A stretch of DNA of 45,252 nt from Thermoprotei archaeon (GTDB lineage Archaea > Thermoproteota > Thermoprotei_A > Sulfolobales > NBVN01). The notes under the pieces are model-generated. The model saw only the letters and a program-made list of their open reading frames with translations. It was not told where the DNA came from and ran no database searches. Shown one piece after another: positions 1 to 45,252 of the stretch. A program made the translations under genes and the position numbers. The stretch is taken from assembly GCA_003661745.1 (NCBI GenBank), contig QMWS01000001.1, positions 1 to 45,252 on the forward strand, in the 5' to 3' direction. Within the stretch, counting starts at the first letter, position 1, and every line of letters starts with the position of its first letter.

Positions 1-966
1 AGCAGGTTGATTATTGTCAAATATAGTAACCGCCATTGAAGAACCACAGGAACTCAAATCATAATTCCAGACATTGCCCGTCTTATTGGCACAAGCAACA
101 GAGTAAGAAATAACATGCTCCTCCTGCTTCTCTTCTTCCTCACTTACATTCTTCCCAGTAGAAGTTTTCTGAACCTCTGTAACTTTTTTGTTCAACTCCG
201 AAATCTGCCCAGATAACCTATCCAACATAGTTGTCAGATTCTCTATCTTACTATTCAAATCCCTAACTTGGTTCTGCAACCTTGTAATGTTCTCATCATA
301 ACTCTGCGAGACACTATGAGGTGGTTTTAAAGTCCACTTAGCAACAGGCAAAGTTATGTAAACAGGTTCAACGGATATGTTCAACATACACTTTGGTGAA
401 AGAACAATGTCCAACTTAGAACCCTCTATTGTAGAACCAAGAACCAACGCACATTCCTGTGGTTCTATCTCAACTTTGTATGTTGAAACATTTACAACCA
501 ATTCAGCTTGCTCACATTCATATACACCAGAGGTAACAGCTACACCACCAATGTACAAAGCATAGGACACCTGCTCAGTTTCAGAACTTGAACTCTCCTG
601 AGTAGTTGTAGTAGTAGTTTCACAAGGATTGGTAGATGTCAAACCAAACGAGGTTGAAAATGTCGTAGTAACAGTAACAACAGCAGCACCAACATCCGCA
701 AGTAGAACCTGCCCAACATACAAGGAGATGTCAGAATTTACTGAACGAGATGTATTTTCCGCAACAGTTCCTGACCAGTAATCGCTACAAGAGCGTTTCA
801 TTGTAAAGTATGCAAACTTCGTACCATTGTAAGTAAACACATCTTCAAGCTTCAATGCATAATCTGAAAAAACAATGTACTCTCCCCGTCTAACAGTTGC
901 AGAGTAGCTATCTGCAACAGCAACTGAAATCAATAACAAAACAATCGCAATACCTATGTGTCTCAT
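1..966 (-). CDS. surface/secreted glycoprotein candidate (partial, runs off window edge)
   Basis: Identical reverse-complement copy of 44287..45252 (see that entry). Confidence 0.8.
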   Translation of the reverse strand, partial: MRHIGIAIVLLLISVAVADSYSATVRRGEYIVFSDYALKLEDVFTYNGTKFAYFTMKRSCSDYWSGTVAENTSRSVNSDISLYVGQVLLADVGAAVVTVTTTFSTSFGLTSTNPCETTTTTTQESSSSETEQVSYALYIGGVAVTSGVYECEQAELVVNVSTYKVEIEPQECALVLGSTIEGSKLDIVLSPKCMLNISVEPVYITLPVAKWTLKPPHSVSQSYDENITRLQNQVRDLNSKIENLTTMLDRLSGQISELNKKVTEVQKTSTGKNVSEEEEKQEEHVISYSVACANKTGNVWNYDLSSCGSSMAVTIFDNNQPA

Positions 967-1019
967 AATTTCCCTATGGAAAATCACTTGTTTAAAAACC
1001 TTCTCTAAAAAATGTCTAA

Positions 1020-1799
1020 CTAAACCAAATAAGGATACAAGATGTTATACAAATGCCTCACAAACTCATCCTCTTCAAAAGGAACTCCTATCCTACCAAC
1101 CTTCTTGAACTTAAAGGCAATCTCATAAGGAGAATATCCCATTACAGGCAAAACAGGAAAAGATTTCGGAAACTTTATGAGAGTAACATCAAGTCGTTTT
1201 GCACGCCTATAAGCACTTCTCGTAAAAGCAGGTGCAATAATTATCAAATCGTAATATTCCTTGTTCCTAACCCTCCTACGATGTTTAGAATCTATATACG
1301 AAACCCCAACAGGATTTTCATACCTAATAGAAATATCAACAGCAACAAGCTTGGGACGAATATAAACATCTATCTTAGGAGAAGTATATGGTGAAACATA
1401 TATCTCCTTTCTACTTATTCCCAAATCATCCGCCAATTGATAACAAGCATCAACAAGTAATCTCTCTGCCTTTCTAGCAATCTCCTTATTTGCCTTATCA
1501 ACAAACTTGACAATCTCTTTTTTTTCATTGGCAAGTTTCTCCTTACCCACCCTATAATATATATTATAAGGATTAATCTCATCAGTATCATCAATAGGTG
1601 TCTTTGGTTTATGAGTCCTACCATACTCAATCATTTCAACCTTATCAGACTTGTAATAACCACGCAAAATACCAGAAGCAACTTCCTTATTTATCCCAAG
1701 CTTACGAGCAACTTCCCTAACATACATAGCTTCAGAAAACAGAGCATCAAGAACTTGTTTATACTTCAAACCAAGTTCAATGTCTTTCAAGGACACCAC
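1020..1799 (-). CDS. winged-helix DNA-binding protein with uncharacterised C-terminal domain
   Basis: Identical mirror copy of 43454..44233. Confidence 0.85.
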   Translation of the reverse strand: MVSLKDIELGLKYKQVLDALFSEAMYVREVARKLGINKEVASGILRGYYKSDKVEMIEYGRTHKPKTPIDDTDEINPYNIYYRVGKEKLANEKKEIVKFVDKANKEIARKAERLLVDACYQLADDLGISRKEIYVSPYTSPKIDVYIRPKLVAVDISIRYENPVGVSYIDSKHRRRVRNKEYYDLIIIAPAFTRSAYRRAKRLDVTLIKFPKSFPVLPVMGYSPYEIAFKFKKVGRIGVPFEEDEFVRHLYNILYPYLV

Positions 1800-2241
1800 C
1801 TATCTTACTATTAATATAATCCCTAAAAAATTTAAACCTACATAATCTCCTAAGCTCAAGATTGTCAAAATAACCATTTTCATAAAGCATTATAATATCA
1901 TCTGGTTCAAGAGTTACATACTCATCATCAACAACAACCGTAACCCTACCATGATGATTCTTTTTCAAACCCAACTGTCTAGCCTTGTTCAACACATCAA
2001 CAGAATCAACACCAAGATACTCAGCAATCTCATCCATTGTCATAACATTATAATTACTCACAAGAAAGCCAACCATTTCATCTGTCCATACTACCTTCCT
2101 CTTCCTCCTAATACCAAGTTCCTTAGCTTTAGCAACGACAGAATCAACACTCCTACCTATAAGCTCAGCAACCTTCTTTGCACCAGCATCTGGATAAACC
2201 TTCCTAAGAACTTCTATTTCCTCTTTGCTCCATCTTCTCAT
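1777..2241 (-). CDS. tandem Myb/SANT-like HTH DNA-binding protein
   Basis: Identical mirror copy of 43012..43476. Confidence 0.85.
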   Translation of the reverse strand: MRRWSKEEIEVLRKVYPDAGAKKVAELIGRSVDSVVAKAKELGIRRKRKVVWTDEMVGFLVSNYNVMTMDEIAEYLGVDSVDVLNKARQLGLKKNHHGRVTVVVDDEYVTLEPDDIIMLYENGYFDNLELRRLCRFKFFRDYINSKIGGVLERH

Positions 2242-2331
2242 AGTAGAACCTCGGTATCTCTCTACATATCAACCAAAGAGGAGTTTCCCTCCAAATTATC
2301 TTCAACCAAAATCCCCTATCAATTCCCCTCA

Positions 2332-2463
2332 TCATAACTCTCCTCTCTTAACCTTTTCGGCAATTGCTGAGAGCTTTGCACTCAATCTAAGCATTTCAAC
2401 CGCTATTTTATCCAAGCGAGTAGCTACATCTCGAAGATTTGTTATCAACTTCCCGTCTTGCAT
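2332..2463 (-). CDS. small coiled-coil protein (43 aa)
   Basis: Identical mirror copy of 42790..42921. Confidence 0.4.
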   Translation of the reverse strand: MQDGKLITNLRDVATRLDKIAVEMLRLSAKLSAIAEKVKRGEL

Positions 2464-2474
2464 TTCTATCCCAC

Positions 2475-2663
2475 CTATCCAAGTTCTACCTTGTCAATTA
2501 TTTCTATAATGTCCTCAACAAATTCCTTTCGCCATTTTCTTTTATACTTTTCAAGTGTCGAAACCTTGCCCTTACTCCTGAAGAATCGTTTAGCATTGTC
2601 AAAATTGCGTCCCCAAGCTTTTTCAATCATCAACATAATTTCCTCATACAATTCATCATCCAT
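2475..2663 (-). CDS. hypothetical protein (62 aa)
   Basis: Identical mirror copy of 42590..42778. Confidence 0.6.
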   Translation of the reverse strand: MDDELYEEIMLMIEKAWGRNFDNAKRFFRSKGKVSTLEKYKRKWRKEFVEDIIEIIDKVELG

Positions 2664-2895
2664 TACGCATCACCGCACTCTTGCTTACTATATCGTCGTT
2701 ACTTCCAATCAAAGCCTTCCGCACATTACGCATAACTATCTCTATTCCCTCCTCAAGAGCATCCCTGTATAAATTCAACAATATTTCTCGTGCTTTCCTT
2801 TCCTTCTCTTTTGGTATTCCTAATTCCTTCATCAAACTGTCCAAATATCTTTCAACTTTTGGATTAGATACTTCCGCCGCCGCCAATCCTCTCAT
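2656..2895 (-). CDS. hypothetical protein (79 aa)
   Basis: Identical mirror copy of 42358..42597. Confidence 0.7.
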   Translation of the reverse strand: MRGLAAAEVSNPKVERYLDSLMKELGIPKEKERKAREILLNLYRDALEEGIEIVMRNVRKALIGSNDDIVSKSAVMRNG

Positions 2896-2987
2896 CTCCT
2901 AAAACTTCTTATTAAGTAATATTGTCCGAGGTATTTATCCTTTGTCCTCAATTCTTTTAATTCCTCATACAAATTATCCACTCTCAC
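2892..2987 (-). CDS. possible small ORF (31 aa)
   Basis: Identical mirror copy of 42266..42361. Confidence 0.3.
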   Translation of the reverse strand: MRVDNLYEELKELRTKDKYLGQYYLIRSFRR

Positions 2988-2993
2988 AACCTC

Positions 2994-3449
2994 CTATCTT
3001 GCTAAACCTTCTTTCTTTAAAATTGAAGCAATGATATAAGCACGATTCCTTGCCTGATTGTAATCCAAACCAGACGAACTATCGTAATAAAATGCATTTC
3101 TTGTAATCAAAAATGCAACACCTTTATATGTCCAAACAACATAATTCTTATGTTTCTCAATTTCAACATAAAGTAAAGAACCACCCAAACTCCTTATGCG
3201 TCTCTGAGTTATTTTATCAATGTCAATCTCCTTAATATCAACCGGTTCAATCCTCAATCTATCATCATAGACATAGTAACGGTTCCCCGGATGGTAAACT
3301 TTTGCCGGTACAACCTTAATAAACGGAATAAGGACAAAATTACCCTTACGATATTCTATCCGAAAATAATCAGCTTTCATATCCTTAAAACGCTCTCTAA
3401 TTTCAGAAGGAACATATAACCATCTACCAACAACCTTCAAAAATTTCAT
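2994..3449 (-). CDS. SpoVT/AbrB-like domain protein
   Basis: Identical mirror copy of 41804..42259. Confidence 0.8.
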   Translation of the reverse strand: MKFLKVVGRWLYVPSEIRERFKDMKADYFRIEYRKGNFVLIPFIKVVPAKVYHPGNRYYVYDDRLRIEPVDIKEIDIDKITQRRIRSLGGSLLYVEIEKHKNYVVWTYKGVAFLITRNAFYYDSSSGLDYNQARNRAYIIASILKKEGLAR

Positions 3450-3493
3450 ATTTACAAAAAGGATATCACTTCAATAAAGAGATTTCGGTTCAA

Positions 3494-4024
3494 TTATTCA
3501 ACCTCAAATGCTACATAATCTTCGAAACCAGAACATTCCTCAATGTCATAAACATCCGCACTACCAATGACAACCTGCCCGTTAACAGCCAAAAGCACAG
3601 GCACAGTTTCAGAGAAACCTCTAACCTTTACATCTGAATAAAGATTTAACGGAAATCTCCTATAACAAGTTACCTTACCGCAACTTGCAACACAGACATA
3701 ATCTGCAATAGAAAACATCTCAGCATCTTCGATAGACGGCATACTACTGCAACTACGACAACCATGAATATGAACAGCAGCAACAGCATTTCCACACCTC
3801 CTAATCGTATCCTCAGTAATCACAGAAACAGGACCAACAGACAATGCAGAACCTTCTTCAAGAACAAAATACCTTCCATCCCGTTCACATACCAAAGCAG
3901 GATGTTCATCTAATGGAATATCTGAATATGTATCCTCCTTATATTTCTCCAAATAGCTCTTAATAGCACTTCTGACATCATTATAATACTCCATGCTCGT
4001 GGTCTCTTTCAACTGCCCGTCCAA
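3494..4024 (-). CDS. JAB/MPN-like metalloprotease candidate
   Basis: Identical mirror copy of 41229..41759. Confidence 0.8.
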   Translation of the reverse strand: MDGQLKETTSMEYYNDVRSAIKSYLEKYKEDTYSDIPLDEHPALVCERDGRYFVLEEGSALSVGPVSVITEDTIRRCGNAVAAVHIHGCRSCSSMPSIEDAEMFSIADYVCVASCGKVTCYRRFPLNLYSDVKVRGFSETVPVLLAVNGQVVIGSADVYDIEECSGFEDYVAFEVE

Positions 4025-4298
4025 TAACTGCCTTCTCTAACACCTTAACATTTTCACGCAAACTATCATAATCAACAGTATCCATCATAACAACAGATTC
4101 CAACCATGAAACAGCAGCACAGAAAGAAAAAGCATCCTCGACAAGGTCAGACATTGAATCTTTCTCTATATCCCTGAGCATACTCTCATAAGTACTGAAT
4201 ATCCTATCACAAGCACCTTTCATATTGTACTTATTACACAATGCCTGTATAACACCCTTCGCTACAGCAACTCTTAAATCTCTATCATCAAGGGACAT
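3981..4298 (-). CDS. Cys-motif helical paralog family member (105 aa)
   Basis: Identical mirror copy of 40955..41272. Confidence 0.75.
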   Translation of the reverse strand: MSLDDRDLRVAVAKGVIQALCNKYNMKGACDRIFSTYESMLRDIEKDSMSDLVEDAFSFCAAVSWLESVVMMDTVDYDSLRENVKVLEKAVIGRAVERDHEHGVL

Positions 4299-4620
4299 AT
4301 TGAGACCTAAAATTGGTTAAATCTATCACATTTGGTATCTGAGCAAATCCTCTTCCTTTCAAGTATTCTGCAAGTTTAATTGTAGTTGCATTTACATCCA
4401 TCTTCTCAGAGCGTTCCTTTATATCATACGGAGGATAATCGAAGTGCGATATAGCAGCACTTGCCTTAGGTCCAATTATGGATATAAATGTCAAATCTTC
4501 AACATCAGTCCAACCAACTCTCTCCAATAGTGGTTCATCATCTTTGTCAAACTTACAAACCAACGCAAGATACTCAGTTGCCTTGTCATATACCCTTGCA
4601 AGTTTACACTTCATCATCAA
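4288..4620 (-). CDS. hypothetical protein (110 aa)
   Basis: Identical mirror copy of 40633..40965. Confidence 0.75.
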   Translation of the reverse strand: MMMKCKLARVYDKATEYLALVCKFDKDDEPLLERVGWTDVEDLTFISIIGPKASAAISHFDYPPYDIKERSEKMDVNATTIKLAEYLKGRGFAQIPNVIDLTNFRSQYVP

Positions 4621-5083
4621 TCCCCTCCTTCAAATATTTTTCAAGTCCATATTCCTTTAAATGTTTTTCCCCAAACCACATCCACTCATCCCATTTTTTC
4701 TTAAACTCATATAACCTCATAAATCCTTTAACATGCCTAAATACACCAGTAATCAAAGGATTAGCTTCATTATAATACCCCAAAGAAATATCCTTCAAAA
4801 TATCCCTGAGAAAATTCCCATAATCAATATAACGATAACTGTCTGTCATCATCATCTTCCATACATCTCCACTTTCCAAAGAACCAACAAATCCCCACAC
4901 AGCATCCTTATACTTGTTAAACAACTCATATACCTCTGTACAAGCAGATTTACAAAATTCAGAATCATGATACCTAGCACAAATAGAATCACAAGAAGAG
5001 ATTATATCCTCTAACTCATTCATCTCTTTCTCAAGTACATCCCCCAGATACCGGATCCTCTTTATTCCAATAGCTAATACCAC
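4604..5083 (-). CDS. Cys-motif helical paralog family member (159 aa)
   Basis: Identical mirror copy of 40170..40649. Confidence 0.8.
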   Translation of the reverse strand: MVLAIGIKRIRYLGDVLEKEMNELEDIISSCDSICARYHDSEFCKSACTEVYELFNKYKDAVWGFVGSLESGDVWKMMMTDSYRYIDYGNFLRDILKDISLGYYNEANPLITGVFRHVKGFMRLYEFKKKWDEWMWFGEKHLKEYGLEKYLKEGIDDEV

Positions 5084-5415
5084 TATCTCAACTTCCTAGT
5101 AATTTCCCAATTATCCTCTAAATACTCATCAATCAAATAATAAATCTTAGTATCAATATCAAGCAAAGTTCTTGCATCATCATCAGAAACATTCCTCCTA
5201 ATAAATGACACATCATGACCCGCCAAAGAAGCAGATATCAAAGCTTTTGTAACATTTCCACTAGATATAGCTTCAACAAGCTCATCAACACTATTCATAT
5301 ACTCCTTACAAGCATTCTGAACAACTCTACCATACTTACTACACATCTTATTCAAACGCTCTCTAATCTTGCTCAGTTCGTAATTCAGCTCTTCCAAATC
5401 CATCCTTTCCACCAC
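5083..5415 (-). CDS. Cys-motif helical paralog family member (110 aa)
   Basis: Identical mirror copy of 39838..40170. Confidence 0.8.
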   Translation of the reverse strand: MVERMDLEELNYELSKIRERLNKMCSKYGRVVQNACKEYMNSVDELVEAISSGNVTKALISASLAGHDVSFIRRNVSDDDARTLLDIDTKIYYLIDEYLEDNWEITRKLR

Positions 5416-5749
5416 AGATACTCTTTATATAATCCTCAACAACCTCTGCATAACTCTTGTAAATATCCATCAAAGAACTAACAAACTCAGTAAGCTTACT
5501 ACATTCGAATGTAACATTCCTCAAAGAACCAATCAAACAACCAATGACATCTTCCTCTCCAAGACATTTCATAGTGTTACCAATGTAACGAGAAACATCC
5601 TTGCAAGAATACCATTGCCAACTACTCTGACTAAAGTAAGTGTTACAGGCATTATCAAATTCAACAGATAAATCCCATATCTTCGAGACAAATTCCTCTG
5701 GTGTCATCTCCATTCTACTCGCCCTCCTCAAATTCTCCTTCCTCTTCAA
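5363..5749 (-). CDS. Cys-motif helical paralog family member (128 aa)
   Basis: Identical mirror copy of 39504..39890. Confidence 0.8.
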   Translation of the reverse strand: MKRKENLRRASRMEMTPEEFVSKIWDLSVEFDNACNTYFSQSSWQWYSCKDVSRYIGNTMKCLGEEDVIGCLIGSLRNVTFECSKLTEFVSSLMDIYKSYAEVVEDYIKSICGGKDGFGRAELRTEQD

Positions 5750-6206
5750 CCGTTCTCCTCAACCAATTTGCATACTCACTAAAACATTCAACAGAACAGC
5801 ACTTCCTAAATACACGCTCAACAAGTACCTCATACTTCGAAGCACAACTCACAAGGTCTAAATAAGCTTCCACAAGCTCTTCCGTGGGTTTAACACTTAA
5901 TATTCCAAATAACAAAACATTCAAAGAATCAATAGCATCTATCATAGACCTAACTACATCCCCTCTTACTTCACTAAAAAACTCCTTAATTTCTCTGAAA
6001 GGTTCTAAAACCCATTCACAATCCACATTTGGATTGTACCATTTGTAAACCCTACAAGTCCTCCATACACAACGATATATATCATCAATCTCCTTATACA
6101 ACTGTTCTATCTCATCCAAACATCTTTCACTACAAGAATTACTCCTCACTACCCCACCTCTTCCTAGCACTAACATAAGCATCAAAGAATGTATCACAGC
6201 AGACAT
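5715..6206 (-). CDS. Cys-motif helical paralog family member (163 aa)
   Basis: Identical mirror copy of 39047..39538. Confidence 0.8.
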   Translation of the reverse strand: MSAVIHSLMLMLVLGRGGVVRSNSCSERCLDEIEQLYKEIDDIYRCVWRTCRVYKWYNPNVDCEWVLEPFREIKEFFSEVRGDVVRSMIDAIDSLNVLLFGILSVKPTEELVEAYLDLVSCASKYEVLVERVFRKCCSVECFSEYANWLRRTVEEEGEFEEGE

Positions 6207-6552
6207 CCATCAACTGTGCAAACGACTTCTTAAGTTCAAATTTAACTTTATGCAATTCATTCCAAATTTCCTTAAACTCTTCATCCCTCAAATAAATCCA
6301 AATAAAACCCTCAATACTCTCAGCAGAACTCACCACCTCATAACCTACAGAATAAGCATCACCCCTACCAACATCCTTAGCAACTGACTTCAAACTCCTA
6401 AACCAATATTCACAATCAGCTTCCCACTCTACAAACTCTTCATACCTTTTACAAAGATTAATAGCTCTATCATATAACTCAGAAACTTTCTCACGAAACT
6501 TATGTATCTCCTTCAAACATTTGTCATATTCTTCATCACTAATTACTACCAT
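6139..6552 (-). CDS. Cys-motif helical paralog family member (137 aa)
   Basis: Identical mirror copy of 38701..39114. Confidence 0.8.
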   Translation of the reverse strand: MVVISDEEYDKCLKEIHKFREKVSELYDRAINLCKRYEEFVEWEADCEYWFRSLKSVAKDVGRGDAYSVGYEVVSSAESIEGFIWIYLRDEEFKEIWNELHKVKFELKKSFAQLMDVCCDTFFDAYVSARKRWGSEE

Positions 6553-6932
6553 TAGAACTCACTCCACTCTTTCCCCATCTCCTCTCTCCATAGCTTTGAA
6601 TAAGGTTCTATACACCTATCTACCGTATATTCAAGATAAGAAGACAACGCCTTTGCATATTCCACCAATCCTAACGACGATAACCCAACAATAGCATCAA
6701 TCACATACCTTGCAAAATCTGTTTCACCATCCCACAACACATTCATAGCAGTATGTATATTATCCAAGGATTCCTTACACAATATACTCTCTCTTGAACC
6801 CGGTTCATACCTATTACAAACACCATCTTCCTTTAACTCACGAAGTAAATTCTTAAGCTCATACGACAACCCCTTCATAGCAGAAATACAAGAATCCACA
6901 TCAGAACGCCTAAAACAAATTTCCTCTACCAT
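6552..6932 (-). CDS. Cys-motif helical paralog family member (126 aa)
   Basis: Identical mirror copy of 38321..38701. Confidence 0.8.
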   Translation of the reverse strand: MVEEICFRRSDVDSCISAMKGLSYELKNLLRELKEDGVCNRYEPGSRESILCKESLDNIHTAMNVLWDGETDFARYVIDAIVGLSSLGLVEYAKALSSYLEYTVDRCIEPYSKLWREEMGKEWSEF

Positions 6933-6943
6933 TCTCTTACCTC

Positions 6944-7336
6944 CTACAATCTACTCTCTTCCTTCAAAGACTTCAGACATTCCTCAACATTATGCCTACA
7001 ACAGTCCCAGTACACAGACTTGAATGCAGATTCAAGACCTACTCGCATACCTATAAACCCATCATCATTCAACAACTCCGACAACGACCTAAAATAACCA
7101 CACACACCAACAAATTCCTCAAAAATAAATCCACTACCTCTTCCCATCTTATTCATCATATCATCAATATCCCCCAAAGCATGTTTACAATAAAGCGTTA
7201 TTGGTCCTTCAACACTTTTACACTTTTCTGCAACCTTAGCCCGTATATCTTTCAATACATTAAACAACCTTTCAAGAGCATTCTCACATTCCTTCTTTCT
7301 CCAATCTTCCATAATATCACCCCTCGATATATGCAA
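6944..7336 (-). CDS. Cys-motif helical paralog family member (130 aa)
   Basis: Identical mirror copy of 37917..38309. Confidence 0.8.
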   Translation of the reverse strand: MHISRGDIMEDWRKKECENALERLFNVLKDIRAKVAEKCKSVEGPITLYCKHALGDIDDMMNKMGRGSGFIFEEFVGVCGYFRSLSELLNDDGFIGMRVGLESAFKSVYWDCCRHNVEECLKSLKEESRL

Positions 7337-7613
7337 ATATTCTCTGCATTAAATCCCTTACAATATAATTTGCAGAAACATAATCACCAGCACGGATGTA
7401 ATCCTGAATTGCATAAACAGCAGAAGGGTCAATTGGAATATTACAGGCATCTGACAACCTAAGCAAGGATTCACCAAGTGCAGCTTCCCTGAAAAGAATG
7501 TCAAGGTTTTCAATTGGAAGATTAAACCTCAAAGCAACTTCCAAGGAACCCAAATCAACACCAACATCATACAAAGCCCTAACACATTCCTTTGACATCC
7601 TCATCTCTACCAC
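7317..7613 (-). CDS. hypothetical protein (98 aa)
   Basis: Identical mirror copy of 37640..37936. Confidence 0.75.
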   Translation of the reverse strand: MVEMRMSKECVRALYDVGVDLGSLEVALRFNLPIENLDILFREAALGESLLRLSDACNIPIDPSAVYAIQDYIRAGDYVSANYIVRDLMQRIFAYIEG

Positions 7614-7876
7614 CCATAAACCTCATAGTCCTTTGCAATCTTCTTACGAATAACACCACACGAGGCACCCGGATATTTATCAACAATATCCATACAAGCA
7701 TCAACCACATCTTCATATCTTCCGATAAATAAAACATCCTCCATTCTACCTTCCTTCTTTGCAAAGCAGAGTATCTTCTTTTCATCTAAAAAAGAGCAAA
7801 TCTCATCAACAACATCAGCAGGTGCTGATAAATGTCCAAACACTACATTACCAATAAGCTTTAATTCTGATTCCAT
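7607..7876 (-). CDS. hypothetical protein (89 aa)
   Basis: Identical mirror copy of 37377..37646. Confidence 0.75.
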   Translation of the reverse strand: MESELKLIGNVVFGHLSAPADVVDEICSFLDEKKILCFAKKEGRMEDVLFIGRYEDVVDACMDIVDKYPGASCGVIRKKIAKDYEVYGW

Positions 7877-7911
7877 AAAACCAACAACACACAGGGAGTA
7901 TAAAAATGTTT

Positions 7912-8679
7912 CTAAATCTCCTGATAATACTTCTTATCAAGGAAATCAATCACACATCCAAGAGTCCCTACATCACCACTAAACTTCAAATCAGTTCTAA
8001 CAGTAAAATGATTATAAGAAGTGTGGTCAATAAAGGCATCAACACTAACATCCTTAGCAAAACAATTACTAACACCAGCAACAATATCAGCAACGAAAAC
8101 ATCCTTATACTTCTCATAAAATTTCATAACAGAATCCCTACCCCAATCAAACTTCATAACCTCATCAAACAGATTCCTCATCAAAACACCGTAATAACGA
8201 ACATTAAACCTAATACGATTATCCTCCCGCTTAACTGTTCCACCAAGTGATTCAATCTCCTCTACAAATCCTTTAACAGCATCCTCTGGTATATTCTCAG
8301 GAACTTCAACCTCACAAGAATATTCCTCTCCATACTTCTTACAATCAGCAAGAGCAACCAAGCATTCCCAAGTATTCATTTCAGAAGATAAACATTTCTC
8401 AGCAGCAATATCCTTAAAATATTCTTCGGGAACAGTACCTGAGATAAAAGCACGGAACTTATAATCAACGAAGATTTTCCTCCTTCTAACATTCAAATGA
8501 ATGTCCTTTCCCTCACTATGACAAGTTACATCAAAAATACCGTGTCCTGTTTGATAAATGACATCACACACAAGTCCGTGTTTTTCCAAATTGTCTGCAA
8601 TTTCTTCCATATCATACCTACTAACCATTGACAATATCAAAAGAAGCCACAATATATAAAAGTTTGCAAAACAATACAT
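7912..8679 (-). CDS. hypothetical protein (255 aa)
   Basis: Identical mirror copy of 36574..37341. Confidence 0.85.
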   Translation of the reverse strand: MYCFANFYILWLLLILSMVSRYDMEEIADNLEKHGLVCDVIYQTGHGIFDVTCHSEGKDIHLNVRRRKIFVDYKFRAFISGTVPEEYFKDIAAEKCLSSEMNTWECLVALADCKKYGEEYSCEVEVPENIPEDAVKGFVEEIESLGGTVKREDNRIRFNVRYYGVLMRNLFDEVMKFDWGRDSVMKFYEKYKDVFVADIVAGVSNCFAKDVSVDAFIDHTSYNHFTVRTDLKFSGDVGTLGCVIDFLDKKYYQEI

Positions 8680-8690
8680 TATCTATAAAA

Positions 8691-9017
8691 TCAATCCGTC
8701 ATAGCCAGTGTCAAACCAAGCAATAACAAAGCAGCAGAATCAATAGCAATTGCCACTGGCGAAAATACATAAAAAGACCAACACAAAACAGCACCAACCA
8801 AAACAAAAGGAACCTCCAACCTTTCACCTAAAATAAAATATGACGACATAAAAAACACAATAGCTGAAATCAAACAGAACAACAAACCACAACCTTGGAA
8901 AAAACTATTCCTAAAAGACTCAGATACCACAGCAATTACATAAAAAAACCCAGCATAACTATACCAAAAGAAATCATACAAATACCAATTCCACTCCTCT
9001 ATAATCCTCATACCCAT
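8691..9017 (-). CDS. small multi-pass membrane protein (108 aa)
   Basis: Identical mirror copy of 36236..36562. Confidence 0.8.
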   Translation of the reverse strand: MGMRIIEEWNWYLYDFFWYSYAGFFYVIAVVSESFRNSFFQGCGLLFCLISAIVFFMSSYFILGERLEVPFVLVGAVLCWSFYVFSPVAIAIDSAALLLLGLTLAMTD

Positions 9018-9155
9018 ATATAACTCTAAATATCAAACATTTATAAAACTTTCCACAACATCAAGAACGGTTCCAGCCTACAACTCACCAATTTATATTC
9101 CTCCAACACGATTCCCATAAAAGTATTCTGCATTAATAAAACTTTCTCATATCAA

Positions 9156-9689
9156 TTAACAACCTGATTCACTACCAGCAGTATCTATTCTAGAACGATA
9201 TATCACCTCACTACATCCCGTAGCATTACCATAACAAATCATACCTATAACATATCCATGCTTCTTTCTATAACAGCTCCCAACACGGCAATCCTCATCA
9301 ACATATGCATAGCAGAATATATAGTTTTCAGGTTTCTTCACATTTCTAAAATAATACGAATCAGAAAACTTACTGAAAGCCTCCAAGTATACTGGTGTCA
9401 TATTAGTGTATGTCTTATTATCAACAATACACACTATACCACGAACAGCAATAGTTCCGTTAAAAACACAAATTCCCGGAGTTCTAAACGAAACCAACAA
9501 ACCATTATTGAAAAACCGTATCTCTTCAAGAGGTTCATCATATATAGCATATACGGCAAAATCCATCTTCTTCTCTGGTTTCTCAACAGGTTTTTTATAA
9601 GAACTAAACAAAGACACAATAGAAATCATCAAAATAACCAAAGCAAGAAGTGCAAGATGCTTAAGTTTCTTCATTTCATTCTCTTCCAT
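9156..9689 (-). CDS. N-terminally anchored/secreted Cys-rich protein (177 aa)
   Basis: Identical mirror copy of 35564..36097. Confidence 0.85.
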   Translation of the reverse strand: MEENEMKKLKHLALLALVILMISIVSLFSSYKKPVEKPEKKMDFAVYAIYDEPLEEIRFFNNGLLVSFRTPGICVFNGTIAVRGIVCIVDNKTYTNMTPVYLEAFSKFSDSYYFRNVKKPENYIFCYAYVDEDCRVGSCYRKKHGYVIGMICYGNATGCSEVIYRSRIDTAGSESGC

Positions 9690-9691
9690 AT

Positions 9692-9934
9692 TTACACCTC
9701 CACAGACACACCTCTAAACAATACAACAGTTTCACCATCCATCCTACCACATTTAATCCACAACCTCTTACCCTTTATCTGCTTCAACACATACACAACA
9801 TTGTTTATAATCCTAAACTTTCTACCTCCGAACTCAAAATACTTTCCAACATTGAAATCATAAAGATAAACCCTGTAATACCTACCATTAAACCGCAACC
9901 AAGTTAACATTCTTAACACCATCCACAACCTCAT
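9692..9934 (-). CDS. hypothetical protein (80 aa)
   Basis: Identical mirror copy of 35319..35561. Confidence 0.6.
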   Translation of the reverse strand: MRLWMVLRMLTWLRFNGRYYRVYLYDFNVGKYFEFGGRKFRIINNVVYVLKQIKGKRLWIKCGRMDGETVVLFRGVSVEV

Positions 9935-10559
9935 AAATAAGCTTAGAATCAGTATTCATTGAATACTTAACAGCACGATAAGCTCTCAAAATAGGATTCA
10001 CAACCCCCATCCTATCAAGAACAGATTTGACATAGGCAACAACCTTAGGTGCATAATCCCTTGGGTTATACCCAGCAAGAGTTAGCAACTTATATGTCAT
10101 AGAAACATACTTTTCCAAAAAATACGATGTCAGGGGAGCAACATAAGAAAAAACCATAACATTCTTCAACCATTTCTTAAAATAAAATGTTCTCTTAAAC
10201 TCATAAACAGAACCATCAACAGAATCAAAAAGACCTAACCCCCTTGGAACATACAACCGATACAAACCACATTTAGGTTTATAGAGCTTCAATTCACCTT
10301 TAGAATCATAACAAATACCAAAAGATTTCATATCTCTATCAAGAAGGACAAACTTAAACCTCTTCTTATACCTTCCAAGTTCAGACACAATAACCTTATA
10401 ATCTGGAAAATAAATGAACCGATTCTTATATACAAAAATCCACCAATCGAAATCCTCCTCTGAAACATTTCTCTTTGGTTTATGCTTTCTTACCCTCTTA
10501 GCACCAAAAAACTTAATCAAATCATCAATTGGATATCCTACTTCTTCCTTACGAACCAC
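9888..10559 (-). CDS. hypothetical protein (223 aa)
   Basis: Identical mirror copy of 34694..35365. Confidence 0.85.
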   Translation of the reverse strand: MVRKEEVGYPIDDLIKFFGAKRVRKHKPKRNVSEEDFDWWIFVYKNRFIYFPDYKVIVSELGRYKKRFKFVLLDRDMKSFGICYDSKGELKLYKPKCGLYRLYVPRGLGLFDSVDGSVYEFKRTFYFKKWLKNVMVFSYVAPLTSYFLEKYVSMTYKLLTLAGYNPRDYAPKVVAYVKSVLDRMGVVNPILRAYRAVKYSMNTDSKLIYEVVDGVKNVNLVAV

Positions 10560-10750
10560 CTCGCAGTACCTCCTTTAACCTCTCTATCTACATAACCATA
10601 CATCCTCATCATTTTAAGCTCCTGTATAACAGTTGTCAAAAGATATTTCTTACCTTCAACCCTCAAAGCATTGTGAATATCCTCAGCAGTTGGTTTAATC
10701 CCCTTACTGTTGAACTTCTTTATAATCCTCACTATGTCATCGTTTAACAT
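10538..10750 (-). CDS. small winged-helix DNA-binding protein (70 aa)
   Basis: Identical mirror copy of 34503..34715. Confidence 0.8.
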   Translation of the reverse strand: MLNDDIVRIIKKFNSKGIKPTAEDIHNALRVEGKKYLLTTVIQELKMMRMYGYVDREVKGGTARWFVRKK

Positions 10751-10790
10751 AAAACAAATTAGAAATCAGTTGTTTAAAAATCTTCCTTCT

Positions 10791-11018
10791 CTAAATCTTA
10801 AGCAACTCCTCCTTGCTCAATAATTCCTTACCGATATACCTCCTACCCTTAAAAATCTTCATAACATTTCCCTTAACAACAGCACGACAGATTACATCAT
10901 CATCCTTATAAACATCATACTTCTTTCCATCCCCAGAATTGCCCTTATATATGACGTGTGTCGGTATATCACCTACAACCTTACTAATTTTGTACAGAAT
11001 CGAATCCATATTTACCAA
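10791..11018 (-). CDS. hypothetical protein (75 aa)
   Basis: Identical mirror copy of 34235..34462. Confidence 0.7.
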   Translation of the reverse strand: MVNMDSILYKISKVVGDIPTHVIYKGNSGDGKKYDVYKDDDVICRAVVKGNVMKIFKGRRYIGKELLSKEELLKI

Positions 11019-11021
11019 AAA

Positions 11022-11273
11022 TTACACCTCCAACCTTCTCCTAATCAACTCAGCAGTTTCCTTGTCTAAAAAAGGGAGCAATTCGTTTATAATTTTTACT
11101 AATCTCAAATAGGCAAAATACACAGCACCATCCCTTGCATTTATACCCGTCAACCTCATCTCCTCAGCAAGAACACTTAACTCCTTTACAACATCTCTAA
11201 TTTTTTCCCTCACCATACCACCCATCCAAAGAAGATTTTTCACGAGCAGTTTTCCTCCTAATATATGCCTCAA
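11022..11273 (-). CDS. hypothetical protein (83 aa)
   Basis: Identical mirror copy of 33980..34231. Confidence 0.65.
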   Translation of the reverse strand: MRHILGGKLLVKNLLWMGGMVREKIRDVVKELSVLAEEMRLTGINARDGAVYFAYLRLVKIINELLPFLDKETAELIRRRLEV

Positions 11274-11487
11274 TAACCTTCCTATCCTGATAATTCAACT
11301 CAGATAAATCCTTTATCTCCCCATCAAGGTATCTCCTTGTAATCTCTTCAATAAACATCCGCTTAACCTTCAAACAAGCACTTATATAGCTATTAATCAG
11401 GTTAACAGTTCTAAACAAATCATATCTCCCCAAACGCTTGAATCTTTCAGCAAGTTCTCCAGTACTCTCAACTTCCGTCATCGTCAA
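11197..11487 (-). CDS. hypothetical protein (96 aa)
   Basis: Identical mirror copy of 33766..34056. Confidence 0.75.
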   Translation of the reverse strand: MTMTEVESTGELAERFKRLGRYDLFRTVNLINSYISACLKVKRMFIEEITRRYLDGEIKDLSELNYQDRKVIEAYIRRKTAREKSSLDGWYGEGKN

Positions 11488-11771
11488 TCATCTACACCCA
11501 CGAAACTTCCACAGTTATCACAATGTATCCCATCACTACCCAAAGGTATCAACACAAGAGAACCACAATATGGACAAAACTTCAATTCGCCTTCTATATC
11601 TGGATGCAACAACTCATGCAACTTCTGATATATCATATCAACTTCAACAGGAAATCCTTTATCCTTTATTTCATCTAACTTGTTGTACAGTTCCTCAAGA
11701 ACATCTCCAATCGGTTCAGAACTAAGAATTTTAAACAAGGCATCAAGACATTCAGCAACACCATTCAACAT
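11484..11771 (-). CDS. zinc-ribbon protein (95 aa)
   Basis: Identical mirror copy of 33482..33769. Confidence 0.85.
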   Translation of the reverse strand: MLNGVAECLDALFKILSSEPIGDVLEELYNKLDEIKDKGFPVEVDMIYQKLHELLHPDIEGELKFCPYCGSLVLIPLGSDGIHCDNCGSFVGVDD

Positions 11772-11779
11772 ATCACCTC

Positions 11780-12361
11780 CTACTTCAAACTGAAAAACTC
11801 CTTAGCAACTTTCCTTGCATAATCTCCCCAAACAGATTTTTGTTCTAAAAGGTTTAACAATTTAACAATGTCCGGTTCTATCTTCGTTAACCTATACCAC
11901 TTTTTTCCCTCCTTCTTAGCAATACCAACGGCATCAAAGAAACTAAGAACATGCCTAACAGTTGCAGGTGTCCTACCAGTTTTCTTAACTATTGCATCAA
12001 CAGTAGAAGGACGAATTAATGCATCATAGACATCACAAAAAATCTGAGGCAACTTAGATACTATATCCTTCGAAGATACACCAGTATCTATCCTCACCAA
12101 CCTATTCACACTAACCTTCACACCCGTCAACTTACAAATATCTGAAATAAAACTAGCAACCAAATCAATAAAATCCGTCAAAGATATACTGAGAGACACC
12201 GTATTCTTTCCATCGGAAACAGATACAACCTGTCTGTTCTTGACACATATCCAGTACGGAGAATCAGCAATTGTAAGATTAATTACCAACATGAAATGAC
12301 ACCATCCCTGCACTTTATATACTCTGGAACACCATACTTCGCAACACAGACATCCAACCAC
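11780..12361 (-). CDS. winged-helix DNA-binding protein (193 aa)
   Basis: Identical mirror copy of 32892..33473. Confidence 0.85.
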   Translation of the reverse strand: MVGCLCCEVWCSRVYKVQGWCHFMLVINLTIADSPYWICVKNRQVVSVSDGKNTVSLSISLTDFIDLVASFISDICKLTGVKVSVNRLVRIDTGVSSKDIVSKLPQIFCDVYDALIRPSTVDAIVKKTGRTPATVRHVLSFFDAVGIAKKEGKKWYRLTKIEPDIVKLLNLLEQKSVWGDYARKVAKEFFSLK

Positions 12362-12528
12362 TTTTCGTTTTTCTTCTTGTCAGTATAGTAGAGCTTACCA
12401 TCTATCACAAGGTAAATTCGATTGCCCAACTCAACACAATACTCAACCAACGCCAAATCAAAGTTTCTCAGCGGTTTAGCGTCTATTATACGAAAACTTT
12501 TTACAGAACTCTTCTGGGTCTTTGTCAA
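12283..12528 (-). CDS. hypothetical protein (81 aa)
   Basis: Identical mirror copy of 32725..32970. Confidence 0.65.
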   Translation of the reverse strand: MTKTQKSSVKSFRIIDAKPLRNFDLALVEYCVELGNRIYLVIDGKLYYTDKKKNEKWLDVCVAKYGVPEYIKCRDGVISCW

Positions 12529-13345
12529 AGTTCCACTCCTCGTATGGTTTCTTGCACCGTCTCTTGCAAATCACACACAACGGATGAACATCTCTTGAAC
12601 GAGCATAAACCACCAGCTCATCCTTGTTCTCTATAGAAATTTTCTTCTTCTTTTTCTTCTTTTCTTCCTTCTTCTTTTCCTCTTTTTTCTTTTCCTCAAC
12701 CTTTTTCTCCTCAACCTTAACCTCTTCAATTTTTGGCATTAAAGTACTTAATGTCCTATCAAGAGCTTCACCAGCTAATTGTTGAGTTATCTCTGAATGA
12801 ACAACTCTTATTGCCTTAGTAATGGAGTCAATCATTTCCTCAACAATTCTCTCAGCAGGTGCCGTTATCTCCTTTATACTGTAAATACCTGAAATGTATA
12901 CAGTTGCATACATATCCTGTCGCATACCAACATTAGCAACACTACATCTAATTGAACGCAACAAAAATGGTCTGACATGCCCCTCTAATATCGGTCTCCA
13001 ATTCTTACGATGCACAAGATAAACCAAATTATCATAGTACTGCTCAACATCCTTGTACCTTGCCTCTGGTAGTTTCTTTCTTATCTCGTTGTAAATATAG
13101 TCAAAATCAAACAGATAGCTCCTTGCAGATGCTGAAAAAACAAAATAGCTATCACTTCTACTGATTTCCAATTTGTATCCCTTTGCCTCATAGACAGCAG
13201 TCGCAGACACAGATTTCTCAAACAAAGCTTCTACATATCTAATGTACTCCTTCTTATCTGTAAATCTCCTGACAAATGTCTTTTTACCTCCAACAGTCAA
13301 CACAGACAAAGTACTCCTCTCTTTATTTCTCCAGAAACAAACCAT
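12476..13345 (-). CDS. hypothetical protein with Lys/Glu-rich low-complexity tract (289 aa)
   Basis: Identical mirror copy of 31908..32777. Confidence 0.85.
   Translation of the reverse strand: MVCFWRNKERSTLSVLTVGGKKTFVRRFTDKKEYIRYVEALFEKSVSATAVYEAKGYKLEISRSDSYFVFSASARSYLFDFDYIYNEIRKKLPEARYKDVEQYYDNLVYLVHRKNWRPILEGHVRPFLLRSIRCSVANVGMRQDMYATVYISGIYSIKEITAPAERIVEEMIDSITKAIRVVHSEITQQLAGEALDRTLSTLMPKIEEVKVEEKKVEEKKKEEKKKEEKKKKKKKISIENKDELVVYARSRDVHPLCVICKRRCKKPYEEWNFDKDPEEFCKKFSYNRR
12640..12697. repeat. 58-nt homopyrimidine (top strand) tract
   Basis: Mirror of the homopurine run 32556..32613. Confidence 0.9.
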
Positions 13346-13630
13346 TTACTCTCCCTCCTTCACCTCTTCTTCTTTTTCCAACCTCCTATCTAAATATCCA
13401 CCAATAACAAACGAAACAAACATTAGAAAGATACCTACCAAAGCACCAAGTAAAAAATAATAACCATACTCCCAATCCAAACTATATGATATGTAATATA
13501 TCAATCCAACAGAACACCCAAGAAACAAATAACTAAACGGTCTCTGCACTCTCCTTTTGTCTGATGAATGCCTTGAACTCAATATCCCACCTTTTCTTAA
13601 GCTTTTCATATTCCCTATGAGTAATTCCAA
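13346..13630 (-). CDS. small two-TM membrane protein
   Basis: Identical mirror copy of 31623..31907. Confidence 0.6.
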   Translation of the reverse strand: MELLIGNMKSLRKGGILSSRHSSDKRRVQRPFSYLFLGCSVGLIYYISYSLDWEYGYYFLLGALVGIFLMFVSFVIGGYLDRRLEKEEEVKEGE

Positions 13631-13889
13631 GCTTCATTAAAACATAATCTCTAAAAGGACATTTCTTCTCAGTTCCACAACAATAGGCAATAGAACCATA
13701 GCACAGCAACTTCTTAAGTTCATCATAATCCGTCGAATTAACAATTCTTAACTTCTCACTAATGTCTTGTTCAATTTTATCAAGCATCATCCTATCTTTT
13801 TTTATTCCTTCAAGTTGCTTCCTAAGATACTCCTCCAAGTTCATATTTTCCATATGGAAAATCACTTCTTTAAAAAGTTTCTCCTCCAA
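13533..13889 (-). CDS. hypothetical Cys-cluster protein (118 aa)
   Basis: Identical mirror copy of 31364..31720. Confidence 0.8.
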   Translation of the reverse strand: MEEKLFKEVIFHMENMNLEEYLRKQLEGIKKDRMMLDKIEQDISEKLRIVNSTDYDELKKLLCYGSIAYCCGTEKKCPFRDYVLMKLGITHREYEKLKKRWDIEFKAFIRQKESAETV

Positions 13890-14296
13890 ACATCGAACAA
13901 TTTCCTAACAACAAAAGATGCACAAGAATACTGCATTTTGTCAACAAACACAGCAGAAATATTCTTCATCTTATATTCCTCACGAATTACCCCCAAATAG
14001 TATGAAAAATCACCAAAATAAAACAGCAACTTATCAGGATTATCCTCCTCTATAACATTATGCAACGAATCCACAACCTTATACATCAACGAGAAAGGAC
14101 AAACAGATTTATCATAGAAATCCTTAACAAAATCCCTAAAAGCAGAGATTACACCCTTTACATAAGGAGGAATCAAATTAATATCAAATTTGTAAGGGTC
14201 TTTAACAACTGCCCTAAGAATCTCGTAAGGAAACCTCAAACAAAACCACCTTTGAAATACCAATATATAACAACAGATATACCAAGAATCAACCAT
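13862..14296 (-). CDS. hypothetical protein (144 aa)
   Basis: Identical mirror copy of 30957..31391. Confidence 0.8.
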   Translation of the reverse strand: MVDSWYICCYILVFQRWFCLRFPYEILRAVVKDPYKFDINLIPPYVKGVISAFRDFVKDFYDKSVCPFSLMYKVVDSLHNVIEEDNPDKLLFYFGDFSYYLGVIREEYKMKNISAVFVDKMQYSCASFVVRKLFDVWRRNFLKK

Positions 14297-14634
14297 TCAC
14301 TCCAACTATATGTCTTGTACAAACCAAATCTAACCCTAAAATCTGAAGGATAAAATATCCTAACACCAGACTTCGAAAAGCAATCCAAGAAAATGTGAAC
14401 AACAACGCCCACAAACAACGGTAAGTAATAATTAAACACATCCCTAAATACAAGGTAAGTAACAACAAAAGGTGGCAACCACAACAACAAGGAATGCCCT
14501 ATTGTTCTATGATTATACTCCATGACATCTGGCAATACCAAACCAACCAAATATAACCCCATACAAACACCTGAAAACTTGAGCAACAAATCATTCAAAA
14601 AGAAACCAATCAAAATATGAGAAATCCAAGTCAA
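14236..14634 (-). CDS. YdjM-like membrane-bound metal-dependent hydrolase candidate
   Basis: Identical mirror copy of 30619..31017. Confidence 0.8.
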   Translation of the reverse strand: MTWISHILIGFFLNDLLLKFSGVCMGLYLVGLVLPDVMEYNHRTIGHSLLLWLPPFVVTYLVFRDVFNYYLPLFVGVVVHIFLDCFSKSGVRIFYPSDFRVRFGLYKTYSWSEWLILGISVVIYWYFKGGFV

Positions 14635-15281
14635 AATTCCAACCTCCTCATAAGTTCTTCCTCTTCAAGCTCTGCAACAGCAAAAGGAATACCCAACCTC
14701 CTATGCAAACCCTTCACATCAAAAACAGCATTTAAATTATGATAAACAACAACACGAGGACGAACCGACATAAATTTCAACAAAACAGGTGCATAATCAT
14801 CAGAATGAAGAAACACAATTGCCTTATCAGTATATGTCATAAAATGAGAATACAATGCCCTAATGTCATAACCAACAGCTAATTTATAAGTATCAAAAAC
14901 AACCAAACCAAAAACCATCTCATCCAAAACATCTCCCAAAACAGGTTCCAACCCTATTTTATTAAGAAAATCCAAAACCACCATACCATCAAAATTAGCA
15001 ACCTTTACAACAAAATCAGGCACAAACTCTTCATATTTCGAAATAGAACCGTTAAACTCCGCTACATCAACAACCGCCCTAACGATATCTTTTATCTTCA
15101 CACCAATGTTCTTTCTCTTACCATCTACAAAGTTTCTAATCAACTCAGGATGAACCGACAACCTTCGTGCAAGTTCCCCAACAGAAACATTAAGCTCATA
15201 TAACCACTTCTTCAGAACCAAATGAGGATAATCAGAATATGCCATCTCACCAGCAATTCTTATCACTAAAGGATTCACCAA
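14631..15281 (-). CDS. XRE-type HTH protein (216 aa)
   Basis: Identical mirror copy of 29972..30622. Confidence 0.85.
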   Translation of the reverse strand: MVNPLVIRIAGEMAYSDYPHLVLKKWLYELNVSVGELARRLSVHPELIRNFVDGKRKNIGVKIKDIVRAVVDVAEFNGSISKYEEFVPDFVVKVANFDGMVVLDFLNKIGLEPVLGDVLDEMVFGLVVFDTYKLAVGYDIRALYSHFMTYTDKAIVFLHSDDYAPVLLKFMSVRPRVVVYHNLNAVFDVKGLHRRLGIPFAVAELEEEELMRRLEF

Positions 15282-15673
15282 AAGGAATCCAACCTCCGTA
15301 ATCTGAGCATACCAACCAAACCAATAACAATTATACTAACAACAAAGACATAATAATCCCTAAGTGAAACATTTGGCATTTTGTAAAGCAACAAAGAGTA
15401 TGCAACATCAAAAATCGTAAAGAAGAAAATCAAATAGTATCTATGCCATGTCATCTTGTTCCAAATCAAAACAGTTAAACAAGCAAAAATGCAAAGTGCT
15501 ATAGTTAAAAGCTGACGAGAATACACCCATGATTCCCAAGACCAATCCTTAAGAATCGGATTGATTTCCTTACATCTTTCATACAACACAACCCGCTCAA
15601 CCGTCAACTTGGTATCAACATACATCAGAACCATTAAAGCAATGATAAGAGTGCAGAAAATGCCCCTTAACAT
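15275..15673 (-). CDS. four-TM membrane protein (132 aa)
   Basis: Identical mirror copy of 29580..29978. Confidence 0.85.
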   Translation of the reverse strand: MLRGIFCTLIIALMVLMYVDTKLTVERVVLYERCKEINPILKDWSWESWVYSRQLLTIALCIFACLTVLIWNKMTWHRYYLIFFFTIFDVAYSLLLYKMPNVSLRDYYVFVVSIIVIGLVGMLRLRRLDSFW

Positions 15674-15721
15674 ATGGAAAAATCAACATTCAGTTCTTAA
15701 AAAAGATTATGCAAAGACAAA

Positions 15722-16405
15722 CTAACCCACAAACTTGGCAATACACTCAAATACATAAGCCACATCTTCCGATAAAAGCACACCAATGTCTCCAAGCGTG
15801 GTAAACTCCCTCTCACGACCTAACACATTATCAACAATATACTCCTCTAAATATGCTCCACACATTACCGGCAGCATATGTCCCCTTGTGTGCATAGTAT
15901 TAGCAACTTTTTCAATACACACAATAGCATCATACTTACTTTCCGCACCAATACAGAATTTCTTCAACTCATACAACTTCTCAATTTCTTCATCCAAAGC
16001 TTCCCGTGTATACTCTGCTATCTTCTTTATATCCTTATATTCATCTTCTGTGATAACCCCACTATAATACAAGTCAGTTGCCTCAAACAACTCCTCATCA
16101 ACAACAACATCCCTCTGAAACTTTCTAGCATCTATTCCTTCATCAATCATCTTCAAGACATCGTTGTAAAATCTGTAAACCTCATCATCTGTCATACACC
16201 CACTCGCAAACTTGATATACCTTTTAATGAATGATTCCACACATCGTACCCACCCTAATGCAGTTTCCCTATCGTCCTCATCCTCAAGAGAAGGAATAAC
16301 ATCATTGACTATCCAACCAATGTATTCCCTCGGATTACACCTGTCATACAATTTTCTATATAATCTCCAATCACAATATCCCAACACAAAATAAAGTACC
16401 AACAC
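15722..16405 (-). CDS. hypothetical acidic protein (227 aa)
   Basis: Identical mirror copy of 28848..29531. Confidence 0.85.
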   Translation of the reverse strand: MLVLYFVLGYCDWRLYRKLYDRCNPREYIGWIVNDVIPSLEDEDDRETALGWVRCVESFIKRYIKFASGCMTDDEVYRFYNDVLKMIDEGIDARKFQRDVVVDEELFEATDLYYSGVITEDEYKDIKKIAEYTREALDEEIEKLYELKKFCIGAESKYDAIVCIEKVANTMHTRGHMLPVMCGAYLEEYIVDNVLGREREFTTLGDIGVLLSEDVAYVFECIAKFVG

Positions 16406-16439
16406 AAACTTAAAAAACTATCTACCAAACAAATAAAAT

Positions 16440-16646
16440 ATGGACATCGTAAGCACAGCATCAACACAATTTCAAAACATAATTAACCAGATTGTCCAGA
16501 AGATAACAACAAAAATAGCACAAAATCCAATTATGGCAGTTATAATTGTCATATGTGCAATGATTGTTGCGTTTAGTGAGAAAAAACTGATTACTGCATT
16601 ATTACTACTTGTCCTACTAACAATTTTAGGAGTTTCACTACTGTGA
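16440..16646 (+). CDS. small hydrophobic two-helix protein (68 aa), minority strand
   Basis: Identical mirror copy of 28607..28813(-). Confidence 0.7.
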   Translation: MDIVSTASTQFQNIINQIVQKITTKIAQNPIMAVIIVICAMIVAFSEKKLITALLLLVLLTILGVSLL

Positions 16647-16647
16647 A

Positions 16648-16953
16648 CTACACCTCAACAACTTCCCGTTCATATGGTTGCAAAGCTCTTTCACACGAAA
16701 AAGACAACTCTGGATATCTATTGCAAATGTTCTCTATGAAGTCCCTTCTAATGTACAAAACAGGTATGCACTCCTCTGGATAAACAACTCCCTTACAGAC
16801 AGATATACGGTAGGCATCCTCGTCCTTCATATAGTATGCTGTAATGCTCTCTCCCTCTATCTCTATACCAATCCTCGAAAGAATATTCCTCAAATGGTAT
16901 CCCAACTGCGAAGGTGTCAAACCCCGAAGATATACAAGCTCACCAATCAACAT
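16648..16953 (-). CDS. hypothetical protein (101 aa)
   Basis: Identical mirror copy of 28300..28605. Confidence 0.8.
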   Translation of the reverse strand: MLIGELVYLRGLTPSQLGYHLRNILSRIGIEIEGESITAYYMKDEDAYRISVCKGVVYPEECIPVLYIRRDFIENICNRYPELSFSCERALQPYEREVVEV

Positions 16954-17983
16954 ACCTAAACAACCTCCTCAAATCGTAATACATCTTCGACTCCTCATAC
17001 AAACCTTTACCATACATACCATTTGCCTTTACCCCCATATACCACATAAATCCACCACCATGTGGATATGCGTATGTTCCACTACATTCAATATCCAAGT
17101 TGGTTCCTTCATTCTCCATATACAACTCATTACAAGCACATTCCACATAATCATCAAGCAAATCTTCATAATACCTTTCAACATAATCATCTGCAATCTC
17201 ATACCAAATATCCCAGACGATACTTTCAAACCCATCCTCAACTATCGAAAAGCTACATCTACTGCCCCCACAATTCACAACTCCGCCATACCGCCTTACT
17301 ACATCCCTAAACAAGCCAACCTTATCAGCTGGAACCCTCGTCCTACAATCATAAAAATAAATACGAGACCCACCAAGACTCCTATAAGCATTGAAACTAC
17401 ACTCCGAATTAACAACAATACACAAAGGAGTATCCAAACCTCGACAGTAATCCTTAACACTTTCAGTAATATAATCAAAATCAACATCAACCTCTTCCCT
17501 CACCAAACGATTACTCTCAACATAAACTTCTACACCTTCATCCCCCTTAACAACACTTAACTTCAAATAATCCTCACCATAAGTACATTCAACCCTATAG
17601 GTATTATCCTCCTTCCAAGCTTTGAGAGTAGAATGCCAATACTCCCCACACATCTTAGGAAGAACAGCAAGTAAATCCATATCATCAAAATCCTTAGAAA
17701 TGTCAACCTTATACCCATGTTTCTCTCTTCTGGATTCTATCCTTCTATGAACGAAATACCTATAAGAATCCAAATTTTTAATGAAATATTCCGTATCGGT
17801 TGGAACAAATCTATCTCCACCAACAAATTTCAGAACAGAAAGAGCATTTTCCAACCTAACATCCTTCTCATGCCTCTCAACAATTTCCCTTATAAAATCA
17901 ACATCATCCCGTTCAATATATCCAGAACTCTGAAGCTTTCCAAGAATATAAGTTAACCGAGCATGAATTTCTTGGTCTAACAT
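16940..17983 (-). CDS. hypothetical acidic Cys-rich protein (347 aa)
   Basis: Identical mirror copy of 27270..28313. Confidence 0.9.
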   Translation of the reverse strand: MLDQEIHARLTYILGKLQSSGYIERDDVDFIREIVERHEKDVRLENALSVLKFVGGDRFVPTDTEYFIKNLDSYRYFVHRRIESRREKHGYKVDISKDFDDMDLLAVLPKMCGEYWHSTLKAWKEDNTYRVECTYGEDYLKLSVVKGDEGVEVYVESNRLVREEVDVDFDYITESVKDYCRGLDTPLCIVVNSECSFNAYRSLGGSRIYFYDCRTRVPADKVGLFRDVVRRYGGVVNCGGSRCSFSIVEDGFESIVWDIWYEIADDYVERYYEDLLDDYVECACNELYMENEGTNLDIECSGTYAYPHGGGFMWYMGVKANGMYGKGLYEESKMYYDLRRLFRYVDW

Positions 17984-18395
17984 GCTAAAAACTTATATAT
18001 TACCACTTAAAAATTTTTCCAGTATGAAGTGGGATGCTTGGTTATGTAAAAAGAAAGGAACAGAAACAAAGTGCATCAAGATTGCAGAATTAGATTTACC
18101 GAAAGATATCGAACCAACAGATTTACAGACAACTATCTTAGACGAACTAAAAAGATATGTAGAAACGGTTGAAAAACCAGATTTCACAAAATCTTCAAAG
18201 ATAGAAGGTAGTTGGAATGTAACATTCACAAAGAGATTTGGAAATACAGATTACACAATAGAAATCAGACCAGCAGAAGAGTTCAGAAAATTGGCAAAAG
18301 AAGCGGAAATAACAGCAATAAAGGAAATAGAAAAAGGAATAGAAGAACTACACAAAGCAATCGACAAACTCATCAAGACACCACTATACCTCTAA
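17982..18395 (+). CDS. hypothetical Lys/Glu-rich protein (137 aa), minority strand
   Basis: Identical mirror copy of 26858..27271(-). The likelier start is ATG 18024. Confidence 0.7.
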   Translation: MLKTYILPLKNFSSMKWDAWLCKKKGTETKCIKIAELDLPKDIEPTDLQTTILDELKRYVETVEKPDFTKSSKIEGSWNVTFTKRFGNTDYTIEIRPAEEFRKLAKEAEITAIKEIEKGIEELHKAIDKLIKTPLYL

Positions 18396-18604
18396 AATAC
18401 CTCAGCGTAAATTACAACACAAATCAACAATACAGGTAAAACAACAAAATACATAAACTTAACAAATTTGAAAACCCACACATCGTAATATCTATTTGCA
18501 ACCCATTCACTAACCAATTCGTTCAAAACCTTCTCAGAATCCAAACCATACTCTCTACAAACTTCTTCAAACTCTTTTAAAAGTTCTTCATCAACCTTCA
18601 TCAA
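18392..18604 (-). CDS. small membrane-anchored protein (70 aa)
   Basis: Identical mirror copy of 26649..26861. Confidence 0.65.
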   Translation of the reverse strand: MMKVDEELLKEFEEVCREYGLDSEKVLNELVSEWVANRYYDVWVFKFVKFMYFVVLPVLLICVVIYAEVF

Positions 18605-18641
18605 ACCACTTATATTATACCTTATATATTATATATATACA

Positions 18642-18863
18642 TCAACCCCCATTAGATACCCGCACATAACCTTTACACCTAATATATTTAATCACACCCT
18701 TCTTCTTTAAAGCTTTCACAACCTTCCAAGCTTGTCCCCTCGAAATATCAAGAAGATTGGCAATATCATTCAAAGACAAAGGTTCATCACCTATAATCCT
18801 TTCAAGCTTCTTACAAGCTCTCTCAAAATCCTTACCAACCAACGGTTTTGCATGCAACCTCAT
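18642..18863 (-). CDS. small winged-helix DNA-binding protein (73 aa)
   Basis: Identical mirror copy of 26390..26611. Confidence 0.8.
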   Translation of the reverse strand: MRLHAKPLVGKDFERACKKLERIIGDEPLSLNDIANLLDISRGQAWKVVKALKKKGVIKYIRCKGYVRVSNGG

Positions 18864-18872
18864 CCTATCACC

Positions 18873-20657
18873 TCAGACATACGGAACCCAAGTATATTTA
18901 TCACCAAGCTTCCTAAGCTTACCCATACCAAACAACTTTTTCACAAATTTCTCAACCTTACCCTTATCAATACCTGTCATCACACAAATATCATCAATAG
19001 TCAACGGTTCTGACAACTGCAATGCATTAATAATTGCCTCTTCCTCTTTCTTATCCAAAATAACATCATACAAATCACTATCAGAAGCACCAATGACCTT
19101 CCACTTATCACTATCAACCAGCTTAACTATTCCACCCCTCGAAAAATCATCCATCACATCCCTAACAGCTTCCTCACACATACAGAACCGACTACAACAA
19201 GTCTCAAGATTTATTGTCCTACCTTTTATGCTCGACAGATACTCCTGAATTTCACTCCTCGTTGTAGTTGAAATTTCAACAATTCCTAAAGAATAAAGAT
19301 GTTTATACAAAACCTTACAAACATATTCAACATCACTAACAGAAACCTTCTTCTTCCCAAAAGCTTTGGCACGACCAATTGCAAGATTTTTAACATGATT
19401 TACCATTATCTTATCATAATGAACCTCATAATCCAACTCTGAATATTTATCCAAATTAACATCCCTAAACCACTTCATAATAAAATCATTACTAACCTTA
19501 TTATCAAACACAACATCAACCGACCTCCTTCGTAGTAATGCATAAAAATGCTCTCGATTTCCAACAATACCCTTACTACTAACCTCCTCAAAGTATCTAT
19601 CAGCATCAAGCTGAATATTAACAAGAACACATCTCCTCAATAACTGAGCAAAAGCTTTCTTCTTAACCTCATTCCAAAAACTCACATCCCTCATCAATGT
19701 CCCAAAAAACAAATAACCCCTAAATGGTGGTCGTATGTGCTTACCCCACTTAAACCTCTCCATGTAATCTCCAGAAGCAACCTCTAAAATCAGATTAATC
19801 ATATCAGGACTTGCCTTGTCAACCTCATCTACCAAAACACAATAATGAGTTATAGGAGTAACAGCTTCACCATCCTTAACATACCCAAACAATGTCTTCG
19901 ATAAATCATCAGAATGTAACAAAGGAAAACCCATTGATTCATGAATTCCTACTAAAAATGTCGTCTTACCAGTTCCAGAAGGACCACAAATTAAAATAGG
20001 AACCGGCTTTCTAAGACCACTTGCATCATAAGAAAGAAGAGAATAAACAAAAAGCTCCTTCGTATATAATGGAGTTCCACAAATAGGAGACACATACTTA
20101 ACAGCTTCCTCATAATCAATATTTTTAACATCCTCTCCAACTATTTTAACACCTTTTGCATAATTACATCTCACAATCTTATGACTCCTACCACCAACAG
20201 GAATATTAAAATTCTGAACATCAACCACAACATAACTTCCAACAGGAACATAATTCTTACTTACAAACGAAACACCACTACTAAGATTCACAACCCACCA
20301 AACTTCACCATCGTTATCCATACTCAAAATCTTCTTAGAAAAAAGATTCGTTGGTATATGCCCATAAGAAATAATAGACAACTTCTGCAAAAGAGTTAGC
20401 TCCTTCTTAACCTTCTTCTTTTTATTTTTAACCTTCTTTTCATACACCAACCATCTCGGCACAGGTTTAAAAAAACACCCACAAACAACTCCTTCTACCT
20501 TACACCTTCCAACAGCTTCCTGCATTTTAAATTTCACCTCTTCAACATCTTTAACATCACACCCCAACAACCTTGATATCTTTAAAGCATCCAAACCCTG
20601 AGAAATAAACGCAACAATCTGTTTTTCAATATAACTCCGAGTATATCTACGGGTCAA
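18873..20657 (-). CDS. AAA+ ATPase, MCM-like helicase/initiator candidate
   Basis: Identical mirror copy of 24596..26380. Confidence 0.85.
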   Translation of the reverse strand: MTRRYTRSYIEKQIVAFISQGLDALKISRLLGCDVKDVEEVKFKMQEAVGRCKVEGVVCGCFFKPVPRWLVYEKKVKNKKKKVKKELTLLQKLSIISYGHIPTNLFSKKILSMDNDGEVWWVVNLSSGVSFVSKNYVPVGSYVVVDVQNFNIPVGGRSHKIVRCNYAKGVKIVGEDVKNIDYEEAVKYVSPICGTPLYTKELFVYSLLSYDASGLRKPVPILICGPSGTGKTTFLVGIHESMGFPLLHSDDLSKTLFGYVKDGEAVTPITHYCVLVDEVDKASPDMINLILEVASGDYMERFKWGKHIRPPFRGYLFFGTLMRDVSFWNEVKKKAFAQLLRRCVLVNIQLDADRYFEEVSSKGIVGNREHFYALLRRRSVDVVFDNKVSNDFIMKWFRDVNLDKYSELDYEVHYDKIMVNHVKNLAIGRAKAFGKKKVSVSDVEYVCKVLYKHLYSLGIVEISTTTRSEIQEYLSSIKGRTINLETCCSRFCMCEEAVRDVMDDFSRGGIVKLVDSDKWKVIGASDSDLYDVILDKKEEEAIINALQLSEPLTIDDICVMTGIDKGKVEKFVKKLFGMGKLRKLGDKYTWVPYV

Positions 20658-21150
20658 ACATTATCATCCCCCAGAAACCAAACCAAAAAGTTTATAAGAG
20701 TGAAAGAATGAGCATCATAACAATCTCTCCCTCTACCCTTCATATTCTCTAAACCAACAACCATTTACTCGTTTAAAAAATTTTCGCAGCATCACATTTA
20801 CACAACCAAAACAAACCAGCTTATCAAAAGAAATTGGAAAATCCAACAGTAATATTTTTAAATCTTTTCTATGACACCCAATAACAAGGTAAGACACTTA
20901 ACCCCACCTGAAAAGGAGAACCCCCTTTCAAAATGAACCTTAAAATTGAGATTTCACCGAGATAACCCCCAACTTAATAATCATACTACTCCCAAAAAAA
21001 TGGAAAAGGTTTGAAAAAATTACCCCCGAAAACCCAACTTTTCCCACGAGATAACCCACCTAAAAACCCACCAAAATGCTCCTTTTCACATTAGTTCCTT
21101 GACACTCAGTAGCATAATAAATCTCAAATATAATCAAAGATAAGCACCCT

Positions 21151-21303
21151 AAAAACAGACCAGATTGCTTCTTTTTAAAACAAAATTTTAGGGGGTACTA
21201 TTGGTCCTGAGCTTTCTCTGAGATGTACCACGAAATTCATTTTCTAATCAAAAGACACCTAATTGACCCTGCAACTTTTTAAACGGACAAATCTGGTCGC
21301 TTC
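21151..21303 (-). ncRNA. candidate small structured RNA (speculative)
   Basis: Mirror of 23950..24102. Confidence 0.2.
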
Positions 21304-21364
21304 ATTTAATACTTTTGCAAAATATATATAATTTAACTACATTGAAATTTGGAAAACATACATA

Positions 21365-21423
21365 AGTATTACTCAGTAATACCAGAGTAATACGAGTAAT
21401 ACCCAAGTATTACCAAGTAATAC
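21365..21423. promoter_or_regulatory. iteron cluster (6 x GTATTAC core), candidate replication origin / protein-binding array
   Basis: Mirror of 23830..23888. Confidence 0.55.
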
Positions 21424-21462
21424 TCAACAACAGAAAATCAACACATCAAAAGATTACACTTA

Positions 21463-21505
21463 TAAAAAAGGAAAATAAAAAAATAAAAAATAAATTAAAA
21501 AAAGG
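21463..21505 (-). terminator. oligo-T (archaeal-type) terminator / AT-rich unwinding stretch
   Basis: Mirror of 23748..23790. Confidence 0.5.
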
Positions 21506-21919
21506 CTAAATAGCTCCTTTTCCTTTAGCACTCTCTGGAAACTCAATTATTTGTCCTCTGTAGATTTTTGCATCCTTTTGTCCGCCTGCTTCACCAGTAA
21601 CAGCGGTTATTACAACCCTACAACCCTTCAAAGTTACAAGTCCGTTTTTGTTCATCTCCTTTGTCAAAGAAAATGCCAGAGTTTTTGGAATAACAAGAGA
21701 ATATTTTGCCTTGTCCTTTGTTACCGGTGCTACGAGGAATATTCTGTCTCCAGCGTCCACTTCTGTTGGGTCGTCGTCAAAAATCACTTCTACTTCCTCT
21801 CCTACATCTGGCAATGGTAGTCGGTCCCTGTCCACTTTTAATGCCCTTTCTACGGCATCTTCCTTTATGTCATATGCCTTTGCCCAATCAGGCACAAACA
21901 CCATTTCCATCACCTGCAA
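21506..21919 (-). CDS. hypothetical protein (137 aa), axis-proximal
   Basis: Identical mirror copy of 23334..23747. Confidence 0.8.
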   Translation of the reverse strand: MQVMEMVFVPDWAKAYDIKEDAVERALKVDRDRLPLPDVGEEVEVIFDDDPTEVDAGDRIFLVAPVTKDKAKYSLVIPKTLAFSLTKEMNKNGLVTLKGCRVVITAVTGEAGGQKDAKIYRGQIIEFPESAKGKGAI

Positions 21920-22568
21920 CTTTCCACTTGGAAAGCATTTCTTTAAAAAGTTTTCGAATAAAACCCCTTATAAATGGTTGGTTAGAACTCTGAACCCCAC
22001 ATTTGCGGAATCGTGTGCATATGCACAAATCCCCACTTTTGTCCAATCAAGCGTCAATTTATATCAAAAATGATATAAATTAACTGTCCATTATTCCACA
22101 AAATTGAACACTAATCCCTAAAAATGTAGATAGCACGAATTTGCCCAAAAGTGTTACCATCGACAAAAAGTGCAATACAAAAAATGCAAACCCAAATCAA
22201 AAAAAGAAAGGCAACCAGCCCATATTTTTCCGAAAACAAAAAGAATTACCCCACATTGAATTGCCAAAAATCGCAATTTTTTCTCAAATCTAATCCGAGA
22301 TTTTTCAAAAAATCAAAAGCAGAACCCAGAATGCACGAAATAAAAAACACTGAATCATTGACACATTGAAACAACGAACCATCGAACCGATTTTCGAAAA
22401 CATTCACATAAAATCGGGTATTTGGACAATTTTTAACTATCGTCGTGGTTAGGATTTCGAACTATATAAATCAATACCCATGTTTGTCCAATTACCTTTG
22501 GTAAGAAAAAAATCTCCTTTGAGATTTCGGCTCAATCTCAATCCTACGCTTTACTCAGAGTTTTCCCC

Positions 22569-22585
22569 TTGCCCCGAAGGGGCAA
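22569..22585. repeat. GC-clamped local hairpin TTGCCCC-GAAG-GGGGCAA
   Basis: Mirror of 22668..22684. Confidence 0.8.
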
Positions 22586-22608
22586 TTTCCTTTAAGATGG
22601 TAGCTCAA

Positions 22609-22644
22609 GCTCACATATGCTCGGATATCCGAGCATATGTGAGC
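22609..22644. other. symmetry axis of the palindrome (candidate hairpin-telomere apex or dimer junction)
   Basis: GCTCACATATGCTCGGAT|ATCCGAGCATATGTGAGC. The axis lies between 22626 and 22627 with no unpaired spacer. CATATG sites flank it at 22614-22619 and 22634-22639. Confidence 0.9.
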
Positions 22645-22667
22645 TTGAGCTACCATCTTAAAGGAAA

Positions 22668-22684
22668 TTGCCCCTTCGGGGCAA
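22668..22684. repeat. GC-clamped local hairpin TTGCCCC-TTCG-GGGGCAA
   Basis: Perfect 7-bp stem with a TTCG tetraloop, 42 nt from the axis. Confidence 0.8.
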
Positions 22685-23303
22685 GGGGAAAACTCTGAGT
22701 AAAGCGTAGGATTGAGATTGAGCCGAAATCTCAAAGGAGATTTTTTTCTTACCAAAGGTAATTGGACAAACATGGGTATTGATTTATATAGTTCGAAATC
22801 CTAACCACGACGATAGTTAAAAATTGTCCAAATACCCGATTTTATGTGAATGTTTTCGAAAATCGGTTCGATGGTTCGTTGTTTCAATGTGTCAATGATT
22901 CAGTGTTTTTTATTTCGTGCATTCTGGGTTCTGCTTTTGATTTTTTGAAAAATCTCGGATTAGATTTGAGAAAAAATTGCGATTTTTGGCAATTCAATGT
23001 GGGGTAATTCTTTTTGTTTTCGGAAAAATATGGGCTGGTTGCCTTTCTTTTTTTGATTTGGGTTTGCATTTTTTGTATTGCACTTTTTGTCGATGGTAAC
23101 ACTTTTGGGCAAATTCGTGCTATCTACATTTTTAGGGATTAGTGTTCAATTTTGTGGAATAATGGACAGTTAATTTATATCATTTTTGATATAAATTGAC
23201 GCTTGATTGGACAAAAGTGGGGATTTGTGCATATGCACACGATTCCGCAAATGTGGGGTTCAGAGTTCTAACCAACCATTTATAAGGGGTTTTATTCGAA
23301 AAC

Positions 23304-23311
23304 TTTTTAAA
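23304..23311 (+). promoter_or_regulatory. TATA-box candidate (TTTTTAAA) for the 137-aa gene
   Basis: Purine-rich upstream flank CGAAAAC. Lies 27-42 nt upstream of the candidate starts. A second TTTATAA occurs at 23279-23285. Mirror copy 21942-21949. Confidence 0.45.
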
Positions 23312-23333
23312 GAAATGCTTTCCAAGTGGAAAG

Positions 23334-23747
23334 TTGCAGGTGATGGAAATGGTGTTTGTGCCTGATTGGGCAAAGGCATATGACATAAAGGAAGATGCCG
23401 TAGAAAGGGCATTAAAAGTGGACAGGGACCGACTACCATTGCCAGATGTAGGAGAGGAAGTAGAAGTGATTTTTGACGACGACCCAACAGAAGTGGACGC
23501 TGGAGACAGAATATTCCTCGTAGCACCGGTAACAAAGGACAAGGCAAAATATTCTCTTGTTATTCCAAAAACTCTGGCATTTTCTTTGACAAAGGAGATG
23601 AACAAAAACGGACTTGTAACTTTGAAGGGTTGTAGGGTTGTAATAACCGCTGTTACTGGTGAAGCAGGCGGACAAAAGGATGCAAAAATCTACAGAGGAC
23701 AAATAATTGAGTTTCCAGAGAGTGCTAAAGGAAAAGGAGCTATTTAG
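23334..23747 (+). CDS. hypothetical protein (137 aa), axis-proximal; composition unlike rest of element
   Basis: ORF from the supplied track. An AGGTGA SD precedes in-frame ATGs at 23343 and 23349, which are likelier starts than TTG 23334. Four oligo-T runs follow the stop. The protein is Ala/Pro/Thr-rich and the gene is not C-depleted. No family recognised. Confidence 0.8.
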   Translation: MQVMEMVFVPDWAKAYDIKEDAVERALKVDRDRLPLPDVGEEVEVIFDDDPTEVDAGDRIFLVAPVTKDKAKYSLVIPKTLAFSLTKEMNKNGLVTLKGCRVVITAVTGEAGGQKDAKIYRGQIIEFPESAKGKGAI

Positions 23748-23790
23748 CCTTTTTTTAATTTATTTTTTATTTTTTTATTTTCCTTTTTTA
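23748..23790 (+). terminator. oligo-T (archaeal-type) terminator / AT-rich stretch
   Basis: T7, T6, T7 and T6 runs immediately after the TAG stop at 23745-23747. The stretch could also serve as an unwinding element beside the iterons. Confidence 0.5.
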
Positions 23791-23829
23791 TAAGTGTAAT
23801 CTTTTGATGTGTTGATTTTCTGTTGTTGA

Positions 23830-23888
23830 GTATTACTTGGTAATACTTGGGTATTACTCGTATTACTCTGGTATTACTGAGTAATACT
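23830..23888. promoter_or_regulatory. iteron cluster, candidate replication origin / protein-binding array
   Basis: GTATTACT at 23830, 23851, 23860 and 23871, and the inverted form GTAATACT at 23840 and 23881. Start-to-start spacing is 10, 11, 9, 11 and 10 bp, about one helical turn. Confidence 0.55.
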
Positions 23889-23949
23889 TATGTATGTTTT
23901 CCAAATTTCAATGTAGTTAAATTATATATATTTTGCAAAAGTATTAAAT

Positions 23950-24102
23950 GAAGCGACCAGATTTGTCCGTTTAAAAAGTTGCAGGGTCAATTAGGTGTCT
24001 TTTGATTAGAAAATGAATTTCGTGGTACATCTCAGAGAAAGCTCAGGACCAATAGTACCCCCTAAAATTTTGTTTTAAAAAGAAGCAATCTGGTCTGTTT
24101 TT
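23950..24102 (+). ncRNA. candidate small structured RNA (speculative)
   Basis: AT-rich TATA-like ATTATATATATTTT at 23920-23933. A 9-bp closing stem pairs GACCAGATT (23955-23963) with AATCTGGTC (24087-24095), followed by T5 at 24098-24102. The island is C-balanced and has no ORF. Confidence 0.2.
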
Positions 24103-24195
24103 AGGGTGCTTATCTTTGATTATATTTGAGATTTATTATGCTACTGAGTGTCAAGGAACTAATGTGAAAAGGAGCATTTTGGTGGGTTTTTAGGT

Positions 24196-24295
24196 GGGTT
24201 ATCTCGTGGGAAAAGTTGGGTTTTCGGGGGTAATTTTTTCAAACCTTTTCCATTTTTTTGGGAGTAGTATGATTATTAAGTTGGGGGTTATCTCG
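24196..24295. repeat. direct repeat GGGTTATCTCG x2 upstream of the AAA+ gene
   Basis: Copies at 24196-24206 and 24285-24295, 89 bp apart. Mirror 20958-21057. Confidence 0.6.
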
Positions 24296-24555
24296 GTGAA
24301 ATCTCAATTTTAAGGTTCATTTTGAAAGGGGGTTCTCCTTTTCAGGTGGGGTTAAGTGTCTTACCTTGTTATTGGGTGTCATAGAAAAGATTTAAAAATA
24401 TTACTGTTGGATTTTCCAATTTCTTTTGATAAGCTGGTTTGTTTTGGTTGTGTAAATGTGATGCTGCGAAAATTTTTTAAACGAGTAAATGGTTGTTGGT
24501 TTAGAGAATATGAAGGGTAGAGGGAGAGATTGTTATGATGCTCATTCTTTCACTC

Positions 24556-24562
24556 TTATAAA
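24556..24562 (+). promoter_or_regulatory. TATA-box candidate (TTATAAA) for AAA+ gene
   Basis: Lies 34 nt upstream of the TTG start, and a GGGGGAT SD sits between them. Mirror 20691-20697. Confidence 0.4.
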
Positions 24563-24595
24563 CTTTTTGGTTTGGTTTCTGGGGGATGATAATGT

Positions 24596-26380
24596 TTGAC
24601 CCGTAGATATACTCGGAGTTATATTGAAAAACAGATTGTTGCGTTTATTTCTCAGGGTTTGGATGCTTTAAAGATATCAAGGTTGTTGGGGTGTGATGTT
24701 AAAGATGTTGAAGAGGTGAAATTTAAAATGCAGGAAGCTGTTGGAAGGTGTAAGGTAGAAGGAGTTGTTTGTGGGTGTTTTTTTAAACCTGTGCCGAGAT
24801 GGTTGGTGTATGAAAAGAAGGTTAAAAATAAAAAGAAGAAGGTTAAGAAGGAGCTAACTCTTTTGCAGAAGTTGTCTATTATTTCTTATGGGCATATACC
24901 AACGAATCTTTTTTCTAAGAAGATTTTGAGTATGGATAACGATGGTGAAGTTTGGTGGGTTGTGAATCTTAGTAGTGGTGTTTCGTTTGTAAGTAAGAAT
25001 TATGTTCCTGTTGGAAGTTATGTTGTGGTTGATGTTCAGAATTTTAATATTCCTGTTGGTGGTAGGAGTCATAAGATTGTGAGATGTAATTATGCAAAAG
25101 GTGTTAAAATAGTTGGAGAGGATGTTAAAAATATTGATTATGAGGAAGCTGTTAAGTATGTGTCTCCTATTTGTGGAACTCCATTATATACGAAGGAGCT
25201 TTTTGTTTATTCTCTTCTTTCTTATGATGCAAGTGGTCTTAGAAAGCCGGTTCCTATTTTAATTTGTGGTCCTTCTGGAACTGGTAAGACGACATTTTTA
25301 GTAGGAATTCATGAATCAATGGGTTTTCCTTTGTTACATTCTGATGATTTATCGAAGACATTGTTTGGGTATGTTAAGGATGGTGAAGCTGTTACTCCTA
25401 TAACTCATTATTGTGTTTTGGTAGATGAGGTTGACAAGGCAAGTCCTGATATGATTAATCTGATTTTAGAGGTTGCTTCTGGAGATTACATGGAGAGGTT
25501 TAAGTGGGGTAAGCACATACGACCACCATTTAGGGGTTATTTGTTTTTTGGGACATTGATGAGGGATGTGAGTTTTTGGAATGAGGTTAAGAAGAAAGCT
25601 TTTGCTCAGTTATTGAGGAGATGTGTTCTTGTTAATATTCAGCTTGATGCTGATAGATACTTTGAGGAGGTTAGTAGTAAGGGTATTGTTGGAAATCGAG
25701 AGCATTTTTATGCATTACTACGAAGGAGGTCGGTTGATGTTGTGTTTGATAATAAGGTTAGTAATGATTTTATTATGAAGTGGTTTAGGGATGTTAATTT
25801 GGATAAATATTCAGAGTTGGATTATGAGGTTCATTATGATAAGATAATGGTAAATCATGTTAAAAATCTTGCAATTGGTCGTGCCAAAGCTTTTGGGAAG
25901 AAGAAGGTTTCTGTTAGTGATGTTGAATATGTTTGTAAGGTTTTGTATAAACATCTTTATTCTTTAGGAATTGTTGAAATTTCAACTACAACGAGGAGTG
26001 AAATTCAGGAGTATCTGTCGAGCATAAAAGGTAGGACAATAAATCTTGAGACTTGTTGTAGTCGGTTCTGTATGTGTGAGGAAGCTGTTAGGGATGTGAT
26101 GGATGATTTTTCGAGGGGTGGAATAGTTAAGCTGGTTGATAGTGATAAGTGGAAGGTCATTGGTGCTTCTGATAGTGATTTGTATGATGTTATTTTGGAT
26201 AAGAAAGAGGAAGAGGCAATTATTAATGCATTGCAGTTGTCAGAACCGTTGACTATTGATGATATTTGTGTGATGACAGGTATTGATAAGGGTAAGGTTG
26301 AGAAATTTGTGAAAAAGTTGTTTGGTATGGGTAAGCTTAGGAAGCTTGGTGATAAATATACTTGGGTTCCGTATGTCTGA
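24596..26380 (+). CDS. AAA+ ATPase, MCM-like helicase/replication-initiator candidate (N-terminal HTH, C-terminal winged helix)
   Basis: 594 aa. Walker A ICGPSGTGKTT and Walker B CVLVDEVDK. LFFGT is sensor-1-like and LLRRCVL is Arg-finger-like. N-terminal HTH IVAFISQGLDALKISRLLGCDVKDV. C-terminal wHTH-like LTIDDICVMTGIDKGKVEKFVKKL. TTG start. Confidence 0.85.
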   Translation: MTRRYTRSYIEKQIVAFISQGLDALKISRLLGCDVKDVEEVKFKMQEAVGRCKVEGVVCGCFFKPVPRWLVYEKKVKNKKKKVKKELTLLQKLSIISYGHIPTNLFSKKILSMDNDGEVWWVVNLSSGVSFVSKNYVPVGSYVVVDVQNFNIPVGGRSHKIVRCNYAKGVKIVGEDVKNIDYEEAVKYVSPICGTPLYTKELFVYSLLSYDASGLRKPVPILICGPSGTGKTTFLVGIHESMGFPLLHSDDLSKTLFGYVKDGEAVTPITHYCVLVDEVDKASPDMINLILEVASGDYMERFKWGKHIRPPFRGYLFFGTLMRDVSFWNEVKKKAFAQLLRRCVLVNIQLDADRYFEEVSSKGIVGNREHFYALLRRRSVDVVFDNKVSNDFIMKWFRDVNLDKYSELDYEVHYDKIMVNHVKNLAIGRAKAFGKKKVSVSDVEYVCKVLYKHLYSLGIVEISTTTRSEIQEYLSSIKGRTINLETCCSRFCMCEEAVRDVMDDFSRGGIVKLVDSDKWKVIGASDSDLYDVILDKKEEEAIINALQLSEPLTIDDICVMTGIDKGKVEKFVKKLFGMGKLRKLGDKYTWVPYV

Positions 26381-26389
26381 GGTGATAGG

Positions 26390-26611
26390 ATGAGGTTGCA
26401 TGCAAAACCGTTGGTTGGTAAGGATTTTGAGAGAGCTTGTAAGAAGCTTGAAAGGATTATAGGTGATGAACCTTTGTCTTTGAATGATATTGCCAATCTT
26501 CTTGATATTTCGAGGGGACAAGCTTGGAAGGTTGTGAAAGCTTTAAAGAAGAAGGGTGTGATTAAATATATTAGGTGTAAAGGTTATGTGCGGGTATCTA
26601 ATGGGGGTTGA
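26390..26611 (+). CDS. small winged-helix DNA-binding protein (73 aa)
   Basis: GAGGTGAT SD at 26379-26386. HTH plus wing: LSLNDIANLLDISRGQAWKVVKALKKKGVIKYI. Confidence 0.8.
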   Translation: MRLHAKPLVGKDFERACKKLERIIGDEPLSLNDIANLLDISRGQAWKVVKALKKKGVIKYIRCKGYVRVSNGG

Positions 26612-26612
26612 T

Positions 26613-26644
26613 GTATATATATAATATATAAGGTATAATATAAG
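26613..26644 (+). promoter_or_regulatory. AT-alternating TATA region
   Basis: GTATATATATAATATATAAGGTATAATATAAG, about 27 nt upstream of ATG 26652. Mirror 18609-18640. Confidence 0.4.
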
Positions 26645-26648
26645 TGGT

Positions 26649-26861
26649 TTGATGAAGGTTGATGAAGAACTTTTAAAAGAGTTTGAAGAAGTTTGTAGAG
26701 AGTATGGTTTGGATTCTGAGAAGGTTTTGAACGAATTGGTTAGTGAATGGGTTGCAAATAGATATTACGATGTGTGGGTTTTCAAATTTGTTAAGTTTAT
26801 GTATTTTGTTGTTTTACCTGTATTGTTGATTTGTGTTGTAATTTACGCTGAGGTATTTTAG
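26649..26861 (+). CDS. small membrane-anchored protein (70 aa)
   Basis: ATG 26652 is a likelier start than TTG 26649. The N-terminal half is polar and helical (EELLKEFEEVCREYGLDSEKVLNELV), followed by one hydrophobic segment FVKFMYFVVLPVLLICVVIYA. Confidence 0.65.
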   Translation: MMKVDEELLKEFEEVCREYGLDSEKVLNELVSEWVANRYYDVWVFKFVKFMYFVVLPVLLICVVIYAEVF

Positions 26862-27271
26862 AGGTATAGTGGTGTCTTGATGAGTTTGTCGATTGCTTTG
26901 TGTAGTTCTTCTATTCCTTTTTCTATTTCCTTTATTGCTGTTATTTCCGCTTCTTTTGCCAATTTTCTGAACTCTTCTGCTGGTCTGATTTCTATTGTGT
27001 AATCTGTATTTCCAAATCTCTTTGTGAATGTTACATTCCAACTACCTTCTATCTTTGAAGATTTTGTGAAATCTGGTTTTTCAACCGTTTCTACATATCT
27101 TTTTAGTTCGTCTAAGATAGTTGTCTGTAAATCTGTTGGTTCGATATCTTTCGGTAAATCTAATTCTGCAATCTTGATGCACTTTGTTTCTGTTCCTTTC
27201 TTTTTACATAACCAAGCATCCCACTTCATACTGGAAAAATTTTTAAGTGGTAATATATAAGTTTTTAGCAT
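26858..27271 (-). CDS. hypothetical Lys/Glu-rich protein (137 aa), minority strand
   Basis: ORF from the supplied track. The internal ATG at 27229 (Met15) lies about 28 nt downstream of a TTATATATTA box (27251-27260 on the complement) and is the likelier start. The stop overlaps the stop of 26649..26861 (TTAG). G and C are roughly balanced. Confidence 0.7.
   Translation of the reverse strand: MLKTYILPLKNFSSMKWDAWLCKKKGTETKCIKIAELDLPKDIEPTDLQTTILDELKRYVETVEKPDFTKSSKIEGSWNVTFTKRFGNTDYTIEIRPAEEFRKLAKEAEITAIKEIEKGIEELHKAIDKLIKTPLYL
27230..27269. promoter_or_regulatory. divergent promoter region (two TATA-like elements)
   Basis: TTTTTAAG at 27245-27252 faces the + gene at 27270. TAATATATAA at 27251-27260 faces the - gene start at 27229. 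Mirror 17984-18023. Confidence 0.4.
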
Positions 27272-28313
27272 GTTAGACCAAGAAATTCATGCTCGGTTAA
27301 CTTATATTCTTGGAAAGCTTCAGAGTTCTGGATATATTGAACGGGATGATGTTGATTTTATAAGGGAAATTGTTGAGAGGCATGAGAAGGATGTTAGGTT
27401 GGAAAATGCTCTTTCTGTTCTGAAATTTGTTGGTGGAGATAGATTTGTTCCAACCGATACGGAATATTTCATTAAAAATTTGGATTCTTATAGGTATTTC
27501 GTTCATAGAAGGATAGAATCCAGAAGAGAGAAACATGGGTATAAGGTTGACATTTCTAAGGATTTTGATGATATGGATTTACTTGCTGTTCTTCCTAAGA
27601 TGTGTGGGGAGTATTGGCATTCTACTCTCAAAGCTTGGAAGGAGGATAATACCTATAGGGTTGAATGTACTTATGGTGAGGATTATTTGAAGTTAAGTGT
27701 TGTTAAGGGGGATGAAGGTGTAGAAGTTTATGTTGAGAGTAATCGTTTGGTGAGGGAAGAGGTTGATGTTGATTTTGATTATATTACTGAAAGTGTTAAG
27801 GATTACTGTCGAGGTTTGGATACTCCTTTGTGTATTGTTGTTAATTCGGAGTGTAGTTTCAATGCTTATAGGAGTCTTGGTGGGTCTCGTATTTATTTTT
27901 ATGATTGTAGGACGAGGGTTCCAGCTGATAAGGTTGGCTTGTTTAGGGATGTAGTAAGGCGGTATGGCGGAGTTGTGAATTGTGGGGGCAGTAGATGTAG
28001 CTTTTCGATAGTTGAGGATGGGTTTGAAAGTATCGTCTGGGATATTTGGTATGAGATTGCAGATGATTATGTTGAAAGGTATTATGAAGATTTGCTTGAT
28101 GATTATGTGGAATGTGCTTGTAATGAGTTGTATATGGAGAATGAAGGAACCAACTTGGATATTGAATGTAGTGGAACATACGCATATCCACATGGTGGTG
28201 GATTTATGTGGTATATGGGGGTAAAGGCAAATGGTATGTATGGTAAAGGTTTGTATGAGGAGTCGAAGATGTATTACGATTTGAGGAGGTTGTTTAGGTA
28301 TGTTGATTGGTGA
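27270..28313 (+). CDS. hypothetical acidic Cys-rich protein (347 aa)
   Basis: Long ORF on the stop-rich (C-poor) strand with an ATG start. No family recognised. Confidence 0.9.
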   Translation: MLDQEIHARLTYILGKLQSSGYIERDDVDFIREIVERHEKDVRLENALSVLKFVGGDRFVPTDTEYFIKNLDSYRYFVHRRIESRREKHGYKVDISKDFDDMDLLAVLPKMCGEYWHSTLKAWKEDNTYRVECTYGEDYLKLSVVKGDEGVEVYVESNRLVREEVDVDFDYITESVKDYCRGLDTPLCIVVNSECSFNAYRSLGGSRIYFYDCRTRVPADKVGLFRDVVRRYGGVVNCGGSRCSFSIVEDGFESIVWDIWYEIADDYVERYYEDLLDDYVECACNELYMENEGTNLDIECSGTYAYPHGGGFMWYMGVKANGMYGKGLYEESKMYYDLRRLFRYVDW

Positions 28314-28605
28314 GCTTGTATATCTTCGGGGTTTGACACCTTCGCAGTTGGGATACCATTTGAGGAATATTCTTTCGAGGATTGGTATAGAGATAGAGGG
28401 AGAGAGCATTACAGCATACTATATGAAGGACGAGGATGCCTACCGTATATCTGTCTGTAAGGGAGTTGTTTATCCAGAGGAGTGCATACCTGTTTTGTAC
28501 ATTAGAAGGGACTTCATAGAGAACATTTGCAATAGATATCCAGAGTTGTCTTTTTCGTGTGAAAGAGCTTTGCAACCATATGAACGGGAAGTTGTTGAGG
28601 TGTAG
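28300..28605 (+). CDS. hypothetical protein (101 aa)
   Basis: ATG start with a GAGGAGGT SD at 28283-28290. Overlaps the previous gene by 14 nt. Confidence 0.8.
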   Translation: MLIGELVYLRGLTPSQLGYHLRNILSRIGIEIEGESITAYYMKDEDAYRISVCKGVVYPEECIPVLYIRRDFIENICNRYPELSFSCERALQPYEREVVEV

Positions 28606-28606
28606 T

Positions 28607-28813
28607 TCACAGTAGTGAAACTCCTAAAATTGTTAGTAGGACAAGTAGTAATAATGCAGTAATCAGTTTTTTCTCACTAAACGCAACAATCATTGCACAT
28701 ATGACAATTATAACTGCCATAATTGGATTTTGTGCTATTTTTGTTGTTATCTTCTGGACAATCTGGTTAATTATGTTTTGAAATTGTGTTGATGCTGTGC
28801 TTACGATGTCCAT
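28607..28813 (-). CDS. small hydrophobic two-helix protein (68 aa), minority strand
   Basis: Amphipathic N-terminus followed by IMAVIIVICAMIVAF and LITALLLLVLLTILGVSLL. CTTAAAAAA lies about 27 nt upstream of its ATG. It converges on 28300..28605 with a 1-nt gap. Confidence 0.7.
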   Translation of the reverse strand: MDIVSTASTQFQNIINQIVQKITTKIAQNPIMAVIIVICAMIVAFSEKKLITALLLLVLLTILGVSLL

Positions 28814-28835
28814 ATTTTATTTGTTTGGTAGATAG

Positions 28836-28844
28836 TTTTTTAAG
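28836..28844. promoter_or_regulatory. single TATA-like element (TTTTTTAAG) in 34-bp divergent intergenic region
   Basis: Lies between the ATG of the - gene (28813) and the + ORF (28848). Mirror 16409-16417. Confidence 0.4.
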
Positions 28845-28847
28845 TTT

Positions 28848-29531
28848 GTGTTGGTACTTTATTTTGTGTTGGGATATTGTGATTGGAGATTATATAGAAA
28901 ATTGTATGACAGGTGTAATCCGAGGGAATACATTGGTTGGATAGTCAATGATGTTATTCCTTCTCTTGAGGATGAGGACGATAGGGAAACTGCATTAGGG
29001 TGGGTACGATGTGTGGAATCATTCATTAAAAGGTATATCAAGTTTGCGAGTGGGTGTATGACAGATGATGAGGTTTACAGATTTTACAACGATGTCTTGA
29101 AGATGATTGATGAAGGAATAGATGCTAGAAAGTTTCAGAGGGATGTTGTTGTTGATGAGGAGTTGTTTGAGGCAACTGACTTGTATTATAGTGGGGTTAT
29201 CACAGAAGATGAATATAAGGATATAAAGAAGATAGCAGAGTATACACGGGAAGCTTTGGATGAAGAAATTGAGAAGTTGTATGAGTTGAAGAAATTCTGT
29301 ATTGGTGCGGAAAGTAAGTATGATGCTATTGTGTGTATTGAAAAAGTTGCTAATACTATGCACACAAGGGGACATATGCTGCCGGTAATGTGTGGAGCAT
29401 ATTTAGAGGAGTATATTGTTGATAATGTGTTAGGTCGTGAGAGGGAGTTTACCACGCTTGGAGACATTGGTGTGCTTTTATCGGAAGATGTGGCTTATGT
29501 ATTTGAGTGTATTGCCAAGTTTGTGGGTTAG
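28848..29531 (+). CDS. hypothetical acidic protein (227 aa)
   Basis: ORF from the supplied track with a GTG start at 28848. That start is only 4 nt after the TATA-like box, so in-frame GTG 28866 or TTG 28869 is likelier. Confidence 0.85.
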   Translation: MLVLYFVLGYCDWRLYRKLYDRCNPREYIGWIVNDVIPSLEDEDDRETALGWVRCVESFIKRYIKFASGCMTDDEVYRFYNDVLKMIDEGIDARKFQRDVVVDEELFEATDLYYSGVITEDEYKDIKKIAEYTREALDEEIEKLYELKKFCIGAESKYDAIVCIEKVANTMHTRGHMLPVMCGAYLEEYIVDNVLGREREFTTLGDIGVLLSEDVAYVFECIAKFVG

Positions 29532-29548
29532 TTTGTCTTTGCATAATC

Positions 29549-29557
29549 TTTTTTAAG
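29549..29557 (+). promoter_or_regulatory. TATA-box candidate (TTTTTTAAG)
   Basis: About 27 nt upstream of ATG 29580. Mirror 15696-15704. Confidence 0.45.
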
Positions 29558-29579
29558 AACTGAATGTTGATTTTTCCAT

Positions 29580-29978
29580 ATGTTAAGGGGCATTTTCTGC
29601 ACTCTTATCATTGCTTTAATGGTTCTGATGTATGTTGATACCAAGTTGACGGTTGAGCGGGTTGTGTTGTATGAAAGATGTAAGGAAATCAATCCGATTC
29701 TTAAGGATTGGTCTTGGGAATCATGGGTGTATTCTCGTCAGCTTTTAACTATAGCACTTTGCATTTTTGCTTGTTTAACTGTTTTGATTTGGAACAAGAT
29801 GACATGGCATAGATACTATTTGATTTTCTTCTTTACGATTTTTGATGTTGCATACTCTTTGTTGCTTTACAAAATGCCAAATGTTTCACTTAGGGATTAT
29901 TATGTCTTTGTTGTTAGTATAATTGTTATTGGTTTGGTTGGTATGCTCAGATTACGGAGGTTGGATTCCTTTTGGTGA
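29580..29978 (+). CDS. four-TM membrane protein (132 aa), DUF5658-like E-x-NP motif
   Basis: Four hydrophobic segments. VDTKLT...CKEINPIL after TM1 resembles the DUF5658 pattern, a family assignment made from memory only. Confidence 0.85.
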   Translation: MLRGIFCTLIIALMVLMYVDTKLTVERVVLYERCKEINPILKDWSWESWVYSRQLLTIALCIFACLTVLIWNKMTWHRYYLIFFFTIFDVAYSLLLYKMPNVSLRDYYVFVVSIIVIGLVGMLRLRRLDSFW

Positions 29979-30622
29979 ATCCTTTAGTGATAAGAATTGC
30001 TGGTGAGATGGCATATTCTGATTATCCTCATTTGGTTCTGAAGAAGTGGTTATATGAGCTTAATGTTTCTGTTGGGGAACTTGCACGAAGGTTGTCGGTT
30101 CATCCTGAGTTGATTAGAAACTTTGTAGATGGTAAGAGAAAGAACATTGGTGTGAAGATAAAAGATATCGTTAGGGCGGTTGTTGATGTAGCGGAGTTTA
30201 ACGGTTCTATTTCGAAATATGAAGAGTTTGTGCCTGATTTTGTTGTAAAGGTTGCTAATTTTGATGGTATGGTGGTTTTGGATTTTCTTAATAAAATAGG
30301 GTTGGAACCTGTTTTGGGAGATGTTTTGGATGAGATGGTTTTTGGTTTGGTTGTTTTTGATACTTATAAATTAGCTGTTGGTTATGACATTAGGGCATTG
30401 TATTCTCATTTTATGACATATACTGATAAGGCAATTGTGTTTCTTCATTCTGATGATTATGCACCTGTTTTGTTGAAATTTATGTCGGTTCGTCCTCGTG
30501 TTGTTGTTTATCATAATTTAAATGCTGTTTTTGATGTGAAGGGTTTGCATAGGAGGTTGGGTATTCCTTTTGCTGTTGCAGAGCTTGAAGAGGAAGAACT
30601 TATGAGGAGGTTGGAATTTTGA
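29972..30622 (+). CDS. XRE-type HTH protein (216 aa)
   Basis: TTG start overlapping the previous stop. HTH: LNVSVGELARRLSVHPELIRNFVDGKR. The C-terminal roughly 130 aa are unassigned. Confidence 0.85.
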   Translation: MVNPLVIRIAGEMAYSDYPHLVLKKWLYELNVSVGELARRLSVHPELIRNFVDGKRKNIGVKIKDIVRAVVDVAEFNGSISKYEEFVPDFVVKVANFDGMVVLDFLNKIGLEPVLGDVLDEMVFGLVVFDTYKLAVGYDIRALYSHFMTYTDKAIVFLHSDDYAPVLLKFMSVRPRVVVYHNLNAVFDVKGLHRRLGIPFAVAELEEEELMRRLEF

Positions 30623-31017
30623 CTTGGATTTCTCATATTTTGATTGGTTTCTTTTTGAATGATTTGTTGCTCAAGTTTTCAGGTGTTTGTATGGGGTTAT
30701 ATTTGGTTGGTTTGGTATTGCCAGATGTCATGGAGTATAATCATAGAACAATAGGGCATTCCTTGTTGTTGTGGTTGCCACCTTTTGTTGTTACTTACCT
30801 TGTATTTAGGGATGTGTTTAATTATTACTTACCGTTGTTTGTGGGCGTTGTTGTTCACATTTTCTTGGATTGCTTTTCGAAGTCTGGTGTTAGGATATTT
30901 TATCCTTCAGATTTTAGGGTTAGATTTGGTTTGTACAAGACATATAGTTGGAGTGAATGGTTGATTCTTGGTATATCTGTTGTTATATATTGGTATTTCA
31001 AAGGTGGTTTTGTTTGA
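30619..31017 (+). CDS. YdjM-like membrane-bound metal-dependent hydrolase candidate
   Basis: MTWISHILIG..., LPDVMEYNHRTIGHS and VVVHIFLDCFSKSGVRIFYP match the His/Asp motif layout of the YdjM/DUF457 family. Multi-pass membrane protein. Confidence 0.8.
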   Translation: MTWISHILIGFFLNDLLLKFSGVCMGLYLVGLVLPDVMEYNHRTIGHSLLLWLPPFVVTYLVFRDVFNYYLPLFVGVVVHIFLDCFSKSGVRIFYPSDFRVRFGLYKTYSWSEWLILGISVVIYWYFKGGFV

Positions 31018-31391
31018 GGTTTCCTTACGAGATTCTTAGGGCAGTTGTTAAAGACCCTTACAAATTTGATATTAATTTGATTCCTCCTTATGTAAAGGGT
31101 GTAATCTCTGCTTTTAGGGATTTTGTTAAGGATTTCTATGATAAATCTGTTTGTCCTTTCTCGTTGATGTATAAGGTTGTGGATTCGTTGCATAATGTTA
31201 TAGAGGAGGATAATCCTGATAAGTTGCTGTTTTATTTTGGTGATTTTTCATACTATTTGGGGGTAATTCGTGAGGAATATAAGATGAAGAATATTTCTGC
31301 TGTGTTTGTTGACAAAATGCAGTATTCTTGTGCATCTTTTGTTGTTAGGAAATTGTTCGATGTTTGGAGGAGAAACTTTTTAAAGAAGTGA
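30957..31391 (+). CDS. hypothetical protein (144 aa)
   Basis: ORF from the supplied track. The 61-nt overlap with the previous gene suggests the true start is TTG 31014, which overlaps the TGA stop. Confidence 0.8.
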   Translation: MVDSWYICCYILVFQRWFCLRFPYEILRAVVKDPYKFDINLIPPYVKGVISAFRDFVKDFYDKSVCPFSLMYKVVDSLHNVIEEDNPDKLLFYFGDFSYYLGVIREEYKMKNISAVFVDKMQYSCASFVVRKLFDVWRRNFLKK

Positions 31392-31720
31392 TTTTCCATA
31401 TGGAAAATATGAACTTGGAGGAGTATCTTAGGAAGCAACTTGAAGGAATAAAAAAAGATAGGATGATGCTTGATAAAATTGAACAAGACATTAGTGAGAA
31501 GTTAAGAATTGTTAATTCGACGGATTATGATGAACTTAAGAAGTTGCTGTGCTATGGTTCTATTGCCTATTGTTGTGGAACTGAGAAGAAATGTCCTTTT
31601 AGAGATTATGTTTTAATGAAGCTTGGAATTACTCATAGGGAATATGAAAAGCTTAAGAAAAGGTGGGATATTGAGTTCAAGGCATTCATCAGACAAAAGG
31701 AGAGTGCAGAGACCGTTTAG
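31364..31720 (+). CDS. hypothetical Cys-cluster protein (118 aa)
   Basis: ATG 31400 or 31409 is a likelier start than TTG 31364. Cys cluster: CYGSIAYCCGTEKKCPF. Confidence 0.8.
   Translation: MEEKLFKEVIFHMENMNLEEYLRKQLEGIKKDRMMLDKIEQDISEKLRIVNSTDYDELKKLLCYGSIAYCCGTEKKCPFRDYVLMKLGITHREYEKLKKRWDIEFKAFIRQKESAETV
31377..31384 (+). promoter_or_regulatory. TATA-box candidate (TTTTTAAA) inside end of preceding ORF
   Basis: Lies 20 nt upstream of ATG 31400 and 29 nt upstream of ATG 31409. Mirror 13869-13876. Confidence 0.3.
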
Positions 31721-31907
31721 TTATTTGTTTCTTGGGTGTTCTGTTGGATTGATATATTACATATCATATAGTTTGGATTGGGAGTATGGTTATTATTTTT
31801 TACTTGGTGCTTTGGTAGGTATCTTTCTAATGTTTGTTTCGTTTGTTATTGGTGGATATTTAGATAGGAGGTTGGAAAAAGAAGAAGAGGTGAAGGAGGG
31901 AGAGTAA
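31623..31907 (+). CDS. small two-TM membrane protein
   Basis: The ORF overlaps the previous gene by 98 nt. In-frame TTG 31725 would give a 60-aa protein with two hydrophobic helices and an acidic tail. Confidence 0.6.
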   Translation: MELLIGNMKSLRKGGILSSRHSSDKRRVQRPFSYLFLGCSVGLIYYISYSLDWEYGYYFLLGALVGIFLMFVSFVIGGYLDRRLEKEEEVKEGE

Positions 31908-32777
31908 ATGGTTTGTTTCTGGAGAAATAAAGAGAGGAGTACTTTGTCTGTGTTGACTGTTGGAGGTAAAAAGACATTTGTCAGGAGATTTACAGATAAG
32001 AAGGAGTACATTAGATATGTAGAAGCTTTGTTTGAGAAATCTGTGTCTGCGACTGCTGTCTATGAGGCAAAGGGATACAAATTGGAAATCAGTAGAAGTG
32101 ATAGCTATTTTGTTTTTTCAGCATCTGCAAGGAGCTATCTGTTTGATTTTGACTATATTTACAACGAGATAAGAAAGAAACTACCAGAGGCAAGGTACAA
32201 GGATGTTGAGCAGTACTATGATAATTTGGTTTATCTTGTGCATCGTAAGAATTGGAGACCGATATTAGAGGGGCATGTCAGACCATTTTTGTTGCGTTCA
32301 ATTAGATGTAGTGTTGCTAATGTTGGTATGCGACAGGATATGTATGCAACTGTATACATTTCAGGTATTTACAGTATAAAGGAGATAACGGCACCTGCTG
32401 AGAGAATTGTTGAGGAAATGATTGACTCCATTACTAAGGCAATAAGAGTTGTTCATTCAGAGATAACTCAACAATTAGCTGGTGAAGCTCTTGATAGGAC
32501 ATTAAGTACTTTAATGCCAAAAATTGAAGAGGTTAAGGTTGAGGAGAAAAAGGTTGAGGAAAAGAAAAAAGAGGAAAAGAAGAAGGAAGAAAAGAAGAAA
32601 AAGAAGAAGAAAATTTCTATAGAGAACAAGGATGAGCTGGTGGTTTATGCTCGTTCAAGAGATGTTCATCCGTTGTGTGTGATTTGCAAGAGACGGTGCA
32701 AGAAACCATACGAGGAGTGGAACTTTGACAAAGACCCAGAAGAGTTCTGTAAAAAGTTTTCGTATAATAGACGCTAA
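31908..32777 (+). CDS. hypothetical protein with Lys/Glu-rich low-complexity tract (289 aa)
   Basis: ATG start after GAAGGAGGGAG. Contains KVEEKKVEEKKKEEKKKEEKKKKKKK. C-terminal Cys motif: HPLCVICKRRCKKPY. Confidence 0.85.
   Translation: MVCFWRNKERSTLSVLTVGGKKTFVRRFTDKKEYIRYVEALFEKSVSATAVYEAKGYKLEISRSDSYFVFSASARSYLFDFDYIYNEIRKKLPEARYKDVEQYYDNLVYLVHRKNWRPILEGHVRPFLLRSIRCSVANVGMRQDMYATVYISGIYSIKEITAPAERIVEEMIDSITKAIRVVHSEITQQLAGEALDRTLSTLMPKIEEVKVEEKKVEEKKKEEKKKEEKKKKKKKISIENKDELVVYARSRDVHPLCVICKRRCKKPYEEWNFDKDPEEFCKKFSYNRR
32556..32613. repeat. 58-nt uninterrupted homopurine tract
   Basis: GAGGAAAAGAAAAAAGAGGAAAAGAAGAAGGAAGAAAAGAAGAAAAAGAAGAAGAAAA, which encodes the K/E tract. Confidence 0.9.
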
Positions 32778-32970
32778 ACCGCTGAGAAACTTTGATTTGG
32801 CGTTGGTTGAGTATTGTGTTGAGTTGGGCAATCGAATTTACCTTGTGATAGATGGTAAGCTCTACTATACTGACAAGAAGAAAAACGAAAAGTGGTTGGA
32901 TGTCTGTGTTGCGAAGTATGGTGTTCCAGAGTATATAAAGTGCAGGGATGGTGTCATTTCATGTTGGTAA
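32725..32970 (+). CDS. hypothetical protein (81 aa)
   Basis: ORF from the supplied track with a TTG start overlapping the previous gene by 53 nt. The true start may be further downstream. Confidence 0.65.
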   Translation: MTKTQKSSVKSFRIIDAKPLRNFDLALVEYCVELGNRIYLVIDGKLYYTDKKKNEKWLDVCVAKYGVPEYIKCRDGVISCW

Positions 32971-33473
32971 TTAATCTTACAATTGCTGATTCTCCGTACT
33001 GGATATGTGTCAAGAACAGACAGGTTGTATCTGTTTCCGATGGAAAGAATACGGTGTCTCTCAGTATATCTTTGACGGATTTTATTGATTTGGTTGCTAG
33101 TTTTATTTCAGATATTTGTAAGTTGACGGGTGTGAAGGTTAGTGTGAATAGGTTGGTGAGGATAGATACTGGTGTATCTTCGAAGGATATAGTATCTAAG
33201 TTGCCTCAGATTTTTTGTGATGTCTATGATGCATTAATTCGTCCTTCTACTGTTGATGCAATAGTTAAGAAAACTGGTAGGACACCTGCAACTGTTAGGC
33301 ATGTTCTTAGTTTCTTTGATGCCGTTGGTATTGCTAAGAAGGAGGGAAAAAAGTGGTATAGGTTAACGAAGATAGAACCGGACATTGTTAAATTGTTAAA
33401 CCTTTTAGAACAAAAATCTGTTTGGGGAGATTATGCAAGGAAAGTTGCTAAGGAGTTTTTCAGTTTGAAGTAG
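32892..33473 (+). CDS. winged-helix DNA-binding protein (193 aa)
   Basis: ATG 32961 (ATGTTGGTAA, overlapping the previous stop) is the likelier start. C-terminal wHTH: STVDAIVKKTGRTPATVRHVLSFFDAVGIAKKEGKKWY. Confidence 0.85.
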   Translation: MVGCLCCEVWCSRVYKVQGWCHFMLVINLTIADSPYWICVKNRQVVSVSDGKNTVSLSISLTDFIDLVASFISDICKLTGVKVSVNRLVRIDTGVSSKDIVSKLPQIFCDVYDALIRPSTVDAIVKKTGRTPATVRHVLSFFDAVGIAKKEGKKWYRLTKIEPDIVKLLNLLEQKSVWGDYARKVAKEFFSLK

Positions 33474-33481
33474 GAGGTGAT

Positions 33482-33769
33482 ATGTTGAATGGTGTTGCTG
33501 AATGTCTTGATGCCTTGTTTAAAATTCTTAGTTCTGAACCGATTGGAGATGTTCTTGAGGAACTGTACAACAAGTTAGATGAAATAAAGGATAAAGGATT
33601 TCCTGTTGAAGTTGATATGATATATCAGAAGTTGCATGAGTTGTTGCATCCAGATATAGAAGGCGAATTGAAGTTTTGTCCATATTGTGGTTCTCTTGTG
33701 TTGATACCTTTGGGTAGTGATGGGATACATTGTGATAACTGTGGAAGTTTCGTGGGTGTAGATGATTGA
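33482..33769 (+). CDS. zinc-ribbon protein (95 aa)
   Basis: GGAGGTGA SD at 33473-33480. C-terminal CPYC-x15-CDNC motif. Confidence 0.85.
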   Translation: MLNGVAECLDALFKILSSEPIGDVLEELYNKLDEIKDKGFPVEVDMIYQKLHELLHPDIEGELKFCPYCGSLVLIPLGSDGIHCDNCGSFVGVDD

Positions 33770-34056
33770 CGATGACGGAAGTTGAGAGTACTGGAGAACT
33801 TGCTGAAAGATTCAAGCGTTTGGGGAGATATGATTTGTTTAGAACTGTTAACCTGATTAATAGCTATATAAGTGCTTGTTTGAAGGTTAAGCGGATGTTT
33901 ATTGAAGAGATTACAAGGAGATACCTTGATGGGGAGATAAAGGATTTATCTGAGTTGAATTATCAGGATAGGAAGGTTATTGAGGCATATATTAGGAGGA
34001 AAACTGCTCGTGAAAAATCTTCTTTGGATGGGTGGTATGGTGAGGGAAAAAATTAG
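33766..34056 (+). CDS. hypothetical protein (96 aa)
   Basis: Start at TTG 33766 or ATG 33772, overlapping the previous stop. Helical and basic. Confidence 0.75.
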   Translation: MTMTEVESTGELAERFKRLGRYDLFRTVNLINSYISACLKVKRMFIEEITRRYLDGEIKDLSELNYQDRKVIEAYIRRKTAREKSSLDGWYGEGKN

Positions 34057-34231
34057 AGATGTTGTAAAGGAGTTAAGTGTTCTTGCTGAGGAGATGAGGT
34101 TGACGGGTATAAATGCAAGGGATGGTGCTGTGTATTTTGCCTATTTGAGATTAGTAAAAATTATAAACGAATTGCTCCCTTTTTTAGACAAGGAAACTGC
34201 TGAGTTGATTAGGAGAAGGTTGGAGGTGTAA
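33980..34231 (+). CDS. hypothetical protein (83 aa)
   Basis: ATG 34028 or 34037 is the likelier start, which shortens the overlap with the previous gene. Confidence 0.65.
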   Translation: MRHILGGKLLVKNLLWMGGMVREKIRDVVKELSVLAEEMRLTGINARDGAVYFAYLRLVKIINELLPFLDKETAELIRRRLEV

Positions 34232-34234
34232 TTT

Positions 34235-34462
34235 TTGGTAAATATGGATTCGATTCTGTACAAAATTAGTAAGGTTGTAGGTGATATACCGACACACGTC
34301 ATATATAAGGGCAATTCTGGGGATGGAAAGAAGTATGATGTTTATAAGGATGATGATGTAATCTGTCGTGCTGTTGTTAAGGGAAATGTTATGAAGATTT
34401 TTAAGGGTAGGAGGTATATCGGTAAGGAATTATTGAGCAAGGAGGAGTTGCTTAAGATTTAG
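34235..34462 (+). CDS. hypothetical protein (75 aa)
   Basis: Start at TTG 34235 or ATG 34244. A GGAGGTG SD lies just upstream at 34222-34228. Confidence 0.7.
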   Translation: MVNMDSILYKISKVVGDIPTHVIYKGNSGDGKKYDVYKDDDVICRAVVKGNVMKIFKGRRYIGKELLSKEELLKI

Positions 34463-34472
34463 AGAAGGAAGA

Positions 34473-34480
34473 TTTTTAAA
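34473..34480 (+). promoter_or_regulatory. TATA-box candidate (TTTTTAAA)
   Basis: Purine-rich upstream flank GAAGGAAGA. Lies 26 nt upstream of ATG 34503, which suggests a leaderless mRNA. Mirror 10773-10780. Confidence 0.5.
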
Positions 34481-34502
34481 CAACTGATTTCTAATTTGTT
34501 TT

Positions 34503-34715
34503 ATGTTAAACGATGACATAGTGAGGATTATAAAGAAGTTCAACAGTAAGGGGATTAAACCAACTGCTGAGGATATTCACAATGCTTTGAGGGTTGAAGG
34601 TAAGAAATATCTTTTGACAACTGTTATACAGGAGCTTAAAATGATGAGGATGTATGGTTATGTAGATAGAGAGGTTAAAGGAGGTACTGCGAGGTGGTTC
34701 GTAAGGAAGAAGTAG
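34503..34715 (+). CDS. small winged-helix DNA-binding protein (70 aa)
   Basis: IKPTAEDIHNALRVEGKKYLLTTVIQELKMMRMYGYVDRE shows a wHTH pattern. Confidence 0.8.
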   Translation: MLNDDIVRIIKKFNSKGIKPTAEDIHNALRVEGKKYLLTTVIQELKMMRMYGYVDREVKGGTARWFVRKK

Positions 34716-35365
34716 GATATCCAATTGATGATTTGATTAAGTTTTTTGGTGCTAAGAGGGTAAGAAAGCATAAACCAAAGAGAAATGTTTCAGAGGAGGA
34801 TTTCGATTGGTGGATTTTTGTATATAAGAATCGGTTCATTTATTTTCCAGATTATAAGGTTATTGTGTCTGAACTTGGAAGGTATAAGAAGAGGTTTAAG
34901 TTTGTCCTTCTTGATAGAGATATGAAATCTTTTGGTATTTGTTATGATTCTAAAGGTGAATTGAAGCTCTATAAACCTAAATGTGGTTTGTATCGGTTGT
35001 ATGTTCCAAGGGGGTTAGGTCTTTTTGATTCTGTTGATGGTTCTGTTTATGAGTTTAAGAGAACATTTTATTTTAAGAAATGGTTGAAGAATGTTATGGT
35101 TTTTTCTTATGTTGCTCCCCTGACATCGTATTTTTTGGAAAAGTATGTTTCTATGACATATAAGTTGCTAACTCTTGCTGGGTATAACCCAAGGGATTAT
35201 GCACCTAAGGTTGTTGCCTATGTCAAATCTGTTCTTGATAGGATGGGGGTTGTGAATCCTATTTTGAGAGCTTATCGTGCTGTTAAGTATTCAATGAATA
35301 CTGATTCTAAGCTTATTTATGAGGTTGTGGATGGTGTTAAGAATGTTAACTTGGTTGCGGTTTAA
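34694..35365 (+). CDS. hypothetical protein (223 aa)
   Basis: GTG start 8 nt after a GGAGGT SD. Basic and Tyr/Lys/Phe-rich. No family recognised. Confidence 0.85.
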   Translation: MVRKEEVGYPIDDLIKFFGAKRVRKHKPKRNVSEEDFDWWIFVYKNRFIYFPDYKVIVSELGRYKKRFKFVLLDRDMKSFGICYDSKGELKLYKPKCGLYRLYVPRGLGLFDSVDGSVYEFKRTFYFKKWLKNVMVFSYVAPLTSYFLEKYVSMTYKLLTLAGYNPRDYAPKVVAYVKSVLDRMGVVNPILRAYRAVKYSMNTDSKLIYEVVDGVKNVNLVAV

Positions 35366-35561
35366 TGGTAGGTATTACAGGGTTTATCTTTATGATTTCA
35401 ATGTTGGAAAGTATTTTGAGTTCGGAGGTAGAAAGTTTAGGATTATAAACAATGTTGTGTATGTGTTGAAGCAGATAAAGGGTAAGAGGTTGTGGATTAA
35501 ATGTGGTAGGATGGATGGTGAAACTGTTGTATTGTTTAGAGGTGTGTCTGTGGAGGTGTAA
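35319..35561 (+). CDS. hypothetical protein (80 aa)
   Basis: ORF from the supplied track. The true start is probably TTG near 35355, beside the previous stop. Confidence 0.6.
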   Translation: MRLWMVLRMLTWLRFNGRYYRVYLYDFNVGKYFEFGGRKFRIINNVVYVLKQIKGKRLWIKCGRMDGETVVLFRGVSVEV

Positions 35562-35563
35562 AT

Positions 35564-36097
35564 ATGGAAGAGAATGAAATGAAGAAACTTAAGCATCTTG
35601 CACTTCTTGCTTTGGTTATTTTGATGATTTCTATTGTGTCTTTGTTTAGTTCTTATAAAAAACCTGTTGAGAAACCAGAGAAGAAGATGGATTTTGCCGT
35701 ATATGCTATATATGATGAACCTCTTGAAGAGATACGGTTTTTCAATAATGGTTTGTTGGTTTCGTTTAGAACTCCGGGAATTTGTGTTTTTAACGGAACT
35801 ATTGCTGTTCGTGGTATAGTGTGTATTGTTGATAATAAGACATACACTAATATGACACCAGTATACTTGGAGGCTTTCAGTAAGTTTTCTGATTCGTATT
35901 ATTTTAGAAATGTGAAGAAACCTGAAAACTATATATTCTGCTATGCATATGTTGATGAGGATTGCCGTGTTGGGAGCTGTTATAGAAAGAAGCATGGATA
36001 TGTTATAGGTATGATTTGTTATGGTAATGCTACGGGATGTAGTGAGGTGATATATCGTTCTAGAATAGATACTGCTGGTAGTGAATCAGGTTGTTAA
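35564..36097 (+). CDS. N-terminally anchored/secreted Cys-rich protein (177 aa)
   Basis: GGAGGTG SD at 35552-35558. Signal/anchor segment LKHLALLALVILMISIVSLF. The ectodomain has 8 Cys and 4 N-x-S/T sequons. Confidence 0.85.
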   Translation: MEENEMKKLKHLALLALVILMISIVSLFSSYKKPVEKPEKKMDFAVYAIYDEPLEEIRFFNNGLLVSFRTPGICVFNGTIAVRGIVCIVDNKTYTNMTPVYLEAFSKFSDSYYFRNVKKPENYIFCYAYVDEDCRVGSCYRKKHGYVIGMICYGNATGCSEVIYRSRIDTAGSESGC

Positions 36098-36204
36098 TTG
36101 ATATGAGAAAGTTTTATTAATGCAGAATACTTTTATGGGAATCGTGTTGGAGGAATATAAATTGGTGAGTTGTAGGCTGGAACCGTTCTTGATGTTGTGG
36201 AAAG

Positions 36205-36213
36205 TTTTATAAA
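36205..36213 (+). promoter_or_regulatory. TATA-box candidate (TTTTATAAA)
   Basis: GGAAAGTTTTATAAATG lies about 27 nt upstream of ATG 36236. A near-copy GAAAGTTTTATTAATG occurs at 36108-36123. Mirror 9040-9048. Confidence 0.5.
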
Positions 36214-36235
36214 TGTTTGATATTTAGAGTTATAT

Positions 36236-36562
36236 ATGGGTATGAGGATTATAGAGGAGTGGAATTGGTATTTGTATGATTTCTTTTGGTATAGTTATGC
36301 TGGGTTTTTTTATGTAATTGCTGTGGTATCTGAGTCTTTTAGGAATAGTTTTTTCCAAGGTTGTGGTTTGTTGTTCTGTTTGATTTCAGCTATTGTGTTT
36401 TTTATGTCGTCATATTTTATTTTAGGTGAAAGGTTGGAGGTTCCTTTTGTTTTGGTTGGTGCTGTTTTGTGTTGGTCTTTTTATGTATTTTCGCCAGTGG
36501 CAATTGCTATTGATTCTGCTGCTTTGTTATTGCTTGGTTTGACACTGGCTATGACGGATTGA
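36236..36562 (+). CDS. small multi-pass membrane protein (108 aa)
   Basis: Three or four hydrophobic segments. Begins a new transcription unit after a 138-bp gap. Confidence 0.8.
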   Translation: MGMRIIEEWNWYLYDFFWYSYAGFFYVIAVVSESFRNSFFQGCGLLFCLISAIVFFMSSYFILGERLEVPFVLVGAVLCWSFYVFSPVAIAIDSAALLLLGLTLAMTD

Positions 36563-36573
36563 TTTTATAGATA

Positions 36574-37341
36574 ATGTATTGTTTTGCAAACTTTTATATA
36601 TTGTGGCTTCTTTTGATATTGTCAATGGTTAGTAGGTATGATATGGAAGAAATTGCAGACAATTTGGAAAAACACGGACTTGTGTGTGATGTCATTTATC
36701 AAACAGGACACGGTATTTTTGATGTAACTTGTCATAGTGAGGGAAAGGACATTCATTTGAATGTTAGAAGGAGGAAAATCTTCGTTGATTATAAGTTCCG
36801 TGCTTTTATCTCAGGTACTGTTCCCGAAGAATATTTTAAGGATATTGCTGCTGAGAAATGTTTATCTTCTGAAATGAATACTTGGGAATGCTTGGTTGCT
36901 CTTGCTGATTGTAAGAAGTATGGAGAGGAATATTCTTGTGAGGTTGAAGTTCCTGAGAATATACCAGAGGATGCTGTTAAAGGATTTGTAGAGGAGATTG
37001 AATCACTTGGTGGAACAGTTAAGCGGGAGGATAATCGTATTAGGTTTAATGTTCGTTATTACGGTGTTTTGATGAGGAATCTGTTTGATGAGGTTATGAA
37101 GTTTGATTGGGGTAGGGATTCTGTTATGAAATTTTATGAGAAGTATAAGGATGTTTTCGTTGCTGATATTGTTGCTGGTGTTAGTAATTGTTTTGCTAAG
37201 GATGTTAGTGTTGATGCCTTTATTGACCACACTTCTTATAATCATTTTACTGTTAGAACTGATTTGAAGTTTAGTGGTGATGTAGGGACTCTTGGATGTG
37301 TGATTGATTTCCTTGATAAGAAGTATTATCAGGAGATTTAG
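36574..37341 (+). CDS. hypothetical protein (255 aa)
   Basis: ATG 36574 gives a hydrophobic N-terminus. The alternative start ATG 36625 lies 29 nt after TTTTATATA (36592-36600). No family recognised. Confidence 0.85.
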   Translation: MYCFANFYILWLLLILSMVSRYDMEEIADNLEKHGLVCDVIYQTGHGIFDVTCHSEGKDIHLNVRRRKIFVDYKFRAFISGTVPEEYFKDIAAEKCLSSEMNTWECLVALADCKKYGEEYSCEVEVPENIPEDAVKGFVEEIESLGGTVKREDNRIRFNVRYYGVLMRNLFDEVMKFDWGRDSVMKFYEKYKDVFVADIVAGVSNCFAKDVSVDAFIDHTSYNHFTVRTDLKFSGDVGTLGCVIDFLDKKYYQEI

Positions 37342-37346
37342 AAACA

Positions 37347-37354
37347 TTTTTATA
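37347..37354 (+). promoter_or_regulatory. TATA-box candidate (TTTTTATA)
   Basis: About 26 nt upstream of ATG 37377. Mirror 7899-7906. Confidence 0.45.
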
Positions 37355-37376
37355 CTCCCTGTGTGTTGTTGGTTTT

Positions 37377-37646
37377 ATGGAATCAGAATTAAAGCTTATT
37401 GGTAATGTAGTGTTTGGACATTTATCAGCACCTGCTGATGTTGTTGATGAGATTTGCTCTTTTTTAGATGAAAAGAAGATACTCTGCTTTGCAAAGAAGG
37501 AAGGTAGAATGGAGGATGTTTTATTTATCGGAAGATATGAAGATGTGGTTGATGCTTGTATGGATATTGTTGATAAATATCCGGGTGCCTCGTGTGGTGT
37601 TATTCGTAAGAAGATTGCAAAGGACTATGAGGTTTATGGGTGGTAG
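37377..37646 (+). CDS. hypothetical protein (89 aa)
   Basis: ATG start. First gene of the operon that carries the paralog array. Confidence 0.75.
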   Translation: MESELKLIGNVVFGHLSAPADVVDEICSFLDEKKILCFAKKEGRMEDVLFIGRYEDVVDACMDIVDKYPGASCGVIRKKIAKDYEVYGW

Positions 37647-37936
37647 AGATGAGGATGTCAAAGGAATGTGTTAGGGCTTTGTATGATGTTGGTGTTGATT
37701 TGGGTTCCTTGGAAGTTGCTTTGAGGTTTAATCTTCCAATTGAAAACCTTGACATTCTTTTCAGGGAAGCTGCACTTGGTGAATCCTTGCTTAGGTTGTC
37801 AGATGCCTGTAATATTCCAATTGACCCTTCTGCTGTTTATGCAATTCAGGATTACATCCGTGCTGGTGATTATGTTTCTGCAAATTATATTGTAAGGGAT
37901 TTAATGCAGAGAATATTTGCATATATCGAGGGGTGA
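37640..37936 (+). CDS. hypothetical protein (98 aa)
   Basis: Start at GTG 37640 or ATG 37649/37655, next to the previous stop. Confidence 0.75.
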   Translation: MVEMRMSKECVRALYDVGVDLGSLEVALRFNLPIENLDILFREAALGESLLRLSDACNIPIDPSAVYAIQDYIRAGDYVSANYIVRDLMQRIFAYIEG

Positions 37937-38309
37937 TATTATGGAAGATTGGAGAAAGAAGGAATGTGAGAATGCTCTTGAAAGGTTGTTTAATGTATTG
38001 AAAGATATACGGGCTAAGGTTGCAGAAAAGTGTAAAAGTGTTGAAGGACCAATAACGCTTTATTGTAAACATGCTTTGGGGGATATTGATGATATGATGA
38101 ATAAGATGGGAAGAGGTAGTGGATTTATTTTTGAGGAATTTGTTGGTGTGTGTGGTTATTTTAGGTCGTTGTCGGAGTTGTTGAATGATGATGGGTTTAT
38201 AGGTATGCGAGTAGGTCTTGAATCTGCATTCAAGTCTGTGTACTGGGACTGTTGTAGGCATAATGTTGAGGAATGTCTGAAGTCTTTGAAGGAAGAGAGT
38301 AGATTGTAG
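37917..38309 (+). CDS. Cys-motif helical paralog family member (130 aa)
   Basis: ATG 37941 after a GAGGGGTGAT SD is the likelier start. Motif KKECENAL-x-AEKCKSVEGPITLYCKHA. C-terminal CC (YWDCCRHN). Confidence 0.8.
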   Translation: MHISRGDIMEDWRKKECENALERLFNVLKDIRAKVAEKCKSVEGPITLYCKHALGDIDDMMNKMGRGSGFIFEEFVGVCGYFRSLSELLNDDGFIGMRVGLESAFKSVYWDCCRHNVEECLKSLKEESRL

Positions 38310-38320
38310 GAGGTAAGAGA

Positions 38321-38701
38321 ATGGTAGAGGAAATTTGTTTTAGGCGTTCTGATGTGGATTCTTGTATTTCTGCTATGAAGGGGTTGTCGTATGAGCTTAA
38401 GAATTTACTTCGTGAGTTAAAGGAAGATGGTGTTTGTAATAGGTATGAACCGGGTTCAAGAGAGAGTATATTGTGTAAGGAATCCTTGGATAATATACAT
38501 ACTGCTATGAATGTGTTGTGGGATGGTGAAACAGATTTTGCAAGGTATGTGATTGATGCTATTGTTGGGTTATCGTCGTTAGGATTGGTGGAATATGCAA
38601 AGGCGTTGTCTTCTTATCTTGAATATACGGTAGATAGGTGTATAGAACCTTATTCAAAGCTATGGAGAGAGGAGATGGGGAAAGAGTGGAGTGAGTTCTA
38701 A
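38321..38701 (+). CDS. Cys-motif helical paralog family member (126 aa)
   Basis: GGAGGT SD at 38309-38314. Motif DSCISAM-x-GVCNRYEPGSRESILCKES. Confidence 0.8.
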   Translation: MVEEICFRRSDVDSCISAMKGLSYELKNLLRELKEDGVCNRYEPGSRESILCKESLDNIHTAMNVLWDGETDFARYVIDAIVGLSSLGLVEYAKALSSYLEYTVDRCIEPYSKLWREEMGKEWSEF

Positions 38702-39114
38702 TGGTAGTAATTAGTGATGAAGAATATGACAAATGTTTGAAGGAGATACATAAGTTTCGTGAGAAAGTTTCTGAGTTATATGATAGAGCTATTAATCTTT
38801 GTAAAAGGTATGAAGAGTTTGTAGAGTGGGAAGCTGATTGTGAATATTGGTTTAGGAGTTTGAAGTCAGTTGCTAAGGATGTTGGTAGGGGTGATGCTTA
38901 TTCTGTAGGTTATGAGGTGGTGAGTTCTGCTGAGAGTATTGAGGGTTTTATTTGGATTTATTTGAGGGATGAAGAGTTTAAGGAAATTTGGAATGAATTG
39001 CATAAAGTTAAATTTGAACTTAAGAAGTCGTTTGCACAGTTGATGGATGTCTGCTGTGATACATTCTTTGATGCTTATGTTAGTGCTAGGAAGAGGTGGG
39101 GTAGTGAGGAGTAA
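38701..39114 (+). CDS. Cys-motif helical paralog family member (137 aa)
   Basis: TAATG stop/start overlap. Motif DKCLKEI-x-NLCKRYEEFVEWEADCEYW. C-terminal CC (MDVCCDTF). Confidence 0.8.
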   Translation: MVVISDEEYDKCLKEIHKFREKVSELYDRAINLCKRYEEFVEWEADCEYWFRSLKSVAKDVGRGDAYSVGYEVVSSAESIEGFIWIYLRDEEFKEIWNELHKVKFELKKSFAQLMDVCCDTFFDAYVSARKRWGSEE

Positions 39115-39538
39115 TTCTTGTAGTGAAAGATGTTTGGATGAGATAGAACAGTTGTATAAGGAGATTGATGATATATATCGTTGTGTATGGAGGACTTGTA
39201 GGGTTTACAAATGGTACAATCCAAATGTGGATTGTGAATGGGTTTTAGAACCTTTCAGAGAAATTAAGGAGTTTTTTAGTGAAGTAAGAGGGGATGTAGT
39301 TAGGTCTATGATAGATGCTATTGATTCTTTGAATGTTTTGTTATTTGGAATATTAAGTGTTAAACCCACGGAAGAGCTTGTGGAAGCTTATTTAGACCTT
39401 GTGAGTTGTGCTTCGAAGTATGAGGTACTTGTTGAGCGTGTATTTAGGAAGTGCTGTTCTGTTGAATGTTTTAGTGAGTATGCAAATTGGTTGAGGAGAA
39501 CGGTTGAAGAGGAAGGAGAATTTGAGGAGGGCGAGTAG
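39047..39538 (+). CDS. Cys-motif helical paralog family member (163 aa)
   Basis: GTG 39104 after GAGGTGGGG is the likelier start. Motif ERCLDEI-x-RTCRVYKWYNPNVDCEWV. C-terminal CC (FRKCCSVEC). Confidence 0.8.
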   Translation: MSAVIHSLMLMLVLGRGGVVRSNSCSERCLDEIEQLYKEIDDIYRCVWRTCRVYKWYNPNVDCEWVLEPFREIKEFFSEVRGDVVRSMIDAIDSLNVLLFGILSVKPTEELVEAYLDLVSCASKYEVLVERVFRKCCSVECFSEYANWLRRTVEEEGEFEEGE

Positions 39539-39890
39539 AATGGAGATGACACCAGAGGAATTTGTCTCGAAGATATGGGATTTATCTGTTGAATTTGATA
39601 ATGCCTGTAACACTTACTTTAGTCAGAGTAGTTGGCAATGGTATTCTTGCAAGGATGTTTCTCGTTACATTGGTAACACTATGAAATGTCTTGGAGAGGA
39701 AGATGTCATTGGTTGTTTGATTGGTTCTTTGAGGAATGTTACATTCGAATGTAGTAAGCTTACTGAGTTTGTTAGTTCTTTGATGGATATTTACAAGAGT
39801 TATGCAGAGGTTGTTGAGGATTATATAAAGAGTATCTGTGGTGGAAAGGATGGATTTGGAAGAGCTGAATTACGAACTGAGCAAGATTAG
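39504..39890 (+). CDS. Cys-motif helical paralog family member (128 aa)
   Basis: ATG 39540, just after the previous stop, is the likelier start. Motif NACNTYFSQSSWQWYSCKDV. Confidence 0.8.
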   Translation: MKRKENLRRASRMEMTPEEFVSKIWDLSVEFDNACNTYFSQSSWQWYSCKDVSRYIGNTMKCLGEEDVIGCLIGSLRNVTFECSKLTEFVSSLMDIYKSYAEVVEDYIKSICGGKDGFGRAELRTEQD

Positions 39891-40170
39891 AGAGCGTTTG
39901 AATAAGATGTGTAGTAAGTATGGTAGAGTTGTTCAGAATGCTTGTAAGGAGTATATGAATAGTGTTGATGAGCTTGTTGAAGCTATATCTAGTGGAAATG
40001 TTACAAAAGCTTTGATATCTGCTTCTTTGGCGGGTCATGATGTGTCATTTATTAGGAGGAATGTTTCTGATGATGATGCAAGAACTTTGCTTGATATTGA
40101 TACTAAGATTTATTATTTGATTGATGAGTATTTAGAGGATAATTGGGAAATTACTAGGAAGTTGAGATAG
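39838..40170 (+). CDS. Cys-motif helical paralog family member (110 aa)
   Basis: Start at GTG 39838 or ATG 39850. Motif KMCSKYGRVVQNACKEY. Confidence 0.8.
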   Translation: MVERMDLEELNYELSKIRERLNKMCSKYGRVVQNACKEYMNSVDELVEAISSGNVTKALISASLAGHDVSFIRRNVSDDDARTLLDIDTKIYYLIDEYLEDNWEITRKLR

Positions 40171-40649
40171 TGGTATTAGCTATTGGAATAAAGAGGATCC
40201 GGTATCTGGGGGATGTACTTGAGAAAGAGATGAATGAGTTAGAGGATATAATCTCTTCTTGTGATTCTATTTGTGCTAGGTATCATGATTCTGAATTTTG
40301 TAAATCTGCTTGTACAGAGGTATATGAGTTGTTTAACAAGTATAAGGATGCTGTGTGGGGATTTGTTGGTTCTTTGGAAAGTGGAGATGTATGGAAGATG
40401 ATGATGACAGACAGTTATCGTTATATTGATTATGGGAATTTTCTCAGGGATATTTTGAAGGATATTTCTTTGGGGTATTATAATGAAGCTAATCCTTTGA
40501 TTACTGGTGTATTTAGGCATGTTAAAGGATTTATGAGGTTATATGAGTTTAAGAAAAAATGGGATGAGTGGATGTGGTTTGGGGAAAAACATTTAAAGGA
40601 ATATGGACTTGAAAAATATTTGAAGGAGGGGATTGATGATGAAGTGTAA
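40170..40649 (+). CDS. Cys-motif helical paralog family member (159 aa)
   Basis: TAGTG stop/start overlap. Motif SICARYHDSEFCKSACTEVY. Confidence 0.8.
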   Translation: MVLAIGIKRIRYLGDVLEKEMNELEDIISSCDSICARYHDSEFCKSACTEVYELFNKYKDAVWGFVGSLESGDVWKMMMTDSYRYIDYGNFLRDILKDISLGYYNEANPLITGVFRHVKGFMRLYEFKKKWDEWMWFGEKHLKEYGLEKYLKEGIDDEV

Positions 40650-40965
40650 ACTTGCAAGGGTATATGACAAGGCAACTGAGTATCTTGCGTTGGTTTGTAA
40701 GTTTGACAAAGATGATGAACCACTATTGGAGAGAGTTGGTTGGACTGATGTTGAAGATTTGACATTTATATCCATAATTGGACCTAAGGCAAGTGCTGCT
40801 ATATCGCACTTCGATTATCCTCCGTATGATATAAAGGAACGCTCTGAGAAGATGGATGTAAATGCAACTACAATTAAACTTGCAGAATACTTGAAAGGAA
40901 GAGGATTTGCTCAGATACCAAATGTGATAGATTTAACCAATTTTAGGTCTCAATATGTCCCTTGA
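40633..40965 (+). CDS. hypothetical protein (110 aa)
   Basis: ATG 40636 or 40639 after a GGAGGGGAT SD. No clear family motif. Confidence 0.75.
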   Translation: MMMKCKLARVYDKATEYLALVCKFDKDDEPLLERVGWTDVEDLTFISIIGPKASAAISHFDYPPYDIKERSEKMDVNATTIKLAEYLKGRGFAQIPNVIDLTNFRSQYVP

Positions 40966-41272
40966 TGATAGAGATTTAAGAGTTGCTGTAGCGAAGGGTG
41001 TTATACAGGCATTGTGTAATAAGTACAATATGAAAGGTGCTTGTGATAGGATATTCAGTACTTATGAGAGTATGCTCAGGGATATAGAGAAAGATTCAAT
41101 GTCTGACCTTGTCGAGGATGCTTTTTCTTTCTGTGCTGCTGTTTCATGGTTGGAATCTGTTGTTATGATGGATACTGTTGATTATGATAGTTTGCGTGAA
41201 AATGTTAAGGTGTTAGAGAAGGCAGTTATTGGACGGGCAGTTGAAAGAGACCACGAGCATGGAGTATTATAA
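40955..41272 (+). CDS. Cys-motif helical paralog family member (105 aa)
   Basis: ATG start. Motif ALCNKYNMKGACDRIF. Confidence 0.75.
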   Translation: MSLDDRDLRVAVAKGVIQALCNKYNMKGACDRIFSTYESMLRDIEKDSMSDLVEDAFSFCAAVSWLESVVMMDTVDYDSLRENVKVLEKAVIGRAVERDHEHGVL

Positions 41273-41759
41273 TGATGTCAGAAGTGCTATTAAGAGCTAT
41301 TTGGAGAAATATAAGGAGGATACATATTCAGATATTCCATTAGATGAACATCCTGCTTTGGTATGTGAACGGGATGGAAGGTATTTTGTTCTTGAAGAAG
41401 GTTCTGCATTGTCTGTTGGTCCTGTTTCTGTGATTACTGAGGATACGATTAGGAGGTGTGGAAATGCTGTTGCTGCTGTTCATATTCATGGTTGTCGTAG
41501 TTGCAGTAGTATGCCGTCTATCGAAGATGCTGAGATGTTTTCTATTGCAGATTATGTCTGTGTTGCAAGTTGCGGTAAGGTAACTTGTTATAGGAGATTT
41601 CCGTTAAATCTTTATTCAGATGTAAAGGTTAGAGGTTTCTCTGAAACTGTGCCTGTGCTTTTGGCTGTTAACGGGCAGGTTGTCATTGGTAGTGCGGATG
41701 TTTATGACATTGAGGAATGTTCTGGTTTCGAAGATTATGTAGCATTTGAGGTTGAATAA
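41229..41759 (+). CDS. JAB/MPN-like metalloprotease candidate
   Basis: ATG 41259 is the likelier start. JAMM-like H-x-H-x9-S-x2-D motif in AAVHIHGCRSCSSMPSIEDAEMF, with an upstream layout like RadC/JAB domains. The spacer is 2 residues longer than canonical. Confidence 0.8.
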   Translation: MDGQLKETTSMEYYNDVRSAIKSYLEKYKEDTYSDIPLDEHPALVCERDGRYFVLEEGSALSVGPVSVITEDTIRRCGNAVAAVHIHGCRSCSSMPSIEDAEMFSIADYVCVASCGKVTCYRRFPLNLYSDVKVRGFSETVPVLLAVNGQVVIGSADVYDIEECSGFEDYVAFEVE

Positions 41760-41774
41760 TTGAACCGAAATCTC

Positions 41775-41780
41775 TTTATT
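41775..41780 (+). promoter_or_regulatory. weak TATA-like element (TTTATT)
   Basis: About 26 nt upstream of ATG 41804. Mirror 3473-3478. Confidence 0.3.
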
Positions 41781-41803
41781 GAAGTGATATCCTTTTTGTA
41801 AAT

Positions 41804-42259
41804 ATGAAATTTTTGAAGGTTGTTGGTAGATGGTTATATGTTCCTTCTGAAATTAGAGAGCGTTTTAAGGATATGAAAGCTGATTATTTTCGGATAGAAT
41901 ATCGTAAGGGTAATTTTGTCCTTATTCCGTTTATTAAGGTTGTACCGGCAAAAGTTTACCATCCGGGGAACCGTTACTATGTCTATGATGATAGATTGAG
42001 GATTGAACCGGTTGATATTAAGGAGATTGACATTGATAAAATAACTCAGAGACGCATAAGGAGTTTGGGTGGTTCTTTACTTTATGTTGAAATTGAGAAA
42101 CATAAGAATTATGTTGTTTGGACATATAAAGGTGTTGCATTTTTGATTACAAGAAATGCATTTTATTACGATAGTTCGTCTGGTTTGGATTACAATCAGG
42201 CAAGGAATCGTGCTTATATCATTGCTTCAATTTTAAAGAAAGAAGGTTTAGCAAGATAG
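41804..42259 (+). CDS. SpoVT/AbrB-like domain protein (151 aa)
   Basis: The N-terminus VGRWLYVPSEIRERFKDMKADYFRIEYRKGNFVLIP fits the swapped-hairpin AbrB pattern. The C-terminal roughly 100 aa are unassigned. Confidence 0.8.
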   Translation: MKFLKVVGRWLYVPSEIRERFKDMKADYFRIEYRKGNFVLIPFIKVVPAKVYHPGNRYYVYDDRLRIEPVDIKEIDIDKITQRRIRSLGGSLLYVEIEKHKNYVVWTYKGVAFLITRNAFYYDSSSGLDYNQARNRAYIIASILKKEGLAR

Positions 42260-42265
42260 GAGGTT

Positions 42266-42361
42266 GTGAGAGTGGATAATTTGTATGAGGAATTAAAAGA
42301 ATTGAGGACAAAGGATAAATACCTCGGACAATATTACTTAATAAGAAGTTTTAGGAGATGA
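42266..42361 (+). CDS. possible small ORF (31 aa)
   Basis: GTG start 4 nt after GGAGGTT. The stop overlaps the next ATG (ATGA). Below the ORF-track length cutoff. Confidence 0.3.
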   Translation: MRVDNLYEELKELRTKDKYLGQYYLIRSFRR

Positions 42362-42597
42362 GAGGATTGGCGGCGGCGGAAGTATCTAATCCAAAAGTTG
42401 AAAGATATTTGGACAGTTTGATGAAGGAATTAGGAATACCAAAAGAGAAGGAAAGGAAAGCACGAGAAATATTGTTGAATTTATACAGGGATGCTCTTGA
42501 GGAGGGAATAGAGATAGTTATGCGTAATGTGCGGAAGGCTTTGATTGGAAGTAACGACGATATAGTAAGCAAGAGTGCGGTGATGCGTAATGGATGA
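42358..42597 (+). CDS. hypothetical protein (79 aa)
   Basis: ATG start. Helical and Lys/Glu-rich. Confidence 0.7.
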   Translation: MRGLAAAEVSNPKVERYLDSLMKELGIPKEKERKAREILLNLYRDALEEGIEIVMRNVRKALIGSNDDIVSKSAVMRNG

Positions 42598-42778
42598 TGA
42601 ATTGTATGAGGAAATTATGTTGATGATTGAAAAAGCTTGGGGACGCAATTTTGACAATGCTAAACGATTCTTCAGGAGTAAGGGCAAGGTTTCGACACTT
42701 GAAAAGTATAAAAGAAAATGGCGAAAGGAATTTGTTGAGGACATTATAGAAATAATTGACAAGGTAGAACTTGGATAG
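42590..42778 (+). CDS. hypothetical protein (62 aa)
   Basis: The ATG overlaps the end of the previous gene. Basic and helical. Confidence 0.6.
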   Translation: MDDELYEEIMLMIEKAWGRNFDNAKRFFRSKGKVSTLEKYKRKWRKEFVEDIIEIIDKVELG

Positions 42779-42789
42779 GTGGGATAGAA

Positions 42790-42921
42790 ATGCAAGACGG
42801 GAAGTTGATAACAAATCTTCGAGATGTAGCTACTCGCTTGGATAAAATAGCGGTTGAAATGCTTAGATTGAGTGCAAAGCTCTCAGCAATTGCCGAAAAG
42901 GTTAAGAGAGGAGAGTTATGA
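42790..42921 (+). CDS. small coiled-coil protein (43 aa)
   Basis: ATG start after GGTGGGATAG. Translation MQDGKLITNLRDVATRLDKIAVEMLRLSAKLSAIAEKVKRGEL. Below the ORF-track length cutoff. Confidence 0.4.
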   Translation: MQDGKLITNLRDVATRLDKIAVEMLRLSAKLSAIAEKVKRGEL

Positions 42922-43011
42922 TGAGGGGAATTGATAGGGGATTTTGGTTGAAGATAATTTGGAGGGAAACTCCTCTTTGGTTGATATGTAGAGAGATACC
43001 GAGGTTCTACT

Positions 43012-43476
43012 ATGAGAAGATGGAGCAAAGAGGAAATAGAAGTTCTTAGGAAGGTTTATCCAGATGCTGGTGCAAAGAAGGTTGCTGAGCTTATAGGTAG
43101 GAGTGTTGATTCTGTCGTTGCTAAAGCTAAGGAACTTGGTATTAGGAGGAAGAGGAAGGTAGTATGGACAGATGAAATGGTTGGCTTTCTTGTGAGTAAT
43201 TATAATGTTATGACAATGGATGAGATTGCTGAGTATCTTGGTGTTGATTCTGTTGATGTGTTGAACAAGGCTAGACAGTTGGGTTTGAAAAAGAATCATC
43301 ATGGTAGGGTTACGGTTGTTGTTGATGATGAGTATGTAACTCTTGAACCAGATGATATTATAATGCTTTATGAAAATGGTTATTTTGACAATCTTGAGCT
43401 TAGGAGATTATGTAGGTTTAAATTTTTTAGGGATTATATTAATAGTAAGATAGGTGGTGTCCTTGAAAGACATTGA
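43012..43476 (+). CDS. tandem Myb/SANT-like (GcrA-N-like) HTH DNA-binding protein
   Basis: Internal duplication: WSKEEIEVLRKVYP..VAELIGRSVDSVVAKAKELGI and WTDEMVGFLVSNYN..IAEYLGVDSVDVLNKARQLGL. Confidence 0.85.
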   Translation: MRRWSKEEIEVLRKVYPDAGAKKVAELIGRSVDSVVAKAKELGIRRKRKVVWTDEMVGFLVSNYNVMTMDEIAEYLGVDSVDVLNKARQLGLKKNHHGRVTVVVDDEYVTLEPDDIIMLYENGYFDNLELRRLCRFKFFRDYINSKIGGVLERH

Positions 43477-44233
43477 ACTTGGTTTGAAGTATAAACAAGT
43501 TCTTGATGCTCTGTTTTCTGAAGCTATGTATGTTAGGGAAGTTGCTCGTAAGCTTGGGATAAATAAGGAAGTTGCTTCTGGTATTTTGCGTGGTTATTAC
43601 AAGTCTGATAAGGTTGAAATGATTGAGTATGGTAGGACTCATAAACCAAAGACACCTATTGATGATACTGATGAGATTAATCCTTATAATATATATTATA
43701 GGGTGGGTAAGGAGAAACTTGCCAATGAAAAAAAAGAGATTGTCAAGTTTGTTGATAAGGCAAATAAGGAGATTGCTAGAAAGGCAGAGAGATTACTTGT
43801 TGATGCTTGTTATCAATTGGCGGATGATTTGGGAATAAGTAGAAAGGAGATATATGTTTCACCATATACTTCTCCTAAGATAGATGTTTATATTCGTCCC
43901 AAGCTTGTTGCTGTTGATATTTCTATTAGGTATGAAAATCCTGTTGGGGTTTCGTATATAGATTCTAAACATCGTAGGAGGGTTAGGAACAAGGAATATT
44001 ACGATTTGATAATTATTGCACCTGCTTTTACGAGAAGTGCTTATAGGCGTGCAAAACGACTTGATGTTACTCTCATAAAGTTTCCGAAATCTTTTCCTGT
44101 TTTGCCTGTAATGGGATATTCTCCTTATGAGATTGCCTTTAAGTTCAAGAAGGTTGGTAGGATAGGAGTTCCTTTTGAAGAGGATGAGTTTGTGAGGCAT
44201 TTGTATAACATCTTGTATCCTTATTTGGTTTAG
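43454..44233 (+). CDS. winged-helix DNA-binding protein with uncharacterised C-terminal domain (259 aa)
   Basis: GTG start. N-terminal wHTH-like YVREVARKLGINKEVASGILRGYYKSDKVEMIEYG. The C-terminal domain (KIDVYIRPKLVAVDISIRYENP...YDLIIIAPAF) is only speculatively nuclease-like. Confidence 0.85.
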   Translation: MVSLKDIELGLKYKQVLDALFSEAMYVREVARKLGINKEVASGILRGYYKSDKVEMIEYGRTHKPKTPIDDTDEINPYNIYYRVGKEKLANEKKEIVKFVDKANKEIARKAERLLVDACYQLADDLGISRKEIYVSPYTSPKIDVYIRPKLVAVDISIRYENPVGVSYIDSKHRRRVRNKEYYDLIIIAPAFTRSAYRRAKRLDVTLIKFPKSFPVLPVMGYSPYEIAFKFKKVGRIGVPFEEDEFVRHLYNILYPYLV

Positions 44234-44254
44234 TTAGACATTTTTTAGAGAAGG

Positions 44255-44262
44255 TTTTTAAA
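44255..44262 (+). promoter_or_regulatory. TATA-box candidate (TTTTTAAA)
   Basis: Upstream flank GAGAAGG. About 29 nt upstream of ATG 44287. Mirror 991-998. Confidence 0.5.
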
Positions 44263-44286
44263 CAAGTGATTTTCCATAGGGAAATT

Positions 44287-45252
44287 ATGAGACACATAGG
44301 TATTGCGATTGTTTTGTTATTGATTTCAGTTGCTGTTGCAGATAGCTACTCTGCAACTGTTAGACGGGGAGAGTACATTGTTTTTTCAGATTATGCATTG
44401 AAGCTTGAAGATGTGTTTACTTACAATGGTACGAAGTTTGCATACTTTACAATGAAACGCTCTTGTAGCGATTACTGGTCAGGAACTGTTGCGGAAAATA
44501 CATCTCGTTCAGTAAATTCTGACATCTCCTTGTATGTTGGGCAGGTTCTACTTGCGGATGTTGGTGCTGCTGTTGTTACTGTTACTACGACATTTTCAAC
44601 CTCGTTTGGTTTGACATCTACCAATCCTTGTGAAACTACTACTACAACTACTCAGGAGAGTTCAAGTTCTGAAACTGAGCAGGTGTCCTATGCTTTGTAC
44701 ATTGGTGGTGTAGCTGTTACCTCTGGTGTATATGAATGTGAGCAAGCTGAATTGGTTGTAAATGTTTCAACATACAAAGTTGAGATAGAACCACAGGAAT
44801 GTGCGTTGGTTCTTGGTTCTACAATAGAGGGTTCTAAGTTGGACATTGTTCTTTCACCAAAGTGTATGTTGAACATATCCGTTGAACCTGTTTACATAAC
44901 TTTGCCTGTTGCTAAGTGGACTTTAAAACCACCTCATAGTGTCTCGCAGAGTTATGATGAGAACATTACAAGGTTGCAGAACCAAGTTAGGGATTTGAAT
45001 AGTAAGATAGAGAATCTGACAACTATGTTGGATAGGTTATCTGGGCAGATTTCGGAGTTGAACAAAAAAGTTACAGAGGTTCAGAAAACTTCTACTGGGA
45101 AGAATGTAAGTGAGGAAGAAGAGAAGCAGGAGGAGCATGTTATTTCTTACTCTGTTGCTTGTGCCAATAAGACGGGCAATGTCTGGAATTATGATTTGAG
45201 TTCCTGTGGTTCTTCAATGGCGGTTACTATATTTGACAATAATCAACCTGCT
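44287..45252 (+). CDS. surface/secreted glycoprotein candidate (partial; 322 codons, no stop before window edge)
   Basis: Translated by hand, and absent from the ORF track because it has no stop codon. Signal-peptide-like MRHIGIAIVLLLISVAVA, a Thr/Ser-rich linker (TTTFSTSFGLTSTNPCETTTTTTQESSSSE), the coiled-coil segment ITRLQNQVRDLNSKIENLTTMLDRLSGQISELNKKV, and 8 N-x-S/T sequons. Confidence 0.8.
   Translation, partial: MRHIGIAIVLLLISVAVADSYSATVRRGEYIVFSDYALKLEDVFTYNGTKFAYFTMKRSCSDYWSGTVAENTSRSVNSDISLYVGQVLLADVGAAVVTVTTTFSTSFGLTSTNPCETTTTTTQESSSSETEQVSYALYIGGVAVTSGVYECEQAELVVNVSTYKVEIEPQECALVLGSTIEGSKLDIVLSPKCMLNISVEPVYITLPVAKWTLKPPHSVSQSYDENITRLQNQVRDLNSKIENLTTMLDRLSGQISELNKKVTEVQKTSTGKNVSEEEEKQEEHVISYSVACANKTGNVWNYDLSSCGSSMAVTIFDNNQPA

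What the first reader, a model, noticed from the sequence alone, without database searches (positions are those of the whole stretch)
1..45252. Entire window is one perfect 45,252-bp palindrome (two 22,626-bp arms, no spacer)
Every ORF in the supplied track has a partner whose coordinates sum to 45253 and whose translation is identical. Examples are 1020..1799(-) with 43454..44233(+), and 18873..20657(-) with 24596..26380(+). I hand-checked the first and last 60 nt and an internal pair near 21481/23772. The axis falls between 22626 and 22627 (..GCTCGGAT|ATCCGAGC..) with no unique loop, so only 22,626 bp are unique. Almost all genes point away from the axis, and the outer ends cut a gene mid-frame.

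There are three explanations:
(a) A linear dsDNA replicon with a covalently closed hairpin telomere that sequencing or assembly read around.
(b) A head-to-head replicative dimer junction, as made by hairpin-ended replicons (rudiviruses, poxviruses, N15/Borrelia-type telomeres). A mismatch-free junction is the N15/Borrelia style.
(c) A fold-back artefact from MDA template switching, a missed adapter in a long-read library, or assembly-graph traversal.
Basis: partly seen in the sequence, partly recalled or inferred. Interest (0 to 1): 0.9.

Follow-up and report, generated by a model that had tools for sequence, protein, structure and literature searches.

The report
Assembly folded around a DNA telomere
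The 45-kb "palindrome" is one 22.6-kb stretch that the assembler wrote out twice, because it turned around at what is most likely the self-complementary (hairpin-type) end of a new, roughly 77-kb linear archaeal virus or plasmid from Guaymas Basin hydrothermal sediment.

Summary
The window equals its own reverse complement with 0 mismatches, and the axis lies at 22626|22627.

The window is an Illumina/MEGAHIT contig from a Guaymas Basin sediment metagenome. It is also deposited as a "Thermoprotei" MAG contig.

The 2x duplication comes from de Bruijn graph traversal:
- The window's outer ends overlap the next contig by exactly k = 123.
- A SPAdes assembly of the same strain gives a single-copy 77,573-bp contig. 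By coordinate arithmetic it ends 38 nt past the axis, which is (77-1)/2.

The turning point itself is reproducible. A second MEGAHIT assembly (148,032 = 2 x 74,016 bp) and a Logan contig of a 98.1%-identical strain from another run (7,292 = 2 x 3,646 bp) fold at the same base. No contig on record continues past the axis into other sequence.

The region next to the axis looks like a chromosome end. It has 2 kb of mostly non-coding DNA with iteron-like repeats, then an MCM-like helicase gene. All genes point away from the axis for 59 kb, with extreme strand skew.

Best reading (about 0.7): a perfectly palindromic telomere, either a hairpin or its replicated head-to-head junction, of a novel linear archaeal element.

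Limits: no reads were inspected, no resolvase gene was found in the 60 kb seen, and the far end was not reached.

The parts
1..22626 (-). Left arm: the exact reverse-complement copy of 22627-45252. It is a second read-out of the same unitig, not independent sequence.
   Evidence: 0 mismatches to own reverse complement. (outer end overlaps the next JGI contig by exactly 123 nt, the MEGAHIT k_max). (the same strain is single-copy in SPAdes contig NODE_253).
22627..45252 (+). The unique 22,626-bp arm. It is the left-terminal part of an element of at least 77.5 kb, with about 48 called genes, nearly all on this strand and pointing away from the axis.
   Evidence: The arm extends collinearly to 60,056 bp via L005, L006, L009 and L022.
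22611..22642 (.). The junction itself: the spacer-free palindromic core (...CATATGCTCGGAT|ATCCGAGCATATG...) centred on 22626|22627. The 32 nt given here are the minimum that real reads must contain for the k = 31 Logan contig to fold. This is the putative hairpin tip or replicated-telomere junction.
   Evidence: The same axis is found in k141_315791 (148,032 bp) and in the 98.1%-identical strain SRR22214793_91. By coordinates, SPAdes NODE_253 ends 38 nt past it. No contig continues beyond it.
22627..23348 (+). Terminal 722-bp stretch with no called gene (mirror 21905-22626). It holds short stem-loops, for example TTGCCCC-TTCG-GGGGCAA at 22668-22684 (mirror 22569-22585).
   Evidence: The overall fold energy is not exceptional (z = -0.74), so the stem-loops are descriptive only.
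23349..23747 (+). First gene from the end (132 aa, ORFan; mirror 21506-21904). Function unknown.
   Evidence: No Pfam hit. Only a weak PCNA-like hint (E = 0.13). The AF2 model is unusable (pLDDT 33).
23750..23889 (+). T-rich tract (23750-23791) followed by iteron-like GTATTAC/GTAATAC repeats (23826-23889, about 6 copies forming a 29-nt imperfect inverted repeat). Candidate replication-origin element upstream of the helicase gene. Mirror 21364-21503.
   Evidence: families D7, I1, I12; period 11, 6.2 copies. The origin function is inferred, not shown.
24596..26380 (+). 594-aa MCM-like AAA+ ATPase with C-terminal winged-helix domains (mirror 18873-20657). Probable replicative helicase or initiator, 2 kb from the axis.
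   Evidence: weak AAA hits. (only 13 remote homologues among 1.84 billion representatives). (profile matches MCM7 over about 290 positions). (AF2 core pLDDT about 75-85; the top 50 Foldseek PDB hits are all MCM, E about 1e-11 to 1e-12).
44287..45252 (+). 5' part of a 456-aa gene (signal peptide, Thr-rich region, coiled coil, C-terminal transmembrane segment) cut by the contig end (mirror 1-966).
   Evidence: NCBI 'partial' RLG78530.1 / RLG78615.1. One search shows the cut is a k = 123 graph break.

Best explanation
The window is a MEGAHIT unitig that runs along one end of a linear dsDNA archaeal mobile element (virus or plasmid, at least 77.5 kb, 36% G+C, Guaymas Basin sediment). It crosses a perfectly self-complementary telomere and returns along the complementary strand, so 22,626 bp of unique sequence is printed twice.

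What is physically real is the junction. Some reads contain ...GCTCGGAT|ATCCGAGC... across the axis. Such reads arise if the two strands are covalently joined at the end (a hairpin telomere). They also arise if replication produces head-to-head dimers whose junction is the duplex copy of that hairpin. These are two states of the same replicon.

Inferred mechanism (not shown):
- Replication starts in the roughly 2-kb terminal non-coding region, which carries a T-rich tract and GTATTAC iterons, next to an element-encoded MCM-like helicase.
- It proceeds inward, co-directionally with transcription.
- One strand is left single-stranded long enough to lose C by deamination, which would explain the extreme G+T-rich sense strand.
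- The palindromic junction is then resolved back to hairpins by an enzyme not yet identified.
For: 1. Perfect palindrome.

2. The same axis appears in independent assemblies:
- ENA MEGAHIT contig k141_315791 is 148,032 bp with the axis at 74,016, exactly half.
- Logan contig SRR22214793_91 is 7,292 = 2 x 3,646 bp. It is a 98.1%-identical strain (66 substitutions over the 3.5 kb that align) from another run and another assembler, and it folds at the identical base.

3. SPAdes contig NODE_253 (77,573 bp, coverage 47) of the same strain is not palindromic. By coordinates its end lies 38 nt past the axis. That is exactly (k-1)/2 for k = 77, where a de Bruijn path meets its own reverse complement.

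4. Only four contigs in the ENA/JGI/NCBI/Logan index carry the gene nearest the end, and none runs past the axis into other sequence.

5. The data are Illumina 2x151 with MEGAHIT, and the methods describe no amplification.

6. The context looks like an end:
- 722 bp next to the axis has no called gene, and the first 2 kb holds one small gene.
- That region carries iteron-like repeats, followed by an MCM-like gene.
- All genes point away from the axis for 59 kb.
- GC skew is +0.2 to +0.6, and four-fold sites are T 59% / C 5%.
- Both gene orientation and skew flip at about 59 kb.
- This is the two-unequal-replichore layout reported for linear archaeal Borgs and mini-Borgs, which are thought to replicate from their ends.

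7. Hairpin telomeres are known to appear in assemblies as terminal inverse duplications (Borrelia).

8. A junction with an asymmetric loop (poxvirus type) would leave a non-palindromic centre in a de Bruijn contig, and none is seen in three contigs.
Against: - No reads were examined. Multi-k assemblers carry earlier contigs forward, so only a palindromic 24-mer (MEGAHIT k = 23) or 32-mer (Logan k = 31) needs read support. The covalent continuity of the strands is not demonstrated.
- The 38-nt overshoot of NODE_253 is computed from coordinates. The contig end itself could not be fetched.
- In Borrelia, Illumina gave no coverage over true hairpin tips. Abundant crossing reads would therefore favour dimer junctions or an open palindromic end over read-through of a closed hairpin.
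- No protelomerase, Hjc-type resolvase, rudiviral Rep, integrase or capsid gene was detected in the 60 kb seen (precomputed Pfam).
- The last 17.5 kb and the other end were never seen.
- One Logan contig of the main strain stops 82 nt short of the axis for an unknown reason.
Confidence: 0.7

Rival explanations
1. Open-ended linear genome with a short natural terminal palindrome. The molecule ends a few tens of nucleotides beyond the axis, as an extended duplex palindrome or after in-vitro self-priming of a terminal inverted repeat during end repair. Because no other path exists in the graph, the assemblers fold back and mirror the whole arm.
For: MEGAHIT at k = 23 and Logan at k = 31 need only a 24- or 32-nt palindromic word from reads (k-list). 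Multi-k assemblers propagate earlier contigs to higher k. The Logan contig that stops 82 nt before the axis and the report of poor Illumina coverage over closed hairpins are compatible with a non-closed end.
Against: Self-priming leaves an asymmetric loop at the centre unless the loop is itself palindromic, and here the centre is perfectly symmetric in three contigs. The SPAdes contig appears to reach the full 38 nt allowed by k = 77. An extended palindromic terminus is itself a state of hairpin or rolling-hairpin replication, so this rival differs mainly in whether the end is closed.
Confidence: 0.15
2. The molecule really is a giant inverted duplication. It would be a stable head-to-head dimer, or a palindromic linear or circular replicon of at least 150 kb, rather than a hairpin-ended monomer.
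For: Short-read graphs cannot distinguish a hairpin monomer from its head-to-head dimer. Contigs of 148 kb and 45 kb are palindromic.
Against: The palindromic contigs have the axis exactly at their midpoint, and their outer ends are graph breaks. That is what traversal of a single unitig gives. SPAdes reports single-copy sequence with uniform naming and coverage. Nothing requires two physical arms.
Confidence: 0.08
3. An internal perfect palindrome lies inside a longer or circular genome, and the assemblers took the wrong exit.
For: The Logan contig break at arm offset 82 would fit a branch at about 112 nt from the axis with k = 31.
Against: A branch of equal coverage at the palindrome boundary should have broken the MEGAHIT and Logan palindromic contigs and stopped SPAdes before the axis. 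Instead three contigs run straight through for 3.6-74 kb, and SPAdes appears to reach axis+38. No contig holding the 'other side' exists among those carrying the adjacent gene.
Confidence: 0.04
4. A random technical chimera: MDA template switching, a missed adapter in a long-read library, or a chance insert-insert ligation.
For: Fold-back chimeras are common in amplified or long-read libraries in general (established knowledge, not tested here).
Against: The library was Illumina 2x151 from directly extracted DNA with no amplification described. The same base-exact axis recurs in a different run with a 1.9%-diverged strain and in three assemblers. Terminus-to-terminus ligation of the few end-containing fragments is numerically negligible (inference).
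Confidence: 0.03

Closest known systems
Hairpin telomeres resolved by protelomerase (Borrelia ResT; phages N15 TelN, phiKO2 TelK; Agrobacterium TelA)
   Same: The replicated junction is a perfect palindrome with no spacer at the very end of a linear dsDNA replicon. In assemblies such ends show up as terminal inverse duplications.
   Different: The setting is archaeal and hydrothermal. No protelomerase-like protein was detected in 60 of about 77.5 kb. The junction sequence was not compared against known telomere sites. Borrelia hairpins were not covered by Illumina reads, whereas this junction was assembled from Illumina data.
Rudiviridae (SIRV1/2, ARV1): archaeal linear dsDNA viruses with covalently closed ends and head-to-head replicative intermediates (from my own knowledge, and references 24-25 of PMC13107129 seen)
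   Same: An archaeal, thermophile-associated linear dsDNA element in which head-to-head junctions would give exactly this kind of palindromic read.
   Different: The genome is two to three times larger. There is no nucleotide match and no tblastn match for three large proteins to GenBank viral records. No Rep or Hjc Pfam hits were found. Graph behaviour argues against a long (more than about 70 nt) inverted terminal repeat, whereas rudiviruses have repeats of up to about 2 kb.
Borgs and mini-Borgs (linear extrachromosomal elements of Methanoperedens)
   Same: Linear, low G+C (about 32-36%), with mostly hypothetical proteins (about 85% unannotated in mini-Borgs). There are two replichores of very unequal length, each coding on one strand, with GC skew indicating replication from the ends. 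Mini-Borgs are 52-145 kb.
   Different: No pervasive perfect tandem repeats. No long terminal inverted repeat is evident. The habitat differs and the host is probably different. No shared proteins were tested. The physical nature of the ends is not addressed in the Borg and mini-Borg papers I searched.
Poxvirus / ASFV / chlorovirus hairpin termini
   Same: Covalently closed ends with concatemer junctions during replication.
   Different: Those hairpins are incompletely base-paired (flip and flop forms), so their junctions are imperfect palindromes. Here the centre is perfectly symmetric.
Palindromic unitigs produced by de Bruijn graph assemblers
   Same: Contig length is exactly 2 x arm, the axis is exactly central, the arms are identical, and the outer ends are k-mer overlaps with neighbouring contigs.
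   Different: This explains the duplication but not why real reads contain the junction at one reproducible base.

Membership tests
De Bruijn graph fold-back (palindromic unitig) | Contig is exactly 2 x one arm, with the axis at the midpoint and identical arms | tested here: met
   Window 2 x 22,626. k141_315791 is 2 x 74,016 and SRR22214793_91 is 2 x 3,646.
De Bruijn graph fold-back (palindromic unitig) | Outer ends are graph branch points (overlap of k with the neighbouring contig), and the same strain is single-copy in an assembler that does not re-traverse the edge | tested here: met
   123-nt overlaps equal to k_max. SPAdes NODE_253 is single-copy.
Random fold-back chimera (MDA, missed adapter) | The junction position is arbitrary and not reproducible between libraries; the library is amplified or long-read | tested here: not met
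   Identical axis in another run, strain and assembler. Illumina library, no amplification described.
Hairpin-telomere linear replicon (general) | Sequence reads cross a spacer-free palindromic junction located at the physical end, and nothing continues beyond it | tested here: met
   At the level of assemblies only. Not checked on reads.
Hairpin-telomere linear replicon (general) | Strands are covalently continuous at the end (snap-back, exonuclease resistance) | not testable with these tools
   Needs DNA or native long reads.
Hairpin-telomere linear replicon (general) | The second end has the same structure | not tested
   Arm offsets 60,057-77,535 could not be fetched.
Protelomerase (N15/Borrelia) type | Encodes a telomere resolvase (tyrosine-recombinase-like protelomerase) | tested here: inconclusive
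   No Pfam or PHROG hit in the 60 kb seen (and precomputed Pfam). 17.5 kb is unseen, and the large ORFans (496, 654 and 961 aa) are unassigned.
Rudiviridae type | Long inverted terminal repeats, rudiviral Rep plus Hjc-type resolvase, and the Ligamenvirales capsid protein | tested here: inconclusive
   None detected by Pfam or PHROGs, and no tblastn match to GenBank viral records for three proteins. An inverted terminal repeat longer than about 70 nt is unlikely from graph behaviour (inference). The far end is unseen.
Borg / mini-Borg type | Linear; two unequal single-strand-coding replichores with skew from the ends | tested here: met
   Orientation and skew flip at about 59 kb of at least 77.5 kb. 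Definition.
Borg / mini-Borg type | Pervasive perfect tandem direct repeats; long inverted terminal repeats; shared marker proteins | tested here: not met
   TRF finds only a few short imperfect arrays in 60 kb. Inverted terminal repeats and marker proteins were not tested.

The most novel reading that the evidence does not exclude
This would be the first archaeal linear replicon outside the Rudiviridae with covalently closed, perfectly palindromic hairpin telomeres. It is a roughly 77-kb element made almost entirely of unannotated genes, with Borg-like replichore architecture. It replicates inward from a telomere-adjacent origin using its own MCM-like helicase, and it resolves its telomeres with an enzyme unrelated to known protelomerases or Hjc/Rep systems. 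It would also suggest how Borg-type linear archaeal elements protect their ends.
Probability: 0.3. Interest if true: 0.75.

Novelty: new member of a known kind. Interest (0 to 1): 0.55.

Why it matters
Practical points:
- A public MAG contig (a "Thermoprotei archaeon" bin, proteins RLG78530-RLG78615) is half duplicate sequence, and every protein on it is deposited twice.
- Pieces of the same element sit in bins of two different lineages, so host assignment by binning is wrong for at least one of them.
- Whole-contig palindromes in short-read metagenomes should not simply be discarded as artefacts. When the axis is reproducible, they flag the physical ends of linear replicons.

Biological points: very few archaeal replicons are known to have hairpin ends, and all of them are small rudiviruses. 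A 77-kb element with its own MCM-like helicase at the telomere, extreme strand asymmetry and no recognisable resolvase would make archaeal telomere resolution directly testable. It would also make testable the end structure of Borg-like linear elements.

Tried and rejected
- Exact-pattern scans for the axis-proximal sequence found nothing in IMG/VR, JGI metagenome contigs or GTDB genomes. The window's own contig is evidently not in those collections.
- Megablast of the arm against GenBank phage/archaeal virus records and against PLSDB plasmids gave no match. tblastn of the 594-, 654- and 961-aa proteins gave no match.
- The search for related loci in IMG/VR with the MCM-like, 961-aa and mini-MCM proteins, and in GTDB genomes with the mini-MCM, found nothing.
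- I walked along SPAdes contig NODE_253 via exact-protein look-ups and reached 50 kb. A TnpB search returned only a partial representative. The far 17.5 kb and the other end were therefore not reached.
- NODE_253's axis end could not be displayed, because the tool collapses it as 'similar' to the palindromic contig.
- A look-up of the ORF spanning the axis found nothing on record.
- The Rfam hit to mir-7131 at the axis is just the perfect hairpin and was rejected. There are no tRNAs.
- The AF2 model of the 132-aa telomere-proximal protein is unusable (pLDDT 33).
- The stem-loops next to the axis are not more stable than shuffled sequence (z = -0.74).
- No paralogue families were found among the 65 called proteins of the first 30.8 kb.
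- Other TnpB-bearing contigs share nothing else with the element.
- The Rep-Arvir paper is not relevant to this element.

Full report
**1. Observation**

The window is identical to its own reverse complement (0 mismatches in 45,252 nt). The axis lies between 22626 and 22627 (...GCTCGGAT|ATCCGAGC...) with no spacer. The outer ends truncate a 456-aa gene. Only 22,626 bp are unique.

**2. Provenance**

The 594-aa protein at 24596-26380 has no 90% cluster besides its own among 5.8 billion clusters. Its cluster members tie the window to several records:
- a JGI contig of exactly 45,252 bp;
- NCBI proteins RLG78571.1 and RLG78574.1 (locus tags DRO14_00210 and DRO14_00225) of a "Thermoprotei archaeon" MAG;
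- partial proteins RLG78530.1 and RLG78615.1 at the two contig ends.

The adjoining JGI contig names the sample as IMG 3300014911 (Ga0180301). This is Guaymas Basin hydrothermal sediment. DNA was extracted directly with the MO BIO kit, sequenced on Illumina HiSeq 2x151, and assembled by JGI with MEGAHIT using k = 23,43,63,83,103,123 (PMC6478937). There were no long reads, and the methods describe no amplification.

**3. Why the arm is written twice**

The window's outer end overlaps the next JGI contig (Ga0180301_10000646, 26,981 bp) by exactly 123 nt, the largest k. That contig overlaps the following one (Ga0180301_10000874, 23,811 bp) by 123 nt as well. The window is therefore one unitig of the k = 123 graph, bounded by a branch. 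It was traversed outward-in, across the axis, and back.

An independent SPAdes assembly of the same strain (ENA ERZ1742239, NODE_253, 77,573 bp, coverage 47) is 100% identical to the arm over the 12,241 nt compared, and it is single-copy. From the record coordinates, arm position 1 corresponds to NODE_253 position 77,535. The contig therefore runs 38 nt beyond the axis. That is exactly (77-1)/2, the point at which a k = 77 path meets its own reverse complement. This figure is computed, because the tool would not display that end.

**4. The turning point is reproducible**

- ENA ERZ27227320 contig k141_315791 (MEGAHIT, k = 141) is 148,032 bp with the axis at 74,016, again a whole-contig palindrome. 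It differs from the window by one synonymous base in 13,754.
- Logan contig SRR22214793_91 is 7,292 = 2 x 3,646 bp. It comes from another run and another assembler (k = 31) and is a different strain, with 66 substitutions over the 3.5 kb that align (98.1% identity). It folds at the identical base.
- Across the ENA/JGI/NCBI/Logan gene index, only four contigs carry the gene nearest the axis. Two are palindromic, one by coordinates ends at axis+38, and one (Logan SRR6823441_66725) stops 82 nt short. None continues into other sequence.

A random chimera cannot explain this pattern. An internal palindrome in a longer genome should have produced an equal-coverage branch that breaks these contigs, and it did not.

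**5. What the assemblies do not prove**

Multi-k assemblers feed earlier contigs into later rounds. Read support is therefore strictly required only for a palindromic 24-mer (MEGAHIT) or 32-mer (Logan).

A Borrelia study reports that closed hairpin tips got no Illumina coverage, while ONT reads wrapped around them and produced 5-18 kb terminal inverse duplications in assemblies (10.1101/2025.07.18.665644). The crossing reads here may therefore come from replicated head-to-head junctions, or from an extended open palindromic terminus, rather than from read-through of a closed hairpin. These are states of the same kind of telomere, and I cannot separate them without reads.

The perfect symmetry of the arms is by construction. 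Only the symmetry of the central tens of nucleotides is informative. It argues against a poxvirus-type mismatched hairpin, which would leave a non-palindromic centre.

**6. The element**

By exact-protein look-ups and one metagenome scan I extended the arm collinearly to 60,056 bp.

Layout of the first 2.6 kb from the axis:

| Distance from axis | Feature |
|---|---|
| 0-722 bp | no called gene; short stem-loops |
| 723-1,121 bp | 132-aa ORFan |
| 1,124-1,165 bp | T-rich tract |
| about 1,200-1,263 bp | about six GTATTAC/GTAATAC iteron-like repeats |
| from 1,970 bp | 594-aa helicase-like gene |

The 594-aa protein has an ATPase core (residues about 177-460) with only 13 remote homologues among 1.84 billion representatives. 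A profile of these matches MCM7 in the PDB. An AF2 model built with that alignment (core pLDDT about 75-85) has MCM subunits as all of its top 50 Foldseek hits, at E about 1e-11 to 1e-12. Winged-helix domains follow at the C-terminus.

Further along, the recognisable genes are:
- YdjM-like, Na/Ca-exchanger and CAAX-protease membrane proteins;
- an AAA_24/Sak4-like ATPase;
- a DEDDh exonuclease (RNase_H_2, E = 1e-16);
- a TnpB gene, where the JGI assembly breaks (71% identical to a Thermococcus nautili TnpB);
- an N4/N6 methyltransferase;
- an Eco57I-type restriction-modification protein;
- a 335-aa mini-MCM (PF00493, E = 1.7e-10) on the opposite strand at about 59 kb.

Everything else is ORFan, including proteins of 961, 654 and 496 aa. 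No nucleotide match for the arm or protein match for three large proteins exists in GenBank phage/archaeal-virus records, and no nucleotide match exists in PLSDB. No capsid, integrase, protelomerase, Hjc or Rep signature was found in the 60 kb seen.

**7. Strand asymmetry**

The sense strand has GC skew of +0.2 to +0.6 throughout. At four-fold degenerate sites the composition is T 59%, A 21%, G 15%, C 5%, and non-coding DNA is skewed too (+0.32). Skew and gene orientation flip together at about 59 kb.

This gives a long and a short replichore, each coding on one strand and pointing away from its end. The same layout is described for Borgs and mini-Borgs, which are linear archaeal elements of 52 kb to 1 Mb with low G+C, inferred to replicate from their termini. 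The element lacks their pervasive perfect tandem repeats, and homology was not tested.

A G+T-rich, C-poor strand is what cytosine deamination on a strand left single-stranded would produce, as in strand-displacement replication. That link is inference from established knowledge.

**8. Verdict**

The 45-kb palindrome as printed is an assembly representation. The junction at its centre most likely marks a real, perfectly self-complementary telomere, either a hairpin or its replicated dimer junction, of a novel linear archaeal mobile element of at least 77.5 kb (confidence about 0.7).

Rivals:
- an open end with a short natural terminal palindrome, or in-vitro self-priming (0.15);
- a physically dimeric palindromic replicon (0.08);
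- a mis-traversed internal palindrome (0.04);
- a random chimera (0.03).

As a kind of feature it is known, namely hairpin-telomere replicons and assembly wrap-around. As an instance it is new and sits in an almost entirely unannotated genome. The mechanism of telomere resolution is open, because no known resolvase was found and 17.5 kb plus the second end remain unseen.

Noticed in passing
window 22627-45252 and extension to arm offset 60,056 (L005, L006, L009, L022): Extreme strand compositional asymmetry. GC skew is +0.2 to +0.6, and four-fold degenerate sites are T 59% / A 21% / G 15% / C 5% on the sense strand. Non-coding DNA is also skewed. The sign flips together with gene orientation at about 59 kb.
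   Followed up: partly
whole window; L007/L010 (Ga0180301_10000646 = NCBI QMQW01000002.1); L022 (Ga0180301_10000874): Adjacent pieces of one element were binned into two public MAGs of different lineages: 'Thermoprotei archaeon' DRO14 and 'Ca. Methanomethylicota archaeon' DRJ18 (GCA_003650625.1). Every protein of the window is deposited twice in NCBI. Host assignment by binning is unreliable here.
   Followed up: partly
L003 7170-7292 (mirror 1-123): The 98.1%-identical strain from SRR22214793 diverges completely from the window after arm offset 3,522. This truncates the MCM-like gene to 517 aa, and the new 124 nt are C-rich (opposite skew). It looks like an insertion or rearrangement breakpoint.
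   Followed up: no
L002 position 1 = window 22709: The Logan contig of the main strain stops 82 nt short of the axis, although MEGAHIT crosses it and SPAdes appears to reach it. The cause could be a graph branch (arm index 81 or 112) or coverage tapering toward a closed end.
   Followed up: no
L009 18978-20324 / L022 3-746 (arm offsets about 48.7-50.1 kb): An IS200/605-type TnpB (465 aa) lies inside the element. It is 66-82% identical to many hydrothermal metagenome copies and 71% identical to a Thermococcus nautili TnpB. The JGI assembly breaks within it.
   Followed up: partly
L009 16125-18773: Possible recombination module: an AAA_24/Sak4-like ATPase (239 aa), a DEDDh 3'-5' exonuclease (190 aa, RNase_H_2 E = 1e-16), and a 199-aa ORFan with a '...VHEVK...' motif reminiscent of PD-(D/E)xK nucleases. 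The 199-aa protein has no database support.
   Followed up: partly
L022 3673-10665: Defence and replication genes near the replichore junction: an N4/N6 DNA methyltransferase with an adjacent 202-aa PD-(D/E)xK-looking ORF, a 933-aa Eco57I-type restriction-modification protein, and a 335-aa mini-MCM on the opposite strand. The mini-MCM is distantly related to the 594-aa MCM-like protein (hhalign 89%).
   Followed up: partly
window 22574-22679: The Rfam 'mir-7131' match (59.6 bits, below the gathering score) on both strands is simply the perfect palindrome scoring as a hairpin. It is spurious.
   Followed up: yes
window 30691-31017; L006 7246-8154 and 13749-14495: Host-like membrane proteins are carried by the element: a YdjM-like protein, a Na+/Ca2+ exchanger (302 aa) and an Rce1-like CAAX protease (248 aa).
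   Followed up: no

What the first reader, a model, noticed from the sequence alone, without database searches (positions are those of the whole stretch)
22627..45252. Extreme strand compositional asymmetry (C-starved sense strand) with discrete relaxed islands
On the right-arm + strand, which is the sense strand of nearly all genes, C is almost absent. Line 30301-30360 has G21 C2 T29 A8 and line 38701-38760 has G15 C3. The bias reaches the proteome. Arg is encoded as AGR, Leu as TTR and Ser as AGT/TCT, and the proteins are poor in Pro, His, Gln, Thr and Ala.

The bias relaxes in several islands:
- the axis-proximal non-coding DNA
- the 137-aa gene (line 23401-23460: G20 C9)
- the non-coding island 23940-24180 (line 24001-24060: G12 C11)
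- the two minority-strand genes (coding strand of line 18121-18180: G10 C9)
- partly, the terminal glycoprotein gene

Skew this strong is typical of replicons in which one strand spends long periods single-stranded and accumulates C-to-T deamination, as in strand-displacement or rolling replication. That would fit self-primed replication from a hairpin end. A purely transcription- or translation-linked cause is the alternative.
Basis: partly seen in the sequence, partly recalled or inferred. Interest (0 to 1): 0.65.

Follow-up and report, generated by a model that had tools for sequence, protein, structure and literature searches.

The report
Strand-fixed base bias, hairpin-ended archaeal element
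The window is a folded-back assembly of one end of a new 77.6-kb linear genetic element from hot-vent archaea, in which one DNA strand is so enriched in T and G and so poor in C at neutral sites that codon and amino-acid usage depend on which strand a gene lies on, pointing to replication that always starts from one hairpin end.

Summary
**Observation:** confirmed. The right arm has G 5883 / C 2296 (GC skew +0.44).

**What the window is:**
- It is an exact 45,252-bp palindrome, so only 22,626 nt are unique.
- Walking public assemblies shows this is the left end of a 77,614-bp linear element.
- Both ends assemble as fold-backs in independent datasets, with apex GGAT|ATCC at each and no ITR.
- The element is mis-binned in a Desulfurococcaceae MAG and has no close relatives.

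**Cause of the skew:**
- It is present at four-fold sites (T .56, A .24, G .14, C .06) and in intergenic DNA.
- 29 opposite-strand genes keep the bias of the DNA strand, not of their own sense strand (coding-strand model chi2 = 1614). Their two-fold codon usage is mirrored.
- Transcription or translation is therefore not the main cause.
- About 60% of the whole-gene GC skew is still the ordinary G>C at codon position 1.
- The bias never changes sign and is strongest near the window's axis. This suggests one-directional replication from that hairpin end, most likely by strand displacement.

**Caveat:** strain differences show A↔G exceeding C↔T (59:26), so cytosine deamination alone is not demonstrated.

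**Islands:** most have specific explanations.

The parts
1..45252 (.). Exact palindrome (axis between 22626 and 22627): a fold-back assembly of the left 22,626 nt of a 77,614-bp linear element
   Evidence: 0 mismatches to its own reverse complement. The same axis appears in ERZ27227320 k141_315791 (148,032 bp) and Logan SRR22214793_91 (exact palindrome, 98.1% identity). SPAdes NODE_253 stops 38 nt past the axis.
22627..23333 (+). Telomere-proximal non-coding DNA. The apex reads GGAT|ATCC. It holds short hairpins (e.g. GCCCCTTCGGGGC) and has a reduced GC skew of 0.24
   Evidence: The far terminus has the same GGAT|ATCC apex.
23334..23747 (+). 137-aa orphan gene with atypical codon usage (four-fold A32 T17 G8 C4). 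Its protein is identical in the 98%-identity strain variant
   Evidence: The AF2 model was uninformative.
23748..24595 (+). Non-coding region with an AT-rich tract, a GTATTAC/GTAATAC iteron inverted repeat (23829-23888) and 38-nt and 11-nt direct repeats. It is a candidate origin or control region upstream of the AAA+ gene, and the most variable segment between strains (3.1%)
24596..26380 (+). 594-aa AAA+ ATPase with N- and C-terminal HTH-like regions; a candidate replication initiator or helicase
   Evidence: Pfam AAA_33. Thirteen remote relatives. Profile hits to MCM, MoxR, Lon and Clp. Weak match to the globulovirus ATPase.
26858..27271 (-). Minority-strand gene 1 (137 aa). GC skew is relaxed, but the top strand stays T-rich
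28607..28813 (-). Minority-strand gene 2 (68 aa, membrane-like)
27270..44233 (+). Block of about 37 top-strand genes, almost all orphans, carrying the full bias (per-gene GC3 skew 0.38-0.91; four-fold T about .59, C about .05)
44266..45252 (+). N-terminal 329 aa of a 456-aa Thr/Ser-rich secreted or coiled-coil protein. The skew is relaxed only at codon position 2
   Evidence: pos1 0.54, pos2 -0.34, pos3 0.41. Full length.

Best explanation
What the window is. It is a fold-back (palindromic) assembly of the left end of a 77,614-bp linear double-stranded extrachromosomal element (virus or plasmid-like) of hyperthermophilic archaea. Both of its ends are hairpin or fold-back telomeres with the apex GGAT|ATCC. 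About 59 kb of genes run away from the left telomere on the top strand, and about 18.5 kb run away from the right telomere on the bottom strand.

Two layers make up the C-poor, G/T-rich sense strand:
(a) The ordinary coding-sense excess of G over C at codon position 1, which becomes visible because almost all genes share a strand.
(b) A genuine mutational asymmetry fixed to the DNA strand. At neutral sites the top strand is T>>A and G>C along the whole genome, whichever way genes point. It is strong enough that codon usage and amino-acid composition mirror between the two gene orientations.

Proposed mechanism (inferred). Replication always starts at the left (window-axis) telomere and travels the whole genome in one direction, most likely by strand displacement as in hairpin-ended rudiviruses. 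The top strand, whose 5' end lies at that telomere, is therefore the one repeatedly left single-stranded at 80 C or more, and it accumulates heat-driven damage. The fold-back junctions are the hairpin telomeres or the head-to-head and tail-to-tail junctions of replicative intermediates.

What is shown and what is inferred. Shown: the palindrome, the two fold-back ends, the strand-fixed neutral-site bias, the mirrored codon usage and the absence of a sign change. Inferred: single-strand exposure, the initiating end, and the lesion chemistry.
For: Skew at neutral sites:
- Window four-fold sites T .59, A .21, G .15, C .05; intergenic GC skew .40-.53; codon position 2 only .11.
- Host four-fold sites are symmetric.

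Strand-fixed:
- The window's 2 minus-strand genes reject the coding-strand model (chi2=104, p=2e-22) and fit the DNA-strand model (p=0.11).
- The 27 bottom-strand genes at 59-75 kb are A .66, T .18 on their own strand. Coding-strand model chi2=1614 vs DNA-strand model chi2=71.
- Two-fold codons are mirrored: C-ending 55% vs 11-19%; G-ending 25% vs 52-75%.
- Intergenic DNA in the far block still has top-strand AT skew -0.34.
- Third-position decomposition: DNA-strand part GC +0.34, AT -0.41.

No sign change over 77.6 kb.

Gradient: four-fold C/(C+T) rises from .036 near the axis to .18 at 50-60 kb (p=4e-10). Four-fold GC skew falls from .76 to about .2-.3.

Fold-back at both ends in independent samples and assemblers. 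The SPAdes contig ends 38 nt past the axis.

Positive control: in SIRV2, which has hairpin ends and strand displacement from both termini (PMC5062984), the strand with its 5' end at the nearer terminus is T-enriched at four-fold sites, and the sign changes along the genome.

Hot habitat: Desulfurococcaceae bin and Guaymas Basin sediment.

No APOBEC-like context.
Against: - Covalently closed hairpins, replicative junctions and single-strandedness are therefore all inferred from assemblies.
- Strain differences are A<->G 59 vs C<->T 26. At equilibrium this means equal per-site C>T on both strands and about 2.8-fold more A>G on the top strand. Cytosine deamination is thus not demonstrated as the driver, and a polymerase-error asymmetry would do as well.
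- The top-strand four-fold AT skew does not decay toward the far end (-0.42 to -0.64 at 59-75 kb), contrary to a simple exposure gradient. The weaker bias at 45-60 kb coincides with IS, restriction-modification and methyltransferase genes that may be recent arrivals.
- No nickase (HUH Rep), protelomerase, Holliday-junction resolvase or DNA polymerase was recognised (and the precomputed Pfam hits).
- The termini lack the long ITRs of rudiviruses and poxviruses.
- The 137-aa gene's A-rich synonymous sites remain unexplained.
Confidence: 0.55

Rival explanations
1. Same hairpin-ended linear dsDNA element, but replicated by ordinary strand-coupled forks. The origin would sit next to the left telomere (the iteron and AT-rich region at 23748-24595, upstream of the AAA+ gene). 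The resulting head-to-head dimer junction would then be resolved by a telomere resolvase, as in phage N15 or Borrelia. The bias would be a leading/lagging-strand asymmetry carried by one fork over 98% of the genome, possibly a polymerase-error bias rather than damage to single-stranded DNA.
For: - Iterons, an inverted repeat and an AT tract lie directly upstream of the AAA+/MCM-like ATPase.
- The element encodes MCM/AAA-like and clamp-like proteins.
- Both apexes share GGAT|ATCC, as expected for a sequence-specific resolution site.
- The A<->G-dominated strain spectrum fits a polymerase bias as well as damage.
- The only gene left of the candidate origin (137 aa) has reversed synonymous AT skew.
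Against: - No protelomerase or tyrosine-recombinase-like gene was recognised.
- A neutral-site AT skew of -0.4 to -0.6 is far larger than the leading/lagging bias I know from cellular chromosomes (my own knowledge).
- The non-coding DNA left of the candidate origin (22627-23333) is not reversed: AT skew -0.15, GC skew +0.24.
Confidence: 0.2
2. The top strand is the packaged genome of a very large single-stranded DNA virus with a different hairpin at each end (a parvovirus-like heterotelomeric layout). The fold-back contigs are the turn-around ends of its duplex replicative form. The bias comes from damage to the naked strand in virions at high temperature.
For: - One sign of bias along the whole genome with no decay at the far end.
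- Fold-backs at both ends without an ITR.
- The only known ssDNA hyperthermophilic archaeal virus (ACV) has a skew in the same direction, though weaker: GC skew .25; four-fold .22/-.14.
Against: - 77.6 kb would be about three times the largest ssDNA genome examined here (ACV, 24.9 kb).
- The element carries restriction-modification and DNA methyltransferase genes, an IS605-type TnpB and a clamp-like protein, all typical of dsDNA replicons.
- It assembles at about 47x coverage from ordinary shotgun libraries.
- No Rep/HUH gene was recognised.
Confidence: 0.1
3. The asymmetry is linked to transcription or translation: non-template-strand damage, purine loading of mRNAs, or codon adaptation. It looks genome-wide only because the genes are co-oriented.
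For: - A real coding-strand component exists. Codon position 1 has GC skew 0.46 in both orientations, and the whole-gene coding part is 0.23 vs the DNA-strand part 0.14.
- Intergenic GC skew is slightly negative in the far block (-0.15).
- Total GC skew drops to about 0 or below where the genes flip.
Against: - 29 opposite-strand genes keep the top-strand bias at four-fold sites (chi2 1614 vs 71).
- Their two-fold codon usage is mirrored although the tRNA pool is the same.
- Host codon usage is symmetric.
- Intergenic AT skew keeps the top-strand sign in both blocks.
Confidence: 0.04

Closest known systems
Rudiviridae (SIRV2): hairpin-ended linear dsDNA viruses of hyperthermophilic archaea that replicate by strand displacement from the termini (Martinez-Alvarez et al. 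2016, PMC5062984)
   Same: Linear genome with fold-back or hairpin ends. Head-to-head type junctions are expected as intermediates. The host is a hyperthermophilic crenarchaeon. In SIRV2 the strand whose 5' end is at the nearer terminus is T-enriched at four-fold sites, the same polarity as here.
   Different: No long ITR: the termini share only the GGAT|ATCC apex. No detectable rudiviral proteins. Size is 77.6 kb vs 35 kb. Here the bias has one sign and is 3-4 times stronger. In SIRV2 it changes sign along the genome, consistent with firing from both ends.
Borgs and related linear archaeal extrachromosomal elements (Al-Shayeb et al. 2022, PMC9605863)
   Same: [quoted passage not shown] Mostly orphan genes. 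Total GC skew changes at the block boundary.
   Different: Size is 78 kb rather than 0.6-1 Mb. There are no kb-long ITRs and no pervasive tandem repeats. The host lineage is a hyperthermophilic Desulfurococcaceae bin, not Methanoperedens. At neutral sites the bias does NOT flip at the block boundary, so the two blocks are not two replichores fired from both ends.
Heavy/light-strand asymmetry of vertebrate mitochondrial DNA
   Same: A strand-fixed bias, strongest at four-fold sites, independent of gene orientation. One strand is rich in G+T. There is a gradient with distance from the origin, and A>G transitions are important (PMC4182315; the rest from my own knowledge).
   Different: mtDNA is a circular organelle genome, not a hairpin-ended linear element. 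Here T enrichment includes a pyrimidine excess (T+C 63-73% at four-fold sites) that transitions alone cannot produce.
Globuloviridae (PSV, TTSV1, PSV2, TSPV1)
   Same: Nearly all genes lie on one strand, with a few opposite-strand genes 3-6 kb from the left end. A large P-loop ATPase sits near the left end, with weak similarity (BLASTP E=1e-4; hhalign E=5e-5). PSV and TTSV1 also show a DNA-strand-fixed T>A bias at four-fold sites.
   Different: Globuloviruses are 18-28 kb, and PSV has a 190-bp ITR. No homologues of coat proteins VP1-VP3 were found. The ATPase match covers only the AAA+ core. This element is not a member.
Aeropyrum coil-shaped virus (Spiraviridae, ssDNA) and heterotelomeric parvoviruses
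   Same: One-strand gene layout and G>C, T>A on the coding or packaged strand in ACV. Parvoviruses have different hairpins at the two ends and turn-around replicative forms (my own knowledge).
   Different: ACV is circular and 24.9 kb, and its skew is about half as strong. No shared proteins. Parvoviruses are 4-6 kb animal viruses.

Membership tests
Replication-linked (DNA-strand-fixed) compositional asymmetry | Skew present at four-fold degenerate and intergenic sites | tested here: met
   Four-fold GC skew .52 and AT skew -.45 in the window; intergenic GC skew .40-.53. Genome-wide four-fold composition is T .56, A .24, G .14, C .06.
Replication-linked (DNA-strand-fixed) compositional asymmetry | Bias follows the DNA strand irrespective of gene orientation | tested here: met
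   Across 2 + 27 opposite-strand genes the coding-strand model is rejected (p=2e-22; chi2=1614). Two-fold codon usage is mirrored.
Replication-linked (DNA-strand-fixed) compositional asymmetry | Sign change at the origin or terminus, or a gradient with single-strand time | tested here: inconclusive
   No sign change at neutral sites over 77.6 kb. There is a significant gradient in the top-strand block (p=4e-10), but no decay of AT skew in the far block.
Hairpin-ended linear dsDNA replicons (rudivirus/poxvirus type) | Covalently closed hairpin termini, or head-to-head and tail-to-tail junctions | tested here: inconclusive
   Exact fold-back contigs exist at both ends in independent samples and assemblers. 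A SPAdes contig ends 38 nt past the axis. Reads could not be inspected.
Hairpin-ended linear dsDNA replicons (rudivirus/poxvirus type) | Inverted terminal repeats | tested here: not met
   blastn with word size 7, left 3 kb against the reverse-complemented right 3 kb: best E=0.09. Only the first 4 nt from each axis (ATCC) are shared.
Hairpin-ended linear dsDNA replicons (rudivirus/poxvirus type) | Terminal nickase (HUH Rep) and/or Holliday-junction resolvase | tested here: not met
   No such Pfam or PHROG assignment in the window's proteins or in the precomputed Pfam hits of the remaining genes. Most proteins are orphans, so absence is weak evidence.
Globuloviridae | Homologues of structural proteins VP1-VP3, and an 18-28 kb genome | tested here: not met
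   BLASTP of all arm ORFs against PSV and TTSV1 ORFs found no structural-protein hit. The genome is 77.6 kb.
Globuloviridae | Conserved left-end ATPase | tested here: inconclusive
   BLASTP E=1e-4; hhalign E=2.4e-4 and 5e-5 with probability 44-68%, covering the AAA+ core only.
ssDNA viruses (Spiraviridae / parvovirus-like) | Single-stranded packaged genome | not testable with these tools
   This needs virion DNA or strand-specific read data.
Borg-like linear extrachromosomal elements | Two unequal one-strand gene blocks on a linear genome | tested here: met
   The top-strand block spans 0-59 kb (102 genes plus 2 minority genes). The bottom-strand block spans 59-77.4 kb.
Borg-like linear extrachromosomal elements | Long ITRs, pervasive perfect tandem repeats, 0.6-1 Mb size, Methanoperedens host | tested here: not met
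   No ITR and a size of 77.6 kb. The element sits in a Desulfurococcaceae bin from hot sediments. Tandem repeats were not scanned genome-wide.

The most novel reading that the evidence does not exclude
The element is packaged as single-stranded DNA: a roughly 78-kb heterotelomeric 'giant parvovirus-like' archaeal virus, about three times larger than any known ssDNA genome. The genome-wide one-signed bias would then be the footprint of a naked strand surviving at 80 C or more. A less extreme but still novel version is a dsDNA element that replicates only by one-ended strand displacement, so that a gene's strand determines its codon usage and amino-acid composition.
Probability: 0.1. Interest if true: 0.92.

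Novelty: new variant of a known kind. Interest (0 to 1): 0.68.

Why it matters
1. It defines a previously undescribed 77.6-kb linear archaeal element. Both ends are hairpin or fold-back telomeres, there is no ITR, and both apexes share an 8-bp motif. It recurs in Guaymas Basin and other hot samples and has essentially no protein relatives.

2. It is a natural experiment in mutation-driven evolution. Genes on the two strands of one genome, read by the same tRNA pool, have mirrored codon usage (C-ending 55% vs 11-19%) and different amino-acid composition (Cys, Val, Tyr and Phe against Lys, Ile and Thr).

3. It is a methodological warning. Total GC skew changes at the boundary between the two gene blocks and would be read as 'two replichores fired from the termini', the inference made for Borgs. 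Neutral-site analysis shows a single genome-wide asymmetry instead.

4. PSV, TTSV1 and SIRV2 show weaker versions of the same bias. Neutral-site strand bias may therefore be a usable, so far little-exploited readout of replication mode in uncultivated viruses of hyperthermophiles.

Tried and rejected
- Close relatives of the 594-aa ATPase: none in the phage/archaeal-virus records, IMG/VR, GTDB contigs, the 5.8-billion-protein set or 325 genomes of the order.
- CRISPR link to the bin: 73 spacers from three arrays, none matching the arm. A 26-nt hit to C24 is Lys/Glu low-complexity coding.
- Other low-GC or high-skew contigs of the bin as further pieces of the element: no blastn or tblastx similarity.
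- APOBEC-like enzymatic editing: rejected. C loss shows no 5'-neighbour dependence, only extra CpG depletion.
- Host codon adaptation: rejected.
- Globuloviridae membership: rejected after the genome proved to be 77.6 kb and no structural homologues were found.
- Whole-record search of the 148-kb contig: the record is not held.
- The left-terminal sequence was sought in IMG/VR and in JGI contigs: no exact match.
- Rfam on the non-coding region: only sub-threshold microRNA-like hits to the iteron hairpin.
- AlphaFold2 of the 137-aa protein: pLDDT 35, unusable, so no fold search was run.
- Polarising substitutions: only two strain variants exist (L100, L105) and there is no outgroup. The other records are 99.98-100% identical.

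Full report
**1. The observation**

The window is identical to its own reverse complement, with 0 mismatches over 45,252 bases.

- The arm has A 6386, T 8061, G 5883, C 2296: GC skew +0.439, AT skew -0.116, G+T 61.6%.
- The codon and proteome statements hold.
- The window is the whole of contig C1 of a 1.08-Mb, 199-contig, roughly 60%-complete MAG. Within that bin it is an outlier: GC 36% vs 44%, mean |GC skew| 0.44 vs 0.11, and it is the only palindromic contig.
- The bin is a Desulfurococcaceae archaeon, with RpoB 96-97% identical to uncultured Desulfurococcaceae MAGs.

**2. Where the skew sits**

- In the 41 top-strand genes of the window, GC skew is 0.59 at codon position 1, 0.11 at position 2 and 0.62 at position 3.
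- At four-fold sites GC skew is 0.52 and AT skew is -0.45 (T .59, A .21, G .15, C .05).
- Intergenic DNA has GC skew 0.40, or 0.53 beyond 24.6 kb.
- Long ORFs of the host bin are symmetric at four-fold sites: A .32, C .18, G .18, T .32.

**3. DNA strand or coding strand?**

The two minus-strand genes in the window have four-fold sites A50 C6 G6 T12 on their own strand. This rejects a bias that follows the coding strand (chi2=104, p=2e-22). It fits one that follows the top DNA strand (p=0.11). That sample is small, so I looked for more of the genome.

**4. The rest of the element**

The 137-aa protein next to the axis led to other public assemblies:
- A 148,032-bp MEGAHIT contig (ERZ27227320) that is palindromic about the same axis and 99.99% identical.
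- A 7,292-bp Logan contig (SRR22214793) that is an exact palindrome about the same axis and is a 98.1% strain variant.
- A Logan contig (SRR6823441) that begins 82 nt from the axis.

Exact-protein look-ups then let me walk a 77,573-bp SPAdes contig (ERZ1742239 NODE_253, coverage 47).
- Its coordinates map as arm position = 77,536 minus record position. All overlapping pieces agree with 0 conflicts.
- The contig stops 38 nt past the axis. That is what a k=77 de Bruijn assembler would give if reads cross a fold-back (inference; the 38 nt themselves were not seen).

A last metagenome scan with a far-end 45-mer found JGI contig Ga0180301_10006225 (9,130 bp).
- It is an exact palindrome that overlaps the path by 1,877 nt at 100% identity.
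- It places a second axis after position 77,614.

The element is therefore 77,614 bp from axis to axis, with fold-backs at both ends.
- The termini share no ITR (best blastn E=0.09).
- Both apexes read GGAT|ATCC.
- JGI sample 3300014911 is Guaymas Basin hydrothermal sediment (PMC6478937).

**5. Layout**

- Positions 0-59.0 kb carry 102 called genes on the top strand, plus the two minority genes.
- Positions 59.0-77.4 kb carry genes on the bottom strand, the last ending about 250 nt from the right axis.
- Recognisable functions are few:
  - the 594-aa AAA+ ATPase;
  - a YdjM-like membrane protein;
  - Na/Ca-exchanger-like and Rce1-like membrane proteins;
  - a PolB-exonuclease/RNase H-like protein;
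  - an IS605-type TnpB;
  - an N4/N6 DNA methyltransferase;
  - an MmeI-like restriction-modification enzyme;
  - an MCM/AAA-like ATPase;
  - a clamp-like protein;
  - a MoxR-type ATPase paired with a DUF2201 protein.
- The ATPase has only 13 remote relatives among 1.84 billion representative proteins. These lie on short, mostly one-strand contigs, and only one shows a milder version of the bias.
- Its family profile matches AAA+ cores, including MCM over about 300 residues. It matches the globulovirus left-end ATPase weakly.

**6. The decisive composition tests on the whole genome**

Four-fold sites:

| Gene set | n | Composition | Same sites read on the top strand |
|---|---|---|---|
| Top-strand genes | 6,664 | T .562, A .236, G .140, C .062 | same |
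| 27 bottom-strand genes | 1,513 | own strand A .658, T .178, C .094, G .071 | T .66, A .18, G .09, C .07 |

- For the bottom-strand genes the coding-strand model gives chi2=1614 and the DNA-strand model chi2=71.
- Two-fold codons mirror. C-ending codons are 55% in bottom-strand genes against 11-19% in top-strand genes. G-ending codons are 25% against 52-75%.
- Amino-acid usage differs accordingly.
- Intergenic DNA in the far block keeps top-strand AT skew -0.34, but its GC skew is -0.15.

Decomposing own-strand skews into a coding part and a DNA-strand part:

| Sites | Coding part | DNA-strand part |
|---|---|---|
| GC skew, codon position 1 | 0.46 | 0.06 |
| GC skew, codon position 3 | 0.18 | 0.34 |
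| GC skew, all positions | 0.23 | 0.14 |
| AT skew, codon position 3 | 0.06 | -0.41 |

The headline GC skew of the sense strand is thus mostly ordinary coding asymmetry made visible by co-orientation. On top of that lies a large, real, strand-fixed mutational component that dominates at neutral sites.

At neutral sites the top-strand bias never changes sign over 77.6 kb. Total GC skew, by contrast, falls from about +0.4 to about -0.1 at the gene-orientation switch.

**7. Gradient**

- Within the top-strand block, four-fold C/(C+T) rises from .036 (0-5 kb) to .18 (50-60 kb) (Spearman p=4e-10).
- Four-fold GC skew falls from .76 to about .2-.3.
- The 45-60 kb region holds IS, restriction-modification and methyltransferase genes and may be recently acquired.
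- In the far block the top-strand four-fold AT skew remains -0.42 to -0.64.

The gradient is suggestive but not clean.

**8. Which mutations?**

- C loss at four-fold sites is almost independent of the 5' neighbour (C/(C+T) .06-.09). The only context effect is extra loss before G (.023; CpG rho 0.56). There is no APOBEC-like signature.
- The only true strain variants (L100 with 66 differences, L105 with 28) differ by A<->G 59 times and C<->T 26 times (p=4.5e-4). The excess holds in non-coding DNA (23:13) and at synonymous sites (25:12).
- At compositional equilibrium this implies similar per-site C>T rates on both strands and about 2.8-fold more A>G on the top strand.
- The pyrimidine excess at four-fold sites (T+C 63-73%) also needs asymmetric transversions.
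- From established chemistry, heat accelerates cytosine and adenine deamination and depurination, all faster in single-stranded DNA (my own knowledge). Any mix of these on an exposed top strand gives G>C and T>A. The present data cannot apportion them, and they do not single out C>T.

**9. Controls and comparisons**

- ACV (ssDNA): GC skew .25; four-fold .22/-.14.
- PSV: GC skew .13. TTSV1.09. ABV.03.
- PSV's four minus-strand genes and TTSV1's four also follow the DNA-strand model. TSPV1 does not, and PSV2 (all genes on one strand) shows almost no four-fold skew.
- In SIRV2, where strand displacement from both hairpin termini has been shown experimentally (PMC5062984), the top-strand four-fold AT skew rises from left to right in both gene classes: -.03 to +.24 and -.24 to -.05. 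The strand with its 5' end at the nearer terminus is the T-enriched one.
- By that rule, the single sign here points to initiation at the left (window-axis) telomere only.

**10. The 'islands'**

- The minority-strand genes are not relaxed in mutation pressure. Their four-fold sites carry the top-strand bias, and GC skew cancels because coding G1 richness now lies on the other strand.
- The glycoprotein gene is relaxed only at codon position 2 (C90 G44; Thr/Ser-rich). Positions 1 and 3 keep 0.54 and 0.41.
- The telomere-proximal non-coding DNA is modestly relaxed (0.24, p=4.5e-4) and is full of short self-complementary elements.
- The 23940-24180 'island' is not significant (p=0.06).
- The 137-aa gene is the real oddity.
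  - Its four-fold sites are A-rich on the top strand (A32 T17 G8 C4; p=1e-8 against the other genes).
  - Its protein is unchanged in the 98% strain.
  - It lies left of the iteron/AT-rich candidate origin (23748-24595), which is the only hint favouring an internal origin there.
  - It remains unexplained.

**11. Verdict**

A replication-linked or DNA-strand-linked origin is supported over transcription or translation. The hairpin-end idea gains strong indirect support, because fold-backs appear at both ends in independent data. The specific chemistry (C>T deamination) and the single-stranded state are inferred, not shown.

Noticed in passing
window 22623-22630 and L116 4562-4569: Both fold-back apexes of the 77.6-kb element have the same 8-bp palindrome GGAT|ATCC, although the termini otherwise share no similarity. 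This is a possible telomere resolution or nicking site.
   Followed up: partly
window 23829-23888: A near-perfect 29-nt inverted repeat built of GTATTAC/GTAATAC units. It sits next to an AT-rich tract and upstream of the AAA+ ATPase gene. GGGTTATCTCG is repeated at 89-nt spacing (24196, 24285). This region is the most variable segment between strains (3.1%).
   Followed up: partly
window 30619-31017: A 132-aa membrane protein matches Pfam YdjM (E=2.3e-15). It is one of the very few assignable genes.
   Followed up: no
window 37917-41272: A run of similar-sized small genes. The Cys enrichment (x2.9 vs host) is what C>T pressure at Arg CGY codons would favour.
   Followed up: no
L100 (Logan SRR22214793_91), arm positions 3520-3646: The 98%-identical strain variant becomes unrelated (33/127 identity) partway through the ATPase gene. 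This suggests a mosaic or recombinant genome, or a chimeric contig end.
   Followed up: no
L004 (PSV), L005 (TTSV1), L115 (SIRV2): Known viruses of hyperthermophiles show the same kind of DNA-strand-fixed bias at four-fold sites. For PSV minus-strand genes the coding-strand model is rejected at p=2e-25 and the DNA-strand model fits at p=0.42. SIRV2 shows a sign-changing gradient that fits two-ended strand displacement.
   Followed up: partly
element positions about 45-59 kb (L109, L111): IS605-type TnpB, an N4/N6 methyltransferase and an MmeI-like restriction-modification gene lie in the stretch where the neutral-site bias is weakest (four-fold AT skew -0.12 to -0.26). This fits recent acquisition.
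   Followed up: no
G000 contigs C2, C130, C147, C159: The bin is heterogeneous. C2 (41.7 kb) has 61.6% GC and carries a tandem array. Three CRISPR arrays with different repeats are present (76 repeats, 73 spacers), and none targets this element.
   Followed up: partly
L096 (JGI 3300033150 contig, 6,756 bp): A remote relative of the ATPase sits on a one-strand contig with a milder version of the same bias (four-fold T .47, A .22, G .20, C .11) and an S-layer-like gene.
   Followed up: no

Follow-up and report, generated by a model that had tools for sequence, protein, structure and literature searches.

Eight diverged tandem paralogs with a common cysteine motif, predicted to be four-helix bundles, in an archaeal mobile element

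Introduction

What function could be served by eight small cysteine-containing proteins encoded side by side in an archaeal mobile element? The genes lie in the stretch of DNA analysed here, 45,252 nt in length (the window), and had been singled out by a first-pass annotation as a tandem family that it did not recognise. The material probably originates from hydrothermal sediment of the Guaymas Basin, judging from the locus tag of the record. The contig was binned with a Methanomethylicota genome. The amino-acid make-up looks hyperthermophile-like, with an IVYWREL sum of 47%.

Results

The element and its palindrome

The whole window equals its own reverse complement with 0 mismatches and is thus a perfect palindrome, centred at about 22626/22627. 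Because of this, the copy of the array on the – strand at 3981..7336, previously listed as a mirror locus, is an exact reverse complement of the array and not an independent locus; it is a product of assembly or of a genome end. Two further contigs carry identical sequence, one of 77,573 bp and a palindromic one of 148,032 bp (2 x 74,016). The replicon measures at least 74–77.5 kb and the array therefore occupies about 4.5% of it, which corrects the 12–15% of unique genome given by the first-pass annotation. It appears to be a linear molecule closed by a hairpin-type end, from which the array is 15–18.6 kb distant. It is an unclassified, uncharacterised linear archaeal mobile element. Its description as a virus was not supported, since the 38 kb of the element that were read contain no recognisable capsid or other hallmark gene.

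Organization of the array

Eight co-oriented genes, A1 to A8, occupy positions 37941–41272 of the + strand. All eight ORFs, and every peptide quoted in the first-pass annotation, were found at the expected coordinates; the likely starts give proteins shorter than the longest ORFs. The array is, as proposed, one tightly packed run with overlapping stops and starts, the spacing between genes ranging from -41 to +11 nt, and GGAGG/GGTG-like sites precede most starts. Such packing is seen throughout the element and is not peculiar to the array. An archaeal BRE/TATA-like element (36201..36213, + strand; AAAG followed by TTTTATAAA, read directly from the sequence) precedes the ATG at 36236 by about 27 nt. 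No sizeable intergenic space follows it before the array, gaps of more than 35 nt being absent from 36236 to 41759, and it may therefore drive the gene run to which the array belongs.

A1 to A7 are contiguous and A8 is set apart by a single gene, X (40639..40965, + strand, 108 residues). X is unrelated to the family, whose profile gives E ≥ 14 against it, and has no match in PDB or PADLOC. It is conserved, with an ortholog in L005 that is 74% identical (dN/dS of 0.12).

Members of the array

All members are encoded on the + strand. A1 (37941..38309, 122 residues, pI 5.5; longest ORF from 37917) has the most deviant motif, CKSVEGPITLYC (38031-38066), with V replacing Y, and carries in addition a helix-1 cysteine (ECENAL) and a C-terminal CC. 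A2 (38321..38701, 126 residues, pI 4.6) has the motif CNRYEPGSRESILC (38435-38476), a helix-1 cysteine (SCISAM) and a single C-terminal cysteine. Related sequences from other samples are P0007 (L007), a 91% variant, and P0010 (L006), a 45% relative. A3 (38701..39114, 137 residues, pI 4.9) contains CKRYEEFVEWEADC (38800-38841), a helix-1 cysteine (KCLKEI) and a C-terminal CC. A4 (39104..39538, pI 4.5) comprises 144 residues from the GTG at 39104, the longest ORF giving 163 from 39047 and gene callers also 160; its motif is CRVYKWYNPNVDC (39197-39235), accompanied by a helix-1 cysteine (RCLDEI) and a C-terminal KCCSVEC.

A5 (39540..39890, 116 residues, pI 4.4; longest ORF from 39504) contains CNTYFSQSSWQWYSC (39606-39650). 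In A6 (39850..40170, 106 residues, pI 4.9; longest ORF from 39838), the motif CSKYGRVVQNAC (39910-39945) provides the only two cysteines. A7 (40170..40649, 159 residues, pI 5.1) displays a twin motif, C31-x3-C35-x8-C44-x3-C48 (SSCDSICARYHDSEFCKSAC, about 40260-40313), and A8 (40955..41272, 105 residues, pI 4.7) has the shortest loop, CNKYNMKGAC (41015-41044).

The C-terminal CC doublets are present as first described. So are the upstream cysteines of A1 to A4, except that they precede the motif by 22–24 residues and not by 21–23. All eight proteins are acidic (pI 4.4–5.5), against 33% of the other genes.

Paralogy of the eight genes

The array proteins have in common an N-terminal helix, a C-x2-Y-x(4-11)-C motif and a G-[DE]-V turn; the cysteine pair, the tyrosine and the turn residues are the only invariant positions. 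The pattern C..Y.{4,12}C occurs in seven of the eight, always within residues 21–51, versus 3 of the element's 47 other genes. In 2000 trials, shuffles of the array proteins yielded a mean of 0.43 matches and a maximum of 4.

The family profile was rebuilt without each member in turn and searched against the 293 six-frame ORFs of the element. The left-out protein was the best non-training match for A2 to A7, with E-values of 3.7e-4, 4.2e-4, 1.5e-6, 1.1e-4, 4.3e-6 and 2.6e-3, respectively. The values for A1 (0.025) and A8 (0.065) are marginal. Each member won against 1000 of 1000 of its own shuffles, A1 included (0/1000 matching its score), except A8, the weakest by sequence, which won against 991 (9/1000 reaching its score). 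In all-against-all hhalign comparisons, P < 0.01 was obtained for 10 of 45 within-family pairs versus 2 of 120 and 2 of 66 control pairs. The pairs include A1 with P0010 (P = 2.3e-4) and A6 (P = 3e-3), A3 with A4 (P = 6e-4), and A6 with P0010 (P = 1.1e-4), A7 (P = 4.4e-3) and A8 (P = 6.9e-3); no pair was significant for A5 as a single sequence. Pairwise probabilities do not exceed 56%, A2–P0010 excepted, and A8 is borderline. Profiles built separately from A1–A4 and A5–A8 align in register over 44 columns (hhalign P = 4e-4). The leave-one-out profiles, the hhalign enrichment and the sub-family match establish the eight genes as real, highly diverged paralogs, as had been supposed.

A merely coincidental motif in non-homologous, Cys-rich helical proteins from a G+T-rich strand is largely refuted and its probability is close to negligible. 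It would be compatible with the pairwise identities of 15–25%, with the insignificance of the majority of hhalign pairs, with a strand composition biased towards codons for Cys, Val, Gly and Tyr, and with the presence of the motif in two unrelated-looking genes. Against it, the position and frequency of the motif are far above those in shuffles and in genes of the same composition from the element, each member outscores its shuffles on the profile of the others, the profiles of the two sub-families align with each other in register, and the proteins agree in predicted fold, in size, in charge and in lying side by side.

Relatives, strain variation and selection

No relatives of the family were found in Pfam, PHROGs, NCBIfam, PADLOC, PDB, BFVD or phage genomes, and an exhaustive search of 1.84 billion proteins returned nothing beyond this lineage. 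The failure of the first-pass annotation to recognise the family is thus borne out across the protein, structure, defence and phage databases searched: the array is a new protein family, ordinary in kind. Its content varies from strain to strain. The position after A4, taken by A5 in the window, is filled in L006 by an A2-like gene; in L005, the A6 slot is held by a gene without detectable relationship. Individual copies are under purifying selection, with dN/dS (omega) values of 0.29 for A7 (ortholog P0004, 74% identical, all four cysteines kept), 0.2 for the N-terminus of A3 and 0.11 for the C-terminus of A4. For A1 and A2, omega is near 1 relative to a close variant, from small counts.

Predicted fold and cysteines

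AlphaFold2 models were examined for A3, the member with the best links to the others, and for A8, the one with the weakest, from shallow alignments of 10–12 sequences that are the family members themselves. The A3 model (pLDDT 78.7, pTM 0.75) has helices at residues 6–36, 41–63, 66–87 and 91–133; that of A8 (pLDDT 91, pTM 0.81) at 3–23, 27–45, 49–70 and 74–101. The common helical bundle that had been anticipated is thus seen in both, and the predicted fold of the family is a four-helix bundle. As was also anticipated, the cysteine pair sits at a helix-helix turn: C34 of A3 closes helix 1 and C47 is about 6 residues into helix 2, while C21 and C30 of A8 flank the loop between helices 1 and 2, 2–3 residues from either end. 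The PDB neighbours of both models are the same generic four-helix bundles, the best being 1x8z (a plant pectin methylesterase inhibitor), 2rld (23S rRNA intervening-sequence protein/Avd fold) and the Csp copper storage proteins, with TM up to 0.62–0.65. All fold matches have E ≥ 0.06 and none of these families matched in Pfam.

The placement of the cysteines suggests disulfides. Inside the cells of hyperthermophilic archaea, proteins of host and virus alike are usually stabilised in this way. For proteins of hyperthermophilic archaeal viruses, disulfides have been documented (PMC4187194). The probable hydrothermal source and the hyperthermophile-like amino-acid make-up are in keeping with this reading. 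Helix-1 and helix-4 cysteines co-occur in A1, A2, P0010, A3 and A4 only, an observation on the side of disulfides, as is the retention of C-x3-C...C-x3-C in both A7 and its ortholog. Against them, several of the proteins have an odd number of cysteines (7, 5, 5, 9), which leaves some cysteines without a partner, and a G+T-rich coding strand by itself favours Cys codons.

Metal binding or thiol redox chemistry, by a four-Cys dimer site at the hairpin tip or Csp-like storage, is very improbable. An invariant cysteine pair beside an invariant tyrosine, a cysteine content of 3.9% in the array versus 2.0% elsewhere, and copper-storage bundles among the weak fold matches would favour it. But these matches are insignificant (E about 0.5), only two cysteines are conserved whereas the Csp core is lined throughout with many, no CxxC redox motif is present, and the A7 cysteines, at i/i+4 in helices, have the geometry of helix-helix disulfides and not of a zinc knuckle.

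Discussion

Several known systems resemble the array in part. CHCH or twin Cx3C-Cx9C hairpins, as in the small Tim proteins, consist of two antiparallel helices with disulfides between cysteines one turn apart. A7 and its ortholog carry exactly C-x3-C...C-x3-C, whereas only one pair is present in the remaining members, the hairpin belongs to a predicted four-helix bundle, and array proteins have no CHCH match in Pfam; the likeness is one of mechanism, not of ancestry. SAPLIP proteins are similar in being helical, with a C-x(10-13)-C-K hairpin disulfide and cysteines joining the first and last helices, but the array helices are much longer, with about 45 extra residues between cysteines. Saposin A was the best natural PDB sequence match and multi-saposin proteins were among the matches of the exhaustive search. 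Per-domain matches are insignificant (PDB E 0.13–0.49) and library matches need 3–7 summed repeats; SapB was not matched in Pfam and saposins are absent from the top fold matches. Unlike Avd, the array has no reverse transcriptase nearby, which such a role needs, and unlike Csp its proteins have far fewer cysteines. Plant pectin methylesterase inhibitors, four-helix bundles with disulfides, are proteins that inhibit an enzyme, and offer an analogy for a possible inhibitor mode.

The eight proteins might instead be co-produced structural or assembly parts of a particle of the element, or of a single hetero-oligomeric complex, for instance a set that forms a matrix or scaffold, associates with nucleoprotein or builds filaments. 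The comparison is with filamentous archaeal viruses, whose capsid proteins are paired four-helix bundles. SIRV2/AFV1-type major capsid proteins (Adnaviria) are four-helix bundles of 130–140 residues, sometimes encoded as two adjacent paralogs, in hairpin-ended linear genomes (PMC4187194, PMC6315595). The predicted fold of the array proteins is alike. Rod-shaped archaeal viruses build their virions from four-helix-bundle capsid proteins, sometimes two paralogs (PMC4187194), and the linear-looking replicon with its hairpin-type end resembles their genomes (PMC6315595). Packing with overlapping stops and starts would favour a fixed stoichiometry, every copy is retained under purifying selection, and membrane and coiled-coil proteins are encoded 3–5 kb downstream. 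This explanation is nevertheless considered unlikely, as the members are all acidic and ill-suited to coating DNA, number eight and not one or two, match no solved capsid protein by sequence or PDB profile, and occupy slots that are swapped among related strains; the packing characterises the whole element. The fold match to AFV1 ORF140 is insignificant (E 1.8, probability 0.15, TM 0.30).

Even less probable is a regulatory or adaptor role within the programme of the element itself, in place of an action on the host; the proteins could then be partners of its many helix-turn-helix proteins, or factors for timing or partition. Small DNA-binding-type proteins abound in that half of the readable region where the array lies, and an AAA ATPase is encoded there, adaptor functions are frequent among small four-helix bundles, and each copy is conserved across strains. 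Yet the proteins are acidic and lack a DNA-binding motif, and eight diverged copies are many for a single regulatory circuit.

The anti-defence or host-interaction role raised by the first-pass annotation is an analogy with systems such as the multi-paralog anti-CRISPR families of archaeal viruses. The AcrID1 anti-CRISPR family of rudiviruses and lipothrixviruses has a minimum identity of 7.3%. The best-studied paralogs of this kind lie near genome ends, and most are transcribed as single genes, each behind its own copy of a shared strong early promoter (PMC11065993). The array is likewise a group of small, very diverged paralogs that one linear, virus-like archaeal genome encodes, strain-variable and with no homologs beyond the lineage. 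Unlike those families, to which it has no sequence relationship, it is a single packed run without intergenic space 15–18.6 kb from the end. A polycistronic array at that distance fits co-produced subunits of one complex as well as inhibitors.

The reading favoured here, tentatively and at somewhat under an even chance, is a tandem-duplicated, lineage-specific family of disulfide-stapled four-helix scaffolds with diversified protein-binding surfaces. The family would have grown by tandem duplication within the long single-strand-coded gene run of the element, each copy being a small (105–159 residues), soluble, acidic, up-down four-helix bundle. The invariant cysteines on either side of the helix 1–helix 2 turn would most likely form a disulfide stapling the hairpin; A7 would have a second, nested pair, and in A1 to A4 the helix-1 cysteine and the helix-4 Cys or CC could join both ends of the bundle. 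Because the core and turns are conserved, the remainder has diverged to 15–25% identity and the copies are kept by purifying selection, one rigid scaffold with eight different binding surfaces is proposed. By analogy, the copies may be protein-binding modulators or inhibitors of different host targets, in host takeover or anti-defence, or of targets of the element.

Eight diverged paralogs in tandem

Nine co-oriented open reading frames lie on the plus strand within 37917-41272. The peptides from which the first-pass annotation had built a tandem family were all found, in eight of these frames (A1 to A8); the ninth, X (40639-40965), lies between A7 and A8 and carries none of them. With start codons chosen from GGAGG/GGTG-like sites upstream and from the gene calls of other assemblies, the proteins probably measure 122 residues for A1 (37941-38309), 126 for A2 (38321-38701), 137 for A3 (38701-39114), 144 for A4 (39104-39538), 116 for A5 (39540-39890), 106 for A6 (39850-40170), 159 for A7 (40170-40649) and 105 for A8 (40955-41272).

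The coding strand contains 36% T, 26% G and just 10% C. As this composition alone favours codons for Cys, Val, Gly and Tyr, controls of matched composition were used. The pattern C..Y.{4,12}C is present in seven of the eight array proteins, always within residues 21-51, and in three of the 47 other genes of the element. Shuffling the array proteins produced it 0.43 times on average and four times at most (2000 trials). In A1, the Tyr is replaced by Val. Alignment with MAFFT revealed features beyond those noticed initially: an L-x2-E-L-x-D-I type sequence in the first helix, a Lys or Glu following the second Cys and, about 25 residues further on, a G-[DE]-V turn succeeded by x-I-D-A.

Profiles made from seven members were run against the 293 six-frame ORFs of the same element. 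When A2 to A7 were left out in turn, the missing member was the top non-training sequence, with E-values from 1.5e-6 to 2.6e-3, and the outcome was marginal for A1 (E 0.025) and A8 (E 0.065). All members scored above every shuffle of their own sequence (n = 1000 each), with the exception of A8, which was reached by 9 of its 1000 shuffles. The profile-profile check proposed at the outset was performed with hhalign on single sequences, and significant pairs (P < 0.01) were enriched within the family, amounting to 10 of 45, compared with 2 of 120 pairs between a family member and a control and 2 of 66 pairs between controls. Separate profiles of A1-A4 and of A5-A8, each with relatives, aligned in register over 44 columns corresponding to the first helix and the Cys motif (P = 4e-4). 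Together with the motif counts, the leave-one-out, shuffle, hhalign and two-profile tests indicate that the array genes are very diverged paralogs, as had been claimed, with pairwise identities of 15-25% between their products. Judged by its sequence, A8 is the least secure member.

Scanning every six-frame ORF over 38 kb with the profile yielded no further member, and the genes flanking the array upstream (U1, U2) and downstream (D1, D2) do not belong to the family. Two other proteins of the element contain a similar motif preceded by a helix. A 101-residue protein (28300-28605) has CNRYPELSFSC-E at its C-terminus (28528-28560), with a family profile E-value of about 0.01, and a 255-residue protein (36574-37341) has CKKYGEEYSC-E at 36910-36939, without profile support. 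The motif may be a common stapled-hairpin module in these two proteins, or may have arisen by chance.

Predicted fold and proposed role of the cysteines

AlphaFold2 models were obtained for A3, using the family alignment of 10 sequences as input, and for A8, the weakest member by sequence. Both are predicted to be four-helix bundles, in agreement with the shared helical bundle that was sought. The A3 model (pLDDT 78.7, pTM 0.75) has helices at residues 6-36, 41-63, 66-87 and 91-133, and that of A8 (pLDDT 91, pTM 0.81) at residues 3-23, 27-45, 49-70 and 74-101, so that the predicted helices are 19 to 43 residues long. In both models, the first invariant Cys is positioned 2-3 residues ahead of the end of helix 1 and the second 3-6 residues inside helix 2.

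The best reading of the invariant Cys pair is that of a putative disulfide staple between the first two predicted helices. A7 and P0004, its 74%-identical ortholog from another sample, display the pattern C-x3-C-x8-C-x3-C. Paired C-x3-C motifs of this sort occur where two disulfides are nested between helices, as they are in twin Cx3C proteins. In A1, A2, A3, A4 and the A2-like protein P0010, helix 1 carries an extra Cys close to its start, and helix 4 a Cys or CC. These residues occupy single alignment columns, and the helix lengths suggest that they would stand at about equal height in the bundle. Stabilising intracellular disulfides are well documented in hyperthermophilic archaea and their viruses (PMC4187194). 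The element itself has a hyperthermophile-like look, with an IVYWREL sum of 47%, a figure confounded by the strand bias. The reading as a staple is based on the Cys pattern of A7 and P0004, the aligned extra Cys, this precedent, the hyperthermophile-like composition and the likely source of the sample. The array proteins contain 2 to 9 Cys and might use them to form a metal site, but since only two are conserved, this is considered a minor alternative.

Comparison with known proteins

The array proteins and the genes around them were compared with Pfam, PHROGs, NCBIfam and PADLOC, which gave no match, or matches below threshold. The family profile found nothing significant among PDB sequences, the best natural match being saposin A (E 0.13-0.49), and no match to any known Acr protein. 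A word-indexed search with the family alignment retrieved relatives from the same lineage alone. An exhaustive hmmsearch of 1.84 billion representatives, a library that is not a complete census as A3 itself was not returned, retrieved the same lineage plus two eukaryotic multi-saposin proteins and one repeat artefact. Megablast and tblastn searches of 50,697 phage and archaeal-virus records returned nothing, and A7 had no tblastn match there. The first-pass annotation had not recognised the family, and no relative outside the lineage emerged from Pfam, PHROGs, NCBIfam, PADLOC, the PDB or the 1.84-billion search.

With Foldseek, the A3 and A8 models have the same PDB neighbours, which are generic up-down four-helix bundles (2rld, 1x8z, de novo bundles and Csp), none with an E-value below 0.05. 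Searching BFVD with A3 gave nothing informative. The top match of both models is 2rld, a 23S rRNA intervening-sequence protein/Avd (E 0.059 for A3, the best obtained, and 0.68 for A8; TM 0.42-0.52); this family has no Pfam match here and there is no reverse transcriptase among the proteins scanned. The plant structure 1x8z, a pectin methylesterase inhibitor (PMEI), reaches a TM of 0.62 but with an E-value of 0.28, and there is no Pfam PMEI match. Csp proteins (E 0.45-0.8) have a core lined with many Cys, unlike the array proteins with their single conserved pair.

Both models are four-helix bundles, and the SIRV2-like capsid protein of Adnaviria has an antiparallel core of this kind. However, searching the family profile against PDB sequences at E ≤ 10 gave no match to AFV1 ORF132/140 or to the SIRV2 capsid protein, and the capsid structure 3fbz_D is a poor Foldseek match of A8 (E 1.8, probability 0.15, TM 0.30) and is absent from the top 50 of A3. 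The Adnaviria capsid proteins have a basic DNA-coating surface and are present in one or two copies per genome, whereas the eight array proteins are all acidic, with a pI of 4.4-5.5 and a net charge of -3 to -13.5. Among the remaining 63 genes, just one in three encodes an acidic protein.

SapB proteins comprise a domain of about 80 residues with six Cys forming three nested disulfides. None of 12 family members matched the SapB Pfam models (SapB_1, SapB_2) at E ≤ 10, and the saposin fold, made of four or five short helices, is absent from the top 50 Foldseek PDB matches of both models. Membership in the saposin family was rejected on these two grounds. The three library matches from outside the lineage, two multi-saposin proteins and the artefact, have scores summed over 3-9 repeats (E ~1e-4); among them, P0011 and P0012 reach this E-value only by summing 3-7 repeats. 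As for CHCH or twin CxnC proteins, the twin motif is seen in A7 and P0004, whereas the other seven members have a single Cys pair; the array proteins have no Pfam match to the CHCH family.

Relatives in other samples and selection

The few relatives from other samples are on tiny contigs. One (L007) carries a 91% variant of A2. Another (L006, 1-511) carries an A4 ortholog directly followed by P0010, which is 45% identical to A2 and occupies the slot of A5. On a third (L005, 3-898), the 74% ortholog of A7 is followed by conserved X and A8, and the preceding slot is filled by a 134-residue helical Cys-containing protein that is not recognised by the family profile (E 3.4). As the contents of L005 and L006 differ from those of the window, the slots of the array partly turn over between strains. 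The search with X returned two clusters only, and neither X nor the ATPase of the element retrieved anything from IMG/VR, JGI metagenomes or GTDB genomes. The run accessions also gave no match in a search of the literature.

Nei-Gojobori estimates of omega are 0.29 for A7, 0.12 for X, 0.2 for the N-terminus of A3 and 0.11 for the C-terminus of A4. Values of about 1.2-1.4, from very few changes, were obtained for A2 and the C-terminus of A1 against a close variant. From these estimates, the array copies are real genes under selection.

A replicon assembled as a palindrome

Over its full length of 45,252 positions, the window is identical to its reverse complement (0 mismatches), with the centre at 22626/22627. 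The same sequence, with one mismatch (31462), is found in the ENA contig NODE_253 (ERZ1742239; 77,573 bp), in Logan contigs and in the ENA contig k141_315791 (148,032 bp), which may come from the same or sister samples. The centre of k141_315791 is at 74,016, exactly half its length, and coordinate arithmetic places the end of NODE_253 about 38 nt beyond the same centre. The window thus covers the inner portion of a palindromic assembly of 148 kb, and the replicon itself measures at least 74 kb; this alters how every finding from the window is to be read. The copy of the array at 3981-7336, initially taken for a mirror copy, is not a second locus but the image of the whole-window palindrome, and the array makes up about 4.5% of the replicon, not 12-15% of the unique genome as first put forward. 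The palindrome is most naturally read as a linear duplex whose end is a covalently closed hairpin, or as a replicative junction of the head-to-head type; the unique length would be 74-77.5 kb. Covalently closed hairpin ends are known in archaeal rod-shaped viruses (PMC6315595).

Essentially all genes point outward from the centre on the G-rich strand over at least 38 kb (22627-45252 of the window, then 1-20909 of L008, a further sequence of the element), and the GC skew of this coding strand ranges from +0.16 to +0.57. The mode of replication and deamination of an exposed strand are candidate causes of the asymmetry. About 700 bp of non-coding DNA (22627-23330) adjoin the centre, with small stem-loops such as GCCCCTTCGGGGC at 22670-22682; this region is a possible telomere or origin. 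Short palindromic tandem repeats are found further in, at 23826-23889. Searches for tRNAs and Rfam families were negative, and a tandem-repeat scan gave nothing relevant to the array.

Few genes can be annotated. They encode an AAA ATPase, a number of helix-turn-helix proteins, two membrane proteins (one YdjM-like, one Rce1-like), an antiporter and a Thr-rich protein with a membrane anchor. The AAA protein (24596-26380, 594 residues), the product of the largest gene close to the end, may be a replication initiator. It combines a Walker-type AAA region around residues 215-300 with winged-helix-like regions at its C-terminus, and neither IMG/VR nor the phage records contain a relative. A 456-residue protein (44287-45252, cut by the window end and continuing to 15488 of L003, another sequence of the element) is a candidate surface or envelope protein. 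Its N-terminus resembles a signal or anchor and its C-terminus a membrane anchor, and it also shows a stretch rich in Thr/Ser, numerous N-x-S/T sites and a coiled coil. Past the window end, about 27 kb from the centre, L003 encodes a full-length Na+/Ca2+ antiporter (19567-20475; TIGR00367, E 8e-51), which precedes an Rce1-like CPBP protease (L008, 16504-17250). Just 3' of the array, the Cys-rich protein D1 (41229/41259-41759) contains HIHGCRSCSSMPSIED at 41481-41528, resembling the H-x-H...S-x2-D motif of JAMM metalloproteases with a longer spacer; reading D1 as a JAMM protease is without Pfam or PDB support and was rejected. No capsid or packaging gene was recognised over the 38 kb covered, so that the element is no more than a candidate virus.

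The nearest cellular homologs of the antiporter are just 35-38% identical. In NCBI, it is RLE49138.1 (locus tag DRJ18_00410), from a genome labelled Candidatus Methanomethylicota/Verstraetearchaeota. The DRJ tag presumably denotes the survey of Guaymas Basin hydrothermal sediment. This binning is weak evidence for a Methanomethylicota host.

Gene packing and possible function

The array genes overlap or are separated by at most 11 nt (-41 to +11 nt from stop to next start). The last real intergenic space 5' of the array is at 36098-36235. It contains AAAG-TTTTATAAA (36201-36213, plus strand), about 27 nt 5' of the ATG at 36236. This sequence resembles an archaeal BRE/TATA element and may be a promoter, possibly driving a long gene run that includes the array.

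The array proteins could be binders or inhibitors, a conserved scaffold presenting diversified binding surfaces. This reading, including its structural claims, ranks first in our analysis and is held tentatively. It draws on the conservation of just the core and turn positions, the acidic and soluble character of all members, the retention of eight sub-functionalised copies and the turnover of slots between strains. Such a pattern is that of viral host-interaction and anti-defence families, including multi-paralog archaeal anti-CRISPR families (PMC11065993). Multi-paralog anti-CRISPR genes of archaeal viruses (AcrID1-like) are mostly monocistronic, with their own strong early promoter, and near the genome termini (PMC11065993), whereas the array is packed in a long gene run 15.3-18.6 kb from the palindrome centre. 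The packing would be no less fitting for subunits that are made together for a complex or particle, but it is a property of the whole element, and a structural or complex-subunit role, ranked second, appears rather unlikely.

More specifically, the binder or inhibitor reading could be extended to a host-takeover or anti-defence toolkit of linear archaeal viruses that would form an undescribed lineage with hairpin ends and coding on a single strand, and that might infect Methanomethylicia. In this toolkit, each paralog of a new disulfide-stapled four-helix scaffold would inhibit a different host protein. This full scenario is improbable as a whole.

The family is new and its kind familiar: in an archaeal mobile element, a small helical protein has expanded in tandem within one lineage. 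The replicon is the more unusual object, with its palindromic assembly, hairpin-ended look, extreme strand asymmetry and nearly unannotatable content. As things stand, the array provides a well-supported new protein family and a usable marker for the lineage. If the proposed function is true, one mobile element would have diversified a scaffold that is compact, heat-stable and stapled by disulfides, obtaining at least eight binders from it. These could yield new inhibitors directed at archaeal defence or core machinery, and would open a way into the host-interaction biology of a near-unannotatable element of little-studied archaea, the Methanomethylicota if the binning is right.
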